46,478 nt of DNA from a virus, in UHGV virus genome UHGV-1365323; one strand, 5' to 3'. Both the position numbers and the translations under genes were made by a program. The notes beneath the pieces were generated by a model. It saw only the letters and a program-made list of their open reading frames with translations. It made no database searches and was not told where the DNA came from. Shown here piece by piece: positions 1-46,478 of this stretch; positions within the stretch are counted from its first letter, which is position 1, and the number at the start of each line of letters is the position of its first letter.

Positions 1-535
1 CGGCATGAGCCGCCAGGCATTTATTGAACCCGTCGTTGTTATTAGCCAGCCCAAGATTCCAGCCAGCAGTTAAGCCAGCTCTGTAGGCGCTCTCCTGCAG
101 GTTTTCTACAGTGACGGTGCGGGACTCCAGCTCGGCGATGCGCTGGCGCAGTGCTTCAATCTCCATCTCTGCAGCATCGGCATAATGGACGTTTTCATGC
201 TCCAGCGGCGGCAGATCTGGAGTTTTCACGCCAAACAGCGCCGCCAGCGCTCGGTAGCTCTGCTCGCTGTGATAGCGACCTTTGCAGCGGACCAGTTTTT
301 CGGCTGCTGCGCGGATGGGTTCCATATCATCGATATACGCTTTGAGTTTATCAGCGCGGAACCGCTCGTTATCAAAGCTGGTGCGCCAGTTTTCCCTCTC
401 CTGCTGCGCCTTCTCCGCAGCCAACTTCCCGCACAGTTTTGCAATCTTGAGGTATTTCTCCTCTTTGATTGAGAGTTCACCGCTGCTCTCAAGGTTTTTA
501 ATAATTTCCTGAACTTCGTTAATTTCGATATCCAT
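1..535 (-). CDS. Hypothetical coiled-coil protein. The N-terminal part lies in the window and the ORF runs off the left edge (start MDIEINEVQEIIKNLESS...); it is absent from the ORF track because no stop codon falls inside the window.
   Basis: I translated the reverse strand by hand from the ATG (reverse complement of 533-535) to position 1 and found no stop. Protein-like composition with heptad-like EAL/RQR stretches. Confidence 0.45.
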   Translation of the reverse strand, partial: MDIEINEVQEIIKNLESSGELSIKEEKYLKIAKLCGKLAAEKAQQERENWRTSFDNERFRADKLKAYIDDMEPIRAAAEKLVRCKGRYHSEQSYRALAALFGVKTPDLPPLEHENVHYADAAEMEIEALRQRIAELESRTVTVENLQESAYRAGLTAGWNLGLANNNDGFNKCLAAHA

Positions 536-631
536 AAATCCTCACTTAACCGCCTGTAAACGTTCAAGCTCACGCATCAGTGCAGATACCCGGCGTTGCC
601 GCAAAGTCTCCGCATGCTCTTTTGCCTGTTG

Positions 632-820
632 CTAATCAAGCCAGTATTCACCACGTTTAAAGTAAACATCGCCAACTACAGCCACCTGACCATCTGCGAA
701 TAGCTGTGCGCTTTCGTACTTCTTAATGCCACGGGTCAGCGCATACTTCGTGACCCATATAGTCTCAGCGCTTGCCGCGTTAGCGATAACCAGTAAAGCC
801 ACTGCCAGTAATTTATTCAT
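632..820 (-). CDS. Small secreted protein, 62 aa, with an N-terminal signal peptide (MNKLLAVALLVIANAASA|ETI).
   Basis: Hydrophobic h-region followed by an AXA signal-peptidase I site; no lipobox. Confidence 0.45.
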   Translation of the reverse strand: MNKLLAVALLVIANAASAETIWVTKYALTRGIKKYESAQLFADGQVAVVGDVYFKRGEYWLD

Positions 821-835
821 CGTTGCTAAACCGGT

Positions 836-1021
836 TTAGTTTTTACCAGATGACACGATTACCTGCTCGATGCGTCTTTGCTTGCCTTCACCACTAAAAA
901 CTCGACAGACGCGCTTACCGTTGCCGTATGCATGCATTGCCTGCGCCATCATAAAGTTTTGCGCTTTCACTGCGCCCATTTCTGGTTCCAGTTGAGTGCG
1001 CGTGTAGATTGCTTTGGTCAT
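836..1021 (-). CDS. Hypothetical protein, 61 aa.
   Basis: ORF with an AGGTGA Shine-Dalgarno 8 nt upstream; directly downstream of the leftward TTGACG-N17-TATAGT promoter. Confidence 0.35.
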   Translation of the reverse strand: MTKAIYTRTQLEPEMGAVKAQNFMMAQAMHAYGNGKRVCRVFSGEGKQRRIEQVIVSSGKN

Positions 1022-1052
1022 TCTTCATCACCTATTTGTTGTTGGTGTGGTA

Positions 1053-1081
1053 ACTATACGATGGCGCTCAATCTACGTCAA
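1053..1081 (-). promoter_or_regulatory. Leftward sigma70-type promoter, TTGACGTAGATTG-N-TATAGT; a reverse-strand copy of the conserved promoter family.
   Basis: Reverse complement of 1053-1081 reads TTGACG tagattgagcgccatcg TATAGT, almost identical to the element at 26403-26431. Confidence 0.5.
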
Positions 1082-1106
1082 TATGATGGTGAAAATAAAT
1101 CAGATT

Positions 1107-1123
1107 GGGGTAAATTTTACCCC
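1107..1123. promoter_or_regulatory. Perfect 8-bp inverted repeat, GGGGTAAA-T-TTTACCCC, in the divergent control region; candidate operator.
   Basis: Read directly from the sequence; it lies between the leftward promoter and the rightward early region. Confidence 0.4.
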
Positions 1124-1140
1124 TGTGGGTAAGGTGTTGG

Positions 1141-1400
1141 GGCATAGGGCTTCCCCACGCACAAGCCTTGTCACTAAAGGGATTTAACATTTTTGGGGCA
1201 GTGGGGCAATTTTGACACCCATCCCCTTGTATATATAAAAATGCCGCAAGTTTGTTAATTTATTGTTAAAATAATACCTATAATATGAATAATAATATTA
1301 CCCATTACCCCAACTACTACTATTATTATTATATTACATATACTTAGAGTATAAAAGTTTGGGGCAACTAGGGTGCCCCAAGGCTGCCCCATATGCCCCA
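1141..1400. repeat. Iteron-like GGGGCA/TGCCCC repeats within an AT-rich tract; candidate origin or early regulatory region.
   Basis: GGGGCA occurs at about 1141, 1195, 1203 and 1361, and inverted TGCCCC at about 1374, 1386 and 1395. Includes the palindrome GGGGCAACTAGGGTGCCCC. A very AT-rich stretch at 1229-1350 carries TATTATTATTAT runs. Confidence 0.4.
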
Positions 1401-1455
1401 CAATGAATGTTTGTGATTGCATGATTCAATGTTTATGATATGATTCAACATAGAT

Positions 1456-1695
1456 TTGTTTGATGAGGGGGTTGATGTGTATCTTGATAAGTACGGAAAG
1501 AAGAATGCGGCGCTGTCTTCGCTTGCAGCTATCGCTGTTGGGGAGGTGGTAACTTATGATGCAAGAAAGTTTGGCGGCGTTGTGAGTTTAAGGAACGCCA
1601 TCAATTACTTCATGCGCAGGAATCCTGATTTAAAATTTTCCACTAAAGCCGGATATCCTGACAAAGAGACAATTTACGTGAAAAGGATTTCATGA
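1456..1695 (+). CDS. Hypothetical protein, 79 aa; TTG start in the track, so the true start is uncertain.
   Basis: ORF immediately upstream of the 518-aa gene and overlapping it (ATGA). Confidence 0.3.
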   Translation: MFDEGVDVYLDKYGKKNAALSSLAAIAVGEVVTYDARKFGGVVSLRNAINYFMRRNPDLKFSTKAGYPDKETIYVKRIS

Positions 1696-3248
1696 TGATT
1701 ACAGCACAGGAAATCTTCAACCAGGCAAGAGAAGCGCACACCTCTGCGGCGCGCGTAGCCATTCATCATGGCATGACACCAAGCCATAACATGTGGCCGG
1801 AAATTAAGGAAGGGCAGGAGAAGGATGTAACATACTCAGAGATAGAGCTTACCAGCGACAACAGGAAAGACCTGATAACGCGATATTCAGTTGCAGCAGC
1901 GAGGGCTGTTCAATTCCCCGTCAGCACATCATTCATGCACCTGCTTGGCTGCGTAGCCAGTGCCATGACGCGAAATTTTAGCGTTGAATACTACGGTTCT
2001 GAATTGCCTGTTTCCTTGTATGTGGTGACGTCGCAGCCGCCATCAGCTGGCAAGACAGCCATCAACTCAATGCACATGAACCCGATAAAAATTGAGTATG
2101 ACAACCTGTCAAAAAAGATGGAGAAGGAAATTGTAAAGATAAACATTCGCATTGAAGACCTGATGAAGGCCTACAAGGAAGCGACGAATCAGAACGCGAA
2201 GGCCATCATTGGAGATGACATTGCAAAAGAGAAGGAAAAACTGGAAAGTCTTTACACCATCACATACCCGTTAACTGATGCAACGCCAGAAGCGGTGCAG
2301 CACCAGGCAATTCATGAGGGTGGTTTTTTCAACCTGATAAGTGATGAGGCAAGCGTTTTAAATACCTGTCTTGGCCTTTCGTATGGCAAGGATGGAGGGA
2401 AATCTAACGCCGAGGTCATCCTGAAAGGCTGGGATGGAGGGTTTGTTGGCTCAGCTCGCGTTGGTCGTGGCGTTTCATCTGGCTATGTGCTTGGTAACAT
2501 CAGCGTCATTGCACAGGATGAAAGTATTGATGCCATTCTGTCGGCTGGCGACAGGGGTAACGGATTGTCAGAGCGATTCCTGATGCTTCGTGAGCAGTCA
2601 ATGCTGGGTTATCGTGAGCATTGGGATGTGGAAAATGATTGCCCGGTAAGTAAGCCAATGCCTAAAGAACTAAAGGCGGAATATGCCAGATTTGTGCATA
2701 ACCTTGTGGCTTCTGAGAAGGTTGTTTTCTCCCTCGCTAAAGAATCGCAGCGTATGATTGGACTTTTGCGAAACCAGTGGGAAAAGAATTTCCTGCCAGG
2801 TGGTAAATGGGATCACGTTTTGCTTCGTGGCGCCATGGGTAAGGCTGACAAACAAATAATCAGGCTTTCGGCAATATTCCATGCCGCTGAAAACTGGTGC
2901 GATGGTGGTCGTCGCTCAAAAATTATTGGTGAGGAGCATATAAGCCGCGCCATAAGCGTTTATGATGCACTAACAAAAACATTTACCGACGCCGTTGAGT
3001 CAAATGGATACGCTGGCGAGAAATCAGAAATTGACGTCGTTGCTGAAAAATTGCGCACAGCTGCGCAAAAAGGAAAGACAAATGTCACGGTGAAATGGCT
3101 TTATGATTCACTAAAAAACGTTAGGCCATTCAAGGGCATACCGCATATTTACGACAGACTCAAGTCAAACGTTTTGCCGTCTCTTGAAGAAGATGGATAT
3201 TGCGTATTCCTCAATAATACTGTTTACCTGAATCCGAGGTTAAAATAA
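1692..3248 (+). CDS. Putative replication-associated P-loop protein, 518 aa; possibly a DUF3987-like primase partner.
   Basis: P-loop-like QPPSAGKT motif; position at the head of the replication module; large size. Confidence 0.45.
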   Translation: MMITAQEIFNQAREAHTSAARVAIHHGMTPSHNMWPEIKEGQEKDVTYSEIELTSDNRKDLITRYSVAAARAVQFPVSTSFMHLLGCVASAMTRNFSVEYYGSELPVSLYVVTSQPPSAGKTAINSMHMNPIKIEYDNLSKKMEKEIVKINIRIEDLMKAYKEATNQNAKAIIGDDIAKEKEKLESLYTITYPLTDATPEAVQHQAIHEGGFFNLISDEASVLNTCLGLSYGKDGGKSNAEVILKGWDGGFVGSARVGRGVSSGYVLGNISVIAQDESIDAILSAGDRGNGLSERFLMLREQSMLGYREHWDVENDCPVSKPMPKELKAEYARFVHNLVASEKVVFSLAKESQRMIGLLRNQWEKNFLPGGKWDHVLLRGAMGKADKQIIRLSAIFHAAENWCDGGRRSKIIGEEHISRAISVYDALTKTFTDAVESNGYAGEKSEIDVVAEKLRTAAQKGKTNVTVKWLYDSLKNVRPFKGIPHIYDRLKSNVLPSLEEDGYCVFLNNTVYLNPRLK

Positions 3249-3529
3249 TGGCAACATTGCAACTTGCAGTAAAAGGTGAATATTTCGATGCGATGAAACG
3301 CGGAGAAAAAAAAGAAGAGTATCGTCTGGTAAATGCATACTGGGGTAATCGCATTTTTAACCGCTGGTACGATACGCTGATTATCACTCGCGGCTATCCA
3401 CGAAAAGATGACGATAGCCGCCGAATTGTAGTGCCGTATGACGGATTTGAAGTGAAGACCATTACCCATCCACACTTCGGTGCGGAGCCGGTAAAAGTGT
3501 TTGCGATAAGAGTAAATATTAACGGATAA
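3248..3529 (+). CDS. ASCH-domain protein (PUA-like fold), 93 aa.
   Basis: N-terminal LAVKGEYFDAMKRGEKKEEYR matches the ASCH signature (YF..I..G.K..E.R). Its ATG overlaps the stop of the upstream gene. Confidence 0.55.
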   Translation: MATLQLAVKGEYFDAMKRGEKKEEYRLVNAYWGNRIFNRWYDTLIITRGYPRKDDDSRRIVVPYDGFEVKTITHPHFGAEPVKVFAIRVNING

Positions 3530-3532
3530 CAA

Positions 3533-3562
3533 AAAACCCTCCATCAGGAGGGTTTATTTTTT
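3533..3562. terminator. Bidirectional intrinsic terminator (AAACCCTCC-ATCA-GGAGGGTTT plus a T-run).
   Basis: GC stem of 6-9 bp with T-runs on both strands; the primase stop codon lies inside the hairpin. Confidence 0.6.
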
Positions 3563-4470
3563 AGTGCTTCAAATAGCTCTTCTGGTCTATACAGCCTTTT
3601 TCTGATGGCGACGCTGTGTCGAATATCATGACCATCATCAGTAATCAGTATCGGCAGGCCAGCATTCTCGGCGGCGCATACCTCGTCGAAATTATTATTA
3701 ATGATGCAGCGAAGTTTAGCTCGCTGTTCATCGCTCACATTGCGCACAACTTCCCACATATTTTCCGGCGACCAGCAACACCAGACATGAGCACCGGTAA
3801 GCCGGTGTGCTCGCCAGGCATCGAGGTAATCCGCAACCAGGTATGTCCACTCTGTTTTTTCACCAATCGGTGTCACTGCGCCGCGCGTAAGTCTTCCACG
3901 AGTGTATTCATGGCTAAAACCCGCGCGAAATGACACGGTTTCATCGTCTGCCAGAAAAGCCACGTTGCACGGCGACATGGTTACAGCCATATAGAGTGGG
4001 ATTGCCACCAGTTCACCAGTTTTACCGGTTATGGTGTCGCCGCCTGCTTTTTCCATGATGGCCGCCACTTCTTCTGGAGCAAGGCAGTCCGATGCACCAT
4101 TGACTTTTGGCAACTGCTTTCTAATCGCCTCAAGTTTTTCGCGTGGGTGCATGTTCAGAAATCCTCCAAGCGCCTCCAGTGCTTCAGGAAAGCTCATGCC
4201 GGAGAGTTTCATCAGCCAGTTCATGCCGCTACCGGAACCGCACTGATTGCATATTGCACCGCCATCGCCTTTTGTTTCGAAGTTGTCATCAAAACGATAC
4301 CTGTCTTTGCCAAGGCATGAAGGGCACGGCTGGTGCTTACCATTGAAAACTCTGCTATCCACATTGACGATAGACATGATGGCTGCCTGCCAGTTATTTC
4401 TCATTAGAGGCTCTATTTCCTTCCAGTCATACTTCATAAAATCTTCCTGTTGACTATGATGTAGATTCAT
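3544..4470 (-). CDS. DNA primase with an N-terminal Zn-ribbon (CPSC...CNQC) and a TOPRIM-like C-terminal half, 308 aa.
   Basis: CxxC...CxxC zinc-binding module like primase-helicase Zn-ribbons; acidic TOPRIM-like motifs (ILITDDGHD). It converges on the neighbouring rightward genes. Confidence 0.6.
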   Translation of the reverse strand: MNLHHSQQEDFMKYDWKEIEPLMRNNWQAAIMSIVNVDSRVFNGKHQPCPSCLGKDRYRFDDNFETKGDGGAICNQCGSGSGMNWLMKLSGMSFPEALEALGGFLNMHPREKLEAIRKQLPKVNGASDCLAPEEVAAIMEKAGGDTITGKTGELVAIPLYMAVTMSPCNVAFLADDETVSFRAGFSHEYTRGRLTRGAVTPIGEKTEWTYLVADYLDAWRAHRLTGAHVWCCWSPENMWEVVRNVSDEQRAKLRCIINNNFDEVCAAENAGLPILITDDGHDIRHSVAIRKRLYRPEELFEALKNKPS

Positions 4471-4484
4471 TGTAATTTAGCAGC

Positions 4485-4529
4485 ATGAAACAATCAATCG
4501 TTACTTGCAATGAAACAATTAATCGTTAC
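4485..4529. repeat. Two 20-nt direct repeats, ATGAAACAAT(C/T)AATCGTTAC, 25 bp apart, between the divergent primase and HNH genes; candidate operator sites.
   Basis: Copies at 4485-4504 and 4510-4529 with one mismatch; upstream is TTGACT-N17 followed by a GATGTAGAT motif. Confidence 0.5.
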
Positions 4530-4581
4530 AATAGAGGTTAGGAAATGGCTATCACCGTAAAGAAGTGCGAGGTTTGCGGAA

Positions 4582-5283
4582 ATGAGTTCATCGGAACAGC
4601 AAAAGCAAAATGTTGCTCAGGAAAGTGCAGGGTGCGAAAGTTCAGGGATAAAAAAGGCATGTTCAAGATGCAGAAAGATGCTTCCAGCCACTAGTGAGTA
4701 TTTCTATACAGATAAAAAGATGCGGCTTGGTTTTAAGTCACACTGCAAGGCATGTGATGGCAACAAAGGGAAAAGACTTCGTTATCTTGGTGGCGGGCTT
4801 AAGATATGCTCTAAGTGCAAATCAGAGCTTGAAGCGAATGATGAAAATTTCAACAAGAACAAGTCATCACTTGATGGCTTGAGGCCTGAATGCAAAAGGT
4901 GTCAGGCTGAATATAAGAAAATTCATTATGATAAAAACAAAAGACAAATAAGCAAAAAATCAAAGGTTTATTATAAAGAAAACAAGGAGGTTCATAGCAA
5001 TAGATGCAAGAAATGGAGGGAGGAAAACAAGAAAATTATCAGGTTTCACCAGAAAAAATATAAGTATCTGAAGAGCCTGGCAGTGCCATGCTGGTTCGAA
5101 TCAGAAAGAATGTTGATAGAAACAGTTTATGAGAAAGCGTCCGCACTTGGCATGCACGTTGATCATATAGTACCGATTAACAGTAAAATTGTTTGCGGAT
5201 TGCATTGCTGGCATAACCTACAGCTTTTAGCCCCTAGTGAAAACAGATCTAAAAGCAACGTTTACTGGCCTGATATGCCATAG
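4582..5283 (+). CDS. HNH homing endonuclease with multiple CxxC zinc knuckles; the N-terminal extent is uncertain.
   Basis: C-terminal HVDHIVP...HNLQLL...N HNH motif and several CxxC pairs. The gene is AT-rich relative to its flanks. Confidence 0.65.
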   Translation: MSSSEQQKQNVAQESAGCESSGIKKACSRCRKMLPATSEYFYTDKKMRLGFKSHCKACDGNKGKRLRYLGGGLKICSKCKSELEANDENFNKNKSSLDGLRPECKRCQAEYKKIHYDKNKRQISKKSKVYYKENKEVHSNRCKKWREENKKIIRFHQKKYKYLKSLAVPCWFESERMLIETVYEKASALGMHVDHIVPINSKIVCGLHCWHNLQLLAPSENRSKSNVYWPDMP

Positions 5284-5291
5284 GTGATTAA

Positions 5292-7196
5292 ATGCATAGA
5301 ATAGACAAAATGATATCCGAACTACCAATTGATGAATTGCGCACCAAAATAAGCACGGGAGAAATTGAGCCTAGAAATTACCAGTGGCTTTGCTATGCCC
5401 TTGCTTCTAACGAGATTCGTCGTTATATGGGGCCGTTTTATATAACAGCATCTGTTGGTGCTGGCAAAACAATCATGATTGCCATGCTGGCACGGAGATT
5501 CTCTGACATGGGATATGAGGGTATGGTTATTGCCAGACAATCTGAGATTATTAGCCAGAATGCAGAGGAGTGCTGGAATTTTGGCGTTAAAAACTCCCTT
5601 TTCAGTGCCGGACTTGGCAGGAAGTCTACCGCCTATCCTTTGCTGATGGGTACGGAGGGGACGGTAGTAAACGCTCTTTTCGACACAGAAGAAAAAAAAC
5701 AGCCGCTAAGCGACTTCTGTCCGCGCTATTTGATTATCGACGAATGCCATCAGGTCGACTGGGCAGATGTTGTTGGCGATGGGGTAACACAGTACGGAAT
5801 TATAATAAATGCTTTCATGAAACGCTGCCGAGAAAAGCACGGACATGAACTAAGGATTATCGGATTAACTGGCTCACCTTTCCGTGGCGTTGAGTCGATT
5901 AAAGGTGCCTTCTGGAAGAAAGAGGTGATCAACATCGACACCAAATACATGGTGGACAGGGGGTTTCTTGTTCCTACAATTTTTGGTTTAAGTGATGCTG
6001 ATGGTCTTCACTATGACCTTTCTGAATTTCATTCATCTGAACAGGACGGCACTCAGGATTTCAGCTTTGAACAGCTGAATGCAATGCAGAAGGAAATTCT
6101 TGAGCAAGGAACCATGACGCAAAAAATAATGATGAAAGTCATGGAGCTTACCGCAAACAGAAATGGCGTTCTGATCACTTGCGCGGGCAAGAAGCATTGC
6201 AAAGAAGCAGCCAAATATTTACCAGAAGGCAGTTATGCCATCGTTACGGAAGATATGGGGCCAAAGGCCAGGCAGAAGGCATTGAAAGATGCTTACCAGG
6301 GAAGGATAAAATATGTCCTCCAGATTCAGGCGCTAACTACTGGCGTTAACATCCCTCTATGGGACACAAGCTGTATTTTGCGCAAAATAATGTCCCTCAC
6401 CCTTCTGGTTCAGTTGCTTGGGAGAGGAATGCGCTTGCTTAAACCAGAGCAAATTGCTGCTGGATATAAAAAAGAAGATCACCTTGTTCTGGACTTCTCT
6501 TCGACCATGTTCGAACTTGGTGGCCTGTATGAAGACCCCATCCTTGAGGAAGCAGAAGCACAGCGTGCCAAGAGAAGCGGAGAGCAGGTTCCATGCCCTA
6601 AATGCCAGACGATGAACAGCCCATATGCGCGCCGCTGCATTGGCAAGGATGCATTGTCGCCAGATGGTCGTTGCGAGGAGTTTTTCAGTTACATTCGTTG
6701 CGGCTTCGATAAGCATGGAATACGTATTTTTGATGATGGATGCGGAACTAAAAACGACCCAACGGCGCGCTATTGCCGACATTGCGATCATGTTTTGCGC
6801 GACCCTAATGCGGCACTGAATGAGCGTGCGTATACCGATAATGAGTGGGCTGATGTTATGGACTTCAAAGTCCAGTTAACGAAGGACGGAGAAGGTATTT
6901 TGTATCGCTACTGGATTAACCGTTGTGATGGCACAGAAGGATGGGCTAATGAGGTTTTCTATCCATACGGTGGCGCAACTCACATGAAAAACATGTTTAA
7001 GGCAAAGGCGGTCTTTCCTCACCTTGAGGATAAGTCGATGGCTGGGAGAATCCTGAAATGCCAGAACGCCAAACAATTCATGATGTATGCGGGATTGATT
7101 AAAGCGCCAAAACGCATCACTCATCGCATTAATGATAAAGGTCGCGACATCATCCACCGCAAAGAATTTAAAGGAGAACAGAATGAAGCAGCTTGA
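5292..7196 (+). CDS. SF2 DEAH-box helicase with C-terminal zinc fingers, 634 aa.
   Basis: Walker A (SVGAGKT), DEAH (LIIDECHQ), a helicase C-terminal QxxGRGxR-like motif (QLLGRGMR), and a CPKC...CRHC zinc-finger tail. Confidence 0.75.
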   Translation: MHRIDKMISELPIDELRTKISTGEIEPRNYQWLCYALASNEIRRYMGPFYITASVGAGKTIMIAMLARRFSDMGYEGMVIARQSEIISQNAEECWNFGVKNSLFSAGLGRKSTAYPLLMGTEGTVVNALFDTEEKKQPLSDFCPRYLIIDECHQVDWADVVGDGVTQYGIIINAFMKRCREKHGHELRIIGLTGSPFRGVESIKGAFWKKEVINIDTKYMVDRGFLVPTIFGLSDADGLHYDLSEFHSSEQDGTQDFSFEQLNAMQKEILEQGTMTQKIMMKVMELTANRNGVLITCAGKKHCKEAAKYLPEGSYAIVTEDMGPKARQKALKDAYQGRIKYVLQIQALTTGVNIPLWDTSCILRKIMSLTLLVQLLGRGMRLLKPEQIAAGYKKEDHLVLDFSSTMFELGGLYEDPILEEAEAQRAKRSGEQVPCPKCQTMNSPYARRCIGKDALSPDGRCEEFFSYIRCGFDKHGIRIFDDGCGTKNDPTARYCRHCDHVLRDPNAALNERAYTDNEWADVMDFKVQLTKDGEGILYRYWINRCDGTEGWANEVFYPYGGATHMKNMFKAKAVFPHLEDKSMAGRILKCQNAKQFMMYAGLIKAPKRITHRINDKGRDIIHRKEFKGEQNEAA

Positions 7197-7599
7197 AAGC
7201 GGGATATGGGTATTCGACAGTGGTTATCGTGGAGAATGCCCTAAAGAAGAGACTGACCAGATGGGTTACGGCACATGGATGCAGCACCGCTTCCCTGATG
7301 TTCTGTGGTTTCATGTGCCTAACGAGACTGGAACAAAGAGTGGTCCGCAATTCATCGAAAAACGCCGAAAAATGGGCGTCAGGAGCGGTGTAAGCGACAA
7401 CGTGATACTAACCAACGGCATTAATCATAAATGCGGCCTGATTGAACTGAAGAGGCGCGACAAGACAAAATCAAAAGTATCGCCATCGCAGATTGATGTT
7501 CTTGAGTGCGCCATTGCAGAGGGTCACTTTGGAGCCATTGCTTATGGTCTTGAGGAGATAAAAAGAGCGACGTTATTCTATTTTGGAGTTGACAAGTAA
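7183..7599 (+). CDS. VRR-NUC domain nuclease (PD-(D/E)XK fold).
   Basis: D...ELK core (SGVSDNVIL...GLIELKRR). Start moved to the ATG behind the AAGGAG Shine-Dalgarno at 7170. Confidence 0.6.
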   Translation: MKQLESGIWVFDSGYRGECPKEETDQMGYGTWMQHRFPDVLWFHVPNETGTKSGPQFIEKRRKMGVRSGVSDNVILTNGINHKCGLIELKRRDKTKSKVSPSQIDVLECAIAEGHFGAIAYGLEEIKRATLFYFGVDK

Positions 7600-7641
7600 T
7601 TCATACCACCTTACAATCCAATAATACCAAAGAGGCGTTGT

Positions 7642-8145
7642 ATGGATAAATATTATGTAGATGAATGGCTTATTGTTAATGCTGATGAAGGCTCTATTTT
7701 TTGGAGAAAGAGTAGAGGATTAGCGAAAGCAGGTGATTCTGCAATACATAAACATGAAATTACCTCAAGAGGAGGTGCGAAATATAAAGCTATCTCATTC
7801 GGAAGGAGAAAGTGGTTATTGCATAGATTCATATGGACGTATGTTAACGGTGAAATTCCTGATGGAATGATTGTTGATCACATTGATGGAAATACAAGCA
7901 ATAACTCAATAAAAAACTTAAGACTTGCAAGCAAGGCGGAGAGTTCCTTTAACAAAGGTATGTTTAAAAATAACACCTCTGGCGTAAAGGGTGTTTATTG
8001 GGACAAGAGAAACAAGAAGTGGATGGCATACGGAAGAATAAATGGAAAGATGAAAAATCTTGGCAGATACTCATCAATTGAGGATGCTAAAAATGCCGCA
8101 GAGGAATTTAGGCGAGTTAATTTTAAGGAATTTTATAGGCGGTGA
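7642..8145 (+). CDS. HNH homing endonuclease with a C-terminal AP2 DNA-binding domain.
   Basis: IDHIDGN...NLRL HNH core plus NTSGVKGVYWDKRNKKWMA AP2 signature. Confidence 0.8.
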   Translation: MDKYYVDEWLIVNADEGSIFWRKSRGLAKAGDSAIHKHEITSRGGAKYKAISFGRRKWLLHRFIWTYVNGEIPDGMIVDHIDGNTSNNSIKNLRLASKAESSFNKGMFKNNTSGVKGVYWDKRNKKWMAYGRINGKMKNLGRYSSIEDAKNAAEEFRRVNFKEFYRR

Positions 8146-8148
8146 ATC

Positions 8149-9087
8149 ATGAAGGTTTACTTTAACAATGAATTAAGAAATCAGGATTACCATTCAGAAA
8201 CCGAGCATATTAATGGCTCTGGTTTATGGAATATACTTGACAGATGCCCGGCAGCATGGCGCTACAAAGACGAAGAAGATGATCAGTCAAAAGCTCTTAT
8301 CTTCGGTACAGGTAGCCATACTGCGTTGCTTGAACCTGAACGTTTTGATGCTGAATATGCTCGCATGCCAACCAAAGAAGATTTTGGTGATGACCTGCTT
8401 GTTACTGTAAGTGATATGAACTCATGGGCAAAAGAACGAGGCATCAAAGGACTTTCAGGAAAGTCGAAAGCTGAGGTGATCAAAATCATCCAGGCGACTG
8501 GCGAGCCAGTGAAAATTTACGATGTCATCCGTGAAGAGGCTGAAAAAGCTGCTGTAGGAAAGCAAATGCTGGAAGGTGGTGATTATGACGCTATTCAGCA
8601 AATGCGTGCTGTAATCCACGCAAACAGCTATTACAGCAGTCTTCTCGCTGGTGCTTATGCTGAAGTGTCAATTCTAGGTGAACTTAACGGAGAGAAGGCA
8701 AAAGTTCGCTTTGACTGCCTTACCAAAGGTGGCGACATCATCGACTACAAAACAGCAGTGAGCGCCAAGCCTGATGAGTTTTTCCGCCATGCAGCGCGGC
8801 TAGGGTACTTTATGAAGATGGCGATGCAACACGACATGTTTGTCGAGGCTTATGGGCATGCACCTCGCTCGGTAAATCTTCTGGTGCAGGAGAAGAAATC
8901 TCCATTCATCCCTGCGTTGATTCGTCTGACTGATGAACAGTTACGCATTGGTCGCATTCAGCTGCGCAGCGCGATGGAAATCTATAAGGCATGCAAAAAA
9001 GCCAATTCATGGCCTGGCTACTCAATGGGTAATCCGGTCATCGAAATGGAAACGCCGGAATGGTTCAAAAAACAATTTAATTTATAA
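8149..9087 (+). CDS. PD-(D/E)XK exonuclease of the RecB/Cas4/YqaJ type; recombination exonuclease.
   Basis: D...E(V)SI...RFDCL...IIDYKT catalytic pattern; located next to the recombinase ATPase and SSB. Confidence 0.55.
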   Translation: MKVYFNNELRNQDYHSETEHINGSGLWNILDRCPAAWRYKDEEDDQSKALIFGTGSHTALLEPERFDAEYARMPTKEDFGDDLLVTVSDMNSWAKERGIKGLSGKSKAEVIKIIQATGEPVKIYDVIREEAEKAAVGKQMLEGGDYDAIQQMRAVIHANSYYSSLLAGAYAEVSILGELNGEKAKVRFDCLTKGGDIIDYKTAVSAKPDEFFRHAARLGYFMKMAMQHDMFVEAYGHAPRSVNLLVQEKKSPFIPALIRLTDEQLRIGRIQLRSAMEIYKACKKANSWPGYSMGNPVIEMETPEWFKKQFNL

Positions 9088-9095
9088 CTAGTGAG

Positions 9096-10142
9096 GTGAT
9101 GCAAATGGGTATTCTTAATATTAAACCAGCAGAGCGTTCAGGTTCTCGCATAGTGATTGGCATTTCAGGTCAGTCTGGTAGCGGCAAGACGCTTACGGCA
9201 CTAAAGATGGCGCGAGGTATGGTCGATAAACCAGAAGAAATTGGATTTCTTGACTCTGAAAATGGTCGTGGCAGGCTTTATTCTGGAGAGCTTGACGGTC
9301 CATTTATGCACGCTGATTTGTATGCGCCATTTAGTCCAGCTCGTTACCGCCAGGCTATCGAGGAATTTCAGGAGGCAGGCGTTAAGGTTCTGGTTATTGA
9401 TTCAGGATCGCACGAATGGGAAGGTGAAGGAGGATGCAATGATATTGCAGAGCAACCACTATTGCAGGGTAAGGCAATGGCAGACTGGAAGCGAGCCAAG
9501 TCTGAACATAAAAAATTCATGAGCGCTCTTTTGCAGAGCAATATGCATATCATCGTGTGTTTGCGAGCCAGAGAGAAAACGAGTTTTAAAAACCCCAAGA
9601 AACCTGAATCCCTCGGATTGCATGCTGTATGCGAAAAAGATTTTATGTTTGAAATGACAGTAAGCATGATGATGTATGATAATGGAAAAATTCAGGAATT
9701 TACCAAGCTACCAGAAGAGTTGCGTCCAATCTTCTTTGATTCAGGCCGTGATAGTGTACACGAAGGATACTTAGGCGAGGCTCATGGGAGAGGTTTAATT
9801 AAATGGGTGGATTCAGGTGTCAAGGTCGACGAAGAGTTTGAGCACTGGCGCTCTAAACTTCAAATGACGGCGTCGAAAGGCGTTGCTGCGTTAACTGCCG
9901 AGGCAGTTAACTTGCCTGATTCAGTGAAAGCAAAAATTCGTGCAATCTGGCCTACATTGAAGGCATCAGCAGAAGAGTATGAGCGCATTGAATCATTCAT
10001 CAATGATGAATCGCCAGCATCGGTAACTATCACACCGCAGGACGATTTTAATCCGGCAAAACTCCAGAAAGCAGATGCGCCAGCTTCATCTGCAAACGAA
10101 GAGAAGCCATCAACATCTCAACAGAACATCGAAAACTTTTAA
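9096..10142 (+). CDS. RecA-like/Sak4-like recombination ATPase, 348 aa.
   Basis: Walker A (GISGQSGSGKT) and Walker B-like (LVIDSGSHEW). It sits between the exonuclease and SSB. Confidence 0.55.
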   Translation: MMQMGILNIKPAERSGSRIVIGISGQSGSGKTLTALKMARGMVDKPEEIGFLDSENGRGRLYSGELDGPFMHADLYAPFSPARYRQAIEEFQEAGVKVLVIDSGSHEWEGEGGCNDIAEQPLLQGKAMADWKRAKSEHKKFMSALLQSNMHIIVCLRAREKTSFKNPKKPESLGLHAVCEKDFMFEMTVSMMMYDNGKIQEFTKLPEELRPIFFDSGRDSVHEGYLGEAHGRGLIKWVDSGVKVDEEFEHWRSKLQMTASKGVAALTAEAVNLPDSVKAKIRAIWPTLKASAEEYERIESFINDESPASVTITPQDDFNPAKLQKADAPASSANEEKPSTSQQNIENF

Positions 10143-10151
10143 GGGTAAATT

Positions 10152-10655
10152 ATGGCATCTCACGGAATCAACAAGGTAATTATTCTTGGCACTCTAGGCC
10201 AAGACCCGGAAGTTAAATATATGCCATCTGGCGGCGCTGTGTGCAATCTGTCTCTGGCAACATCAGAGCAGTGGAGCGATAAAGCAACAGGGGAAAAGAA
10301 AGAGCAGACAGAATGGCATCGCGTGGTTATCTTCGGAAAGCTGGCAGAGGTGGCTGGCGAATACCTGCGCAAAGGCTCTCAGGTATACATAGAGGGTAAA
10401 TTACGCACTCGAAAATGGACAGATCAAAGCGGTGTTGAAAAATACACTACTGAAATCGTCTTGCAGCCGATGAACGGCGTTATGCAAATGATTGGTGGTA
10501 AATCAAGTGATAATGGAAACCAACAATCACAGCAGCGACAACAATCAGGAAGCAATCAGCAATCAGGATGGGGTAAACCTCAGCAACCATCAAACACATC
10601 AAAACCACCGGTAAACGATCCGCCGATGGATTTTGGTGATGATATTCCGTTTTGA
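10152..10655 (+). CDS. ssb: Single-stranded DNA-binding protein.
   Basis: N-terminal [37 protein letters not shown]-fold signature, a Gln/Gly-rich linker and a C-terminal acidic tail ending DDIPF. Confidence 0.93.
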
Positions 10656-10709
10656 TGTGGATTGTGATATCATTTAAGTTAATAAAATTAATCGCGGGAG
10701 TATATGTAA

Positions 10710-10853
10710 AATGCGGAATTTCAAGAAAGGTGATGAAATGCCTAAAGATCTTGTCGAAGTTAGCGAAGGCTTTATAGCTAAGTTTGGATGTGATGTAGCT
10801 GTTATTGGCGCTGTCATCACATGCAAAACAGATGGGAGTGTTATACAGGTTTA
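10710..10853 (+). CDS. Small ORF, 47 aa.
   Basis: GGGAG Shine-Dalgarno 9 nt upstream. It falls below the track threshold. Confidence 0.25.
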
Positions 10854-11028
10854 ATCAAAGAGCGGAAATTATTCTTTTCCTGATGATTGGGCTATAAAGA
10901 TCAAGGAGCATCAAATTATCGGTTGCGATAGCGGAATAAACTCAGGTATACATTGGACCTGCAAACCATGTAAGATGTAGCGGATTAGGATTTAAGGGTT
11001 GTATAGGTGGTATGTCGGAGGATATGCG

Positions 11029-11169
11029 ATGTTTAAAGGTGTTACTTACTGGCATTTTATGGCGCTTCTATCAATTATAGTGCCTTTTTTACCAGCGAAT
11101 TACCAAATGCTACAGCATGATTCGTATGTGATACTAACCGCCATATTCCTTACTAAAATATTAAAATAA
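11029..11169 (+). CDS. Small hydrophobic ORF, 46 aa.
   Basis: Strong GGAGG Shine-Dalgarno; hydrophobic core (LLSIIVPFLP); ends at the terminator. Confidence 0.3.
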   Translation: MFKGVTYWHFMALLSIIVPFLPANYQMLQHDSYVILTAIFLTKILK

Positions 11170-11190
11170 AGGGCCTTGCGGCCCTTTAAT
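11168..11190. terminator. Bidirectional intrinsic terminator (AAAGGGCC-TTGC-GGCCCTTTA) between the replication module and the tail module.
   Basis: Perfect 8-bp GC-rich stem flanked by A/T runs on both sides. Confidence 0.6.
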
Positions 11191-11192
11191 AC

Positions 11193-11372
11193 TACTCACT
11201 TTTTAAAGTTAAAGGCTTATTTATACCTTTTAGTGCCAGATGTGAGTTGAGTAGCGCTAAAGCGTCATCAAAACACTCTGGCATATCACCTTCCCCCGAA
11301 ACTAAATATTCTTCCGGCTCGTCCGACACCACTGAATACGTGCCATCGGTATTATTTTTAATATAGAACATA
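11193..11372 (-). CDS. Small acidic ORF, 59 aa, downstream of the tailspike gene.
   Basis: GGGG Shine-Dalgarno; ends just before the terminator. One residue under the track threshold. Confidence 0.3.
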
Positions 11373-11381
11373 CTTCGCCCC

Positions 11382-13850
11382 TTACAGATACCCGAATGAA
11401 GGATGGTTATCGGAGAACATCCACACAGGAAGTTTCACATAGATAGTTCCGACAAAACCTGTAAATAAGAAACCGAGATATGAATACTGCCCACCGGTCA
11501 ATTGTACCGCCAGAGGCTGAGTACCCATAAAATCGTTAGCAGTGATTGATATCGTGGAGTTAGCCAGAGAGGTTAGGATATTTTGCGCCGAACTCTGGTT
11601 GACGCCATACAATTTTTCAGTGTCGGTAACTGCGCCTGTAGACAGGTTAGCTGATCGCGTAACGCTGGAGATCGCCCTCGCGACGGCAGACACGTTAACG
11701 GCGCCGGTTGCAGCTGCCGCTTTTATGGAGCAAAAGCCGTGCGCATGCTGTGTATTACGTGCGGGGTATTGCGCAAGGCTATGCAATAACTGCACCGTTT
11801 CACTAGCAGACGTTAACGTTATTTTAACCGGGATCAAGCCATCACTATCAGCGTCCCCCGCGCCACCGTATACGCACGTAGCGGACCCGGTCTTAATACA
11901 CCAAAAATCCGTCAAACCTCGGGTTGTTGGGACGTTAGCGTTTTCTGTTCCTGAGAGTAACAACACGTTATTAATTTTGTAACCATACTTACCGTCATAA
12001 GAAGGTAAGAATCTGTACGTCTGACCACTGTTAGGGTACTTAATACGAATTCTTGCCAGGTTAGCAGGGTTATATGATTTCCACGCCGAATACGCGCCGT
12101 TAACATACGGAGCACGGCAGAAAATATCAACATTATCCATATCGAGAACGGTTCGAATTGTTGTCCCAAATACGATATCTCGAACACCACCATAAACATC
12201 ACCGACACCAGTATTAGGATACCATTGAACCGCGTCAGTCATTTTTAGATTATTCTCGCCAGCAGTGGTTGTGCGGGTCGGACAATTAAGCAGCTTACCG
12301 GCATTACCTTCCACGTGACCACCAGAAATAATAGTTTTCCCTAAGTTCTTCGGGCCGCAGAATACAACGTCACCACCGTTATAATCGATGTTACAATCTT
12401 TGAGAGTGATAAAGTCCCCTCGATCATCTCTGGATAGAGCATGGCTAAAGTTATCAGCGATGAGGCATGAATCTACCAGCATTCTTTCCCCGGAGTTAGC
12501 CCATTGAGCTGTCGACCCCGAGATAGCAGTCCTGGTGGCGATACCAATATTGTTGAACGTAAAATGGCAACCGCGAATCCACGGGATATAGGTATCTACC
12601 GAGCCGAATCGAAGCCCCTCGGCGAAGCCAGATACACGCAAATCAAATACCCGCGCGCCGCTACAGTGGGCATAAGACCCGCTGGGATAGGTGACGTTAC
12701 CTACCCGCAGACCGGGATAGGTGGTAAAGTTCAGATTGCTAAGCGTATTACCACCTTTCAGCAACGCCCCGTTAGCGTAAATACCGCCCTCATTGTGGCC
12801 TGCGTTAGCACCCGCGCCTGAACCCCAGCCGGGGCCGTTATTCAGGAACATCATGTTTTGCGTCAGCCCGGTAAACTCGTTTGACACGACTAACGCTGTT
12901 TCCGAGTTAAAGGCGGAGTAATCCAGAATAGCACCCTGTGGCAAATGTAATGCCAGGAAAGTGGGTATTTTTACTGCTGCCGTCATTGTAAAAGTGGTGA
13001 CGCCATCCGCCCGCGGGTTTGCAGGGACAACTAATTTAGATCCAATACCGCCGGCAACAAAACCGCGGCTAATTACTTTAGAAACTTTATGGCTGATTAT
13101 GAGGTTAAGACATTGCGCCAGGTTATTTAAAGAATCAGAATATCCTGCTAAAAATACGTTGGTTCCGTTACTAATATCTGCGTCCCACACTTCACCGCCG
13201 GGAGTCACGAAACGGCTGTAGCCATCATCAATTGCGTCAGATGGGGCTGGGTTGTGGGTCATGATCGCATTCAATAACGGTCCACCGGTTACAGCACGTG
13301 CAAGAATAACACTTCCACCGGAAATGGGAGGTTCTAACAGACGTAATGCCGCAACGGTGCTTACTTTCCCGATATAAGATAAGCCAGCAGGAGATGATAA
13401 GTCCTGTCTTAAATTTGCATCACCAACGCTTACCAGATGAGTAACATCAGTGGTCCACGACGCGCTATTAATTCCAGTGGTTGTATATGGTGGATTAGTG
13501 CCAGCATTTAAACGCCAGAACTCATTCTGATAACGAATTACTTGATTAATACCTGTTATTGTATATGGCCCGTCCTCATAGTCTCCTAAAAACTGATAAC
13601 CAGAGTTTAAGAGAAATTGCTGAAATCTGTCTTCCTTATCTTCCTGTGACACCTCGAATTCAGACTCCCTTTGAGTCTGTGCGTCCTGAAACTGCTTATT
13701 CCTGCCGGTATTCGTCAGCCTCTGTACGCCGAATCTGTCGGTGTAGTAATCAGCAATTCCGTTGACCTCTTCATCAATCTTCCCTGCGTTAAACTTCAGG
13801 TCGCGCGGGTCTTCAGAAGGGATTGGCTTGTTAGTTGGGGTGGTAGCCAT
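11382..13850 (-). CDS. Tailspike or tail fibre with a conserved N-terminal anchor and a right-handed beta-helix (pectate-lyase-like) domain.
   Basis: N-terminal MATTPTNKPIPSEDPRDLKFNAGKIDEEVNG anchor motif; Gly/Asn-rich repeats typical of a beta-helix. The start is moved to the ATG after a GGAG Shine-Dalgarno; the track start was TTG. Confidence 0.7.
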   Translation of the reverse strand: MATTPTNKPIPSEDPRDLKFNAGKIDEEVNGIADYYTDRFGVQRLTNTGRNKQFQDAQTQRESEFEVSQEDKEDRFQQFLLNSGYQFLGDYEDGPYTITGINQVIRYQNEFWRLNAGTNPPYTTTGINSASWTTDVTHLVSVGDANLRQDLSSPAGLSYIGKVSTVAALRLLEPPISGGSVILARAVTGGPLLNAIMTHNPAPSDAIDDGYSRFVTPGGEVWDADISNGTNVFLAGYSDSLNNLAQCLNLIISHKVSKVISRGFVAGGIGSKLVVPANPRADGVTTFTMTAAVKIPTFLALHLPQGAILDYSAFNSETALVVSNEFTGLTQNMMFLNNGPGWGSGAGANAGHNEGGIYANGALLKGGNTLSNLNFTTYPGLRVGNVTYPSGSYAHCSGARVFDLRVSGFAEGLRFGSVDTYIPWIRGCHFTFNNIGIATRTAISGSTAQWANSGERMLVDSCLIADNFSHALSRDDRGDFITLKDCNIDYNGGDVVFCGPKNLGKTIISGGHVEGNAGKLLNCPTRTTTAGENNLKMTDAVQWYPNTGVGDVYGGVRDIVFGTTIRTVLDMDNVDIFCRAPYVNGAYSAWKSYNPANLARIRIKYPNSGQTYRFLPSYDGKYGYKINNVLLLSGTENANVPTTRGLTDFWCIKTGSATCVYGGAGDADSDGLIPVKITLTSASETVQLLHSLAQYPARNTQHAHGFCSIKAAAATGAVNVSAVARAISSVTRSANLSTGAVTDTEKLYGVNQSSAQNILTSLANSTISITANDFMGTQPLAVQLTGGQYSYLGFLFTGFVGTIYVKLPVWMFSDNHPSFGYL

Positions 13851-13888
13851 CGGCTGCAATCTCCGTAATCATTAATTGCCCTATTGTA

Positions 13889-16369
13889 TCACGCAACAGG
13901 GTTGGTGTAGGCGTACATGGCGTCATTGTACTCAGTTACTGTGAGCGACACTGTGCCATCTGTGCCTGGAGTTTTCTGGCTGACTGTCCATAAAGTTGAG
14001 TCAAGCTCAACCTCTGTTGAGATGGCATATCTTGATTCTGACTGAACATTAACACCATCAAAAATGTTTAACTCGAAGTCAGATGGTAATGCGCACTCGA
14101 ATGTATTCAGTCCAGTAACTGTACAAGCCAAACGCTCTGACACATTACCATTGGCGCCGGTGATAACCACAAACAGGCCGCTTCCCGCCGTGAGCTGCTC
14201 ACTGGTGGTGAATGTGTTTCCAGACCTTGAGCGGATAACGCCTGTTTGCTGTACAGAATCATAAATATCGACAACAGAAATCATATCGCCAACGTTCACC
14301 CACTCGCCATCAGCAAGCGCTTTTATCTCCATCCCTCGGCGTGAGTACATCAGGCGATTGCACTCAAGCATAGCCCGGTCTGTTGCCTGATACAGATTTC
14401 GAACATATAGCATGTCGAATTTTTTCGGCTTAGTTGGCTCTCCTGGTTCGATACCAGATGTTCCAACTTTATAATAAACGTAATCCTGTTTGTTGGTGTT
14501 TGGGTCTCGGTACTGAACGCTTACGCCATCATATGACCCCGGCAAAGTCATGTCATAAGACATTTTGTAGCCATCGGCCTGCGTGTTTCTGGTATTGAAC
14601 ACAGTTTCAGGTGTTGATTTTTGCTCATCTCTTGAAAACGATAAAACGCCATCATCCCAAAAAACCGTCACGCGAGCTGCATCACAGATGGTCTGAATTC
14701 GCTCACCGATTGATTTATCCTCATCGTCAAATGTGTAATCAAAATACCCAAGACGCTCATCAGGCAGCGCATCAGCTATTTCATAGAGCCTTCCCACGTC
14801 AATGGTGCTTTCAGGCTGACCGGCAGTAATAATCCAGTTATGCAGCACTGAATCTGCAAAACTTCTTGATGGCGTTAACGTATAGTCTACTGTCCCGGTT
14901 GTTCTGTTGTATCCAATAGTCCATCGGGTGATGAGCGCATTATATTTGCGCTCAGTAACTGATGTGGGCTGAAGCGTGGCCTTCACCGTGACTTTAACAA
15001 GGGTGTCATCAGGATAAACCACATTCTCGCGGATGTTGATGGCGTGCGCCGCCTGCAACGTTACGCGGTTGCCAGAGTTTGAATTGTTTGTCCTTTCAAT
15101 GCTAATAGCATACTTAGCCAGCCCATAAGCAGGGGTTAACTTATACGTGCGATAATAGGTTTTTGTTGTCTGATTAAATGGGTTGTCAATACTGTCTGCG
15201 AGCTGCTCCTCGGTTCCAGGAATGGCATCCCCATTGTCATCAACCGCCCATACCTTGATCAGATAATCTGCCGTGCCACTGGTTGGCCCAAGCTCAGACT
15301 GAACGTGAACCCATACCTGCGTCGATTCCACGGCTCCAACATATGGGCCAACAACGAGCGCCTCATTATCCACAATCTGGAAATAAGTGTTATTGATGGT
15401 TGCGCCTGTCAGGTTGCCAAGATTTGCGCCTGTCAGGTTATTGAAGGTGAAATTATAGAAATACTGAATATCAGGAATGACGCCAGTTTCAGTTTCCTCA
15501 GCCGAAATGATGTTGCCACTAAGCTGAATGTTTTCAGTGACTGGCCCGGATGTCGAGTTGTAGGTAATATTTATTGTTAATGATACAGAGTGAGGTAAAG
15601 ACAACCCCATAAAGTAATCGAAATCAGTATTTTTTGGTATGACCATTAACAACTGTCCGCCAGCATAATCACCACTTGTAACAGATGTTGTGGTCGCTGT
15701 CTCTATCGGGGTATCTTCTGATTCGTTCAGTCCTGGAACCTCCTGACCATCAAGCCCGTCGAACTGGTAAGGCTCTATGATTTGCCCGATCACATCGCCT
15801 GGATTATAGATGACATGAGTGGCGCCTGGCAGAGAACCAAGATTAGTTTCCGCATAGCGAACCGATGAAATGGTGTATTTCCCAAGGCCGAAGTTCATGA
15901 ACTCAGTGACGTACTTCAGATCGTCAATGTATTCAAAAAGCGATTCCTGAATCAGGTCAGGGAATGCCCTTATCTGTCCGAAGTTGTCAGGTCTTGCATC
16001 TCCGTTACGCGCAATATTGGTTTGCGATTTCAGGCTATTATTGGGTGATTCAACCGTCGAGCCAGTGCTGGTCGATGGTGTTGATGCTTTTGGCAGCAGA
16101 AAAGAAAGAACCTTAGTTACAGGCTTGAGTATCGTGCTGATAAGGTCGCCAATGGCGCCGCGAGGCTGACAGTAAATGTTAACAATATCGTTTTTCTTTA
16201 ACGATATCGACAATTCATCATCAGGGCCAAAAATGCAGCCATTCAGTGCAATCCTGATATCAGATGGAAGGCCGGAATTCTCCAGCCATCTCCACAGATT
16301 AGTGCCAGCAGGAACATTACCCGTCTCTTTTGGAACTCCTGGCATCTTCTGAATGTGAATAACCGGCAT
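13889..16369 (-). CDS. Central tail tip / host-specificity protein (lambda J-like), 826 aa.
   Basis: Size and position downstream of the K/L-like genes; fibronectin/Ig-like repetitive composition. Confidence 0.65.
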
Positions 16370-16796
16370 AAGTCAGGAACCTTAATTTTGTTGATAATTT
16401 TTCGAGTGTTTTAAGGCGGTCTGTCTTGACTGCCGTTTTCTCTCGCGCATGCAGTATTTTATCACGACCCCACCACAGCGCGACATGTACCGGATGACTC
16501 CCGCGATAGGCAACCACCACATCGCCAATTTTTGGCCGATCTGTGTCTTTCCAGAATGAAACTTCCCCATTGAAGCAAGTGACAAAATCTCCACCATTCG
16601 AATATGAATCATCGTGATGAACATTGACATTCATACAAAGACGATAGAACAGCACTACCAGACCCCAGCAGTCCACTGCATCAACGTGACAGCATCTGTC
16701 AACGTATGGCTTTCCAGCCATCATCCTTTCAAAATCGTCAAACGGTACGCAGTCCTGGGAATTCTGTGATGTCATAAAGTTTTGCCACGTTGCCAT
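16317..16796 (-). CDS. Tail assembly protein (lambda K-like) with an NlpC/P60 Cys-His peptidase core.
   Basis: DCWGLV (catalytic Cys) and a downstream His ([10 protein letters not shown]); position. Confidence 0.55.
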
Positions 16797-17208
16797 TAAT
16801 TGGGTTTTTTATGGAGATGGAGACAGTTACATCAGACTGATCAAGTGTCACATCGTTCACATAAAGCGTATATGGTTTTAATGGTGTGTCTTTGTCGGTT
16901 TCGTCAAAACGCTGGTATAACGCAGTGATGGGCTCAATACGTCCAGAGCCTGACCATAACTTTAAATATTGTTTGAAGTCGTTAGCCAGTCGCGCAAACT
17001 TCAGCGTGGCATTGATTACCGGCGTGTTCGATTGCTGGCTTCTGGTTACATCCATGCGCACTGGCTGGTAAGTCTGACCGCCAAGCACAATATCAGAAAA
17101 CTCATTACCGACTAGCCGGACATAACCAAATGAAGAATGATAAAAGGTTATGGTGTCATACAGCTTCCAGTTTGGCCTTTTTGACTGGTATTCACGCAAT
17201 GTTGGCAT
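16738..17208 (-). CDS. Minor tail protein (L-like).
   Basis: Position between the M-like and K-like genes. Confidence 0.45.
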
Positions 17209-17312
17209 TATGGATACTCCTGAAGAAATCTTGAAATACTGATGTATATATCATACACTACTCATGTCGCATAGGCGTGGAACCCGAAACGGCAAGCAAG
17301 CAACAATAAATT

Positions 17313-17376
17313 TAACGCCCTTGCCAGTATGGTTTTGTTGCAACCATGTTCCACCTGGCAGGGGCGTTACTTTTTT
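17313..17376 (+). promoter_or_regulatory. Two-tier hairpin: a 15-bp outer stem (TAACGCCCTTGCCAG / CTGGCAGGGGCGTTA) and an inner 6-bp stem (ATGGTT/AACCAT), followed by T6. It sits 10 nt upstream of the HNH start codon.
   Basis: Read directly; 14 of 15 outer stem pairs are complementary, and a T-run follows. Confidence 0.5.
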
Positions 17377-17386
17377 GGAGATAGCC

Positions 17387-17878
17387 ATGATTACGCAAAA
17401 AGAGCTTAGGTCGTTACTATCATACAACGCAGATAGCGGTGTTTTTAGATGGCTTGTTAATAAATCATTTTCCGTGAAAAAGGGTGATGTTGCCGGAAGG
17501 AAAAATAAAAGCAGCTACATCACAATAATGATTGATGGAGTCAGATATCAAGCAAGCCATTTGGCGTGGCTGTATGTAAATGGCGAGATGCCATCGAGGG
17601 CAATAGATCACATCAATGGCATTAGGAGTGATAATAGAATCATCAATCTAAGGGAGGCTACGCTATCTCAAAACGCAATGAATAGAATTAAGACTGTGAA
17701 TAACACGTCTGGGTACAAAGGTGTTAGCTTTCACAAGCAAAGCGGTAAGTGGCAGGCAAGCATAAAGATAAATGGGAAGCAGAAATATTTGGGCTTGTTT
17801 TTGTCTCCAAAGCAAGCCCACGATGCATATGTAAACGCCGCAAAAGTTATTTTTGGCGAATTTAGCAGGTTTTGTTAA
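17387..17878 (+). CDS. HNH homing endonuclease with an AP2 domain, inserted antisense within the tail operon.
   Basis: IDHINGIRSDNRIINLR plus NTSGYKGVSFHKQSGKWQA. Start moved to the internal ATG behind a GGAG Shine-Dalgarno, because the annotated N-terminus overlaps the hairpin. Confidence 0.8.
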   Translation: MITQKELRSLLSYNADSGVFRWLVNKSFSVKKGDVAGRKNKSSYITIMIDGVRYQASHLAWLYVNGEMPSRAIDHINGIRSDNRIINLREATLSQNAMNRIKTVNNTSGYKGVSFHKQSGKWQASIKINGKQKYLGLFLSPKQAHDAYVNAAKVIFGEFSRFC

Positions 17879-18348
17879 TCGCTATGCTCTGGTAGCTCTC
17901 TGTTTACAGTTTCATCAAGGAAGCTATACCATCTCTCATCAAGCTCAACAAGCACATCATCAAACTCATCCATGGAGTTATTGAGGGTTCTACAGATGAC
18001 ATTTCCAGTCCATGTGACGATGCCGCCATTGATGCTTGTCTGCACGGGGTAATCAGTAAAGTGCAAAGTCTGATTCTGTAATCCGCTGCCACCAAGATCG
18101 ATATCCATCGTGAACCATTCATTGCACTTGTTGAGATAATTTGGGCTTCTCAACCACTGGATAAAAGCCCGCTCCTGCCTGAGCGTGAAGACCCACGTAA
18201 GGCTCCATGACGCACAGATATCAGTTGTTAACTTCTGGAATATTGGCGCCCCTACCGCAGGCTGATCGCTGCGGAATGGGGTTTGAGTCGTCATGTTCTT
18301 GCTGGCACGCTGCGCAAGCGGTAGCCATGATGGGTAAGCTATAGCCAT
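17875..18348 (-). CDS. Minor tail protein (M-like), immediately downstream of the tape measure gene.
   Basis: Position and size. Confidence 0.45.
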   Translation of the reverse strand: MAIAYPSWLPLAQRASKNMTTQTPFRSDQPAVGAPIFQKLTTDICASWSLTWVFTLRQERAFIQWLRSPNYLNKCNEWFTMDIDLGGSGLQNQTLHFTDYPVQTSINGGIVTWTGNVICRTLNNSMDEFDDVLVELDERWYSFLDETVNRELPEHSD

Positions 18349-21300
18349 TATTCTGTTGCCCTTCTGGTTGCAGTGGTGTTGCTGGTAATGGCCTGAGAAA
18401 TAGGGCCGCCATTTTCTATGTCGGCAACGATAGTCTCAATTGTAACAGACCCGTCACCATTATCCGTTGCGGTTGATGTGGCTGTTGCTCCGCTTGAGCT
18501 ATTATAAACATTATTATTTATAATCAAGCCACCTCCAGAAGAGCCTCCAGTCAGGTCTTTGTTGCTGATAACCTTACCTGAATCTCCGGGAATCATGTAT
18601 TGATGTCCATTTGAAGCCTGGAATATCTCAGGTAGGTTGTTCTCGCCAACTCTGTACATTGAGCCGGCCTGCGCAGGTCCACCATTCTTTAATGCCCCTG
18701 CAACAGACATTGCTTTAGCCACACCAACGGTGGAAACAATTCCAGCCTGTGCAGGGATTGCATTCGCCCCGGCTGTAGCGAGCGAGGTCATTGCTGCCGC
18801 TGGCGCCATAGCTGCTGCGATTATCTGAGCCTGAGTCGCTGCCATCGCTGAGGCTGCGGTCATCCCAACCTGACCCATAATCACCGATTTAAGCCACTCC
18901 ACACCCATCTGAACGAATGAGTTAATCACAGCGTTCAACACAGTGCTGCCGATTGACTGTAGCGCCTCGCTAACAGACATTGAGCCGGTCAAAACACCAG
19001 TCAAGGCATTGCTTGCGGTTTGCCCAAAAGCATCAAATGCAGCAGCAGCCGCTTGTGTTGCAGCGTTCTGCTGGCTCCACTCCTGCCACATGGCATCAAG
19101 GCGCTGCTGGCGGTATTGCTCCTCAATAGCTGCTCTGGCCTGTTCAACCTCCGCTATCTTTTGTGGGTAAGCCACCGCGTAAGCATTGAGCGCTGCTAAA
19201 TCCTTCTGATAATTTGTTTCAACGGCAAACATTGGGGATGTCTGCGATTTTAATGCAGCGAATCCCTTGACAGCTTCTACCCTTTGTTTCTCCGCCTCTG
19301 CCTGAGCCTTGAGCGCGTTGGCATTATCCCATGCCTTAGCCGCATATTGCCCGGCAAGGTTAATTTGCTCCTGAGTGGCTCCCTTGCCCAGTGATTGCTG
19401 AGCAACCAGTATTGACTGTTCGCGGCTAAGCTCTCTTGTGCTTTCAGCGGTAAGCAATGACTTCTGGCGGAGTTCCTCAAGTTTATTGGCGATATTCTCC
19501 TGCTCTGTGGCTGCTTTTTGCGCCGCTGATTGCGCATCATTTTGCGCTTTACCCCTTGCTTTCTCGGCCTCATTTAAATCATATATCTGCCCTGCAAGTT
19601 CAGCAGCCCTTGCTATCTGATTGGGGTTATCAGTTACCTTTTGAGCCTCCAGCCGTGCTTTTGTTACCGCCCTTTGTCTTTCATCCTGTATTTTTAAAAG
19701 CTGATTCTGCTCCTCAAGGCTGAGAATCATCTTATCAGCTTCTTCTGTTGGTGGTGACACCTGCAAGGATTTTGGGTTGAAGTTTTGCCCGGCCTGATTC
19801 GCTCGGTTTATCTCATCGGCAGTCAGGCCAAATGCTCTTGCCACCGCTCCTTGCACTCTCTCAAGAGTCGACCCTTTCTCAATCAGGCTGTCATGCACAC
19901 CCATAGACGTGAGCATGTTGTTTGTAAGGGTTCTGCGTGCTTCAGATGCGGCTTCCTGAGTTCTTGCTAGTTTTTCCTTGGCGTTCGCAAGGTCGCGCGA
20001 TTTTTGATTCAGTTCATCAGTTTTATCTGATGCGATTTTTAGTAACCCGTTTCCTTGATCTATTGTTGTTCCGAACAGCTTTCCTCTTGCGGTATAGTCA
20101 TCAATCTCACCTTTAAGTTTATCAATGCTGTCTTCAAGATCCCTTACATATTCCTCTTGTGCCTGAATAGACTTATTAGCGTCGGCAATTACCCCCCTTA
20201 GCTGGGTGTTATTCATCGCCTTCATTGACTCGTTAACTTGATCCAAGCTATCAGCAAAGCGAATGGATTCTTCTCTGGCCTGCTGCGCTTTTTGCCAGAA
20301 GTAGAAAATTGCCCCCGCTGCTAACGTCGCCGCTCCTGCTGGGCCGCCTATCAATGAAAGCGCCCCTCTGGCAAGGCCAACCCCTACCGAAGCTGCTCTG
20401 GCCGCAGATGCCGCTCTCGCTGATGCCGCGGCCTGTGCGTTTTCAGCTTGCGCCAAAGACAATGACGCGGCGCTCGCTCTGGACTTTGCAGCTATAAGAG
20501 CATCAAGAGCCAGCGCCTCGGCTGCACTGCCTTTTGCTACGTTATATTCAGCCTGGGCAAGTGCGACAGATGATAGTGCCGCCTCTTTATCAGCGAAAGC
20601 TTTTCTCTGGGTGGCATTGGCGGCAAAGAGTGCAGATTGTGCCTGCTGATTCTCAGCTATTAATTGCTGTCTTGATGCCGCTATATCTGATATTTTCGCG
20701 GCAGTGGACATTGCCAGCGCGCCAACATACCGACTTCCCATTATGCCAGCTACAATGATAAGGGCGCCGCTCAGCGTCTCAAGGTTCTCACTTATTGTGA
20801 TGACAGAGTCTCGGAACCCTGCTGCAAATGATTTAACCGTCGAGTTTTCGCCAAAGAACTTCGTTACGTTGTTACCGGCTACCTGCAATCCCTTGGCGAT
20901 TGAGACGGTGGTGTTGGCAAATTCTTTGCCGATTGCATCCCCTTGTGACAGAAGCCCCTTAACTACAACGTCTGTTGTTAGCTGCCCCTGAGCGGCCATA
21001 GCCCTCAACTGACCGATAGAAACACCCATCGAATCAGCCAGAGCTACCATGAGGCGGCTGCCTTGCTCTGACACTGAGTTAAACTCCTCGCCGCGCAGAA
21101 CGCCGGAAGCGATACCCTGTGATAGCTGAATGATTGCGTTCTCAGCTTCCTGAGCTGTTGCACCGGATACTGCAAACCCCTGGTTGATAATAGTGGTCAG
21201 GCGGACTAAATCTTCCGCGCTGGTGTTGTACGCCCTGGTTCCTCGCTCAAGTCTGGCGTAAAGAGTCGCCGTGCCGTTAAGGGATGACTGGGTTGCTTGT

Positions 21301-21635
21301 GAAACATCAAAGATCCGCTGCATAACTTCGGTCTGCGTCTCTCCAGTACGAACCGAGTTAGCTACCTTGTTATTTAGTTCAGTCCAGGCATCGGCGTAAC
21401 TCGCAACCTGTTGCACAGAAAGCGCCGCGAACAATCCCTTGGCAACGCCAGAAAGGCTGGACATTGTTCGTTCCATCGATCCAATAGAGCGCTCTGTCCT
21501 GTTTACACTGGCCTCAAGTCGCCCCATGTTCCCGCTAAGTCCATTTAGCATTGACTGCAATTCACGACTGCCAGCTGCTAACTGAGATGTGTCAATGCCA
21601 ACCTCATAGATAATGCCGCCAACTGTTTCTGCCAT
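18348..21635 (-). CDS. Tail tape measure protein, 1095 aa.
   Basis: Very long Ala/Gln-rich coiled-coil protein; glycine-rich segments; located between the chaperone and the minor tail genes. Confidence 0.85.
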   Translation of the reverse strand: MAETVGGIIYEVGIDTSQLAAGSRELQSMLNGLSGNMGRLEASVNRTERSIGSMERTMSSLSGVAKGLFAALSVQQVASYADAWTELNNKVANSVRTGETQTEVMQRIFDVSQATQSSLNGTATLYARLERGTRAYNTSAEDLVRLTTIINQGFAVSGATAQEAENAIIQLSQGIASGVLRGEEFNSVSEQGSRLMVALADSMGVSIGQLRAMAAQGQLTTDVVVKGLLSQGDAIGKEFANTTVSIAKGLQVAGNNVTKFFGENSTVKSFAAGFRDSVITISENLETLSGALIIVAGIMGSRYVGALAMSTAAKISDIAASRQQLIAENQQAQSALFAANATQRKAFADKEAALSSVALAQAEYNVAKGSAAEALALDALIAAKSRASAASLSLAQAENAQAAASARAASAARAASVGVGLARGALSLIGGPAGAATLAAGAIFYFWQKAQQAREESIRFADSLDQVNESMKAMNNTQLRGVIADANKSIQAQEEYVRDLEDSIDKLKGEIDDYTARGKLFGTTIDQGNGLLKIASDKTDELNQKSRDLANAKEKLARTQEAASEARRTLTNNMLTSMGVHDSLIEKGSTLERVQGAVARAFGLTADEINRANQAGQNFNPKSLQVSPPTEEADKMILSLEEQNQLLKIQDERQRAVTKARLEAQKVTDNPNQIARAAELAGQIYDLNEAEKARGKAQNDAQSAAQKAATEQENIANKLEELRQKSLLTAESTRELSREQSILVAQQSLGKGATQEQINLAGQYAAKAWDNANALKAQAEAEKQRVEAVKGFAALKSQTSPMFAVETNYQKDLAALNAYAVAYPQKIAEVEQARAAIEEQYRQQRLDAMWQEWSQQNAATQAAAAAFDAFGQTASNALTGVLTGSMSVSEALQSIGSTVLNAVINSFVQMGVEWLKSVIMGQVGMTAASAMAATQAQIIAAAMAPAAAMTSLATAGANAIPAQAGIVSTVGVAKAMSVAGALKNGGPAQAGSMYRVGENNLPEIFQASNGHQYMIPGDSGKVISNKDLTGGSSGGGLIINNNVYNSSSGATATSTATDNGDGSVTIETIVADIENGGPISQAITSNTTATRRATE

Positions 21636-22342
21636 TATTTTGCTCCTTTGCTTTTAGCGGCCTTTCTGGCGGCTTTCTCTTTCATTTTCTGTTTATTCAG
21701 CTTAGCCCGCTCATAAGACGCATCATACTGCTCGCGCGTCATGCCTTCCGGTTCCGGGTATTTTGATTTTATCATCTGCTGATACTCGGTCATGGTCAGG
21801 TCTTCGGCTTCCTCGCGGGTGATTCCGAAATGAGTGCGAGCAGAGATGATGTAATCCGACATTCTCAACTCACTGGTTGTGCGCTTTTGGTTTTCCGAGC
21901 GCTGAGGAACCTTGAGCGGAGACTTGCCGATGATGCCATGCTCCATCAGGTTTCGAGCAATAATAATAATGTCATTTACTGGCATTCGTCCGGTGACGTA
22001 CTTAACACCGCGCGGAGTCGGCTTCCATGATCCAATGAGCACCGAGATATCATCATCGCAACAGGACTGCATGATGAGGCAGGCAGCGCTGAGCACTTTC
22101 TTGCCATAGGCAGGACGCGACAGGATTTTTGCCACCTGAATCTGTGCGCCGTATGGCAATGACTGAATGGCGCCAAGTACAGCCGCGTATTCATAGCCAT
22201 TAAGCGTAGCATACAGCTCGACAATCTCTTTTGGTGAGCCAAGCTCATTCATCGCCGCAAATGATGGTTTGAAGAAAAAAGACTTGTCATCCAGGGAGAT
22301 GCGCATTTCTCCGATTTCTGTTAGCGGTGTGCGTTGTCTCAT
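21635..22342 (-). CDS. Tail assembly chaperone, 235 aa, with a Lys-rich C-terminus.
   Basis: Located between the major tail protein and the tape measure protein; overlaps the tape measure start. Confidence 0.5.
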   Translation of the reverse strand: MRQRTPLTEIGEMRISLDDKSFFFKPSFAAMNELGSPKEIVELYATLNGYEYAAVLGAIQSLPYGAQIQVAKILSRPAYGKKVLSAACLIMQSCCDDDISVLIGSWKPTPRGVKYVTGRMPVNDIIIIARNLMEHGIIGKSPLKVPQRSENQKRTTSELRMSDYIISARTHFGITREEAEDLTMTEYQQMIKSKYPEPEGMTREQYDASYERAKLNKQKMKEKAARKAAKSKGAK

Positions 22343-22397
22343 GTCTAAATCCTGTTTTCATAATGACGTAATTATACCATTGACAGGGAGTGCAAGA

Positions 22398-22431
22398 CTG
22401 ACGTAGATTGAAAGCATAAGGTGATTGAGGG
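22398..22431 (+). promoter_or_regulatory. Promoter-family copy (CTGACGTAGATTG...GTGATT).
   Basis: 13-mer identical to the other copies except for the first base. Confidence 0.4.
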
Positions 22432-22439
22432 TTTGACAT

Positions 22440-22574
22440 ATGAACGAGACTGATGCTGATTTGAGATTTTACATCGACCTGTACGTTGATTGCGGGTTCA
22501 CCTATGATGAGGCTGAGTTAATGGCGAAAAAATTACTTGCAATGGTAGGGGTGACATTCGATGAAGATAACTGA
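22440..22574 (+). CDS. Small acidic ORF, 44 aa, preceding the HNH gene.
   Basis: ATG just after the promoter; overlaps the HNH start. Confidence 0.3.
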   Translation: MNETDADLRFYIDLYVDCGFTYDEAELMAKKLLAMVGVTFDEDN

Positions 22575-23046
22575 TTGGTCAGATATTTTTTATTATTGCG
22601 ATGGGGCTATTTACTGGAAGATAAGAACCTCAAACAGAGTGAAAATCGGAAGCGAGGTGAAGACGGTGGGAGGCAATGGATATAAGATTGTTGGAATCTA
22701 TGGCGTCAAGCATCTTGTTCATCGCATCATCTGGGAAATGCATAATGGGAAAATTCCTGACGGAATGCAGATTGATCATATAGACCACAACAAAACAAAC
22801 AATAAGATAGATAACCTCAGACTTGTCACTCCAAAAGAGAATAATCACAACATGAAGTTCAGGGTAATAAACAAATCAGGTGTTACTGGTGTTTCATGGG
22901 ATAAACAACATAAAAAATGGGCCTCAAACATAAAAGTTGATGGTGTAAAGATTCATCTTGGATTGTTTTCTGACTTAAATATGGCCGCTGAAGCAAGGAG
23001 AAAGGCGGAGGTTAAATATAATTTTCATGAGAACCATGGTAAATGA
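22561..23046 (+). CDS. HNH homing endonuclease with an AP2 domain.
   Basis: IDHIDHNKTNNKIDNLRL plus SGVTGVSWDKQHKKWAS. Confidence 0.8.
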   Translation: MKITDWSDIFYYCDGAIYWKIRTSNRVKIGSEVKTVGGNGYKIVGIYGVKHLVHRIIWEMHNGKIPDGMQIDHIDHNKTNNKIDNLRLVTPKENNHNMKFRVINKSGVTGVSWDKQHKKWASNIKVDGVKIHLGLFSDLNMAAEARRKAEVKYNFHENHGK

Positions 23047-23315
23047 TGATGGATAACGAAAAACGCTATGCCTGCGAGCAATATCTTGATGCACTGGTAA
23101 CGCTGGAGTTATCCGCAAAGCTCGCCATGCTTGAGCGTCGCCCGGTAAATGGCAGCATTAAAGCGTGCTGGAAGGCTATAAGGCCGCGCATTGATAATAA
23201 ATTAAACCGCCAGATATTCGATGGCATGGCTAATCAGTTTATGCCGCATGGCGCGCTGTGTATGCTGCGCCGCCAGCTGGATGCCGCAATAAGCGAGGAT
23301 GGTGATGACCATTGA
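23043..23315 (+). CDS. Hypothetical protein, 90 aa.
   Basis: ATGA overlap with the HNH gene; followed by a terminator. Confidence 0.4.
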   Translation: MMMDNEKRYACEQYLDALVTLELSAKLAMLERRPVNGSIKACWKAIRPRIDNKLNRQIFDGMANQFMPHGALCMLRRQLDAAISEDGDDH

Positions 23316-23372
23316 TGATACTGATGCCGGTACCATTTTAAATAATCCGCGCATCTCCATTGCTGGAAAAAT

Positions 23373-23398
23373 AAACCCCCTTTCGGGGGTTTTCTTTA
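23373..23398. terminator. Bidirectional intrinsic terminator (AAACCCCC-TTTC-GGGGGTTTTCTTT).
   Basis: 8-bp G/C stem with T-runs on both strands; located at the 3' ends of both convergent transcription units. Confidence 0.65.
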
Positions 23399-24151
23399 TC
23401 ACTCAACGGTAACAACACACTTGGTTGAGTCAACGTAATCAGGGCTGGTTGCCGAGTCCATCACGCGGCAGAAGTACGTACCAGCATCGCCTGCGGCAGC
23501 ATCGCCCTTGGTGAACGTGTCGGTAGTAGCACTGCTGATCGGCGAGGTGTCTTTATACCATTGGTAGGTATAAGGCTTGACACCGCCAGCCGCAACTACC
23601 GGACCGAGCGTCAGATTGTCGTTAGTGGCAACGCTTTTGTCTGCACTGATATCAGTAGTCAGCGTCAAATCTTCGATGCTGGACACGTCAACGGTAGAGC
23701 CATCATACGGCTTGAATTCAACCGAGCCGGTGATGATGTCGTTGGTGCCGCCATCATAGCTCAGCGCAGTAATGTTGCAGTAAGCCACAACAACGGTGTT
23801 ACCGGTGGTCTGGCGAACCCAGACAGACGGCTGGCGGCGCGCTTTAACTTCGGTGACGAAATACTTGATGAGATTATGTACGCCATACTCATCAGCCTTG
23901 TCAGCCTTACGAACTTCAAAATCACCGGAAATGGTGAGGTCTGCGGTAGTGACCAGCGTCGCGACAAAGCCATCGCCATCATCAGCCTCTGAGGTAGTGG
24001 TGCTTGGGCTGAAGTCGACGCCTTTTGAGGTCATGGGAGCAAAAAACTTCCAGTCTTCCTCTGCTGGCACGGCATCCCAGCAGCCATCAGCCAGCTCGAT
24101 GAGCGACTGGCGACCTGTGATGATGCCGTTATCATTTGCACAAATAGCCAT
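23399..24151 (-). CDS. Major tail protein with a C-terminal Ig-like domain.
   Basis: C-terminal YTYQWYKD...GTYFCRV Ig-like signature; located between the connector genes and the chaperone. Confidence 0.7.
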   Translation of the reverse strand: MAICANDNGIITGRQSLIELADGCWDAVPAEEDWKFFAPMTSKGVDFSPSTTTSEADDGDGFVATLVTTADLTISGDFEVRKADKADEYGVHNLIKYFVTEVKARRQPSVWVRQTTGNTVVVAYCNITALSYDGGTNDIITGSVEFKPYDGSTVDVSSIEDLTLTTDISADKSVATNDNLTLGPVVAAGGVKPYTYQWYKDTSPISSATTDTFTKGDAAAGDAGTYFCRVMDSATSPDYVDSTKCVVTVE

Positions 24152-24196
24152 GTTTAGAATCCTCTCTGTTTAGCTAAACAATCGCATTATATCATG

Positions 24197-24225
24197 TTGA
24201 CAGGTTTTGATTGGTGGTGTAGATT
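24197..24225 (+). promoter_or_regulatory. Promoter, TTGACA-N17-TAGATT, driving the tRNA-like gene.
   Basis: Canonical -35 and 17-nt spacer; the -10 hexamer TAGATT is the same one used in the promoter family. Confidence 0.5.
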
Positions 24226-24242
24226 CGAACAAACAACACAAC

Positions 24243-24320
24243 GCACCATTAGCTCAGCAGGATAGTAGCAACGGACTTCTAATCCGTAGGTCACTGGTTC
24301 GAATCCTGTCGCGGGAACCA
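24243..24320 (+). tRNA. tRNA-Arg(TCT)-like gene; the acceptor stem does not pair, so it may be a pseudo-tRNA or a non-canonical tRNA-like RNA.
   Basis: Intact anticodon arm (ACGGA-CTTCTAA-TCCGT, anticodon TCT, U33, A37), T-arm GGTTCGAATCC, D-arm TAGCTCAGCAGGATAG, encoded CCA. Very similar to E. coli argU (recalled from memory), but the 5' strand GCACCAT cannot pair with the 3' strand CGCGGGA. Confidence 0.45.
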
Positions 24321-24704
24321 TCACTCACCAAAAACAACCCTCAGCAACAACTCATAAACCGGTCTCTGCTCTGTAGTGAGTGTTGGACGACCAAGCGGCG
24401 CCTGCAACTGAATCATGCCAATGCAACTATCAACTGGATGCTCTTTGATGTATGCGATGACATCAAGCGCTTTTGCTTTTGTCTCCTCGATGTTGTACTG
24501 ACCCTGTTGGCCGACAACATAGAGCGAAAAATAGTAATCGCCGCCGAGCCCTTTGCTTACGTTCGTGCCGCCATTGGATTGCAGCACCATAAACCGGTCT
24601 GTGCCAACTTCGCTATCGTTCCAGAACTCAAGCTGATTAGTCCACCCGTCATAAAGATGGGCATCGCTAAGGTACTGGTCAACAAGCTCAAGCATATCTC
24701 TCAT
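24321..24704 (-). CDS. Head-tail joining or tail completion protein.
   Basis: Position next to the major tail protein; size 127 aa. Confidence 0.4.
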   Translation of the reverse strand: MRDMLELVDQYLSDAHLYDGWTNQLEFWNDSEVGTDRFMVLQSNGGTNVSKGLGGDYYFSLYVVGQQGQYNIEETKAKALDVIAYIKEHPVDSCIGMIQLQAPLGRPTLTTEQRPVYELLLRVVFGE

Positions 24705-25117
24705 TTTAGCGTCATCTCTTTTTTAATTACCTGATCGACAAGCTCGCGTGTGTTTTCGCCAGCCTTGAGAAGGAATTTAGGCTCGCCGCTCTTATCCCAT
24801 ACATTTCCCTTCCCTTTGAGCCGTCCTGTGCGTGGCGTGTTTGTACCCAGCAATGTGCCAGGTGCATTATGGACATACAGTGCGTAATTGGCAGCATACC
24901 CAATCTTGCCGGTTATGCGAGTGCCTTTAACCTCAACGGTGTCATACTGGCTATTTATCAGTGTTGATGTGGCTATTGGTGTCATAGAAGCCGATTCAGT
25001 ACGGATAATAAAGTTGGCGCTCTTTATGGCCCGCACAGCCTTTTCACCAGTAATCTCGCCGACTATCTGCTGAGTGCGCTTAATAGCCTGCTGGATACCT
25101 CTCATTTTAGCGGCCAT
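24701..25117 (-). CDS. HK97 gp10-like head-tail connector protein.
   Basis: Size and position; ATGA overlaps typical of connector gene strings. Confidence 0.4.
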   Translation of the reverse strand: MAAKMRGIQQAIKRTQQIVGEITGEKAVRAIKSANFIIRTESASMTPIATSTLINSQYDTVEVKGTRITGKIGYAANYALYVHNAPGTLLGTNTPRTGRLKGKGNVWDKSGEPKFLLKAGENTRELVDQVIKKEMTLK

Positions 25118-25120
25118 ACA

Positions 25121-25465
25121 TTACCCCGTTACCAGCGCAAAATCAGGCAGGTCATTGCGGTCCAGCGTATTTCCGTAATTCACTACGTTTCTAATCTGGT
25201 CAGCTCCGGCGGCCAGCGGGTCAGCGCTTGTGATGGTGCCAAGCATGATGAAGTCGCCAACAGACGCATCCTGGTATTCAGTCCAGAATGTGTTTTTCTG
25301 TGCAATCTCATTGCCAGCAGTGCCGGTAGTCAGATTCTTATCGAAGCCATAATCACACATGATGGACTCTGGGGCGGCGAATGTCGGTTTGCCATACTTA
25401 TCTTTGCCAGTAAGCCGCCAGATTGTGCATGGCTGCGTATAGCTCCATCTCGCTATTGCTGACAT
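25121..25465 (-). CDS. Head closure or head-tail adaptor protein.
   Basis: Position in the connector string. Confidence 0.4.
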   Translation of the reverse strand: MSAIARWSYTQPCTIWRLTGKDKYGKPTFAAPESIMCDYGFDKNLTTGTAGNEIAQKNTFWTEYQDASVGDFIMLGTITSADPLAAGADQIRNVVNYGNTLDRNDLPDFALVTG

Positions 25466-25583
25466 GGTGCGGCCTCAAGAGTATAAATCCAGCGCGGAAC
25501 AGGAAGGCGCAGCAATACCAGAATAACCAGCAACGGCATGCACCATTTACGGATTGCGATATTTACAGTTAATGTTGACGTTT

Positions 25584-25976
25584 TCATTTGCACTTACTCC
25601 CGGTGACAACCCGAAACCACGGCTTTGCACTTCCATCAGGCTCTTCCACAAGGTCGCCTGTGCAGTCTGCCGTATCGAGTAGTTTCATCTGATTGTAAAG
25701 GGCCATCCACGGCTTGCTGCCATAGCCAAATGACTGCGACGCACCAGATGGCGCCCGATGGCTGGTAATGTATCTCCCGGCCGTATTTGAGGCGATCAGG
25801 ATAGATGCCCATAGCAGAATTGCATCCTGCCTGCATGTATCTTCAGGGTAATTAAGCTCAAGGCACTCTGTGATGCTCGCCACCAGGCACAGGATGCCCG
25901 TTGCGTCCGCCGTGGTGATGGTTACGCCTCTTGACGCCATGGCGGCGACAAGTTCACTTTCTGTCGGTGCTGCCAT
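25584..25976 (-). CDS. Head-tail connector (gp6-like); start set at the internal Met.
   Basis: GGGAGAG Shine-Dalgarno before the internal ATG; the annotated N-terminus is Arg/Cys-rich and atypical. Confidence 0.4.
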   Translation of the reverse strand: MAAPTESELVAAMASRGVTITTADATGILCLVASITECLELNYPEDTCRQDAILLWASILIASNTAGRYITSHRAPSGASQSFGYGSKPWMALYNQMKLLDTADCTGDLVEEPDGSAKPWFRVVTGSKCK

Positions 25977-26241
25977 TCTTTTTGCTCTCCCGAATCTTCC
26001 ACCACATCTCAAAAAGGTTTTTTGCCACCAGTGACAGCGCGCCAAGTATAGAAGCTACCGCAGCCCACTCGGTAATCGAATGGGGGATCATTGAGGCAAT
26101 GTATGATTGCGCTACTGGCGTTTGCTCCGCCACCTTCAGGCCAAGGCCCGTACCAATGGACGTATAACCGGCTTTGTCGATTACCTGGCCGACAGTGCCA
26201 CTAATTATCTGGTTTGCGGCGTGCTGAAGCGCGTCTCTCAT
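25954..26241 (-). CDS. Hypothetical protein, 95 aa, with a hydrophobic C-terminal helix.
   Basis: GGAGAA Shine-Dalgarno; first gene of the leftward connector operon. Confidence 0.4.
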   Translation of the reverse strand: MRDALQHAANQIISGTVGQVIDKAGYTSIGTGLGLKVAEQTPVAQSYIASMIPHSITEWAAVASILGALSLVAKNLFEMWWKIRESKKNGSTDRK

Positions 26242-26402
26242 TAATTATTCTCCGAATGATGAACTTCCAGCATCTGTACACCTGAACCAGCGAAAACGCT
26301 ATGACGATAACGCCGATTGCTATATCCAATTTCGCCGCCTTACGTTTTTCAGGACGGAACAGCGCGGGATGAGTATTGTTGGTTTAATTTTATCATAAAG
26401 TG

Positions 26403-26431
26403 TTGACGTAGATTGAGGGTGTCGCTATAGT
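26403..26431 (+). promoter_or_regulatory. Promoter, TTGACGTAGATTG-N-TATAGT; the best canonical copy in the family.
   Basis: TTGACG, 17-nt spacer, TATAGT. A second GACGTAGAA motif lies at 26435-26443. Confidence 0.6.
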
Positions 26432-26453
26432 GATGACGTAGAAACAACAATAA

Positions 26454-26765
26454 ATGTTAGAGGTGATGAAGATGAATGAATTCAAAGGTACGCCGGGGCC
26501 GTGGTTTGGAGATAACAGCAGGGCAATAGGGCCAAAATCAACAGAGGACGACCAGTCTTATGGAATGATTATTCCTGTCGGCTGGGTTGAGTTTGACCCT
26601 GAAGTTGAGGTTCAAGTTGCCAACCAACGAATGATGGCCGCTGCGCCGGAATTGCTGGAGGCTCTGGAGATGCTTGTAGTCTTCACTACGCCAACAAAAA
26701 GGAATGCCACTGCTTTGAGCAAGGCTTATGCCGCAATTGCTAAAGCCATCGGAGAATCACAATGA
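26454..26765 (+). CDS. Hypothetical acidic protein, 103 aa.
   Basis: GAGGTG Shine-Dalgarno; first gene of the moron unit. Confidence 0.45.
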   Translation: MLEVMKMNEFKGTPGPWFGDNSRAIGPKSTEDDQSYGMIIPVGWVEFDPEVEVQVANQRMMAAAPELLEALEMLVVFTTPTKRNATALSKAYAAIAKAIGESQ

Positions 26766-26878
26766 TCCGCCACGAAATCCGCAAAGAAGACCTGAAAGCG
26801 TGGGATAAGTTCAAAATAAAGCTGGCATTAATCGTTATCGGATTCGCCATTGCCAGCGCAATCTGTTTATCAAAGTGA
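26762..26878 (+). CDS. Small membrane peptide, 38 aa.
   Basis: ATGA overlap with the upstream gene; hydrophobic LALIVIGFAIASAICL segment. Confidence 0.3.
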   Translation: MIRHEIRKEDLKAWDKFKIKLALIVIGFAIASAICLSK

Positions 26879-26885
26879 GGAAAAG

Positions 26886-27701
26886 ATGACATCTCTCGGA
26901 AAAATTTACTCAGACAAAGAAACTCGCGGCGGAATCGTGGTCAACAAAGGTTATCAGGTTCCTGTCGACCAGCTTTATCTTGAGCCGGGGTACAACATCC
27001 GCGAAGCCGATGAGCAGCACGTTGAATACTTCGCGCAGTGCTGGGAATCAGGACAGCCAATCCCGGCGTTAACTGTTATTCCTGATGCTGCCGGAAAGCG
27101 CATTAAGATTCTTGACGGCCAGCATCGTTATCTTGGCGCGCTGCGAGCTATTGAGCGCGGCGTACCAATTGCGCGCATTGAGTGCAAAGACTTCACCGGC
27201 GATGAAGCGGATAAAATCGCCTTCATGGTGTCTTCCAGTCAGGGAAAGCAGCTTGACCCGCTTGAGCGTGCAAAGGCTTATGTGCGCCTGAAAGGCTTCG
27301 GATGGACGAATGAAGAAATCGCCAAAAAGGTAGGCCGCTCAGTTTCTGATGTACAAATGCACCTGTCACTTGGTGACGTACCTGATGCCATCAAGCAACG
27401 TATCAACGCAGGCCAAATCAGCTATGCCAACGCTGTTGCAGTGGCGCGCGAGCATGGAGATGATGCCGTTAACGTTATTGATGCTGCCGTTGAGGAAGCG
27501 AAAGCGCAGGGCAAGGATAAGGTGACGGCGAAAACGCTCAAGGCAAAAAAAGTTAAACCGATTGACCGCCTGATTCAGTTGCTGAAAGAAGCAGATCACA
27601 TGGTTGTCGCTGAGGGCCACGTGGCACAGGAAACGGAAGAATTTTTGCGCCTTCCTTCCGCTGAGTTAAGTGAAGTTCTGGCTATTCTGGAGAAGTTGTG
27701 A
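26886..27701 (+). CDS. ParB/Srx-like nuclease-domain protein.
   Basis: ParB N-terminal domain signature including ILDGQHRYLGA. Start moved to the ATG behind a GAGGAAAAG Shine-Dalgarno. Confidence 0.6.
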   Translation: MTSLGKIYSDKETRGGIVVNKGYQVPVDQLYLEPGYNIREADEQHVEYFAQCWESGQPIPALTVIPDAAGKRIKILDGQHRYLGALRAIERGVPIARIECKDFTGDEADKIAFMVSSSQGKQLDPLERAKAYVRLKGFGWTNEEIAKKVGRSVSDVQMHLSLGDVPDAIKQRINAGQISYANAVAVAREHGDDAVNVIDAAVEEAKAQGKDKVTAKTLKAKKVKPIDRLIQLLKEADHMVVAEGHVAQETEEFLRLPSAELSEVLAILEKL

Positions 27702-27838
27702 TGATTAACATCTGGCGCATGCTGTGGGCTGCTGTATGGAGCATAAGCGAGCGCACTGGAATAGGTCTTGGTCGATTTGCTCCGTGGGTTTTTCATCAAA
27801 TGATTGGCTGCGATCATGATTCTAAAAAGGTTAAATAA
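27701..27838 (+). CDS. Small ORF, 45 aa.
   Basis: Translationally coupled (GTGATG). Confidence 0.25.
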   Translation: MINIWRMLWAAVWSISERTGIGLGRFAPWVFHQMIGCDHDSKKVK

Positions 27839-28011
27839 TGAACCCCGAACAATTCATAGAGAAAAACCTGCGCGAAAAACTGCCAGGCATCGACAACGCG
27901 GCCATAGAGGCTGCAATTACCCACTACAGGCGCAACCAGAGTGAAAAGAAGGGCAAGATTTTCGATGAATGCCTGAAGGTTGCAAAACAACACATGATAA
28001 AGGTGAAGTGA
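27838..28011 (+). CDS. Small basic ORF, 57 aa.
   Basis: Coupled starts (TAAATG). Confidence 0.3.
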   Translation: MNPEQFIEKNLREKLPGIDNAAIEAAITHYRRNQSEKKGKIFDECLKVAKQHMIKVK

Positions 28012-28547
28012 TGAAATTAAAAATCAGCAAGTTAATTCTTGAAGGCGCGTTGATGTTCCAGGCCAAACAGGATGTTCGCTATTACCTGAATGGCATTTGC
28101 TTTATGCCTGATGGTCGCGTTGCCGCTACTGACGGTCATCGCGCCATGATTGCCAGTAAGCATGAAAATAAATTGAAAGATAACGTTATCGTGTCAGTAA
28201 GCAAGTCGCCAACTAAGCGTTATTCCTATGCGTTACTGGACACTGAAACAAACATTGTCACCTACCATGACGAACATGAAATCATGGTAGGCGCAGGTAT
28301 CTGCTCTGAGATTAATGGCCGATTCCCTGACATTGATCGTGTTATCCCAAAGCAGACTGCGGCAACAGAGCAAATCTGCTTCAACGCCAAATATCTGGCA
28401 GATGTAGAGAAGCTGGCAAAGCTGTTTAACCCGAAATTTGAGGCGGTTCGCTTTGACCTGAATGGCAACATCAACGCCGCCGTCGCAAACATCAGTGCGC
28501 CTACTGGCGAGACTGCCAAAGTTATCGTTATGCCAATGAGGATTTAG
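28011..28547 (+). CDS. Homolog of DNA polymerase III beta sliding clamp (DnaN) domains II and III, 179 aa, lacking domain I.
   Basis: QDVRYYLNG...ATDGHR, GRFPDIDRVIPK, FNAKYLADV and VIVMPMRI align collinearly with the E. coli DnaN motifs QDVRYYLNG...ATDGHR, GRFPDYRRVLPK, FNVSYVLDV and YVVMPMRL. The DnaN sequence is recalled from memory. Confidence 0.65.
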   Translation: MKLKISKLILEGALMFQAKQDVRYYLNGICFMPDGRVAATDGHRAMIASKHENKLKDNVIVSVSKSPTKRYSYALLDTETNIVTYHDEHEIMVGAGICSEINGRFPDIDRVIPKQTAATEQICFNAKYLADVEKLAKLFNPKFEAVRFDLNGNINAAVANISAPTGETAKVIVMPMRI

Positions 28548-28549
28548 TG

Positions 28550-28690
28550 ATGAGTGACAGCATTGACGAAGATGATGTTTCTTTTGATACTGCTTGCGAG
28601 ATGGGGTTAGCCCCAAAGGATTTTCCAGAACCAAAAGAGCGCGACCACTTGCATGAAAAAGAAGATAAGGTTTGGTTCACGCTAAAATAA
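28550..28690 (+). CDS. Small acidic ORF, 46 aa.
   Basis: Ends at the terminator. Confidence 0.3.
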   Translation: MSDSIDEDDVSFDTACEMGLAPKDFPEPKERDHLHEKEDKVWFTLK

Positions 28691-28693
28691 ACC

Positions 28694-28716
28694 AAAGCCC
28701 CTCGCGGGGCTTTTCT
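28694..28716. terminator. Bidirectional intrinsic terminator (AAAGCCCC-TCG-CGGGGCTTTT).
   Basis: 8-bp GC stem plus T-run. Confidence 0.6.
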
Positions 28717-28909
28717 ATTTAGTTTTCTTCGCCTTTGGCTGTGATTCTTGTGGGGTTGCCACTTCCAGAATCTTCTCACTAACCGGGCGAAGTTTTGACT
28801 CAATGTGCGGGCTTGATTCGTCAATGATATCGCCAATAGCAAGCTCACGCAGGCGACCGTCTTTATCCTTGACAAAGATTCCGCTGGCGATAACTTCGTA
28901 TTTAGCCAT
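28715..28909 (-). CDS. Small protein, 64 aa, forming its own unit between two terminators immediately downstream of the capsid gene.
   Basis: GAGG Shine-Dalgarno; flanked by hairpin terminators on both sides. Confidence 0.45.
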   Translation of the reverse strand: MAKYEVIASGIFVKDKDGRLRELAIGDIIDESSPHIESKLRPVSEKILEVATPQESQPKAKKTK

Positions 28910-28926
28910 GATAACCTCTGATAGTT

Positions 28927-28952
28927 AAAAGGGGCTTTCGCCCCTTTATTTT
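28927..28952. terminator. Strong intrinsic terminator after the capsid gene (AAAGGGGC-TTTC-GCCCCTTTATTTTT).
   Basis: 8-bp GC stem plus a long T-run on the leftward transcript. Confidence 0.65.
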
Positions 28953-30025
28953 TACAGCGCGGTTTGCGTGCCGTAGCCGTTGAAAACTTTGCTTCGACCA
29001 TTGAAATCCTTACGGATTTGCAGGCCAAAAGCTGACCACACGAGGAAGTTAAAGTTATCGTGCGGGTTGGTACGGGCTGCTGCGTAGGTGGAAACAGGTT
29101 GAGCAACACGCGGACGGATGTACATGTCGTTGCGAACGTAACCAACGAAATGGTTGCCAGTCAGCAGGAAGTTGGTGCCAATCTTGCCGATGCGACCATT
29201 GCCGAACTGCGTGATGTACTGCTCAACAGTGCCGCCTTTGAAACCGGCCGCATCAGAATACGGACGCATGAAGCTGCGGCGCACTGCCGGGGAAACCCAC
29301 AGAGTCACCTGCTCAAATACGTTCTGCGCATCCAGAATAGCCTGGAAATCCTGATTGAAGAAGGTCACGATTTTATCTGGCGTTGCGGTTTGCAGGTCGA
29401 TATCCAGGCCGGGGGAATCGGTGCTCAGGTTAACCTGAATGGTGTTCGGGTGGTTGGTGATACCGTAACCAGTGTACACGCCGTTCACGTTCAGAGTCTG
29501 GTCGCCGGTCAGCAGGTACTGCGCCATGTCGGAACGCAGGTTGAAGGTGACGTTAGCCTGGTCATCCAGCAGCGGGTCAAAACCTTCAGATTGCATACCC
29601 AGCAGTTCGCGCCATTCGCGGCTGTATCCAGTCTTAAAGATTGGAATCACATCGCCAGTGTAATCGTAGCGAGTTTTATCCAAATCTTCCGGTTCCTGAC
29701 CAGACAGGGTGCGGACGACCTTACCAGCATCGGAAGCAATGCGACTAATTGCCACGGTCTTACCGATGTTGATGTTTGCCGCGATACCCATCAGGTCAGC
29801 CATCATATCCTGACCAGCTTCGTTGCGGAAAACGCGGGTGGTGACGTTATCCACGTCGCGCCAGTAATCTTTCGTTACCAGCGCGGTGGCGTTCACACCG
29901 TAGGTTTTCGCCAGCTCAGCCTCTGCATTGCAGAACATCTTGCGGTCGATGGTCAGATGTTTCCACTGGTCAGCCACTACTGCGGAGTTGGCTACCAAGT
30001 CTTTGGTAAAAATAATCTTTTCCAT
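28952..30025 (-). CDS. Major capsid protein, 357 aa.
   Basis: Size, position downstream of the scaffold/protease and decoration genes, strong terminator immediately after, and good codon usage. Confidence 0.6.
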   Translation of the reverse strand: MEKIIFTKDLVANSAVVADQWKHLTIDRKMFCNAEAELAKTYGVNATALVTKDYWRDVDNVTTRVFRNEAGQDMMADLMGIAANINIGKTVAISRIASDAGKVVRTLSGQEPEDLDKTRYDYTGDVIPIFKTGYSREWRELLGMQSEGFDPLLDDQANVTFNLRSDMAQYLLTGDQTLNVNGVYTGYGITNHPNTIQVNLSTDSPGLDIDLQTATPDKIVTFFNQDFQAILDAQNVFEQVTLWVSPAVRRSFMRPYSDAAGFKGGTVEQYITQFGNGRIGKIGTNFLLTGNHFVGYVRNDMYIRPRVAQPVSTYAAARTNPHDNFNFLVWSAFGLQIRKDFNGRSKVFNGYGTQTAL

Positions 30026-30498
30026 TACATTTCTCCAGCAGGAATGGAAGCATTGCCAGCGCGACGAACTGCAACCAGCTCAGCGCCATCAGAGGCAACG
30101 GTATAAGTTTCATCGGAATAGAACAGGATATTTTCCTTATTAGCGGCAACTTTCAGCGCACCAGTGCCATCACTTGCCAGCGGAGTGCCTTTCTTCAATT
30201 GGGAGTTTTTAGCAACCAGTGCGTGATAGGTGACGCCAAATTCACACTGCACAGCCATGCCAGTAGCGCCAGCGGGAACATCTTCAGATACATCACCACC
30301 ACCGAGGTAGTTATGCTGGAGCACATAAGGGAAACCCTGACCACCAGCGGTAGCGTGTGCGATGATTTTGTCATCGGCAGTATCGAAGTCAACCAGTGCG
30401 CCCGGCTTCAACGCTGCCTTCATGATGCCTTCACGAATCTGCGGGTCATTTTTGCGGGCCGGGCCGCCGATGATGGTGCCATAACGGATAGTAGCCAT
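30025..30498 (-). CDS. Putative head decoration or DUF2190-like structural protein, 157 aa.
   Basis: Gly-rich; located between the scaffold gene and the capsid gene. Confidence 0.4.
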
Positions 30499-31898
30499 TA
30501 TTCAGGTGCCTCCATATCAAAATCTTCTTCGGCGCGGTTCGGCTGGAACCCGCCGGAAATCGGAGCCGCTTTACTGGTGAGTGCATAGGTTTCACGCAGT
30601 GCTTCGCCAGTCAGCGCATTAACAGCAGATTCCGGCAACTTCAGCTCAGCCATAATGGCGGCGCGCATTGCGGTTTCTTCCTGTGCGGCATTGGCTTGCA
30701 GCTGGTCGCGCAGGGTTTTGTTTTGCGCCTCCACATCGGCCAGTTTCTGGTTGACTGCGGTCAACGATTCCTGAACCGGTTTGAGGGCATCGGCTAATAC
30801 AGCCTGTAATTCCTCGTTAGTCATTGAGATTTCCCCTTGAGTTGTTTTTACCGGTTCAAGCTCTGTCTTATAAACAGCCTTAACCCGTTCGCCGACTAAT
30901 TCTACCATATCCTCACGGACGATGTAGGACTGCATATAAATGGTGCCGTCAATCTCAACGCCAAAGTAATTATCATAAACGGCGACGATATAAGGCCATG
31001 AGTCGTCTGACATCTCGGCCTTGATGATATTGTGGAGCTGCGCGGTAATATCGGTGAATGACAATTGATTGCCAGTAAGGCGATTGATTGCACGCTGCCA
31101 CCATTTGATTTTGTTTGCGCTTTCGTCTGGCATTGCCGATTCCTCAAGGTTAACTACAACGCGCTCAATGTCTTCTCCGTTAGCAGCAAATATACCGACA
31201 CCATCAGCAGGGCCGCCAGCACCGGGAATACCAGGCGGAAGAATGGCGAGGTGGTCCCACTCCATATTCCGGGCAATCCAGGAATATTTTTTACCCTTGG
31301 AAGTTCCTGATGCCTGCTCACGGTTGAGTAACAGGCCGGTAGACACCTGAACAGGCTCAGCGTCAGCGCTGTTAACTTTGAGGCCATCAATTCTCGAAAG
31401 CAACTCCCGGCCCTTATCAGATCGCTCGGCTACAACCTTATTAATATAAAGGTCTACCAGCACCTTACTGCCGTCATGGGATGAGTTCTCAATCCATGCA
31501 CCAACGCCGAACTGATTGGCGGCCCGCGTCATGTTGGCCGATACGTATTTGCCGTCAATCTTCGGGTGGTCATATGGTGCCGGTTTTCCATCAAGACCAT
31601 GGAATGATTTTTTAATCTCATCGCCAGGGTACAGGCCGCCGTTCATGACAATATCATCCACCACCGGCACGACATTCTTGATGACATAGTGCGGTTCGCC
31701 ATCAATGATTTTTTCACCGATGTTGCTGGCTGAGTTGATGGTGTACAGGATGTTAACCTGTAATTTATTATTCATGTGCTTGAATGCTTCCACCTCAGCA
31801 AGGCGCTTTTTCGCCGCCTCTTCGGTGTCGTACTCGCCAAACTGGTGCGAGCCATCCTTAGATTTAACGACCCACTTGTCGCCAATTTTGACAATCAT
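30498..31898 (-). CDS. Putative prohead protease / scaffold fusion, 466 aa.
   Basis: C-terminal coiled coil (scaffold-like); position upstream of the decoration and capsid genes. Confidence 0.45.
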
Positions 31899-31913
31899 GA
31901 CCTTTCTCCGCGC

Positions 31914-32036
31914 TTACTTTATGCCCGGATTATAACACACCATGAATATGCACCACGAAACGGACGCGAGAAGGTAAAGCGGAGACGCGGTAAAAGCGAA
32001 AAGAGTAGCAAAGAATGATATCAGTATGATTGGCAT
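31914..32036 (-). CDS. Small hydrophobic peptide, 40 aa, with a strong AGGAGG Shine-Dalgarno.
   Basis: CAGGAGGTAGCAGCC-ATG; single transmembrane-like segment. Confidence 0.35.
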   Translation of the reverse strand: MPIILISFFATLFAFTASPLYLLASVSWCIFMVCYNPGIK

Positions 32037-32080
32037 GGCTGCTACCTCCTGAATGCAAGGTAACAGCCACGGAAGAGAAT

Positions 32081-32425
32081 TTATTGAGGACTATTCTTAT
32101 TTAACATTCCGCAGTTAACTTTTGCGCGGTTTACGGCATCCATGAATTTACCGACAGGCATCGTTTTGCGGATTTCAGCCAGAATGGCGCCGTGCAACAT
32201 TCTGTCTTCGCCGTAGTAGAGCTTATCAAGGCGAGTGCGAACCAGTGCGCGGGTGCGCTGCATATGTCCCTTTGCCTTCATGGCTTTCTCTCTCCATACC
32301 TTATTTCCATTTTGATTGCCAGCAAGCTGGCGCTCGATATCCTCAATCTCAAAGGCAAGCGTCATATCAATGTCATCCAGTTCGCTGATTGTTGCTTCCA
32401 TGATTTCGTTAAGTTGTAGTTTCAT
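32081..32425 (-). CDS. Hypothetical protein, 114 aa.
   Basis: Part of the array of small leftward genes. Confidence 0.45.
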   Translation of the reverse strand: MKLQLNEIMEATISELDDIDMTLAFEIEDIERQLAGNQNGNKVWREKAMKAKGHMQRTRALVRTRLDKLYYGEDRMLHGAILAEIRKTMPVGKFMDAVNRAKVNCGMLNKNSPQ

Positions 32426-32742
32426 TTTTTCACCCTCAACCCGTGACTAATAATGATTTTACGAACAGCAAGATAAAAACCAACCTCTCTAAACTTGCCA
32501 TTGGATGATGAATACCATCTTTTATCTTCGATAGCCGGAAGCTCAATTTCAACCGCTTGCCGTGATGCTTGCCATGATTCCCACATTGCATCAATTGTTT
32601 CTGACGAGTACCCGTCACCGCACCATAACTCACTCCATCCAGATAATGGTTTGTCACCAAACCACTTTTCAAACCACGCCTCAAACTGCTCTCTACTCGT
32701 CATTTTCGTCATCAGCACACTCTCCGCACCACATGCATACAT
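32422..32742 (-). CDS. Hypothetical Trp-rich protein.
   Basis: ORF; overlapping starts. Confidence 0.4.
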   Translation of the reverse strand: MYACGAESVLMTKMTSREQFEAWFEKWFGDKPLSGWSELWCGDGYSSETIDAMWESWQASRQAVEIELPAIEDKRWYSSSNGKFREVGFYLAVRKIIISHGLRVKK

Positions 32743-32893
32743 AATAAATATCTGGATAGCTTCCTTTGCTAACCCATTCGTGCTGGCATTCTGTTTCTTC
32801 CACTATCCACCCCATCTCTCTGCGATTATTGGCTGTGCGTTCACAATTGGTGACAAACAGCACGGTTCCTGATTTATGCTTTACCGCCCACAT
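32693..32893 (-). CDS. Small zinc-binding protein (CxxC...C...CxxC).
   Basis: Cys pattern. Confidence 0.35.
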   Translation of the reverse strand: MWAVKHKSGTVLFVTNCERTANNRREMGWIVEETECQHEWVSKGSYPDIYYVCMWCGECADDENDE

Positions 32894-33369
32894 GACTGGC
32901 GCGCCCCGGCAAGCAGCTTTTCAAACATCATCCTGTCACGGCTCATGCCAAATGGGATGATCTCCTGCCAGTAATATTTCCACGCGCCGCCGGGAAGCAT
33001 TTCACGATCAACCTGACCAATGCTTGCCAGATAGCGCATGCGCGCCTTGAGGATGGTGTAGTTGACGCCGACAGCCTCCGCTATCTGCTTGCTCTTGCGC
33101 CCTGGATTCGCCTCAAGATAGGTCTGAATTGCAAGGTCAAGCGCGGTATTATCGGGATTGAGGAAATACTTAAAGCAGCGCCGACCATGACTAATTGCTT
33201 CCTCTTTAATAATAAATCCCATACCCTCCAGCTCAATCAGATAGCCGGTAACGCTGGCACGGTTTGTCATGCCAGTCTGCTTGCGTATCATGGCATTGGT
33301 TGCGCCGCCGCAGCGCTCTATCACCGTTAGTATTTGCGTTTTAAAGTCCATTTGCGCGCTCCAGTGCAT
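32881..33369 (-). CDS. Tandem winged-helix DNA-binding protein; putative transcriptional regulator.
   Basis: Two winged-helix-like segments (IRKQTGMTNRASVTGYLIELEGMGFI and IAEAVGVNYTILKARMRYLASIGQV). Confidence 0.45.
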   Translation of the reverse strand: MHWSAQMDFKTQILTVIERCGGATNAMIRKQTGMTNRASVTGYLIELEGMGFIIKEEAISHGRRCFKYFLNPDNTALDLAIQTYLEANPGRKSKQIAEAVGVNYTILKARMRYLASIGQVDREMLPGGAWKYYWQEIIPFGMSRDRMMFEKLLAGARQSCGR

Positions 33370-33589
33370 CCTGTTTGTAGTCGTCAGCGGTATAGAGGTG
33401 GCCGTTTCGGGTGTTCCATTTCTTTACGGCGTCATCCAGCAATGGCCAGTAGTCAGTTCCATTACCACACTCTGCACAGGCAACGAAAAAATCGTCTCCC
33501 TGACTATCGCTGTAAGCATCATTGCTACCGCAAAAAGGACACTCCAGCAACCCTTCATCATTCATCATTGGTTTCATTTCGCCACCCAT
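33341..33589 (-). CDS. Lar-family (restriction alleviation-like) zinc-ribbon protein.
   Basis: LECPFCGSND...CAECG matches the Lar CPFCG zinc-ribbon signature. Confidence 0.5.
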   Translation of the reverse strand: MGGEMKPMMNDEGLLECPFCGSNDAYSDSQGDDFFVACAECGNGTDYWPLLDDAVKKWNTRNGHLYTADDYKQDALERANGL

Positions 33590-33765
33590 TCACCAATATT
33601 GCTGAAATGCGGGCGCCCTTCTCGCCACTCGATAATTTCGCGGTTAACTTGCCGTTGCATACGGTTGCGAACCTCGCGCAATTCGCTTTCGACCCAAGCG
33701 CGAGTGCGGTCGAGTTCTTCCAGCTTGTTCAGCAACTCTTTTTCATACACCTGATCAGTAGTCAT
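33574..33765 (-). CDS. Small coiled-coil protein.
   Basis: ORF; heptad-like sequence. Confidence 0.4.
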   Translation of the reverse strand: MTTDQVYEKELLNKLEELDRTRAWVESELREVRNRMQRQVNREIIEWREGRPHFSNIGEWVAK

Positions 33766-33931
33766 TTTTTCTCTCCATCAGCACTTTATAGTGAACGCCA
33801 TAATATTTGAGTACCTGACTATGGTTATGCAGATACCCGTCATCATCTTCAATCGGTAGTCTTACCACGATGTAAAACGCCCGGTAGAGTTCTGTCCATC
33901 CATGACAACATTTGCGCTTCCTCGGCTTCAT
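33755..33931 (-). CDS. Small basic protein; start set at the internal Met.
   Basis: The longer annotated form overlaps the upstream gene by 149 nt. Confidence 0.3.
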   Translation of the reverse strand: MKPRKRKCCHGWTELYRAFYIVVRLPIEDDDGYLHNHSQVLKYYGVHYKVLMERKNDY

Positions 33932-34064
33932 GGGCGGCCTCCATAGCAGCCAGGTCAATGCGCTGCTCGATAGATTTAATGATTGACTCTGGCACATTAA
34001 GCATTTGCAGAGTCTCCCGGCAATCGCGCTTATGAACCTCTGTCACCTCCTGCCACTTCTTCAT
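33849..34064 (-). CDS. Hypothetical protein, 71 aa.
   Basis: ORF; first gene after the HNH gene. Confidence 0.35.
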   Translation of the reverse strand: MKKWQEVTEVHKRDCRETLQMLNVPESIIKSIEQRIDLAAMEAAHEAEEAQMLSWMDRTLPGVLHRGKTTD

Positions 34065-34582
34065 TCCACACCACCTTTTATCATTCTTTTTGGCCTATTG
34101 ATTCCATGGTTTTCATGGAAACCATATTTCATTTCAGCTTCAAGTCTGGCCTTTATTGCTTCGCTCTTTTCTGAAAAGCGACCTAAGTGCAGCCTTGTTC
34201 CGTTTAAGACTATTTGCGCGTACCACTTGCCGCGCTTTTTATCAAAACAAACACCAACAACACCACTGGTGTTGTCGCTCCTGATTGAACTGTTTCTCGT
34301 GTTTTCTCTCCTGTTAACAAGCCTGAGATTCTCTATTCGGTTGTCATCTCTGATGTGGTTGATGTGATCAATTTCCATGTCTTCCGGTATTGGTCCGTTA
34401 AATAGCTCCCAAACAATCCTGTGCTCATATGTCTGGGTGTATTTTACTTTTACCTTTCGATAACCTGTCGTTGGCTCCAGGCACCCAATCCTTGCGCCAG
34501 CCTTTACGTTGTTTGACGGCTTAACCTTCCAGTAAAGCTTGCCGTTTTCGTAAACAAACAAGTCAATAAAGTTCATATCCAC
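34061..34582 (-). CDS. HNH homing endonuclease with an AP2 domain.
   Basis: IDHINHIRDDNRIENLRL plus NTSGVVGVCFDKKRGKWYA. Confidence 0.8.
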   Translation of the reverse strand: MDMNFIDLFVYENGKLYWKVKPSNNVKAGARIGCLEPTTGYRKVKVKYTQTYEHRIVWELFNGPIPEDMEIDHINHIRDDNRIENLRLVNRRENTRNSSIRSDNTSGVVGVCFDKKRGKWYAQIVLNGTRLHLGRFSEKSEAIKARLEAEMKYGFHENHGINRPKRMIKGGVE

Positions 34583-34630
34583 ATCACTCGCATTAAGATG
34601 TTATAATCTACAACACCTAGTATTGACTAA

Positions 34631-34659
34631 TTGACGTAGATTCGTCAAGATGATTTTCA
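34631..34659 (+). promoter_or_regulatory. Promoter-family copy (TTGACGTAGATT); a second TTGACT lies 8 nt upstream.
   Basis: Exact 12-mer; the -10 hexamer is weak. Confidence 0.45.
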
Positions 34660-34672
34660 CAGGAGAGACGAG

Positions 34673-34873
34673 ATGGCGAGACAACGCAAAGAACCACTGG
34701 AAGTACTGACTGAGATTATCGCTAAGCGCCAGCCGTTAAGCCTGCGAGATGTCAGATATTACGCGCACTGCTATGTAGCAATGCGTGAATGGAGCGCTGA
34801 AAAAATGTATTCGTTTGTGCGCGAACACTTCAGCGTGGATGAAAAAAACAAGGTTACATTGAGAGGTGAGTGA
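34673..34873 (+). CDS. Hypothetical protein, 66 aa.
   Basis: GGAGAG Shine-Dalgarno; first gene of the cassette. Confidence 0.45.
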   Translation: MARQRKEPLEVLTEIIAKRQPLSLRDVRYYAHCYVAMREWSAEKMYSFVREHFSVDEKNKVTLRGE

Positions 34874-35424
34874 TGAAATACAAATACCTGAAGGGAAGCG
34901 CTGATTATTTTAACGGCCATGAAGATGCAGTCCTGGTTGTGAGGTCGGCAACCAGTGGAAAAATCTACTGGCTCAGCGCGGATTATGCAGGACGAGATAA
35001 GGATATCGAAAAGGCTGGTGATATTGTTGTCGCTCATCGTGAGCCAATCACCGACGAGGATGATTTGAATGGATGCGACAGTTCACCAGGATGCCGCGTG
35101 AAAGCTGGTGAATTGATAATGGACGGCAAGTGGCATGATGCCAACATTGGCGGCAGTGATGAAACAGAAGCCCTCATCACCGAGCGAGGCAATCGCTATG
35201 GCAAATTCAAAGACGGCGCAGAAATCATGCAGTCACTGAAAGACACCATGCGCGACGTTGACGGCTGGAACAACCTGATGGCGAGCCAGAAGGAAGCGCT
35301 CGACATGATTCAGCATAAAATAGGTCGAATCCTGAATGGCGACCCGACATATGACGACAGCTGGAAAGACATTGCTGGCTATGCAACATTAATTGTTAAT
35401 GAACTGAATGGGGAGGTGAAGTGA
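34870..35424 (+). CDS. Hypothetical protein, 184 aa; the C-terminal all-alpha region is conserved-looking but unassigned.
   Basis: Coupled start. Confidence 0.45.
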   Translation: MMKYKYLKGSADYFNGHEDAVLVVRSATSGKIYWLSADYAGRDKDIEKAGDIVVAHREPITDEDDLNGCDSSPGCRVKAGELIMDGKWHDANIGGSDETEALITERGNRYGKFKDGAEIMQSLKDTMRDVDGWNNLMASQKEALDMIQHKIGRILNGDPTYDDSWKDIAGYATLIVNELNGEVK

Positions 35425-35618
35425 TGGCGGATTTCGGAAGCACTAAAAGAGATGCAACATGGACGGAGTGGCAGGAGCAGCTCGTTTCAATGCTGGAAAT
35501 TAACGGTTATAACCCTGATTTCTGCGATATTGCGGAGAATAGCGTTGCGCATTCAGCATATGAGCGCGGCGTGGCGGTTAGTGACTTCTTTTATGATAAT
35601 TATGAGGCCGATGAGTGA
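35421..35618 (+). CDS. Small acidic protein.
   Basis: Coupled start. Confidence 0.4.
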   Translation: MMADFGSTKRDATWTEWQEQLVSMLEINGYNPDFCDIAENSVAHSAYERGVAVSDFFYDNYEADE

Positions 35619-35980
35619 TGAAAAGACTCCTGAAAAACATCGCATGGGATATCTTCCTGACGTGGCCGCTGATTTACTTCGGCCTGTTTATGCAAAATGT
35701 GTATGCATACAATATGGCAATGGCTTTTTTCTGGTTCATGTCGATTGCGTCAATCATTGCATCGGTTGGCTTGCTGTCAAGCAAAGACCTGCTTGATAAA
35801 TCCGTTGCTCGCTACAAAAAGCCGCTATGGATTCATCATAAATACCAGGTTGTGACGACATTTTGCGAAATAGCAGTGATGTTCGCGCTTGGTTATTTCT
35901 GGCTTGGTGGATTTTATCTGACCGCGACTCTGTTTCGCGCTGCCGCCAATGATAAAGTGACAGAGGAGGCTGGTAAATAA
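35615..35980 (+). CDS. Integral membrane protein with about four transmembrane helices.
   Basis: Four hydrophobic segments. Confidence 0.5.
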   Translation: MMKRLLKNIAWDIFLTWPLIYFGLFMQNVYAYNMAMAFFWFMSIASIIASVGLLSSKDLLDKSVARYKKPLWIHHKYQVVTTFCEIAVMFALGYFWLGGFYLTATLFRAAANDKVTEEAGK

Positions 35981-36120
35981 TGCCGGTAAGGCAGAATAGA
36001 GTACCAAAGGCCTACATCATCACCAGCAATCGTGGGCGCCGCTATCTGGCGTTTGCTGGTAGTGTTGAGCATCAAAACGCAATCATGTTTGGTTACAAAA
36101 TGGAGGCGCTTTATGCATAA
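35980..36120 (+). CDS. Small basic ORF, 46 aa.
   Basis: Coupled start; ends before the terminator. Confidence 0.3.
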   Translation: MPVRQNRVPKAYIITSNRGRRYLAFAGSVEHQNAIMFGYKMEALYA

Positions 36121-36142
36121 CTCCGTGGAACTAATTTAAAAC

Positions 36143-36168
36143 AAAGCCCCTTTATGGGGCTTTTTTAT
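36143..36168. terminator. Bidirectional intrinsic terminator (AAAGCCCC-TTTAT-GGGGCTTTTTT).
   Basis: 8-bp stem plus T-run. Confidence 0.65.
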
Positions 36169-36198
36169 TGCGCAGAGAGTTGTACTGAGCCTCACAAG

Positions 36199-36708
36199 TC
36201 AATCCTGCTTCTCTTGTCTCACGCCGTTGCAAGCAAAATCTCCGTGAAGCTTCATCCTGGCTCGTTCTATAGCCATAGATGCCGATTCAATTGATGTGTG
36301 CCTGCCAAGCCATACGGTTTTTTGATTTATCTTTATTTGAGCACACCATTTATTATTCCTTTTATCCCAACTAACGCCCTTGATTCCTGATGTGTTTGTT
36401 GCTGGCTTGATGGTGTTCATTCCATTTTGAGATCTACTCGCAAGCCTTAGATTGCAAATCCTGTTGTCATCCCTAACTCCATTAATGTGATCCACCTCAA
36501 CATGTGGCATGTCGCCATATACATATAGCCAAGCCAACCTGTGAAGGTAAAACTTTCTGCGCTCAATTTCTATTTGTAGATATCCATTGCGCTTGCGGCT
36601 ACCTGCTATTTTCCCATCAATCTTTCTACCAGGCTTATTCCAGTAAAATAAACCACTTGACGGTGAGTAATGCAGTATCTTTTTTATGTATTCTTGATTA
36701 AGCATCAT
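36199..36708 (-). CDS. HNH homing endonuclease with an AP2 domain.
   Basis: VDHINGVRDDNRICNLRL plus NTSGIKGVSWDKRNNKWCA. Confidence 0.8.
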   Translation of the reverse strand: MMLNQEYIKKILHYSPSSGLFYWNKPGRKIDGKIAGSRKRNGYLQIEIERRKFYLHRLAWLYVYGDMPHVEVDHINGVRDDNRICNLRLASRSQNGMNTIKPATNTSGIKGVSWDKRNNKWCAQIKINQKTVWLGRHTSIESASMAIERARMKLHGDFACNGVRQEKQD

Positions 36709-36799
36709 TGAGTCCTCGGTTAAAGGTGGTTTGAAGTGATGCAGCAGGCGATAACCAATCGCTTTTCGTCTGGCCGGACTAGCTGCAATTGAGATTATA

Positions 36800-37282
36800 T
36801 CATTTTATTAGTGATTCGTACTGTTTTTGGCATGTCAATCCAGAGTTGTAATACCTGTCAGCTTCTTCCGCTGTTCGTCGATAAGAATCGTTGCTCTCGT
36901 CAAGCAATTGGGTAAGCATAACGATGACCTTTCTGGTTGATATGCTCGCTGGCTGAGTTCCGGTATAACGCTCTGCGAGCTTGCGTATTCGATCTGTTTC
37001 TTCGCGCATCCTGTCAGCGCTGGCAGCAGCATTAATAGCATCAGCGCGCGCGGCATCAATGCGACTCTGCGCTTCCTGTTCGATGGTCTTTTTGTCTTGC
37101 TCATGTTGTTCGCTTGCCTCTTTGTCTTTGACCTTCTGCGCCTCCACGGCGGCCAGATATCCAGAGTGATATTTCGCCTTCCCGTAATTGACCCACTTTC
37201 CGTAGATAATCAGCGCCAGGAGTGCGACACCGATGATAGCCGCAATGATTTTCCAGTTAGCCTTGAGGATTTGCAGAATCAT
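36800..37282 (-). CDS. i-spanin (Rz-like): N-terminal transmembrane segment followed by a periplasmic coiled coil.
   Basis: Transmembrane segment plus charged coiled coil; an embedded +1-frame lipoprotein ORF. Confidence 0.55.
   Translation of the reverse strand: MILQILKANWKIIAAIIGVALLALIIYGKWVNYGKAKYHSGYLAAVEAQKVKDKEASEQHEQDKKTIEQEAQSRIDAARADAINAAASADRMREETDRIRKLAERYTGTQPASISTRKVIVMLTQLLDESNDSYRRTAEEADRYYNSGLTCQKQYESLIK
36835..37104 (-). CDS. o-spanin (Rz1-like) lipoprotein embedded in the i-spanin gene in another frame. The true start is probably the internal Met of MPRALMLLMLLPALTGC.
   Basis: Lipobox LTGC after a signal peptide; classic embedded architecture. Confidence 0.5.
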   Translation of the reverse strand: MSKTKRPSNRKRRVALMPRALMLLMLLPALTGCAKKQIEYASSQSVIPELSQRAYQPERSSLCLPNCLTRATILIDEQRKKLTGITTLD

Positions 37283-37502
37283 TTTTCAGCGCCTTAATCT
37301 CTTTCTTCATACCGTGCATTTTTCCAAACAGCGAGGCAATAAGGATGCTGTAGCTGATCGCCTTGACCGCAATCGGTGGAATGGAAGACTTTAAGTCTTC
37401 CGGCATGAATGCCCATACGTGAACCATAGCATCAGGCCAGAGCTGAATCAGCGAGCAGAATGACGCCCAAATGCCGATAAGCCAGTTAGTTAATCGCCTC
37501 AT
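37257..37502 (-). CDS. Putative holin, 81 aa.
   Basis: Two hydrophobic segments; located between the endolysin and spanin genes. Confidence 0.45.
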   Translation of the reverse strand: MRRLTNWLIGIWASFCSLIQLWPDAMVHVWAFMPEDLKSSIPPIAVKAISYSILIASLFGKMHGMKKEIKALKNDSANPQG

Positions 37503-37933
37503 GACATGTAGACCTGACGTTCATCTGCGCGGCGCTTGGTCAGTCCGTTCATGACCTTGCCATTAGCGCGATTCCATACCCGGAACTGGTCAGCAGCGCA
37601 GGTATAGCAGCGGGCATTATGCTTTTTCAGCAGGGTTGATTTGCCAAAGTTACCAAGGCCGATGTTATAGGCCAGCGACACCATTGCATCAAACTGGCCC
37701 TGAGTTGTTGGGGCGGTGATGAGTGACGAGACGCCGCTTTCAAATTTCGCTACGTCGTCACGCAGCATCTTTTCCGCTTGCTGTGCGGTGATAACCATGC
37801 CTGGCTTAACGCCTTTGGTTGTACCGTAACCGATAGTCCACGGCGCTCCGCCAGTGGCTGGGTCTGGATATGCCTTCGAGCTGTAACCCTCGAATTGTTT
37901 AATTAAATCAATGCCACGCTGCGATAGTTTCAT
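37499..37933 (-). CDS. Endolysin, T4-lysozyme-like (GH24 muramidase).
   Basis: N-terminal LIKQFEGYSSKAYPDPATGGAPWTIGYG with a catalytic Glu-8aa-Asp-5aa-Thr arrangement typical of T4 lysozyme. Confidence 0.85.
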   Translation of the reverse strand: MKLSQRGIDLIKQFEGYSSKAYPDPATGGAPWTIGYGTTKGVKPGMVITAQQAEKMLRDDVAKFESGVSSLITAPTTQGQFDAMVSLAYNIGLGNFGKSTLLKKHNARCYTCAADQFRVWNRANGKVMNGLTKRRADERQVYMS

Positions 37934-37972
37934 TTTTACCTCCGGTGATGCAGATTATTTTATCACAATAGT

Positions 37973-38001
37973 CTTGACGTAGATTGAATCGTAAGCGATG
38001 A
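37973..38001 (+). promoter_or_regulatory. Promoter-family copy (TTGACGTAGATTG...GATGAT); a GATGTAGATAC motif lies downstream.
   Basis: Exact 13-mer. Confidence 0.5.
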
Positions 38002-38031
38002 TGTAGATACACAAACACAGGAGAGTAAAAA

Positions 38032-38322
38032 ATGAAAAAATTAATCGCAGCAGCAGTATTCGCAATGGCTTCATTTGGTGCGTCGGCTGGCGAGTTTTGC
38101 AATGCAGTTGGTGAGCTCGGTGAAGCGGCAGCAGAAGCCCGTGATGCTGGCGTATCAAAGCAGCTCGCGCTGATTGTTTCTTTTGGAGGCCAGTATGGCG
38201 CTGAATTTAACCAACTCAGCAAGGCCATCGTTGATGGGGCATACAAAATGACAGACAAGACACCGAAAGAAGTGGCCGCTGTCGCCCGTGAAGTCTGCCT
38301 GTCAACGGTGGGCGACAAATAA
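38032..38322 (+). CDS. Small secreted or periplasmic protein, 96 aa, with a signal peptide; moron.
   Basis: MKKLIAAAVFAMASFGASA|GEF signal peptide; AGGAGAG Shine-Dalgarno; own promoter. Confidence 0.5.
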   Translation: MKKLIAAAVFAMASFGASAGEFCNAVGELGEAAAEARDAGVSKQLALIVSFGGQYGAEFNQLSKAIVDGAYKMTDKTPKEVAAVAREVCLSTVGDK

Positions 38323-38514
38323 TGTGCCCGCTACTGATGTTTAAGGCCCGTAATCGCTACGTAAGGCTGGTGATGCGCGGCATGGATGAGCATGCAGCAT
38401 GGCTGAGCGTGATGGGTGAACTTAGAGAGGTTTATTTAAATGAACAAAATAGAATGGCTTGAGTCTATGCGCACCCTTCACAACAAGAAAAGTAATATTT
38501 GACAGAGGCCGCCA

Positions 38515-39462
38515 TCAGGCGGCTTTCTTGTGTGTATCCTGCCACGCCTCACGCTGCTTATCGAGCTTTTCCTGCGTCCTCTCAAGTATCACCGGCTTGC
38601 CATCCATCACTAATGCAGGTATCTGAGCGCAGTGACAATTCCTGCGGTTTGCGCCTTCGCTGTAGAACTCATCAATCTCTTCGGGGGTGTAATACTTCCC
38701 GTGACGCGCGGCATGAGTGGCACGAGTGGTTTTCATCAGTGCCGACTGCCAGAGCATGATGGTTTCAATGCCAAGCGTCTCGCGTGCCTCAATCACTTCC
38801 TTGCGATTTGACTCACGCAGTACGCCAGTTATCTCGGTCTGCGCGATAGAACGTGCGTAACTATGAGATACGTCGGCGCGCTTGACGATATCGTCTTCAA
38901 TGTCACGAGGGTTGGCGCCGCGGGCAATGCCCTCCATTACAACCGATGCAACCTGCTGCCTGGTGTAGTCACTCAGCCCAGACCAGTCTGAGTACCCCTG
39001 AGTGTACGCCAGTTGCAGACGGTTAAGGTATGGCTCGCTATACAGGATGGCTGCCATAGGTCGCTGTTCAGCGTAGAGACTTGACAGGCTTGACAGTTCT
39101 GAGTTTGCTTTTTGAGTTCCGGCGGCCCATGCGTCGCCAATATGAATATTGGCCCACATCTGCCCATGGTCGAATGTATCGCCCTCAAGCAAAAACTGGT
39201 CAAGCAGGCGTTGCAGTTCATCCATGAACGACGCAGCACGCGAGGCGCTGAAATCATAATAATAATTACCACTTGATTCAGCATTCCTTTCGCTTACTGG
39301 AATGCTGCGGAACAGCTCAAGAAGAGCCGCGCGAATGCGTTTGTATCTGGAGGCGATATCCTTATCCATCTTATTAAGCCGTGGCGCTGATCCTAACGGG
39401 TCAGTCAGGCTTTGCGATACCCTTGGCTGTGGCAGGCGGGCGTTAAGTCTGAGGATTTTCAT
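38515..39462 (-). CDS. Head morphogenesis protein (SPP1 gp7 / Mu F-like).
   Basis: Position after the portal gene; size 315 aa. Confidence 0.55.
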   Translation of the reverse strand: MKILRLNARLPQPRVSQSLTDPLGSAPRLNKMDKDIASRYKRIRAALLELFRSIPVSERNAESSGNYYYDFSASRAASFMDELQRLLDQFLLEGDTFDHGQMWANIHIGDAWAAGTQKANSELSSLSSLYAEQRPMAAILYSEPYLNRLQLAYTQGYSDWSGLSDYTRQQVASVVMEGIARGANPRDIEDDIVKRADVSHSYARSIAQTEITGVLRESNRKEVIEARETLGIETIMLWQSALMKTTRATHAARHGKYYTPEEIDEFYSEGANRRNCHCAQIPALVMDGKPVILERTQEKLDKQREAWQDTHKKAA

Positions 39463-40487
39463 TTCACTCTTCCTCCATGCTTTAAAACCAATTCGGCCGC
39501 CTCATGGGTTGATATATTGAAAAATTCTCTCGACCCATCAAATCCGGTTAACCCTGCATTTTTATGTTTTATTTCTTTGTGTATCATTGATTCAGCCTTT
39601 CTCGCGTCAGCCCATGATGGGAATGAGTACTCAGCAACCACAGCGACAGTTTTCCCTGCTGATTTTGATATGCTTTTCATTCTTCTTTCAGTGTTGTTGC
39701 TTACACCTATCTTGCACGCCCCATCCATTTCAGCCACATATACACTTGCAGGTTTAAACCCATAAGCTGTGCATTTATTGCAACCGGACCCCCACAAGTG
39801 CGAGTTAGGTGTCTGATAGAAATCGCCATGGATATGACACGTAATACACACTTTTATTGAACTTTTCATGTAATTAACTTTCTCGTATGAGTATCTTCTT
39901 CCGTGAATTGCTCTTGCTTTTGTTATGAATGAGGCTTTATTATCGCTGAACTTTTCAGACAGGAGCTCAAGTTTGCATGATGGACAGCCATTTCCTGATA
40001 GATGGTTTGCCGGTTGTTGTGAAAAGTCACCATGCTTTTGACATGTTACCAACACCTTCCTGTGATTTCCTGAGTATATGCACTTGTCATATGAGTATTT
40101 ATCACCATGAACCATTTTAGCTTTAGAGATAAATTCATCATTTGATGTCATTAACTTTCTTGCCCGAACATCTCTGGCGCAAAGTTCGCAGCCGTAACCA
40201 GCAAGATGGCATTCCGCTTTTTGAGTAAAATCGCCATGTTTTTTGCAGGTTATCGTTACTTGTTTTTTCGTTCCAGAAAACACAGACTTATCATAAATGT
40301 ATTTATCGCCATGTTTTTGCCTGGCGCGAGAAATGAAGTCTTCCGTGGTGAGTCTTTTTGCCATGATTAACCTCGTAGTAGGTTCGTAGACTGAGGATGC
40401 AGCAGGATGTCTACGTTCATCTTTTCGGGCGCCCCCTAGCTGCACATTTATTATATCATCACTCCTCTTGTGATGGGTCATCCTCAC
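39459..40487 (-). CDS. Putative homing-endonuclease-like protein: three tandem zinc-ribbon repeats (KHGDKY.YDK...C.KHGDF.Q...HL.G.GC..C) plus a C-terminal T5orf172/GIY-YIG-like domain.
   Basis: Threefold internal repeat read directly from the sequence. C-terminal YVAEMDG-CKIGVS...RR...H...G.REFF matches the T5orf172 pattern. The gene is AT-rich. Confidence 0.5.
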
Positions 40488-41877
40488 TCATGCCGCCTGG
40501 TAATTTTATTGGATCAAGGCCAAGGAATGAGCGAATTTCATCTGCCGTCAGGATTGGGTCCAAACCTGCATTCGCAGCGCTCTGCGCAGCTTGCGCCAGC
40601 TTGACAATCAATTCTGCCTTGTCGTTCTGCGTAGGCTCCAGCAAGTCATTCCACTTGCAGTAATATCCGGCCTCTGGCGCTTTGTCGATGATGCCGAATT
40701 TAATTAAACGCTCGACGAACACAGAAATAAGATAATCGAGCCACCCGTCACGACGCTGCATTGCCATCATGGCAAGTGACTGCTCATCATTTGCGGACGC
40801 AAGTACGCCGCTGCGACTACCGAGCAATGAGTTAAGAGGAATATTTACGGATGAAGCAAATTGGCTGGCCGCTACGTACATGAACGGTTCAGGGTCGTTC
40901 ATGGTTACTGACAGCACATCCACATCATTGCCAAACCCAAACATCGCAGCGTCAATCCCGCTATTTATTCTTTCTATATCTTCATTAAGGATATCTGGCA
41001 GCTCCTCTACCGTAACGGCCATTTGCTGCGCAAGGGATTGCACAGATACATTATCTTTGTTGAAGGATATAGATAATTGACGTGATGAGTTTTTGAGGAG
41101 CCCTTCCGCTGAACTTCCGGTAATTTTGGCGCAGTCTATTAAAGCGTTAAATCCAGCTCGAAGCAGAGGAATGCCAGAGAATATGCTCCCATCGAAACTA
41201 CCCTCTGCGAGAGTAATAATGCGGTCAGGGTGGATTTTAACCGATCGCTTTGGCTTACCATCGTTATCAAAATCATCAACGGCGCTTTCCTGGTACTCGA
41301 ACATCAAAGGCTGTCCGTAGTCCTCCTTTGACTCGTCATTTTGCCACTGAGAAACGCGCAACTGCTCCTCCCAGCATGGGATTAGCCTAACGATTGCCGC
41401 ATCTTTAATTCTGCCTGTTTTGGTCACATTAACAGGATCACTCCATTGGCCGCCATCATTTATCTGAAGCAGCAAGCCTGAGTAGCGGTTGATCAGGTTG
41501 CGCTTATCAGCATCTTTGATAAATGGAGCTGACTTCTTGAGGATTTTGTTTACCGAAACTTCCCATTTGGATGTTGCCTCGTCATCAGCATTGTGCTCAA
41601 GAACGGTGGGCATACCTTGCCACGACTTATTGAGCACAAGGTTAACCGCCGCTGTAGCTAACGGATATCGCTCGTAGGCAAAGCGGAAATCTGCTGCTGT
41701 AATCTCCTGGCTGTAACCACACTCCGACCAAAGCCTGTCGTGCTTTTGGTCAAGGTTCTTCCCGCCAAACTCCCGGCGCTGCCGCTCGATGAGCCTGTTA
41801 TTGTTCGCCACTCGCTGCTGAATATAGGCGTTTACCGCCTCTAACTTTGACATTTCGTCACCATAAAAAAATCCCAT
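40459..41877 (-). CDS. Portal protein, 472 aa.
   Basis: Size and position between the terminase large subunit and the MuF-like gene. Confidence 0.65.
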
Positions 41878-41903
41878 CGCATGGATGGGATTATAGCATG
41901 GTA

Positions 41904-42038
41904 TCAGTCGTCATCCTCGTCCCAATCATCATCTTCGTCATCATCACAGGATGCGAGAAGAGGATTCGTGCACTGACCTACATGGCGGGCGTATCCACTG
42001 CGACCGAGGTTGTGTAGCACGCCGTAGATTTCGAACAT
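41904..42038 (-). CDS. Overlapping small ORF, or the downstream frame of a frameshifted gene, ending in a poly-acidic tail (...[14 protein letters not shown]).
   Basis: I translated it by hand. The 78-aa ORF at 41978-42214 degenerates into a nonsense-like sequence exactly where this frame becomes protein-like. Confidence 0.3.
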
Positions 42039-42214
42039 TTCGGTTCGCTCATCACCAATATCAAGATCACAGGCCAGCGTTGCAGGACTTCGATAAGCTG
42101 CGCGGCCTGGTGTTTGTCGATGACTATTGCGTCGCCATCTTGATTGATGTTCATTGACTGCGGATTAAGCTCCGTAGTTGATATATCATCAAAAATTTCA
42201 CCTTCAATAATCAT
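41978..42214 (-). CDS. Hypothetical acidic protein, 78 aa as annotated; the C-terminus is probably completed by a frame switch into the 41904-42038 frame.
   Basis: ORF; ATGA overlap with the upstream gene. Confidence 0.4.
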   Translation of the reverse strand: MIIEGEIFDDISTTELNPQSMNINQDGDAIVIDKHQAAQLIEVLQRWPVILILVMSEPKCSKSTACYTTSVAVDTPAM

Positions 42215-42450
42215 AAATCACCACCCTCATCGTTATTTAGCTCAACATTCCGAAAGAAATCATTAATCGTCTTCAGGCCACTATAACCACGGCGTCGCTG
42301 CAACTCACACAGCACTTCATCATACATGCGCAGAAGTATAGCCTCATCTACATCGTACCTTTCGCACAGCGCTTCATCAGACACGCCAGCCCTTGCGAGT
42401 GAGTATATTTTTTCCTTCTGCTCCCACGAAAAAGATGAGTATGCCTTCAT
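42211..42450 (-). CDS. Hypothetical protein, 79 aa.
   Basis: ORF. Confidence 0.4.
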   Translation of the reverse strand: MKAYSSFSWEQKEKIYSLARAGVSDEALCERYDVDEAILLRMYDEVLCELQRRRGYSGLKTINDFFRNVELNNDEGGDL

Positions 42451-42483
42451 GATGCCCCGGTGATGTAGTTATGTCAATGCGCC

Positions 42484-42512
42484 TTGACGTAGATTCTAGC
42501 ATGGCGTAGATT
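42484..42512 (+). promoter_or_regulatory. Promoter-family copy, TTGACGTAGATT-N11-TAGATT.
   Basis: Exact 12-mer; TAGATT at the -10 position with a 17-nt spacer. Confidence 0.5.
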
Positions 42513-42538
42513 AAAATGAAACCTCTCGGAGAAATCTT

Positions 42539-42829
42539 ATGAAATGTGTCATTTTCGAGCTTGATGGCGTGCTGCGCGATGCTGAAGGAAATGCTATTGC
42601 TGGCAACATTGCGCTGGCTAAGTCGCTCTACTCTGCCGGGCATGATGTGCTTATCATGAGGGCAAAGCATGCGTATGAGTGGCTGCATGCTAACGATGTT
42701 TTCTATGATGACATCATGGCTTCGCACCAGCAGATTGACGCAGACAGAGTGGCAATGGCGGTCGTGTCTGATGATGTGATTTATGCCGCCATGCGTAATG
42801 CGGGGATTCATTGCTGGCTTTATAAATAG
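42539..42829 (+). CDS. Small HAD-like protein, 96 aa, with an FELDGVL N-terminus (a variant of HAD motif I).
   Basis: VIFELDGVL resembles the DxDG(T/V) HAD motif but has Glu at the nucleophile position; too short to be a full HAD fold. Confidence 0.35.
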   Translation: MKCVIFELDGVLRDAEGNAIAGNIALAKSLYSAGHDVLIMRAKHAYEWLHANDVFYDDIMASHQQIDADRVAMAVVSDDVIYAAMRNAGIHCWLYK

Positions 42830-42849
42830 ACCCCTGCTGGGGTCTCATC

Positions 42850-44331
42850 TCATCTCCTGCTCCTTCTAATCCATCCAGAGCCACGCTGTACGATGTGATC
42901 GCCAAGGCCATAGCGCAAACTATCTGTGGCGTGGTTGTGCTTGTCGATGATATCAGGAAGTATATTTCCCGTGAGCTTGTCCACTTTGTAGCTGTAAAGA
43001 GTAAACTCCTCAATGACAGTCTTACATCTTTCGTGAACAAAAATCCTGTCACAACCCCTGAGCCATGTAATTCCGTCCTCAATGCTTCCAGGCCACTTTG
43101 CGCACGGGTGGATATCAAAACCTGAGCGCTTTATATGGCTTATTGTTTCTGGCCTTGCGCAGTCACCATACCATCTGTATTTTTCGGAGCCGGGGAATGC
43201 CAGTCGCATAGCCTCTGGCGTATCAGTTATCTCAAGACCAACCTTTGCAAAGTCGCGGTAGATATACAGGTTTCTTCTTCCGCCGCCCAAATCCTCGACA
43301 TAAGATTCAGTTGCTGCCGTAGCATCCTGCGAGAAACCAAAATCAATACCATAGTAAGGCCCGCCCCAATCTGGCGATGGCTCGAAATCAAGAGTCTGCC
43401 ACTTACCACCAAGTACGGCCTCATCTGATCGCCTGTTAAACAACCCCTCATAAACCCATAGATAGCGGTCATAATCTACCGCCTTCATCTGGTTCATGTG
43501 CTGCTTCAGTTCTTCAGTGAACCACGGGTTGTGGACGTAGTTAACATTGACAACAACGATGTCATCATCCTGATATATGCCATCTACCATCTTGTCGATG
43601 TAAGGCTCAACAAAGTTAGTCCATGTCGGGTCCGTCTCTTTGTTCGGGTTAAAAACAATAATAATTTCAGAACCAGCAGCGCGGACTGTCGGGATTAATG
43701 TATCCCATGACACCTGACTGATATTTTCGGATTCTTCACAGAACACATCAGTAAGGCCAGCCATACCTTTGATGGCGGTTATGTTTCGCCAAAGACCACG
43801 AAAAACAAACTTTGACCTCGTTGAATGGTGGGTTATCTCACCATCAACGCAACGGTATTCCTGAGTGTGCCCCTTCCTGCTTATCTCATCGACCAGCTCG
43901 GCATAGCTTGACTCTTTGATCGAGTTCTGTATCTCACGGAAACAACCAACGCGACTGTTGCGGAATCTTGCTTTTTCGATAAGGTAGGATATACACGACC
44001 TCGATTTTGCTGACCCCCTGCCACCATAGAACACTTTAAAGCGACGAGGATAAAGTAATAGCTCCATTCGCTCAGGAATTAATATTGTTGGCTCTTCATC
44101 AGTTTCAGATACTCCGGTGGCTGTCATCTTAAGGCGCTTTACGACATTTGGAGCGCCATCCTGGAGTAAGTTATCTACAAGCCCAAAAACTGCTGATTCT
44201 GGCTTTGCAGTTGAGTTGCCAACTACCTGTTCAAGTTTTTCGATTGCCACACTTGAGAGTCTTTTTCTAGCCATGATTACAAAACTCCCCGTGATGTTTA
44301 TTTCTGAACTCCGCCACAGCTCTCTCAGCAT
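42850..44331 (-). CDS. terL: Terminase large subunit.
   Basis: Walker A FYGGRGSAKS; C-terminal nuclease-like acidic residues; 493 aa. Confidence 0.9.
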   Translation of the reverse strand: MLRELWRSSEINITGSFVIMARKRLSSVAIEKLEQVVGNSTAKPESAVFGLVDNLLQDGAPNVVKRLKMTATGVSETDEEPTILIPERMELLLYPRRFKVFYGGRGSAKSRSCISYLIEKARFRNSRVGCFREIQNSIKESSYAELVDEISRKGHTQEYRCVDGEITHHSTRSKFVFRGLWRNITAIKGMAGLTDVFCEESENISQVSWDTLIPTVRAAGSEIIIVFNPNKETDPTWTNFVEPYIDKMVDGIYQDDDIVVVNVNYVHNPWFTEELKQHMNQMKAVDYDRYLWVYEGLFNRRSDEAVLGGKWQTLDFEPSPDWGGPYYGIDFGFSQDATAATESYVEDLGGGRRNLYIYRDFAKVGLEITDTPEAMRLAFPGSEKYRWYGDCARPETISHIKRSGFDIHPCAKWPGSIEDGITWLRGCDRIFVHERCKTVIEEFTLYSYKVDKLTGNILPDIIDKHNHATDSLRYGLGDHIVQRGSGWIRRSRR

Positions 44332-44779
44332 CTTCTTTTGACGAAGACCTACCTACCGTATATTTTTTCCCAAAAACCCTGCAATGCGCCTTCCATTTAT
44401 TTTTCTCTGCATCCCAACTCACACCTTTTACTCCTGACGTATTTGTCGATGGTTTACCAACATTCCATCCGTTTTCATTATTACTTGCTTCTCTCAGGTT
44501 GCAGATTCTGTTATCTGTCTTCACGTTATTGATGTGATCTATTTTCCCATTGGGCCACACACCATAAATGTAAAGCCACGCAAGCCGATGAGCTTTGTGT
44601 AAAGACTTATCGATGCGTATATCTATATAGCCTGACTTATTCTTACTGCCCGCTGAATTACCAACTCTTACGCTTTTTGAGGCGCGCTGAACCCATGTGA
44701 AAACACCAGTATCTGGATTGTAATGCAGTAGATGCTTAAGTCTTTCCTGAGTGAGAGCGAGCTCTTTTAATGATGGCAT
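44267..44779 (-). CDS. HNH homing endonuclease with an AP2 domain, lying between the two terminase subunit genes.
   Basis: IDHINNVKTDNRICNLRE plus NTSGVKGVSWDAEKNKWKA. Start set at MPSLKEL by homology of its leader to that of the HNH gene at 36199-36708. Confidence 0.75.
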   Translation of the reverse strand: MPSLKELALTQERLKHLLHYNPDTGVFTWVQRASKSVRVGNSAGSKNKSGYIDIRIDKSLHKAHRLAWLYIYGVWPNGKIDHINNVKTDNRICNLREASNNENGWNVGKPSTNTSGVKGVSWDAEKNKWKAHCRVFGKKYTVGRSSSKEDAERAVAEFRNKHHGEFCNHG

Positions 44780-44882
44780 TCTTGAATCCTCGGTTACAGG
44801 CGGTCTATTGATTGGATGCAGCAGCCCGGAGACCAATCCGGGCAGGGAGCTACCCTTTGCCGCATTAATTATTATAAATCAG

Positions 44883-45299
44883 TTACTGTTGCTGCTCCAG
44901 TAGCTTCTCCAGTCGCTCAAGGCGCGCCGCAAGCTCTGTTACTTCCGCGACGTCAAGGCCGGTCTTAATAACTTCGGCAAACATCTTGCCAAGGTCGGCG
45001 GGAATAATGCCGGATGCAATGCCGCGAATGACTGCGTCAATCTTCTCTACCGGAGTTCCATCATCCGGGAAGTCTACCTCAAACACAGGGGCTACAGGCT
45101 TGGGTAGGGGGTTGAACCGCACGATAAGCTCTTTCATCATTGCGGTATCGCGCTCAATCATTGCCATTTCAATAATGGTATCGTACAGCTTTTCCTCGCT
45201 GAATCCCTTGCGCTCAAGAGCCTCTACAAGCAGCTTTCTCTTGTCCTTCCCGCGTTTGTTCTGTGGTTGATTTTCGCTACTGAATAGTTTTTTAGCCAT
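44883..45299 (-). CDS. terS: Terminase small subunit.
   Basis: Basic N-terminal DNA-binding segment (NKRGKDKRK), a coiled-coil C-terminus, and position immediately upstream of the HNH and large-subunit genes. Confidence 0.55.
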   Translation of the reverse strand: MAKKLFSSENQPQNKRGKDKRKLLVEALERKGFSEEKLYDTIIEMAMIERDTAMMKELIVRFNPLPKPVAPVFEVDFPDDGTPVEKIDAVIRGIASGIIPADLGKMFAEVIKTGLDVAEVTELAARLERLEKLLEQQQ

Positions 45300-45375
45300 A
45301 GATAAAACCTATCAATATTCCGCTATTTTTCCGTTATTGGATATTGTATCAGATTCTACACCATGTCGCATGAGC

Positions 45376-45401
45376 CATAAAAAATACCCGCCGAAGCGGG
45401 T
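45376..45401 (-). terminator. Intrinsic terminator for leftward transcription (ACCCGC-CGAA-GCGGGT followed by ATTTTTTAT on the reverse strand), separating the small-gene array from the terminase genes.
   Basis: 6-bp GC stem and a T-run on the leftward transcript. Confidence 0.5.
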
Positions 45402-45598
45402 TAAATGGTGGTGGGTGATGATTGATGAGATGATTGTACATCAGTTTTCGCATAACACCAAACATTACAGTTATTGCTTTTAACATGAACCACCTCAATC
45501 GCATCAGGGAAGGCTTTGGCGATTGCTGTTATAAAGTGGTCAACGCCTTCAATCTGCGCAGCCTTCCACACCTCCTGCTTTGATTTTTGCGGCATCAC
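45401..45598 (-). CDS. Hypothetical protein, 65 aa.
   Basis: ORF; TGATG coupling with the upstream small gene. Confidence 0.4.
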   Translation of the reverse strand: MMPQKSKQEVWKAAQIEGVDHFITAIAKAFPDAIEVVHVKSNNCNVWCYAKTDVQSSHQSSPTTI

Positions 45599-45752
45599 TG
45601 ATACCTCGTCGTCGAGTACATATGGCGAAGCATGCTGTTATGCTCAACCACCATCATCATGCTGCCAACCTGAATGACATCATGATGCTTTCCGGTCTCC
45701 TCATACAGAAAGTCAGCCTCTTCGCATGCAGCCTGAATATCGCTCCACAGCA
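45597..45752 (-). CDS. Small ORF, 52 aa.
   Basis: GAGGTG Shine-Dalgarno; coupled stops and starts. Confidence 0.3.
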
Positions 45753-45755
45753 TGA

Positions 45756-45848
45756 TTCACCTCACGATAAAGTAGACGGCTAATGCAGCAGCAATCCAGA
45801 ATGCCAGCAGTGATACGGCAATCAGTCTGCGGATGATGTAGGGTTTCA
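45756..45848 (-). CDS. Membrane peptide, 30 aa.
   Basis: Strong GGAGGT Shine-Dalgarno; single hydrophobic helix. Confidence 0.3.
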
Positions 45849-46097
45849 TGACTTACCTCCGTTGAGCATGGCGGCGCGGCAGGCGCTTTCTTCGGCGTCC
45901 AGCTCAGCAATAATTTCATCGTCCATTATGCTAAGCGCCTGGCGAACATCCTCCGGTACTACCGGCGCTGGCTGCGGGGCGGTACGTCGAGCGTACCTAA
46001 AACCGGCTCGGAAGGCGTCCGAAAGCTGGCTGTGACCGTCAACCTTCAGGCGATGAAGCTGTAGCGCGGCATTAAGCTCATCGTCGGTTACAGCCAC
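45846..46097 (-). CDS. Hypothetical protein, 83 aa; GTG start.
   Basis: ORF. Confidence 0.4.
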   Translation of the reverse strand: MAVTDDELNAALQLHRLKVDGHSQLSDAFRAGFRYARRTAPQPAPVVPEDVRQALSIMDDEIIAELDAEESACRAAMLNGGKS

Positions 46098-46100
46098 CGG

Positions 46101-46240
46101 CTAGCTGTCCATTGCGGCCAGCGCCAAGCAGGCCAGCTCTTCCGCTTCTTCTGCTGGCAGCATTACGTTGCTTCCTGCGCCGTAAATTTCCCGCCAGGAT
46201 TTAATTTTTACCAGGCGCTCTCTGGTTAATTTGCTGGTCA
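46101..46240 (-). CDS. Small ORF, 46 aa.
   Basis: AGGAG Shine-Dalgarno. Confidence 0.3.
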
Positions 46241-46456
46241 TTGGTTGGCTCCTGGCTTATTGATGCTCGATGTTATATTCCGACCGCAGTCGCAGCAGTA
46301 GAACGCTTTCCCGCCGCGAATGCCGCTGGTGTGCTGCCCCTCAAGGAATGAACCATCCCAAGCATAAAACTGTTTGTAATCCACAACCTCTTTCGTGTGG
46401 AATCCATTCTCACCGCCGCAGTGCGGGCATGATTTCGGGTTTTCTATAGCCATCAC
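46238..46456 (-). CDS. Zinc-ribbon protein (CPHCGG...CCDCG); possibly Lar-like.
   Basis: Cys pattern resembling Lar-family zinc ribbons. Confidence 0.45.
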   Translation of the reverse strand: MMAIENPKSCPHCGGENGFHTKEVVDYKQFYAWDGSFLEGQHTSGIRGGKAFYCCDCGRNITSSINKPGANQ

Positions 46457-46478
46457 TCAGCCTCCGCCTTGATGCCGG

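Follow-up and report, generated by a model that had tools for sequence, protein, structure and literature searches.

The stretch of DNA analyzed here (46,478 nucleotides, hereafter the window) is a near-complete genome of a Roufvirus-like Klebsiella phage, which appears to be virulent. Between its structural operons, and antisense to them, lie six rightward units whose contents agree with the initial annotation: an HNH gene unit, a tRNA-like gene, a unit encoding a ParB/KorB HTH protein together with a weakly DnaN-like or RusA-like gene, a membrane cassette, a 96-aa signal-peptide protein and a 96-aa HAD-like protein. The tRNA-like gene is backed by an Rfam match of 36 bits, but it is truncated, covering model positions 8-63 only, and ARAGORN returned no match. 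The window carries six HNH genes, two of which (22561 and 34061) adjoin a copy of the word described below. Bidirectional hairpin terminators, earlier ascribed to most units, close four of the six rightward units.

All these units are preceded by a short recurrent word (Table 1). The repeat TTGACGTAGATT noticed in the initial annotation was re-found as five exact copies in a scan of the window, at 1070-1081 (minus strand), 26403-26414, 34631-34642, 37974-37985 (not 37973) and 42484-42495, together with the variant CTGACGTAGATT at 22398. The copies of a second half-motif were likewise recovered, at 4456, 26433, 37998 and 42501. Allowing up to two mismatches, the window contains 15 matches to the word against 3.2 expected (at most 9 in 100 shuffles), and TGACGTAGATT, with six copies, is its most over-represented 11-mer. 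Moreover, 10 of the 26 GTAGAT copies are intergenic, while intergenic sequence makes up only about 9.5% of the window. The weight-matrix rescan that had been suggested was carried out, the matrix being built from five diverged relatives alone: at 13.9 bits or more it gave 13 matches in the window, all intergenic and spread over nine promoter regions, and at 10 bits it gave 17 matches against 5.0 expected (maximum 12). Copies overlooked at first are those at 34605-34616 and 45353-45364, both on the minus strand, and the degenerate one at 42460-42471.

Table 1. Word copies, predicted promoter elements, terminators and candidate regulator genes in the window; promoter roles are predictions, and bits are scores of the word copies.
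Feature	Position	Strand	Bits	Predicted role and context
-10 TATAGT of 1081 promoter	1053-1058	-		leftward small genes downstream (836-1021, DUF7540, others)
Word copy TTGACGTAGATTG	1069..1081	-	20.2	-35; orthologous sites in relatives
Word copy ATGATGTAGATT	4456..4467	+	18.3	within spacer of TTGACT(4450)-N17-TAATTT(4473); precedes 4545/4582 genes and helicase; overlaps start region of leftward primase promoter TGCTAAATT (4474-4482, minus strand)
Extended -10 TGGTATAAT	22371			leftward class
Word copy CTGACGTAGATT	22398..22409	+	17.9	TAGATT is -10 of TTGACA(22380)-N18; unit: 44-aa ORF, HNH gene (HNH_3) 22561-23046, DUF7740 23043-23315
Hairpin terminator	23373..23392	.		bidirectional; closes HNH unit
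Extended -10 TGATATAAT	24186			leftward class
Word copy GTGGTGTAGATT	24214..24225	+	16.1	TAGATT is -10 of TTGACA(24197)-N17; 5' of truncated tRNA-like gene 24250-24309
Extended -10 TGATAAAAT	26387..26395	-		leftward; back to back with 26403 promoter; kept in relatives
Word copy TTGACGTAGATTG	26403..26415	+	19.0	-35, with -10 TATAGT 26426-26431; ParB-like unit promoter
Second copy ATGACGTAGAAA	26433..26444	+	17.8	about +1 of 26403 promoter; invariant CA-rich leader directly after
ParB/Spo0J/KorB-family HTH protein	26850..27701	+		candidate reader of word
Hairpin terminator	28694-28713			equivalent hairpin
Extended -10 TGTTATAAT	31929			leftward class
Degenerate copy GTGTTGTAGATT	34605..34616	-	14.6	faces HNH, Lar, MarR small-gene block
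Word copy TTGACGTAGATT	34631..34642	+		31 nt 5' of ATG at 34673
Hairpin terminator	36143-36163			equivalent hairpin
Extended -10 TGATAAAAT	37957			leftward class
Word copy TTGACGTAGATTG	37974..37986	+	19.5	-35, weak -10 GATGAT 37997-38002; 5' of 96-aa signal-peptide protein gene
Second copy ATGATGTAGATA	37998..38009	+	16.8	overlaps -10 and start site of 37974 promoter
Hairpin terminator	38505-38526			equivalent hairpin
Extended -10 TGCTATAAT	41890			leftward class
Clade-specific 79-aa helical protein, possible HTH	42211..42450	-		candidate reader of word
Third, degenerate copy	42460-42471			HAD-like gene promoter region
Word copy TTGACGTAGATT	42484..42495	+	17.4	-35 of TTGACG-N17-TAGATT; overlaps leftward extended -10 promoter TGCTAGAAT (42493-42501, minus strand)
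Word copy ATGGCGTAGATT	42501..42512	+	14.2	gives -10, 17 bp after 42484 copy; HAD-like 96-aa gene 42539-42829 downstream
Word-like ATGGTGTAGAAT	45353..45364	-	13.9	structural strand; directly 5' of extended -10 promoter TGATACAAT (45343-45351, minus strand) of TerS-like, HNH and TerL genes

Geometry of the word and of the opposite-strand promoters

The word joins a -35-like half (TTGAYG) to a -10-like half (TAGATT). Its copies lie 20-60 nt upstream of co-directional genes (about 30-50 bp in the initial annotation), and do so at orthologous positions in relatives; past the end of the proximal copy, a start codon with a Shine-Dalgarno sequence mostly follows after about 20-50 nt (commonly 22-35). 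Hexamers of sigma70 type separated by 16-18 bp were found at 1081, 4450, 22380, 24197, 26403 and 42484, and weakly at 37974, and the arrangements reported earlier for 1081 and 26403 (TTGACG-N17-TATAGT), 24197 (TTGACA-N17-TAGATT) and 42484 (TTGACG-N17-TAGATT) are correct. Judged from these sequences, the word sites would have sigma70-type promoter activity; transcription start, expression or binding datasets for any clade member were not found, and the labels "early" and "late" for genes are assumed throughout.

The earlier reading of the word as a -35 element plus part of its spacer does not hold, as the same 11-mer also occupies the -10 position and, at 26433 and 37998, the start site. No sigma70 hexamer and spacer arrangement was found at 34631, where TTGACG was rejected as a -35 because the ATG is only 31 nt away and no usable -10 lies downstream. 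That copy would serve as a -10 that has no -35, or else the extended -10 promoter TGTTATAAT (34599-34607) would have it as an operator, at about +17 to +29. At the position of the degenerate 34605 copy, relatives have the full TTGACGTAGATT, 23-28 nt before the start codon.

On the opposite strand, structural and lysis genes have predicted -35-independent extended -10 promoters (TGnTAnAAT), many of which stand back to back with a word copy. The upstream ATTTTATCA does not belong to the rightward promoter; it is the reverse complement of TGATAAAAT, the extended -10 of the divergent leftward genes. Of the extended -10 promoters, most, including those at 31929 and 41890, lack the word, which argues against its being a general late-gene activator site.

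Conservation across the clade

The core TG(A/G)(C/T)GTAGA(T/A)T was found in all nine relatives examined (members of Roufvirus, Macdonaldcampvirus, Skatevirus and Swiduovirus, and Citrobacter phage K1M) and thus, with the window, in 10 of 10 clade genomes. The 11-base word is thus shared throughout a clade of siphophages of Klebsiella, Salmonella and E. coli, and is not a peculiarity of one genome. In the clade genomes, 28-45% of all TAGATT hexamers have TGRYG in front, against about 0.4% by chance, while in a more distant phage, the outgroup L007, both the word and the antisense cassettes are absent. When orthologous promoters from six genomes were compared, TGTTGACGTrGATTG, TATAG and the second copy were invariant and the 10-nt spacer between them was free, so that the conservation beyond the hexamers noted earlier is real and under selection. 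At the orthologous left-end promoter, the window and relatives L004 and L009 have TATAGT, but in L006 its place, again at 17 bp, is taken by the TAGATT of a second word copy; L001, L002, L003, L005 and L008 have this same two-copy arrangement before their small early genes. This indicates that TAGATT is interchangeable with a -10. The flanks specific to each site are also kept across genera.

The proposal of a regulon dedicated to morons did not survive this comparison, since the 4456 copy precedes the helicase block and copies in relatives stand before the genes for helicase, exonuclease VIII and further replication or recombination functions; the putative regulon is the general non-structural class, with these genes as well as morons. 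In addition, the same word occurs as a back-to-back pair in an unrelated E. coli thrW island without homologous proteins, which leaves room for a host factor or a reason intrinsic to RNA polymerase.

A putative second reader and alternative explanations

The explanation we prefer, at roughly even odds, is that the repeat is the core of a cis-regulatory word shared by the clade, which forms part of the core elements of sigma70-type promoters for non-structural transcription units and is also recognized by a second reader. Host RNA polymerase would take whichever half of the head-to-tail word is in register, as a -35 at 1081, 26403, 37974 and 42484, as a -10 at 22398, 24214 and 42501, and in neither role at 26433, 37998 and 34631, copies that would lie at or past the start site. 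The promoters concerned would be those of the rightward accessory cassettes, the replication-side one at 4456 and that of the leftward small-gene operon at 1081, and in relatives those of helicase and exonuclease operons as well. As the half that the polymerase would leave unused is conserved as strongly as the one it would use, while adjacent spacers vary, a second reader is inferred; the likeliest is a sequence-specific DNA-binding regulator encoded by the phage, for which the word would be the binding site on core promoter elements. The word does recur at many promoters over the -35, the -10 or +1, conserved independently of polymerase register, as an operator would be. The shared regulator or operator first suggested is thus a fair reading of the conservation past the hexamers; the search for a cognate protein yielded only the candidates described below. 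With hexamers already near consensus, an activator would not be needed.

Among the phage proteins, candidate DNA binders are the ParB/KorB-like HTH protein, a MarR-like wHTH protein and the clade-specific 79-aa helical protein. Homologues of the ParB-like and 79-aa proteins were retained in 70 of 70 viable genome-reduced seszw mutants (PMC9825161); seszw can do without the MarR-like analogue. The outgroup, which lacks the word, has an almost unchanged ParB recognition helix, which is mild evidence against that candidate, and fold searches of the two small candidate proteins gave only matches with E>0.1. Moreover, the word is asymmetric, with no palindromic site of 13-16 bp such as ParB parS or KorB OB, and copies are spaced variably (10, 17, 24 or 30/31 bp, with occasional inverted pairs 9-27 bp apart), a combination atypical for a dimeric HTH repressor.

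A short asymmetric word placed over the core elements of many promoters, singly or in pairs, and controlling a class of genes, is known from the C1 operators of P1. The scattered, single or variably paired word described here resembles them; however, P1 is a temperate phage with a known repressor, whereas this phage appears virulent and has candidate readers, and here the word is itself made of -35-like and -10-like halves. Similarly, KorB is a ParB-family global repressor acting at the OB operators of plasmid RK2, which are 13-bp palindromes. The phage also has a ParB/KorB-family HTH protein in a unit whose own promoter carries sites, and about a dozen promoter sites, but its word lacks the OB symmetry and the protein is a candidate binder with the nearly unchanged helix mentioned above.

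Other explanations account for part of these observations. In T4, middle promoters carry a MotA box at -30 and work with AsiA, and extended -10 promoters are AsiA-resistant; here too a lytic phage would have two promoter classes, one that depends on the -35 region, with a phage-specific word in it, and one -35-independent with an extended -10. The word could itself be a complete -35-independent, extended -10-type promoter of a middle class, recognized by host polymerase with a phage sigma-like or sigma-appropriating factor, and the fairly tight distance from proximal copy to start codon, the invariant T and G 5 and 4 bases before TAGATT, and the missing in-register -35 at 34631 and at leftward partners in L003, L005 and L008 agree with this. 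We regard it as unlikely, as no sigma, MotA or AsiA-like domain was detected among about 30 small proteins scanned (Pfam/PHROG), most copies have TTGAC[AG] at 17-18 bp, so that unlike in T4 middle promoters a good -35 hexamer is retained, and copies ending in TAGAAA miss the -7 T. Less improbable, yet still rather doubtful, are plain sigma70 early promoters without a dedicated regulator, kept alike by selection for strength or by shared ancestry and recombination of modules, as in T4 early promoters. Their near-consensus hexamers and spacing, the lack of an identified binder, the ParB helix shared with the outgroup and the identical pair in the E. coli island all speak for this, and while similarity between copies is otherwise limited to 12-13 bp, those at 1081, 26403 and 37974 are alike over about 45 bp, upstream sequence included, suggesting paralogous promoter modules. 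Nevertheless, position-specific polymerase contacts fail to explain one 11-mer kept at -35, -10 and +1, or an invariant out-of-register half beside variable true spacer bases, and site-specific flanks kept across genera argue against concerted evolution.

A non-regulatory origin of the copies, as traces of a mobile element or as targets of a homing endonuclease, which the HNH genes beside two of them might suggest, is very improbable: comparison of the copies within the window revealed no longer repeat unit, terminal inverted repeats or target duplications, so the longer mobile repeat named at the outset as the finding that would overturn the promoter reading is absent, copies stand at HNH-free loci and at the same positions in genomes without the HNH gene, and promoter geometry is constant. 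A tentative possibility, compatible with promoter function, is that the word mainly serves, with the terminator hairpins, as a short recombination linker for swapping accessory cassettes, following the logic of the PeSLs of T4-type phages, in which an early-promoter motif lies 5' and a stem-loop 3' of accessory genes (PMC2839356, PMC4122927). The small variable units here are likewise bounded by the word at every 5' edge and by conserved hairpins at the 3' edge of four. At two loci, 22398 and 24214, homology of the window with two relatives, L001 and L004, breaks off precisely where the word has its 3' edge, with different genes beyond. Past the ParB-unit promoter, the first gene changes from genus to genus: L003, L008 and L010 have an anti-restriction gene there, L006 has DUF5420, and the window a gene of unknown function; the outgroup lacks cassettes and word alike. 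Sequence and phage family differ from those of PeSLs, however, the units lie among the structural operons in antisense orientation, and the motif is found at -10 and +1 as well. Furthermore, 11-13 bp is short for homologous recombination, conserved core genes (the ParB unit, helicase) are preceded by the word too, and second copies at +1 are left unexplained.

Under the preferred explanation of a second reader, the regulator would down-regulate, or autoregulate, all promoters of this class jointly in the course of infection. In phi29, the p4 switch works on early (A2b/A2c) and late (A3) promoters that diverge from each other, and the presumed early and late promoters described here are likewise arranged back to back, in short intergenic regions between divergent genes, although, unlike for p4, general late-gene activation is unlikely given that most extended -10 promoters lack the word. 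Such a layout would allow a single bound protein to repress one promoter while helping the other.

The 11-base word in the window and across the clade

By megablast, the window is a near-complete Roufvirus-like Klebsiella siphophage genome, approximately 93% identical to phage YX3973, and 80-90% identical to Aeromonas phage pIS4-A, Salmonella phage Vi II-E1 (Macdonaldcampvirus), members of Skatevirus and Swiduovirus, and the E. coli BASEL phages Bas77-81. An 11-base repeat with the core TG(A/G)(C/T)GTAGA(T/A)T (hereafter the word, its copies being named by start coordinate) is over-represented in it: TGACGTAGATT is its top over-represented 11-mer, the 12-mer has five exact copies against about 0.006 by simple expectation, and 15 matches are found with up to two mismatches, compared to 3.2 expected. 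Moreover, 10 of 26 GTAGAT hexamers are intergenic, where intergenic sequence represents about 9.5% of the total. The initial annotation had described these copies as a family of near-identical promoters, with coordinates that were all correct to within one base, and had proposed a matrix rescan. Once run, with a matrix trained on five diverged relatives only for independence from the window, the rescan gave 13 sites scoring 13.9 bits or more, every one of them intergenic, adding 34605-34616(-) and 45353-45364(-) to the copies previously recorded. The palindrome TTTAATTAAA, whose three copies all lie within coding sequence, was rejected as a signal and attributed to chance.

The core is present in the window and in nine relatives (L001-L006 and L008-L010), with roughly 9-16 copies per genome in the seven genomes tabulated, one mismatch being allowed. 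In clade genomes, 28-45% of TAGATT hexamers are directly preceded by TGRYG, as compared to approximately 0.4% by chance. The more distant Klebsiella phage Kp4862-1, which has the structural module in common with the window at 35-53% protein identity, contains no copy of the word, and the antisense cassettes are absent from its colinear structural region. Judged from these genomes, the word characterises the clade as a whole. A scan of IMG/VR for TTGACGTAGATTGA returned mostly clade members and single chance matches, the only non-clade site with paired copies being an E. coli thrW island. There, a back-to-back pair (AAATCTACATCA-N9-TGACGTAGATTG; 6871-6891 of L131, the thrW-proA island of the EC12 chromosome, and also in L015, L017 and L073) adjoins a serine recombinase gene on its downstream side. 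Of 5426 complete E. coli genomes, 634 (approximately 12%) match the island, 183 of them over its full length, and none of its proteins is homologous to those of the phage; a word pair in such an unrelated element leaves room for a host-factor or polymerase-intrinsic explanation.

Gene layout and the genes behind the word

The gene layout, obtained by mapping YX3973 proteins onto the window, places all structural, packaging and lysis genes on the minus strand, and several of the six HNH genes are inserted between or within conserved operons. The units downstream of the word, said to run antisense to the structural genes, are as initially annotated, and the hairpin terminators proposed for most of them close four.

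Gene blocks, HNH genes and predicted extended -10 promoters of the window
Feature	Coordinates	Strand	Sequence	Basis
Replication block	1456-10655	plus		YX3973 protein mapping
Short units interleaved among structural operons	22440-23315, 24250-24309, 26472-28547, 34673-35980, 38032-38322, 42539-42829	plus		YX3973 protein mapping
Left-end small-gene operon	1021 down to 226	minus		YX3973 protein mapping
Six paralogous HNH endonuclease genes in the 46-kb genome	7642-8145, 17264-17878, 22561-23046; 34061-34582, 36199-36708, 44267-44836	plus; minus		
Predicted extended -10, primase gene	4474-4482	minus		
Predicted extended -10, tail operon	22371-22379	minus	TGGTATAAT	
Predicted extended -10, major tail gene	24186-24194	minus	TGATATAAT	
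Predicted extended -10, connector genes	26387-26395	minus		
Predicted extended -10, head genes	31929-31937	minus	TGTTATAAT	
Predicted extended -10	34599-34607	plus	TGTTATAAT	
Predicted extended -10, lysis genes	37957-37965	minus		
Predicted extended -10, portal gene	41890-41898	minus	TGCTATAAT	
Predicted extended -10, 42450 genes (overlaps word copy)	42493-42501	minus	TGCTAGAAT	
Predicted extended -10, packaging genes	45343-45351	minus	TGATACAAT	

The proposal that these promoters form a regulon dedicated to morons was not borne out, as the helicase and the 4545/4582 genes follow the 4456 copy, and in the relatives the word stands before a 645-aa helicase (L003, L006), an exonuclease block (L002, L004, L005, L008) and further core genes of the non-structural class. 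In the clade member seszw, 53 of 81 genes were found experimentally to be removable (PMC9825161), and a viable 36-kb mutant lacks many cassette genes together with the analogue of the MarR-like protein, a loss consistent with an accessory status of the cassette genes.

Some further features of the layout were observed. The homologue of YX3973 gp19 (92 aa, 96% identical) at 542-820(-) has an in-frame stop after codon 62, and is probably a pseudogene or truncated gene. The tRNA-like sequence at 24250-24309(+) matches the Rfam tRNA model at 36.3 bits over model positions 8-63 only, is not called by ARAGORN, and corresponds to a locus with intact tRNA-Met and tRNA-Arg genes in pIS4-A, which together indicate a truncated or pseudo-tRNA; it still lies behind a predicted TTGACA-N17-TAGATT promoter. 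Just upstream of the replication genes, an AT-rich core at 1100-1455 lies between GGGGCA repeats (1139, 1195, 1203, 1361) and inverted TGCCCC repeats (1374, 1385, 1394), and resembles an iteron region or replication origin; similar GTGGGGCAA repeats are annotated in the phage E1 record. Lastly, a 72-aa zinc-ribbon-like protein (46238-46456(-)) is 97% identical to the product of a gene of the otherwise distant Kp4862-1 (11678-11893), which looks like a recent horizontal transfer between host-sharing phages.

Promoter anatomy and two predicted promoter classes

The word joins a -35-like half (TTGAYG) directly to a -10-like half (TAGATT), and it occurs in three arrangements. In the first, it would serve as the -35, with a separate -10 at 17 bp downstream, at 1081(-) and 26403 (both TATAGT) and at 37974 (a weak GATGAT), often with a second copy at the predicted start site (26433 and 37998; inverted in L003, L005, L006 and L008). 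Alternatively, a TTGAC[AG] lies 17-18 bp upstream and the word's own TAGATT is the -10 (22380/22398, 24197/24214). Pairs of copies 17 bp apart, namely 42484/42501 and the left-end promoter of L006, provide the -35 with the first copy and the -10 with the second; the two-copy arrangement also precedes small early genes in L001, L002, L003, L005 and L008. In the third arrangement neither half is in register, the 4456 copy being located within the spacer of TTGACT-N17-TAATTT. The 34631 copy, 31 nt from an ATG and with no TAnnnT at 16-18 bp, would be either a -10 without a -35, or an element lying some 17-29 nt past the start point of the predicted plus-strand extended -10 promoter at 34599-34607. 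The orthologous left-end promoter carries TATAGT in the window, pIS4-A and VLCpiS13c, and at equal spacing in L006 the TAGATT of another word copy, a swap from which we argue that TAGATT really serves as a -10. Placement in the relatives was assessed by distance to start codons: the end of the proximal copy is mostly about 20-50 nt (commonly 22-35) away, with a CA-rich leader after the copy and a Shine-Dalgarno sequence before the start codon.

When the ParB-unit promoters of six genomes were aligned, they showed the invariant blocks ATTTTAkCATA, TGTTGACGTrGATTG, TATAG and TGACGTAGAAACAACAATAAATG, while the 10-nt spacer between word and -10 is unconstrained, indicating that bases past the -35 hexamer are under purifying selection, in agreement with the conservation originally noted there. 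Overall, the original interpretation is partly supported: the copies read as promoters with an extra conserved determinant, yet the word can take several positions within a promoter, extends across the clade and is not specific to morons.

Two additional repeats were observed close to word copies. The 34631 copy sits inside a palindrome (window 34622-34648; L001 35534-35560; L002 approximately 7640-7669) of the form TTGACTAA-N8/9-TTAGTCAA in the relatives and TTGACG-N6-CGTCAA in the window, where the outer stem has been lost and an inner one gained. The leader that joins the 4456 promoter to the 4545/4582 genes contains two copies of a 20-bp direct repeat, ATGAAACAATYAATCGTTAC (4485-4504 and 4510-4529(+)), kept in L002 and L008, which could be an iteron or a second operator.

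Conserved upstream of the 26403 and 37974 copies, ATTTTATCA is the reverse complement of TGATAAAAT, which is, by its sequence, a predicted extended -10 promoter toward the divergent leftward genes. Near-consensus TGnTAnAAT elements that lack a -35 hexamer stand before nearly all leftward structural, lysis and packaging operons, as well as the primase gene, and several are kept in relatives. These sites are often back to back with word promoters; most have no word nearby, which argues against the word being a general late-gene activator site. The two distributions point to two promoter classes, one -35-dependent and bearing the word, the other -35-independent and of extended -10 type. At 41870-41898(-), the extended -10 is immediately followed by a hairpin with a 9-bp stem and a T-run ending at the portal ATG, which looks like a terminator or attenuator overlapping the promoter.

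A putative reader of the word and its implications

Polymerase contacts with a promoter are position-specific. As the same 11-mer is kept at -35, -10 and +1, with its out-of-register half invariant, we infer a second reader, i.e., a factor recognising the word. Plain strong sigma70 promoters with no regulator would leave this retention unexplained, and we consider them rather unlikely. Near-consensus hexamers and copies lying on core elements make coordinated repression or autoregulation the most economical model, to which we give an even chance: a phage-encoded DNA-binding protein would sit on the copies at core promoter elements, and would shut off or autoregulate the word promoters jointly (early shut-off). 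A -35-independent promoter read via a phage factor is, in our assessment, very improbable. In an informal comparison, the word showed no convincing match to the consensus sites of CRP, FNR, MetJ, Cra, DnaA, IHF, DeoR and others.

A recombination-junction role, modelled on PeSLs (PMC2839356, PMC4122927) and compatible with the other readings, is possible though doubtful; the stretches homologous to YX3973 and pIS4-A end exactly at the word's 3' edge at both 22398 and 24214, and genera differ in which gene comes first after the ParB-unit promoter. Origin from a mobile element or homing site was rejected, as a longer repeat unit is absent and word copies remain where HNH genes are missing. A wider version of the repression model is unlikely as a whole: the word would be a self-contained recognition element through which a phage factor (a KorB-like global silencer, or one that targets sigma region 4) silences all -35-dependent promoters together, leaving structural genes on -35-independent extended -10 promoters unaffected, in a two-class temporal switch common to this virulent enterobacterial siphophage clade, the word also being an exchange junction for antisense accessory cassettes.

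Several gene products were considered as readers. The ParB-like protein, a true HTH member of the ParB/Spo0J/KorB family encoded behind the best-conserved word promoter, is a candidate against which two points count: the recognition helix hardly differs in Kp4862-1, which lacks the word, and the word is not palindromic; no alternative repeat was found upstream of the Kp4862-1 homologue. A 79-aa clade-specific protein (42211-42450), annotated as 'sigma-70 region 4' in Citrobacter phage K1M, gives a confident four-helix AlphaFold2 model (pLDDT 81), for which Foldseek matches to LuxR, sigma4 and HTH proteins all have E>1, so that the link is suggestive only. Homologues of both proteins are retained in 70 of 70 deposited seszw mutants, which is weak evidence, as the study avoided targeting some genes. 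The MarR-like protein is disfavoured by the loss of its analogue from the viable 36-kb mutant. DUF7540 (836-1021), suspected from its sequence pattern to be Cro-like, was not supported, its model (pLDDT 91, beta-alpha-alpha-beta-beta) having no significant PDB match.

Many phages of the clade (Roufvirus, Skatevirus, Macdonaldcampvirus and relatives) are now being isolated as therapeutic agents against Klebsiella, Salmonella and E. coli, and genome reduction is applied to them (PMC9825161); in the searchable literature, we found nothing on their transcriptional programme. The word family appears to be a phage-specific promoter/operator family, of which literature searches by sequence, genus and promoter gave no prior description. 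The word is predicted to mark essentially all non-structural promoters and the extended -10 signature the structural ones, which together provide a ready transcription-unit map, an engineering handle for payload expression and safe deletion boundaries, and a testable hypothesis of how the timing of gene expression in a small virulent siphophage is achieved with the host polymerase only. The upside depends on the putative regulator and the two-class switch, if real; should the word be bound by a regulator, that protein would count as a new global regulator of phages.

Follow-up and report, generated by a model that had tools for sequence, protein, structure and literature searches.

A probable hybrid tRNA pseudogene, formed by deletion between two adjacent tRNA genes, in a clade of Klebsiella siphophages

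The intergenic region and its tRNA-like element

The DNA analysed here is a viral stretch of 46,478 nucleotides (UHGV virus genome UHGV-1365323), referred to throughout as the window, which falls within a Klebsiella siphophage clade akin to Aeromonas phage pIS4-A (genus Roufvirus), KpV2811 and ZX4, with about 93% identity over 5.4 kb. Between the gene for the major tail protein and the next morphogenesis gene it carries a tRNA-Arg(TCT)-like body of 78 bases on the plus strand (24243-24320), i.e., on the strand opposite to both neighbours, and in this the first-pass annotation of the locus was right (Table 1). In relatives the right-hand gene is annotated as coding for a protein of tail-to-head joining or of tail completion. 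At 23373-23392, shortly downstream of the major tail gene, lies a perfect 8-bp GC-rich hairpin with T runs on both strands, which resembles a bidirectional terminator.

Table 1. Coordinates of the features at the tRNA-like locus of the window
Feature	Position	Strand	Evidence or remark
Gene for the major tail protein, on the left, divergent from the promoter	23399..24151	-	phrog_853, E = 2e-90
Sigma-70-like promoter motif TTGACA-N17-TAGATT	24197..24225	+	10/12 consensus matches; reads into the variable insert region
5' part of tRNA-Arg(UCU): acceptor 5' strand GCACCAT, D arm, anticodon arm, variable loop, T-stem 5' strand, T-loop	24243..24306	+	64/64 identical to KpnS_VR6602 tRNA-Arg (L001 1644-1721)
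Anticodon TCT	24278-24280	+	window sequence
T-loop GGTTCGAATCC	24296-24306	+	11 bases, window sequence
Single copy left of the direct repeat GGTTCGAATCC (11 bases), with the probable deletion junction inside	24296..24306	+	two copies in relatives whose genes are intact
3' end of the CAT-anticodon tRNA: T-stem 3' strand TGT, acceptor 3' strand CGCGGGA, discriminator A, CCA	24307..24320	+	25/25, including the T-loop, identical to SCNJ1-C tRNA-Met
Encoded CCA	24318-24320	+	window sequence
Right neighbour, convergent, stop codon abutting the CCA	24321..24704	-	phrog_782 (unknown function), E = 2e-39

For comparison, the corresponding intergenic region was extracted from 27 distinct related Klebsiella siphophages in GenBank and subjected to ARAGORN and to a scan for the T-loop. 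The promoter motif, which is the sole plus-strand promoter-like site in 23300-24800 and lies about 17 bases upstream of the tRNA-like element, had been described as the element's own promoter. While the motif itself is real, it is kept at the same position in 26 of the 27 relatives, including nine of the ten that have no tRNA at the locus, and is lost only in F14, where the region is almost wholly deleted. It should therefore more appropriately be considered as a putative promoter of the variable insert region and not as tRNA-specific; that it seems to belong to the tRNA is because the approximately 360 bases found between promoter and tRNA-Arg in most relatives are missing in the window, in VR6602 and in S13f. 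Its further designation as a family-type promoter is weak, as the window holds one exact copy and, as the only other match, a copy with one mismatch (TTGACG-N17-TAGATT, 42484-42512).

With respect to its structure, the element resembles a tRNA over most of its length. Rfam assigns it to the tRNA family RF00005 with 36.3 bits (E = 4e-4) against a gathering score of 29, so that the resemblance is more than chance, and in the alignment the anticodon arm is perfect. However, the alignment spans only positions 8-63 of the 71 positions of the model and leaves out the acceptor stem. In line with this, direct pairing of the putative acceptor strands GCACCAT (24243-24249) and CGCGGGA (24310-24316) yields two of seven pairs, namely C2-G71 and C4-G69, as had been noted from the letters alone. 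A further defect, which the first-pass annotation had not mentioned, is a U-U mismatch in the T stem (T24295 against T24307). ARAGORN, one of the checks that had been proposed, finds no tRNA gene in the whole 46.5-kb window.

The D arm calls for a different reading. It has an extra base, T24266, which had been recorded as a D-loop insertion, and its stem has a C13-U22 mismatch. That the extra base is part of the decay of this copy was considered and rejected, since intact, ARAGORN-called alleles share it: the 78-nt allele with the extra base and an intact acceptor stem is called as tRNA-Arg in VR6602, in SCNJ1-C and in six IMG/VR contigs, and the C13-U22 mismatch is likewise present in intact 78-nt alleles. 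A likeness to E. coli argU had also been pointed out. Over bases 1-67 the phage element is about 80% identical to an E. coli tRNA-Arg with anticodon TCT, from which the phage allele differs by the extra D-arm base and the window copy also by its missing acceptor stem; the best-matching gene adjoins a tRNA-Gly in one strain and is annotated as tRNA-Arg only.

The acceptor helix is absent from the predicted fold of the element, flanks included, and in a fold of 120 bases comprising both flanks neither acceptor strand finds an alternative partner. When compared to shuffled sequence, an intact tRNA-Arg is clearly stabilised (z = -2.24), in contrast to the window element, for which z = 0.04 whether the flanks are included or not. 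That the element is an unconventional tRNA-Arg that still works, its acceptor helix being formed with some other stretch of sequence or tolerating the mismatches, is hardly credible and the least probable of all readings considered here. Although the local Rfam match exceeds the gathering score, and although the equivalent element of phage vB_Kpn_ZCKp20p is named tRNA-Arg in GenBank, such a molecule would have to do with two of seven acceptor pairs, no other partner for either strand and an additional T-stem mismatch, and ARAGORN rejects both the window copy and the ZCKp20p copy.

Two parental tRNA genes and the missing 80 bases

The comparison with homologous phages, which had likewise been proposed as a check, supplies the missing acceptor partner. 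At the same locus, relatives carry a tRNA-Arg(TCT) gene directly followed by a gene for a CAT-anticodon tRNA that is annotated as Met, the spacer in KpnS_VR6602 being three bases. In VR6602 the tRNA-Arg pairs perfectly both in the acceptor stem (GCACCAT/ATGGTGC) and in the T stem (ACTGG/CCAGT), is called by ARAGORN and attains 64.2 bits across the whole Rfam model. More generally, intact Arg genes reach 61.6-67.3 bits over model positions 1-71, whereas the two fused elements tested, which align solely at positions 8-63, reach 36.3 and 39.4 bits. The acceptor 3' strand of the window element is in turn that of the second gene: the same CAT-anticodon tRNA 3' end is found in 12 relatives and pairs with the 5' end TCCCG in the intact genes, as seen in the fold of the L002 copy.

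The two parental genes have the 11-base T-loop GGTTCGAATCC in common, and its copies are 80 bases apart in VR6602, while the window has a single copy. When the window is aligned with VR6602 and pIS4-A, a single clean gap of 80 columns extends from one T-loop to the other, and seven intact relatives differ from the window over 349 columns by a single 80-base gap and 13-14 mismatches; the missing length thus equals the spacing of the repeats. The remaining copy is flanked by the Arg-type ACT upstream and by the Met/Ile2-type TGT downstream. Every base of the window element is accounted for by the two parental genes, without any substitution since the fusion (64/64 and 25/25), and the unpaired acceptor strands as well as the U-U mismatch in the T stem arise because halves of two different tRNAs have been joined.

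Taken as a whole, these comparisons leave little doubt that the window element is a hybrid tRNA pseudogene, i.e., what a deletion between two neighbouring tRNA genes of the phage has left behind. When compared to the tandem tRNA-Arg(UCU)/CAU cassette of the Roufvirus-like Klebsiella siphophages (KpnS_VR6602, pIS4-A, SCNJ1-C, VLCpiS13f), the window has the same locus, the same flanking genes and the same promoter, but lacks the 80 bases between the T-loops, so that neither tRNA is intact. Of the explanations put forward in the first-pass annotation, a decaying tRNA gene was therefore the right one, although its cause, a single 80-base deletion between T-loops, had been missed. Faulty sequencing or assembly of the 5' end finds no support, as the 5' strand is that of an authentic tRNA-Arg and it is the 3' strand that is foreign; moreover, the same allele is found in a contig from the human gut (see below). 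A phage attachment site, in which the fragment would derive from the 3' end of a host tRNA gene, was considered briefly and not adopted, because both halves are fully explained by the phage's own two tRNA genes.

The course of events was probably as follows. In the interval that separates the major tail gene from the next morphogenesis gene, an ancestor of the phage would have carried tRNA-Arg(UCU) and, three bases downstream, the CAU-anticodon tRNA. A deletion between the GGTTCGAATCC repeats, which may have proceeded via replication slippage or via recombination between short homologies, two mechanisms that the sequence does not tell apart, would then have eliminated the tRNA-Arg 3' end and the spacer along with the 5' three quarters of the gene that follows, so that 64 bases from the start of tRNA-Arg now adjoin the final 14 bases of its neighbour. 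The upstream promoter probably still transcribes the region. From what is generally known of tRNA biology, however, the product would be without the stack of acceptor and T stem needed for processing by RNase P, for positioning of the CCA end and for charging, and is most likely non-functional. Both tRNAs are lost to the phage, and no other is encoded.

The cassette in related phages and the recurrence of the junction

In the 27 GenBank relatives the content of the locus varies considerably. Ten have no tRNA there, seven have Arg and Met, four have Ser, Arg and Met, and one has Thr, Arg and Met; in a further one an Arg-derived "Gly(TCC)" is followed by Met, S13d has Met only, S13c has a 3' remnant of Met, and two, ZCKp20p and ZC2, have an Arg/Met fusion as in the window. 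VR6602 is counted among the seven, although its Met copy, which bears an annotation, is degenerate and escapes ARAGORN. In 12 of the 27, ARAGORN calls the CAT-anticodon tRNA together with Arg or its TCC-anticodon derivative, VR6602 being a 13th that carries both. A second comparison set consisted of 19 IMG/VR contigs, 17 with an intact Arg 3' end and two with the fused junction, and ARAGORN places a CAT-anticodon tRNA directly after the intact Arg 3' end in 16 of the 17. Judged from gene content, the tRNA cassette is clearly dispensable and also erodes in other ways, given the ten relatives without any tRNA and the remnants in S13c and S13d.

The region as a whole (24152-24320 in the window; L001-L027 among the relatives) is hypervariable, ranging from about 75 bases in F14 to about 1,040 bases in S13e, and may contain zero to three tRNAs (Ser, Thr, Arg, Met/Ile2), small ORFs and, in S13e, an endonuclease gene. 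In two relatives a gene for a TnpB-family RNA-guided endonuclease is found among the connector genes, a few hundred bases from the tRNA locus (ZCKp20p, L003 2587-3685; RSU-F4K5, L015 4014-5129).

Several of the tRNAs at this locus depart from the intact type without being fused. The second tRNA of VR6602 (L001 1725-1801; also in L033) has acceptor changes (TCACG.../...CGGTA) that break two pairs, is not called by ARAGORN and falls from 60.4 to 48.2 bits in Rfam, so that decay of the cassette seems common. The "tRNA-Gly(TCC)" of VLCpiS13a (L023 3004-3081) is a 78-nt tRNA-Arg allele in which the anticodon has changed from TCT to TCC and which has further changes in the D stem and in the acceptor 3' strand; with 44.1 bits, as compared to 61-67 for intact Arg, it may represent either a decaying copy or an anticodon switch.

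The fused junction itself is present in five carriers and three sequence contexts, the first comprising the window and L029, the second ZCKp20p and ZC2, and the third L030. In ZCKp20p, ZC2, L029 and L030 it lies at the identical position inside GGTTCGAATCC, and as in the window these copies are not called by ARAGORN and match Rfam only locally (positions 8-63). L029 is a contig from a human gut metagenome (ENA ORCM01000302) and carries the window's own fused allele. In contrast, ZCKp20p, ZC2 and L030 have an Arg allele of the 77-nt type and other flanks and look like products of separate deletions. The fusion of ZCKp20p and ZC2 combines a 77-nt Arg allele of the pIS4-A type with the 3' flank GGGAAC-ATTAC, both as in the intact phage ZCKP8, and over the approximately 210 bases displayed the deletion is the sole difference between ZCKp20p and ZCKP8. 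L030 (IMGVR_UViG_3300045988_089493) has the same junction with the 77-nt-type Arg allele in yet another upstream context. Directly upstream of the L030 fusion, at about 4190-4220, a remnant resembling a T-arm and 3' end, GGTGGTTCGACTCCACTCACCA, can be found, which is likewise not called by ARAGORN. A scan of metagenomes for the junction returned only the L029 contig (ORCM01000302), which is already in IMG/VR.

In GenBank, the fused remnant of vB_Kpn_ZCKp20p is annotated as a 70-nt "tRNA-Arg" (L003 2010-2079; OP373729.1 25770-25839). As ARAGORN rejects it and Rfam matches it over positions 8-63 only, it is likely a misannotated pseudogene. A search of the literature found no paper discussing the tRNA of ZCKp20p and none using the phrase "hybrid tRNA".

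The distribution of the junction also bears on the question of whether the deletion is an artefact of assembly or sequencing, the true phage having both tRNA genes. The repeats are identical and close together, which would favour such an artefact, but the same fused allele is found base for base in the independently assembled ORCM01000302, and the GenBank phages ZCKp20p and ZC2 share the junction. Furthermore, the usual assembler k-mers and sequencing reads are longer than 11 bases, and a collapse at a repeat shorter than these is unlikely. We therefore consider an artefact very improbable.

The contexts listed above suggest that the deletion occurred at least twice, and probably three times, independently, so that the 11-base repeat would represent a mutational hotspot. 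A single deletion event with later recombination is a less probable alternative. The identity between the window and L029 was also considered as a sign of selection or retention. However, while the flanks of the two differ by about 10%, the identical tract extends from 24207 to 24612 and thus reaches 290 bases into the next gene; it far exceeds the element and looks like a shared recombination block, and this interpretation was therefore rejected.

In turn, it might be argued that the fused RNA is functional though not chargeable and, with the anticodon arm, the D arm and the T-loop of tRNA-Arg(UCU) kept intact, acts as a tRNA-like decoy or sponge for host anticodon nucleases, tRNA-targeting defences or tRNA-modifying enzymes, transcribed from the adjacent promoter. 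The promoter motif about 17 bases upstream and the intact anticodon stem-loop would fit such a role, as would the occurrence of the junction in three contexts and of the window's allele in a divergent gut phage contig. Against this, the element has acquired no substitution since the fusion and shows no sign of adaptation or compensation, shuffled sequence is predicted to fold just as stably, the -35 hexamer is altered to CTGACA in L029, the identity of window and L029 runs well past the element, and most relatives carry either intact tRNAs or none. For the decoy, which the first-pass annotation had listed as one possibility, a related phage with a pairing acceptor stem had been named there as a refuting observation, and related phages do carry the same tRNA-Arg with a perfectly pairing acceptor stem; a function of this kind has to be regarded as a most doubtful proposition. 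The same low probability applies to the more specific suggestion that a fusion from T-loop to T-loop was retained as an uncleavable or unchargeable decoy and that this explains the same junction in three contexts: identical junctions are to be expected anyway where deletions recur between the same 11-base repeats.

Codon use, significance and comparison with known deletions

The second tRNA of the cassette is probably not a methionine tRNA. In E. coli, the CAT-anticodon tRNA (L002 2079-2155; also in L006, L013 and others) is matched best by genes annotated in RefSeq as tRNA-Ile, with 87% identity on two chromosomes and 76% on plasmids of about 93 kb. From these matches it is probably the lysidine-dependent tRNA-Ile2 reading AUA, misnamed Met in phage records. 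Among enterobacterial codons, AGA and AUA are the rarest. Counted over 47 greedily chosen ORFs with a minimum length of 100 codons, the window uses AGA, AGG and ATA at 11.6, 8.6 and 13.1 per 1000 codons, respectively, and none of them occurs in the major tail gene or in the ORFs at 26886-27701, 28952-30025 and 30025-30498. A cassette of tRNA-Arg(UCU) for AGA and the putative Ile2 for AUA was thus plausibly useful.

The fusion has cost the phage both of these rare-codon tRNAs in one step, and the cassette is dispensable in the clade although the phage often uses AGA and AUA codons. Because the T-loop is shared, adjacent phage tRNA genes appear to constitute a hotspot for deletions. The kind of event is well known and an ordinary route of gene decay, of which the window element is a new example; as a small natural instance of the loss of a tRNA cassette its value lies mainly in annotation.

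For T4-like phages, deletions that are flanked by short direct repeats and have their borders inside tRNA genes have been selected experimentally (PMC5449768). Replication slippage or recombination between short homologies has been documented for phage deletions bordered in this way (PMC5449768, and the classical T4 and T7 work cited there). As in the window, a short perfect direct repeat bounds the deletion, one copy of it is kept, and some of the end points fall inside tRNA genes. The two cases differ in scale and origin, as the deletions in T4-like phages comprise 6.5-10 kb and were selected in the laboratory (PMC5449768), whereas that in the window comprises 80 bases, is natural and is confined to two adjacent tRNA genes.

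Follow-up and report, generated by a model that had tools for sequence, protein, structure and literature searches.

All bacterial polymerases and many repair proteins are managed through one hub, the pocket of the bacterial beta clamp, which is also an antibiotic target. In E. coli, a UV-induced 26-kDa product made from an internal start in dnaN, beta*, was reportedly described in 1996 by Skaliter, Paz-Elizur, Livneh and colleagues. Short phage homologs of polIII-beta that cover the second and third domains were reported by Kazlauskas and Venclovas in 2011 and were treated as probably dispensable host acquisitions (PMC3201878). A 2016 paper by the same authors asked what the role of stand-alone polIII-beta homologs may be in viruses without a polymerase (PMC4889955), and in a Klebsiella phage paper the gene for such a short clamp was used as a signature gene (PMC9901506). 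Among other viral systems, the herpesvirus processivity factors UL42/UL44 act without a closed ring (PMC4889955), and Twort gp168 (PDB 7evp), a peptide inhibitor of the beta clamp, is, like the short clamps, a phage product aimed at the clamp system. No functional study (binding, oligomeric state, phenotype) of any member of the short clamp family was found in the literature. Cytotoxic gp48 of mycobacteriophage Waterfoul was considered as a functional precedent and discarded as not relevant, being a full-length clamp of 376 aa.

The stretch of viral DNA analyzed here (the window; 46,478 nucleotides) resembles a complete siphovirus genome of ~46.5 kb and over the clamp region shares ~92% nucleotide identity with Klebsiella phages RSU-F4K5, ZC2 and VLCpiS13b, Aeromonas phage pIS4-A and Vibrio phage pYD38-A. 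It encodes a short clamp as the sixth ORF of a rightward unit that is antisense to and embedded between structural genes. The order of the unit is a promoter-like site at 26403, a 103-aa ORF, a 38-aa ORF, a ParB/KorB-like gene, a 46-aa ORF, a 57-aa ORF, the short clamp gene, a 46-aa acidic ORF and a hairpin at 28694, with the following features:

26403..26431, plus strand: sigma-70-type promoter-like site, TTGACG-17 nt-TATAGT (consensus scan, 10/12 matches)
26454..26765, plus strand: first gene of the unit, 103 aa (phrog_1273, E 8e-22; no Pfam match)
26886..27701, plus strand: ParB/Spo0J/KorB-family protein of 271 aa, ParB N-domain followed by an HTH (Pfam, PHROG, TIGRFAM and Spo0J matches)
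27698..27838, plus strand: small ORF of 46 aa in a variable slot (phrog_20955, E 3e-7)
27838..28011, plus strand: 57-aa protein, translationally coupled to the clamp gene (phrog_4439, E 2e-23; TGATG overlap)
28011-28547, plus strand: short clamp gene, 178 aa plus stop codon
28011..28358, plus strand: residues 1-116 of the short clamp, matching DnaN domain II (126-253; hhalign mapping and AlphaFold model) and carrying QDVRYYLNG, ATDGHR and GRFPDIDRVIPK
28359..28547, plus strand: residues 117-178 plus stop, matching the second half of DnaN domain III (312-366; hhalign mapping) and carrying ICFNAKYL and VIVMPMRI
28550..28690, plus strand: small acidic ORF, 46 aa from ATG 28550 (ORF list and sequence), with no PHROG, Pfam or PADLOC match
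28694..28713, no strand assigned: GC-rich hairpin with T-runs on both strands, a predicted bidirectional terminator (terminator scan of both strands)

The 178-aa form of the protein is preferable to a 192-aa form because its ATG at 28011 overlaps the stop of the 57-aa ORF upstream (TGATG), an AAGGTG Shine-Dalgarno sequence precedes this ATG, and alignments with distant homologs of 170-195 aa start at residue 1 of this form. The longer form, from ATG 27969, is the one called in many databases. Pairwise comparison with relatives for which dS is unsaturated gave a dN/dS of ~0.11, which together with the uniform architecture of the family rules out a pseudogene or a gene-calling artefact; to judge from its sequence, the gene is functional and under purifying selection.

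Homology of the product to domains II and III of DnaN, with domain I absent, had been proposed in the original prediction from DnaN motifs (QDVRYYLNG, ATDGHR, GRFPD..RV.PK, FN..Y and MPMR), and these proved correct when compared with the actual E. coli K-12 protein. A family profile built from 78 diverse members aligned with DnaN at 99.4% probability (hhalign, E 2e-21), the alignment covering DnaN 126-253 and 312-366 only, and the domain I model of Pfam found no match in the short clamp. Single-sequence comparisons agreed, with BLASTP against DnaN giving E 1e-12 at 32% identity and phmmer against the PDB retrieving enterobacterial clamps at E 3e-13 to 1e-11. Matches to general family models were below threshold, with 20.2 and 14.8 bits for Pfam PF02767/PF02768 (cut-off 27) and 40.2 bits for TIGR00663 (cut-off 137.65); in the Pfam model DNA_pol3_beta_3, profile positions 64-121 of 121 were matched by the C-terminal part of the short clamp. 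The AlphaFold2 model built from the 78-sequence alignment (pLDDT 96.9, pTM 0.91) has the DNA-clamp/PCNA-like fold; a single-sequence model (pLDDT 37) was set aside. Compared with E. coli DnaN (P0A988; PF02767/PF02768), the short clamp shares five signature motifs, the complete pocket for clamp-binding motifs and a C-terminus that in both proteins consists of MPMR plus one residue. It differs in length (178 aa vs 366 aa, short of the three-domain arrangement), in the absence of domain I and of the first half of domain III and hence of the dimer interface, in having one inner helix fewer in the predicted model, in being basic where DnaN is acidic, and in falling below the Pfam and TIGRFAM cut-offs.

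By sequence, the protein is a further member of a known phage family derived from the bacterial beta clamp. The original statement that a truncated phage clamp homolog appears undescribed could not be maintained, since short phage polIII-beta homologs spanning domains 2-3 were reported in 2011 (PMC3201878) and names for such genes exist in GenBank. Like these homologs, the protein is phage-encoded, within ~170-220 aa, limited to domains II/III and matched by a profile over its full length (phrog_3007, E 6e-59, residues 1-178 on profile positions 1-186 of 190). It has the same family, size and stand-alone phage-encoded status as the homologs of Kazlauskas and Venclovas, gp15 of Bcep43 and Bcep781, and phrog_3007, and nothing essential differs. 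Bcep43 gp15, annotated "DNA Pol III b subunit fragment", was matched by tblastn at 29% identity over 98% of the query; Serratia phage Eta carries the annotation "putative beta-clamp protein", and many GenBank records label the gene "DNA polymerase III beta subunit". In RefSeq records the gene is instead named "RusA-like Holliday junction resolvase", an erroneous label that stems from PHROG and a propagated annotation error that is now exposed.

The family is broad. An exhaustive HMMER search of 1.84 billion representatives gave 2124 matches, of which the top ~150 are almost all proteins of 170-220 aa matched end-to-end, full-length DnaN appearing only from ~E 1e-11; proteins of 170-220 aa form ~140 clusters at 50% identity. 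By tblastn a homolog was found in 281 phage records with hosts that include Salmonella, Escherichia, Vibrio, Klebsiella, Proteus and Burkholderia. In BFVD the same fold is present in short viral proteins at TM 0.75-0.90, and phage Seurat and an actinophage gave short matches that were weaker (TM 0.46-0.50).

The extent of the truncation was revised at two points. The protein starts at DnaN V126, in strand 1 of domain II, and not at M135 where its N-terminus had first been aligned, and the shortening of domain III, initially put at about 40 residues, is one clean block of 58 residues, DnaN 254-311, which appears as a single gap in hhalign and corresponds to the first beta-alpha-beta-beta-beta half of the domain. 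This architecture is a fixed trait of the family: P106 and N125 are spaced 19-27 residues apart in 78/78 diverse members vs 79 in DnaN, and nearly all of the 78 begin ~20 residues ahead of the DVRYY motif and finish 1-3 residues past MPMR. The 57-aa ORF upstream was considered as a possible source of the missing 58-residue half-domain and dismissed on inspection, having its own phrog_4439 match and a helical look by eye.

The cellular precedent for a clamp without domain I is beta*, which is said to start near the same point, around residue 135, and reportedly retains a complete domain III and forms a trimeric active clamp; in contrast, the phage protein lacks the first half of domain III, interface included, and does not have the complete domains II and III that define a beta*-type product. 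In the model of the short clamp two long helices (7-16 and 126-139) are present vs three in the matching parts of DnaN, the second helix of domain II being replaced by a loop with a conserved proline followed by a short strand; twelve inner helices have been described for the beta clamp (PMC12269063). Residues 120-124, the first strand of the half-domain, are not in a sheet in the monomer model, which suggests that the lone half-domain, its first strand unpaired, may pair with something.

The consequence of the deletion for ring closure can be read from the described beta dimer interface, whose domain-3 side comprises Q265, R269, I272, L273, E298-E304 and D307 (PMC12269063). All these residues are inside DnaN 254-311 and are missing from the short clamp and from 78/78 members, and with domain I absent both sides of the head-to-tail interface are gone. 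The fragment had been thought to keep the face of domain III by which it contacts domain I, which is not supported, since that face lies in the missing block; a PCNA-like homotrimer, also put forward at that stage, is unlikely because of the same deletion.

The pocket has been spared. In the beta clamp it consists of subsite I (R152, L155, T172, G174, H175, R176, L177, P242, R246, V247, V360, M362) and subsite II (H175, N320, Y323, V344, M362, P363, M364, R365) (PMC11139829), and is located at the junction of the first half of domain II with the second half of domain III. All 18 pocket residues (18/18) defined in that review map to positions retained in the short clamp, and 11/18 of these positions are conserved at >=74% among the 78 diverse members. 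Mean family conservation was 0.73 at pocket positions vs 0.38 elsewhere (none as high in 100,000 permutations; p < 1e-5), and 10/20 of the most conserved positions belong to the pocket, namely R23, L26, T40, G42, H43 and P106 (87-100% conserved) and Y128, M174, P175 and R177 (88-96%). Part of this conservation may reflect folding, because the pocket motifs are the most conserved motifs of DnaN in general. The short clamp thus keeps the whole predicted pocket for clamp-binding motifs, which is preferentially conserved, and the two deletions take out the native elements of ring closure yet spare the complete pocket.

A search for a phage-encoded client found no convincing clamp-binding motif on the phage proteins, and weak candidates only. 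QMHLSL in the ParB-like protein is present in 47/48 relatives but is inside an HTH helix, and a similar pattern is general in ParB proteins; QMGIL at the N-terminus of the Sak4-like protein was weak and unconvincing, and QMKLL, in a neighboring opposite-strand gene (25584-26045), is conserved only because the relatives are close.

The family is also basic rather than acidic. The pI of the short clamp is 8.7 vs 5.25 for E. coli DnaN and 5.56 for the equivalent DnaN fragment; the family median is 8.5, and 62% of members are above pI 8. Conserved K/R residues occupy positions 19, 65, 70, 134, 137 and 142, of which position 19 is equivalent to DnaN H148, beside Q149. The DNA-contacting loop region H148-R152 of DnaN, with Q149, adjoins the pocket and is retained in the short clamp.

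Regarding genomic context, the promoter-like site and the terminator hairpin that had been noted at the ends of the unit (26403-26431 and 28694-28713) were both recovered by scanning, and the promoter stretch is strikingly conserved: at least 15 relatives, with clamp proteins of only 69-93% identity, share 71 nt (26380-26450) at 100% identity. The 9-mer TGACGTAGA occurs at 26404-26412, over the -35 hexamer, and again at 26434-26442, just downstream of the -10 hexamer. The extended -35 motif TTGACGTAGATT is found seven times in the window vs 0.17 expected, each copy 30-60 nt upstream of another small unit. Because of this recurrence the clamp unit is one of several co-regulated, probably early, units and not the isolated moron that it was first taken for, a label which also fits poorly with lambdoid relatives that carry the clamp gene inside the replication module. 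The hairpin separates the unit from convergent capsid genes and is conserved with compensating loop changes in relatives.

Relatives have the same layout, at times with a DNA methyltransferase in the variable slot, as in Klebsiella phage RSU-F4K5; ZC2 and Bas81 have other small ORFs there. The 103-aa gene is conserved upstream of the ParB-like gene, and related loci have the family of the 57-aa ORF at position -1 relative to the clamp gene (21 loci) or at -2 or -3 (8 further loci), on the same strand. The 46-aa acidic ORF is absent in RSU-F4K5 and is not kept in all relatives. No gene of the unit showed similarity to a defense system in PADLOC. The window as a whole encodes two helicases, a primase, ExoVIII, a Sak4-like protein and an SSB; neither a DNA polymerase nor a clamp loader is encoded in its 46,478 nt.

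The upstream neighbor had been described as a ParB-like nuclease, and of this description the family assignment stands, whereas the nuclease label is unsupported: the alignment of the protein with Spo0J/ParB/KorB takes in both the N-domain and the HTH, a partition-type HTH that a nuclease-type ParB-N protein would be expected to lack, and nothing points to a nuclease activity. Matches were obtained with Pfam HTH_ParB (4e-11) and KorB (2.4e-6), phrog_1033 (1e-86), TIGR00180 (5e-11) and Spo0J 1vz0 (E 1e-10, residues 50-193), and the protein has GQHRY where GERRY is usual. The ParB-like gene is found in 48 related loci, gathered from the sub-alignment of members sharing DVRYYLNG, on the same strand and 2-3 genes upstream of the clamp gene.

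Outside this group of phages the surroundings of the gene vary. About 20 lambdoid temperate phages (IMG/VR), along with Hafnia phage yong1, share the order cI / cro-cII-short clamp-O-like initiator-DnaB-like helicase or replication protein (DnaB/DnaC-like), supported by Pfam matches to Peptidase_S24/HTH, Phage_CII (9e-42) and DnaB; in yong1, rexB-rexA are ahead of cI. In Skarpretter the gene adjoins genes for a primase/helicase, a dUTPase and a Dam/Dcm methyltransferase, and in Bcep43 it is antisense within head genes. No neighbor is conserved across all subfamilies, the best being a Dam-type methyltransferase within 4 kb in 4/13 subfamilies. The recurrent theme of these neighborhoods is early and replication functions.

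Based on the retained pocket, the lost interface and the basic character, it can be hypothesized, at somewhat less than even confidence, that the short clamp is a non-ring, DNA-associated adaptor that captures proteins with clamp-binding motifs during phage replication, by analogy with UL42/UL44. The protein would form no DnaN-type ring and would sit on DNA as an open adaptor through the basic helix side, as non-ring herpesvirus processivity factors do. Its conserved pocket would capture proteins bearing a clamp-binding motif, with the host Pol III core or further host clamp clients as the most plausible candidates, given that the gene set of the phage includes helicases, a primase, an SSB and recombination proteins and lacks a DNA polymerase. 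These clients could be held at phage DNA early in infection with no need for the host clamp loader. The herpesvirus factors are likewise clamp folds that neither close into a ring nor use a loader (PMC4889955), and the analogy proposed for the short clamp is a functional one: there is no sequence relationship, UL42/UL44 have two full domains, and their partner is a virus-encoded polymerase, of which this phage has none. Recruitment of host Pol III cannot be the universal role of the family, because some phages with the short form (Bcep1-like) also encode their own polymerase (PMC3201878). Two observations are counterpoints to an adaptor: if of high affinity, the pocket would be in competition with host beta over the Pol III on which the phage itself depends, and the phage proteins lack a convincing clamp-binding motif.

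An alternative that seems unlikely, although viable, and which was already the third option of the original prediction, is that the short clamp acts as a decoy or sponge, a soluble pocket module that would titrate host clamp-binding proteins off host beta. Targets could be the delta subunit of the clamp loader, Hda, MutS/MutL, Pol II/IV/V, or a clamp-dependent defense or toxin, and the outcome would be that host DNA transactions are shut down or re-programmed with nothing tethered to phage DNA. Retention of the pocket as the most conserved feature, loss of the elements for ring closure and the predicted early-type promoter common to other small units are all consistent with such a function, as is the finding that delta binds monomeric beta ~50 times tighter than dimeric beta (PMC11139829). 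However, a 5-residue beta loop that delta also contacts probably lies in the deleted block, a pure decoy would leave the basic shift in pI and the conserved K/R on the helix side unexplained, and a general block of Pol III-beta would harm the phage, since it is without a polymerase of its own.

It is improbable, though conceivable, that the protein is a sliding clamp of unusual stoichiometry, in which the half-domains of two protomers would pair and two such dimers would form a six-domain tetramer ring round DNA. Clamp domains have an internal two-fold pseudo-symmetry. This symmetry, the unpaired edge strand of the lone half-domain in the monomer model and the arithmetic of 4 x 1.5 domains, which gives 6 domains, speak for the arrangement. 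On the other hand, the model lacks the inner helix that belongs to the second half of domain II, which would leave the channel lining incomplete; the head-to-head contacts required for such a ring are used by no known clamp; and no clamp loader is encoded in the window. The model originally put first, in which the fragment would heterodimerize with host beta through the domain III surface and open or poison host clamps, is very improbable, as general homology to DnaN is all that favors it and it is without a structural basis, the domain-3 interface residues being all within the missing 58 residues and domain I, the other side of the interface, being missing as well.

Within a family that was already known, several traits were not met in the literature: a half-domain deletion of exactly 58 residues with loss of the interface, a pocket that is retained completely and conserved preferentially, the shift toward a basic pI, how large the family is and, in lambdoid phages, the location of the gene between cII and O. 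Returning to the adaptor, we tentatively propose a broader reading, nearer to possible than to probable, in which the short clamps are the first non-ring, loader-independent derivatives of the beta clamp, a phage "pocket on DNA" that would hijack host Pol III or another client via the clamp-binding motif of that client, as a monomer or as a symmetric dimer paired through the half-domains. If true, this would explain why phages without a polymerase carry stand-alone polIII-beta homologs, as was asked in 2016. The function of the short clamps is directly testable, because members occur in phages of E. coli K-12 (Skarpretter and the BASEL-collection phage Bas81). The short clamps could represent a natural minimal receptor for clamp-binding motifs, of use as a tool and in drug screening, or alternatively a new route by which viruses without a polymerase commandeer the host replicase.

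The protein encoded at 28011-28547 (+) matches family phrog_3007, which carries the label "RusA-like Holliday junction resolvase", and this name has been taken over by RefSeq phage records (NC_042037, NC_071151 and NC_048112, among others). The protein so named is clearly a beta-clamp derivative, and the RusA-like name on the short clamp is an annotation error that has been propagated. Lambdoid temperate phages carry the short clamp gene as an insertion between cII and the gene for the O-like replication initiator, as observed in two such loci (L081, 6001-6537; L097, 5989-6534) and in Hafnia phage yong1 (L107, 4001-4537); in phage lambda itself this position is empty. The replication genes of the window encode two helicases, a primase, ExoVIII, a Sak4-like ATPase and an SSB. 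Among the scanned ORFs of at least 90 aa there was none for a DNA polymerase, a clamp loader or an integrase.

The neighboring ParB-like protein (26886-27701) aligns to Spo0J, ParB and KorB across the N-domain and HTH, with GQHRY instead of GERRY in box II. Its hexamer QMHLSL, kept in 47 of 48 relatives, fits a loose clamp-binding-motif pattern but is located within an HTH helix. The slot between this gene and the 57-aa ORF preceding the short clamp gene is variable across relatives, containing a 46-aa ORF in the window (27698-27838), a 310-aa DNA methyltransferase in Klebsiella phage RSU-F4K5 (L001, 21474-22403) and other small ORFs in phages ZC2 and Bas81. Phage Skarpretter and several distant loci also have Dam/Dcm-type methyltransferases next to the short clamp.

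Scattered through the window are six endonuclease genes, five of them phrog_99 HNH paralogs:

7642-8145 (+), phrog_99 HNH endonuclease
17264-17878 (+), phrog_99 HNH endonuclease
22561-23046 (+), phrog_99 HNH endonuclease
36199-36708 (-), phrog_99 HNH endonuclease
44267-44836 (-), phrog_99 HNH endonuclease
39459-40487 (-), further endonuclease

These are probable homing endonucleases, and their number is unusually high for a 46-kb phage. In RSU-F4K5, a gene annotated as "transposase/putative RNA-guided endonuclease" (L001, 17223-18338) is inserted among the neck genes; the matching region of the window has no ORF of similar size.

The promoter stretch of the clamp unit (71 nt, 26380-26450) recurs with 100% identity in at least 15 IMG/VR relatives, the clamp proteins of which are only 69-93% identical and the more distant of which show saturated synonymous sites; the stretch is thus conserved far more strongly than the flanking coding DNA. 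It contains two of the seven window copies (0.17 expected by chance) of the 9-mer TGACGTAGA:

1072-1080 (-)
22399-22407 (+), C for the first T in the TTGACGTAGATT context
26404-26412 (+), clamp-unit promoter
26434-26442 (+), clamp-unit promoter, deviating from TTGACGTAGATT(G/C)
34632-34640 (+)
37975-37983 (+)
42485-42493 (+)

The longer form TTGACGTAGATT(G/C) is present at six of the seven, counting the substituted copy at 22399. Six of the seven copies are also each followed, 30-60 nt downstream, by a small transcription unit that lies antisense within a structural-gene block. The set has the appearance of a phage-specific family of promoters or operators, and the adjacent ParB/KorB-like protein might conceivably bind the 9-mer.
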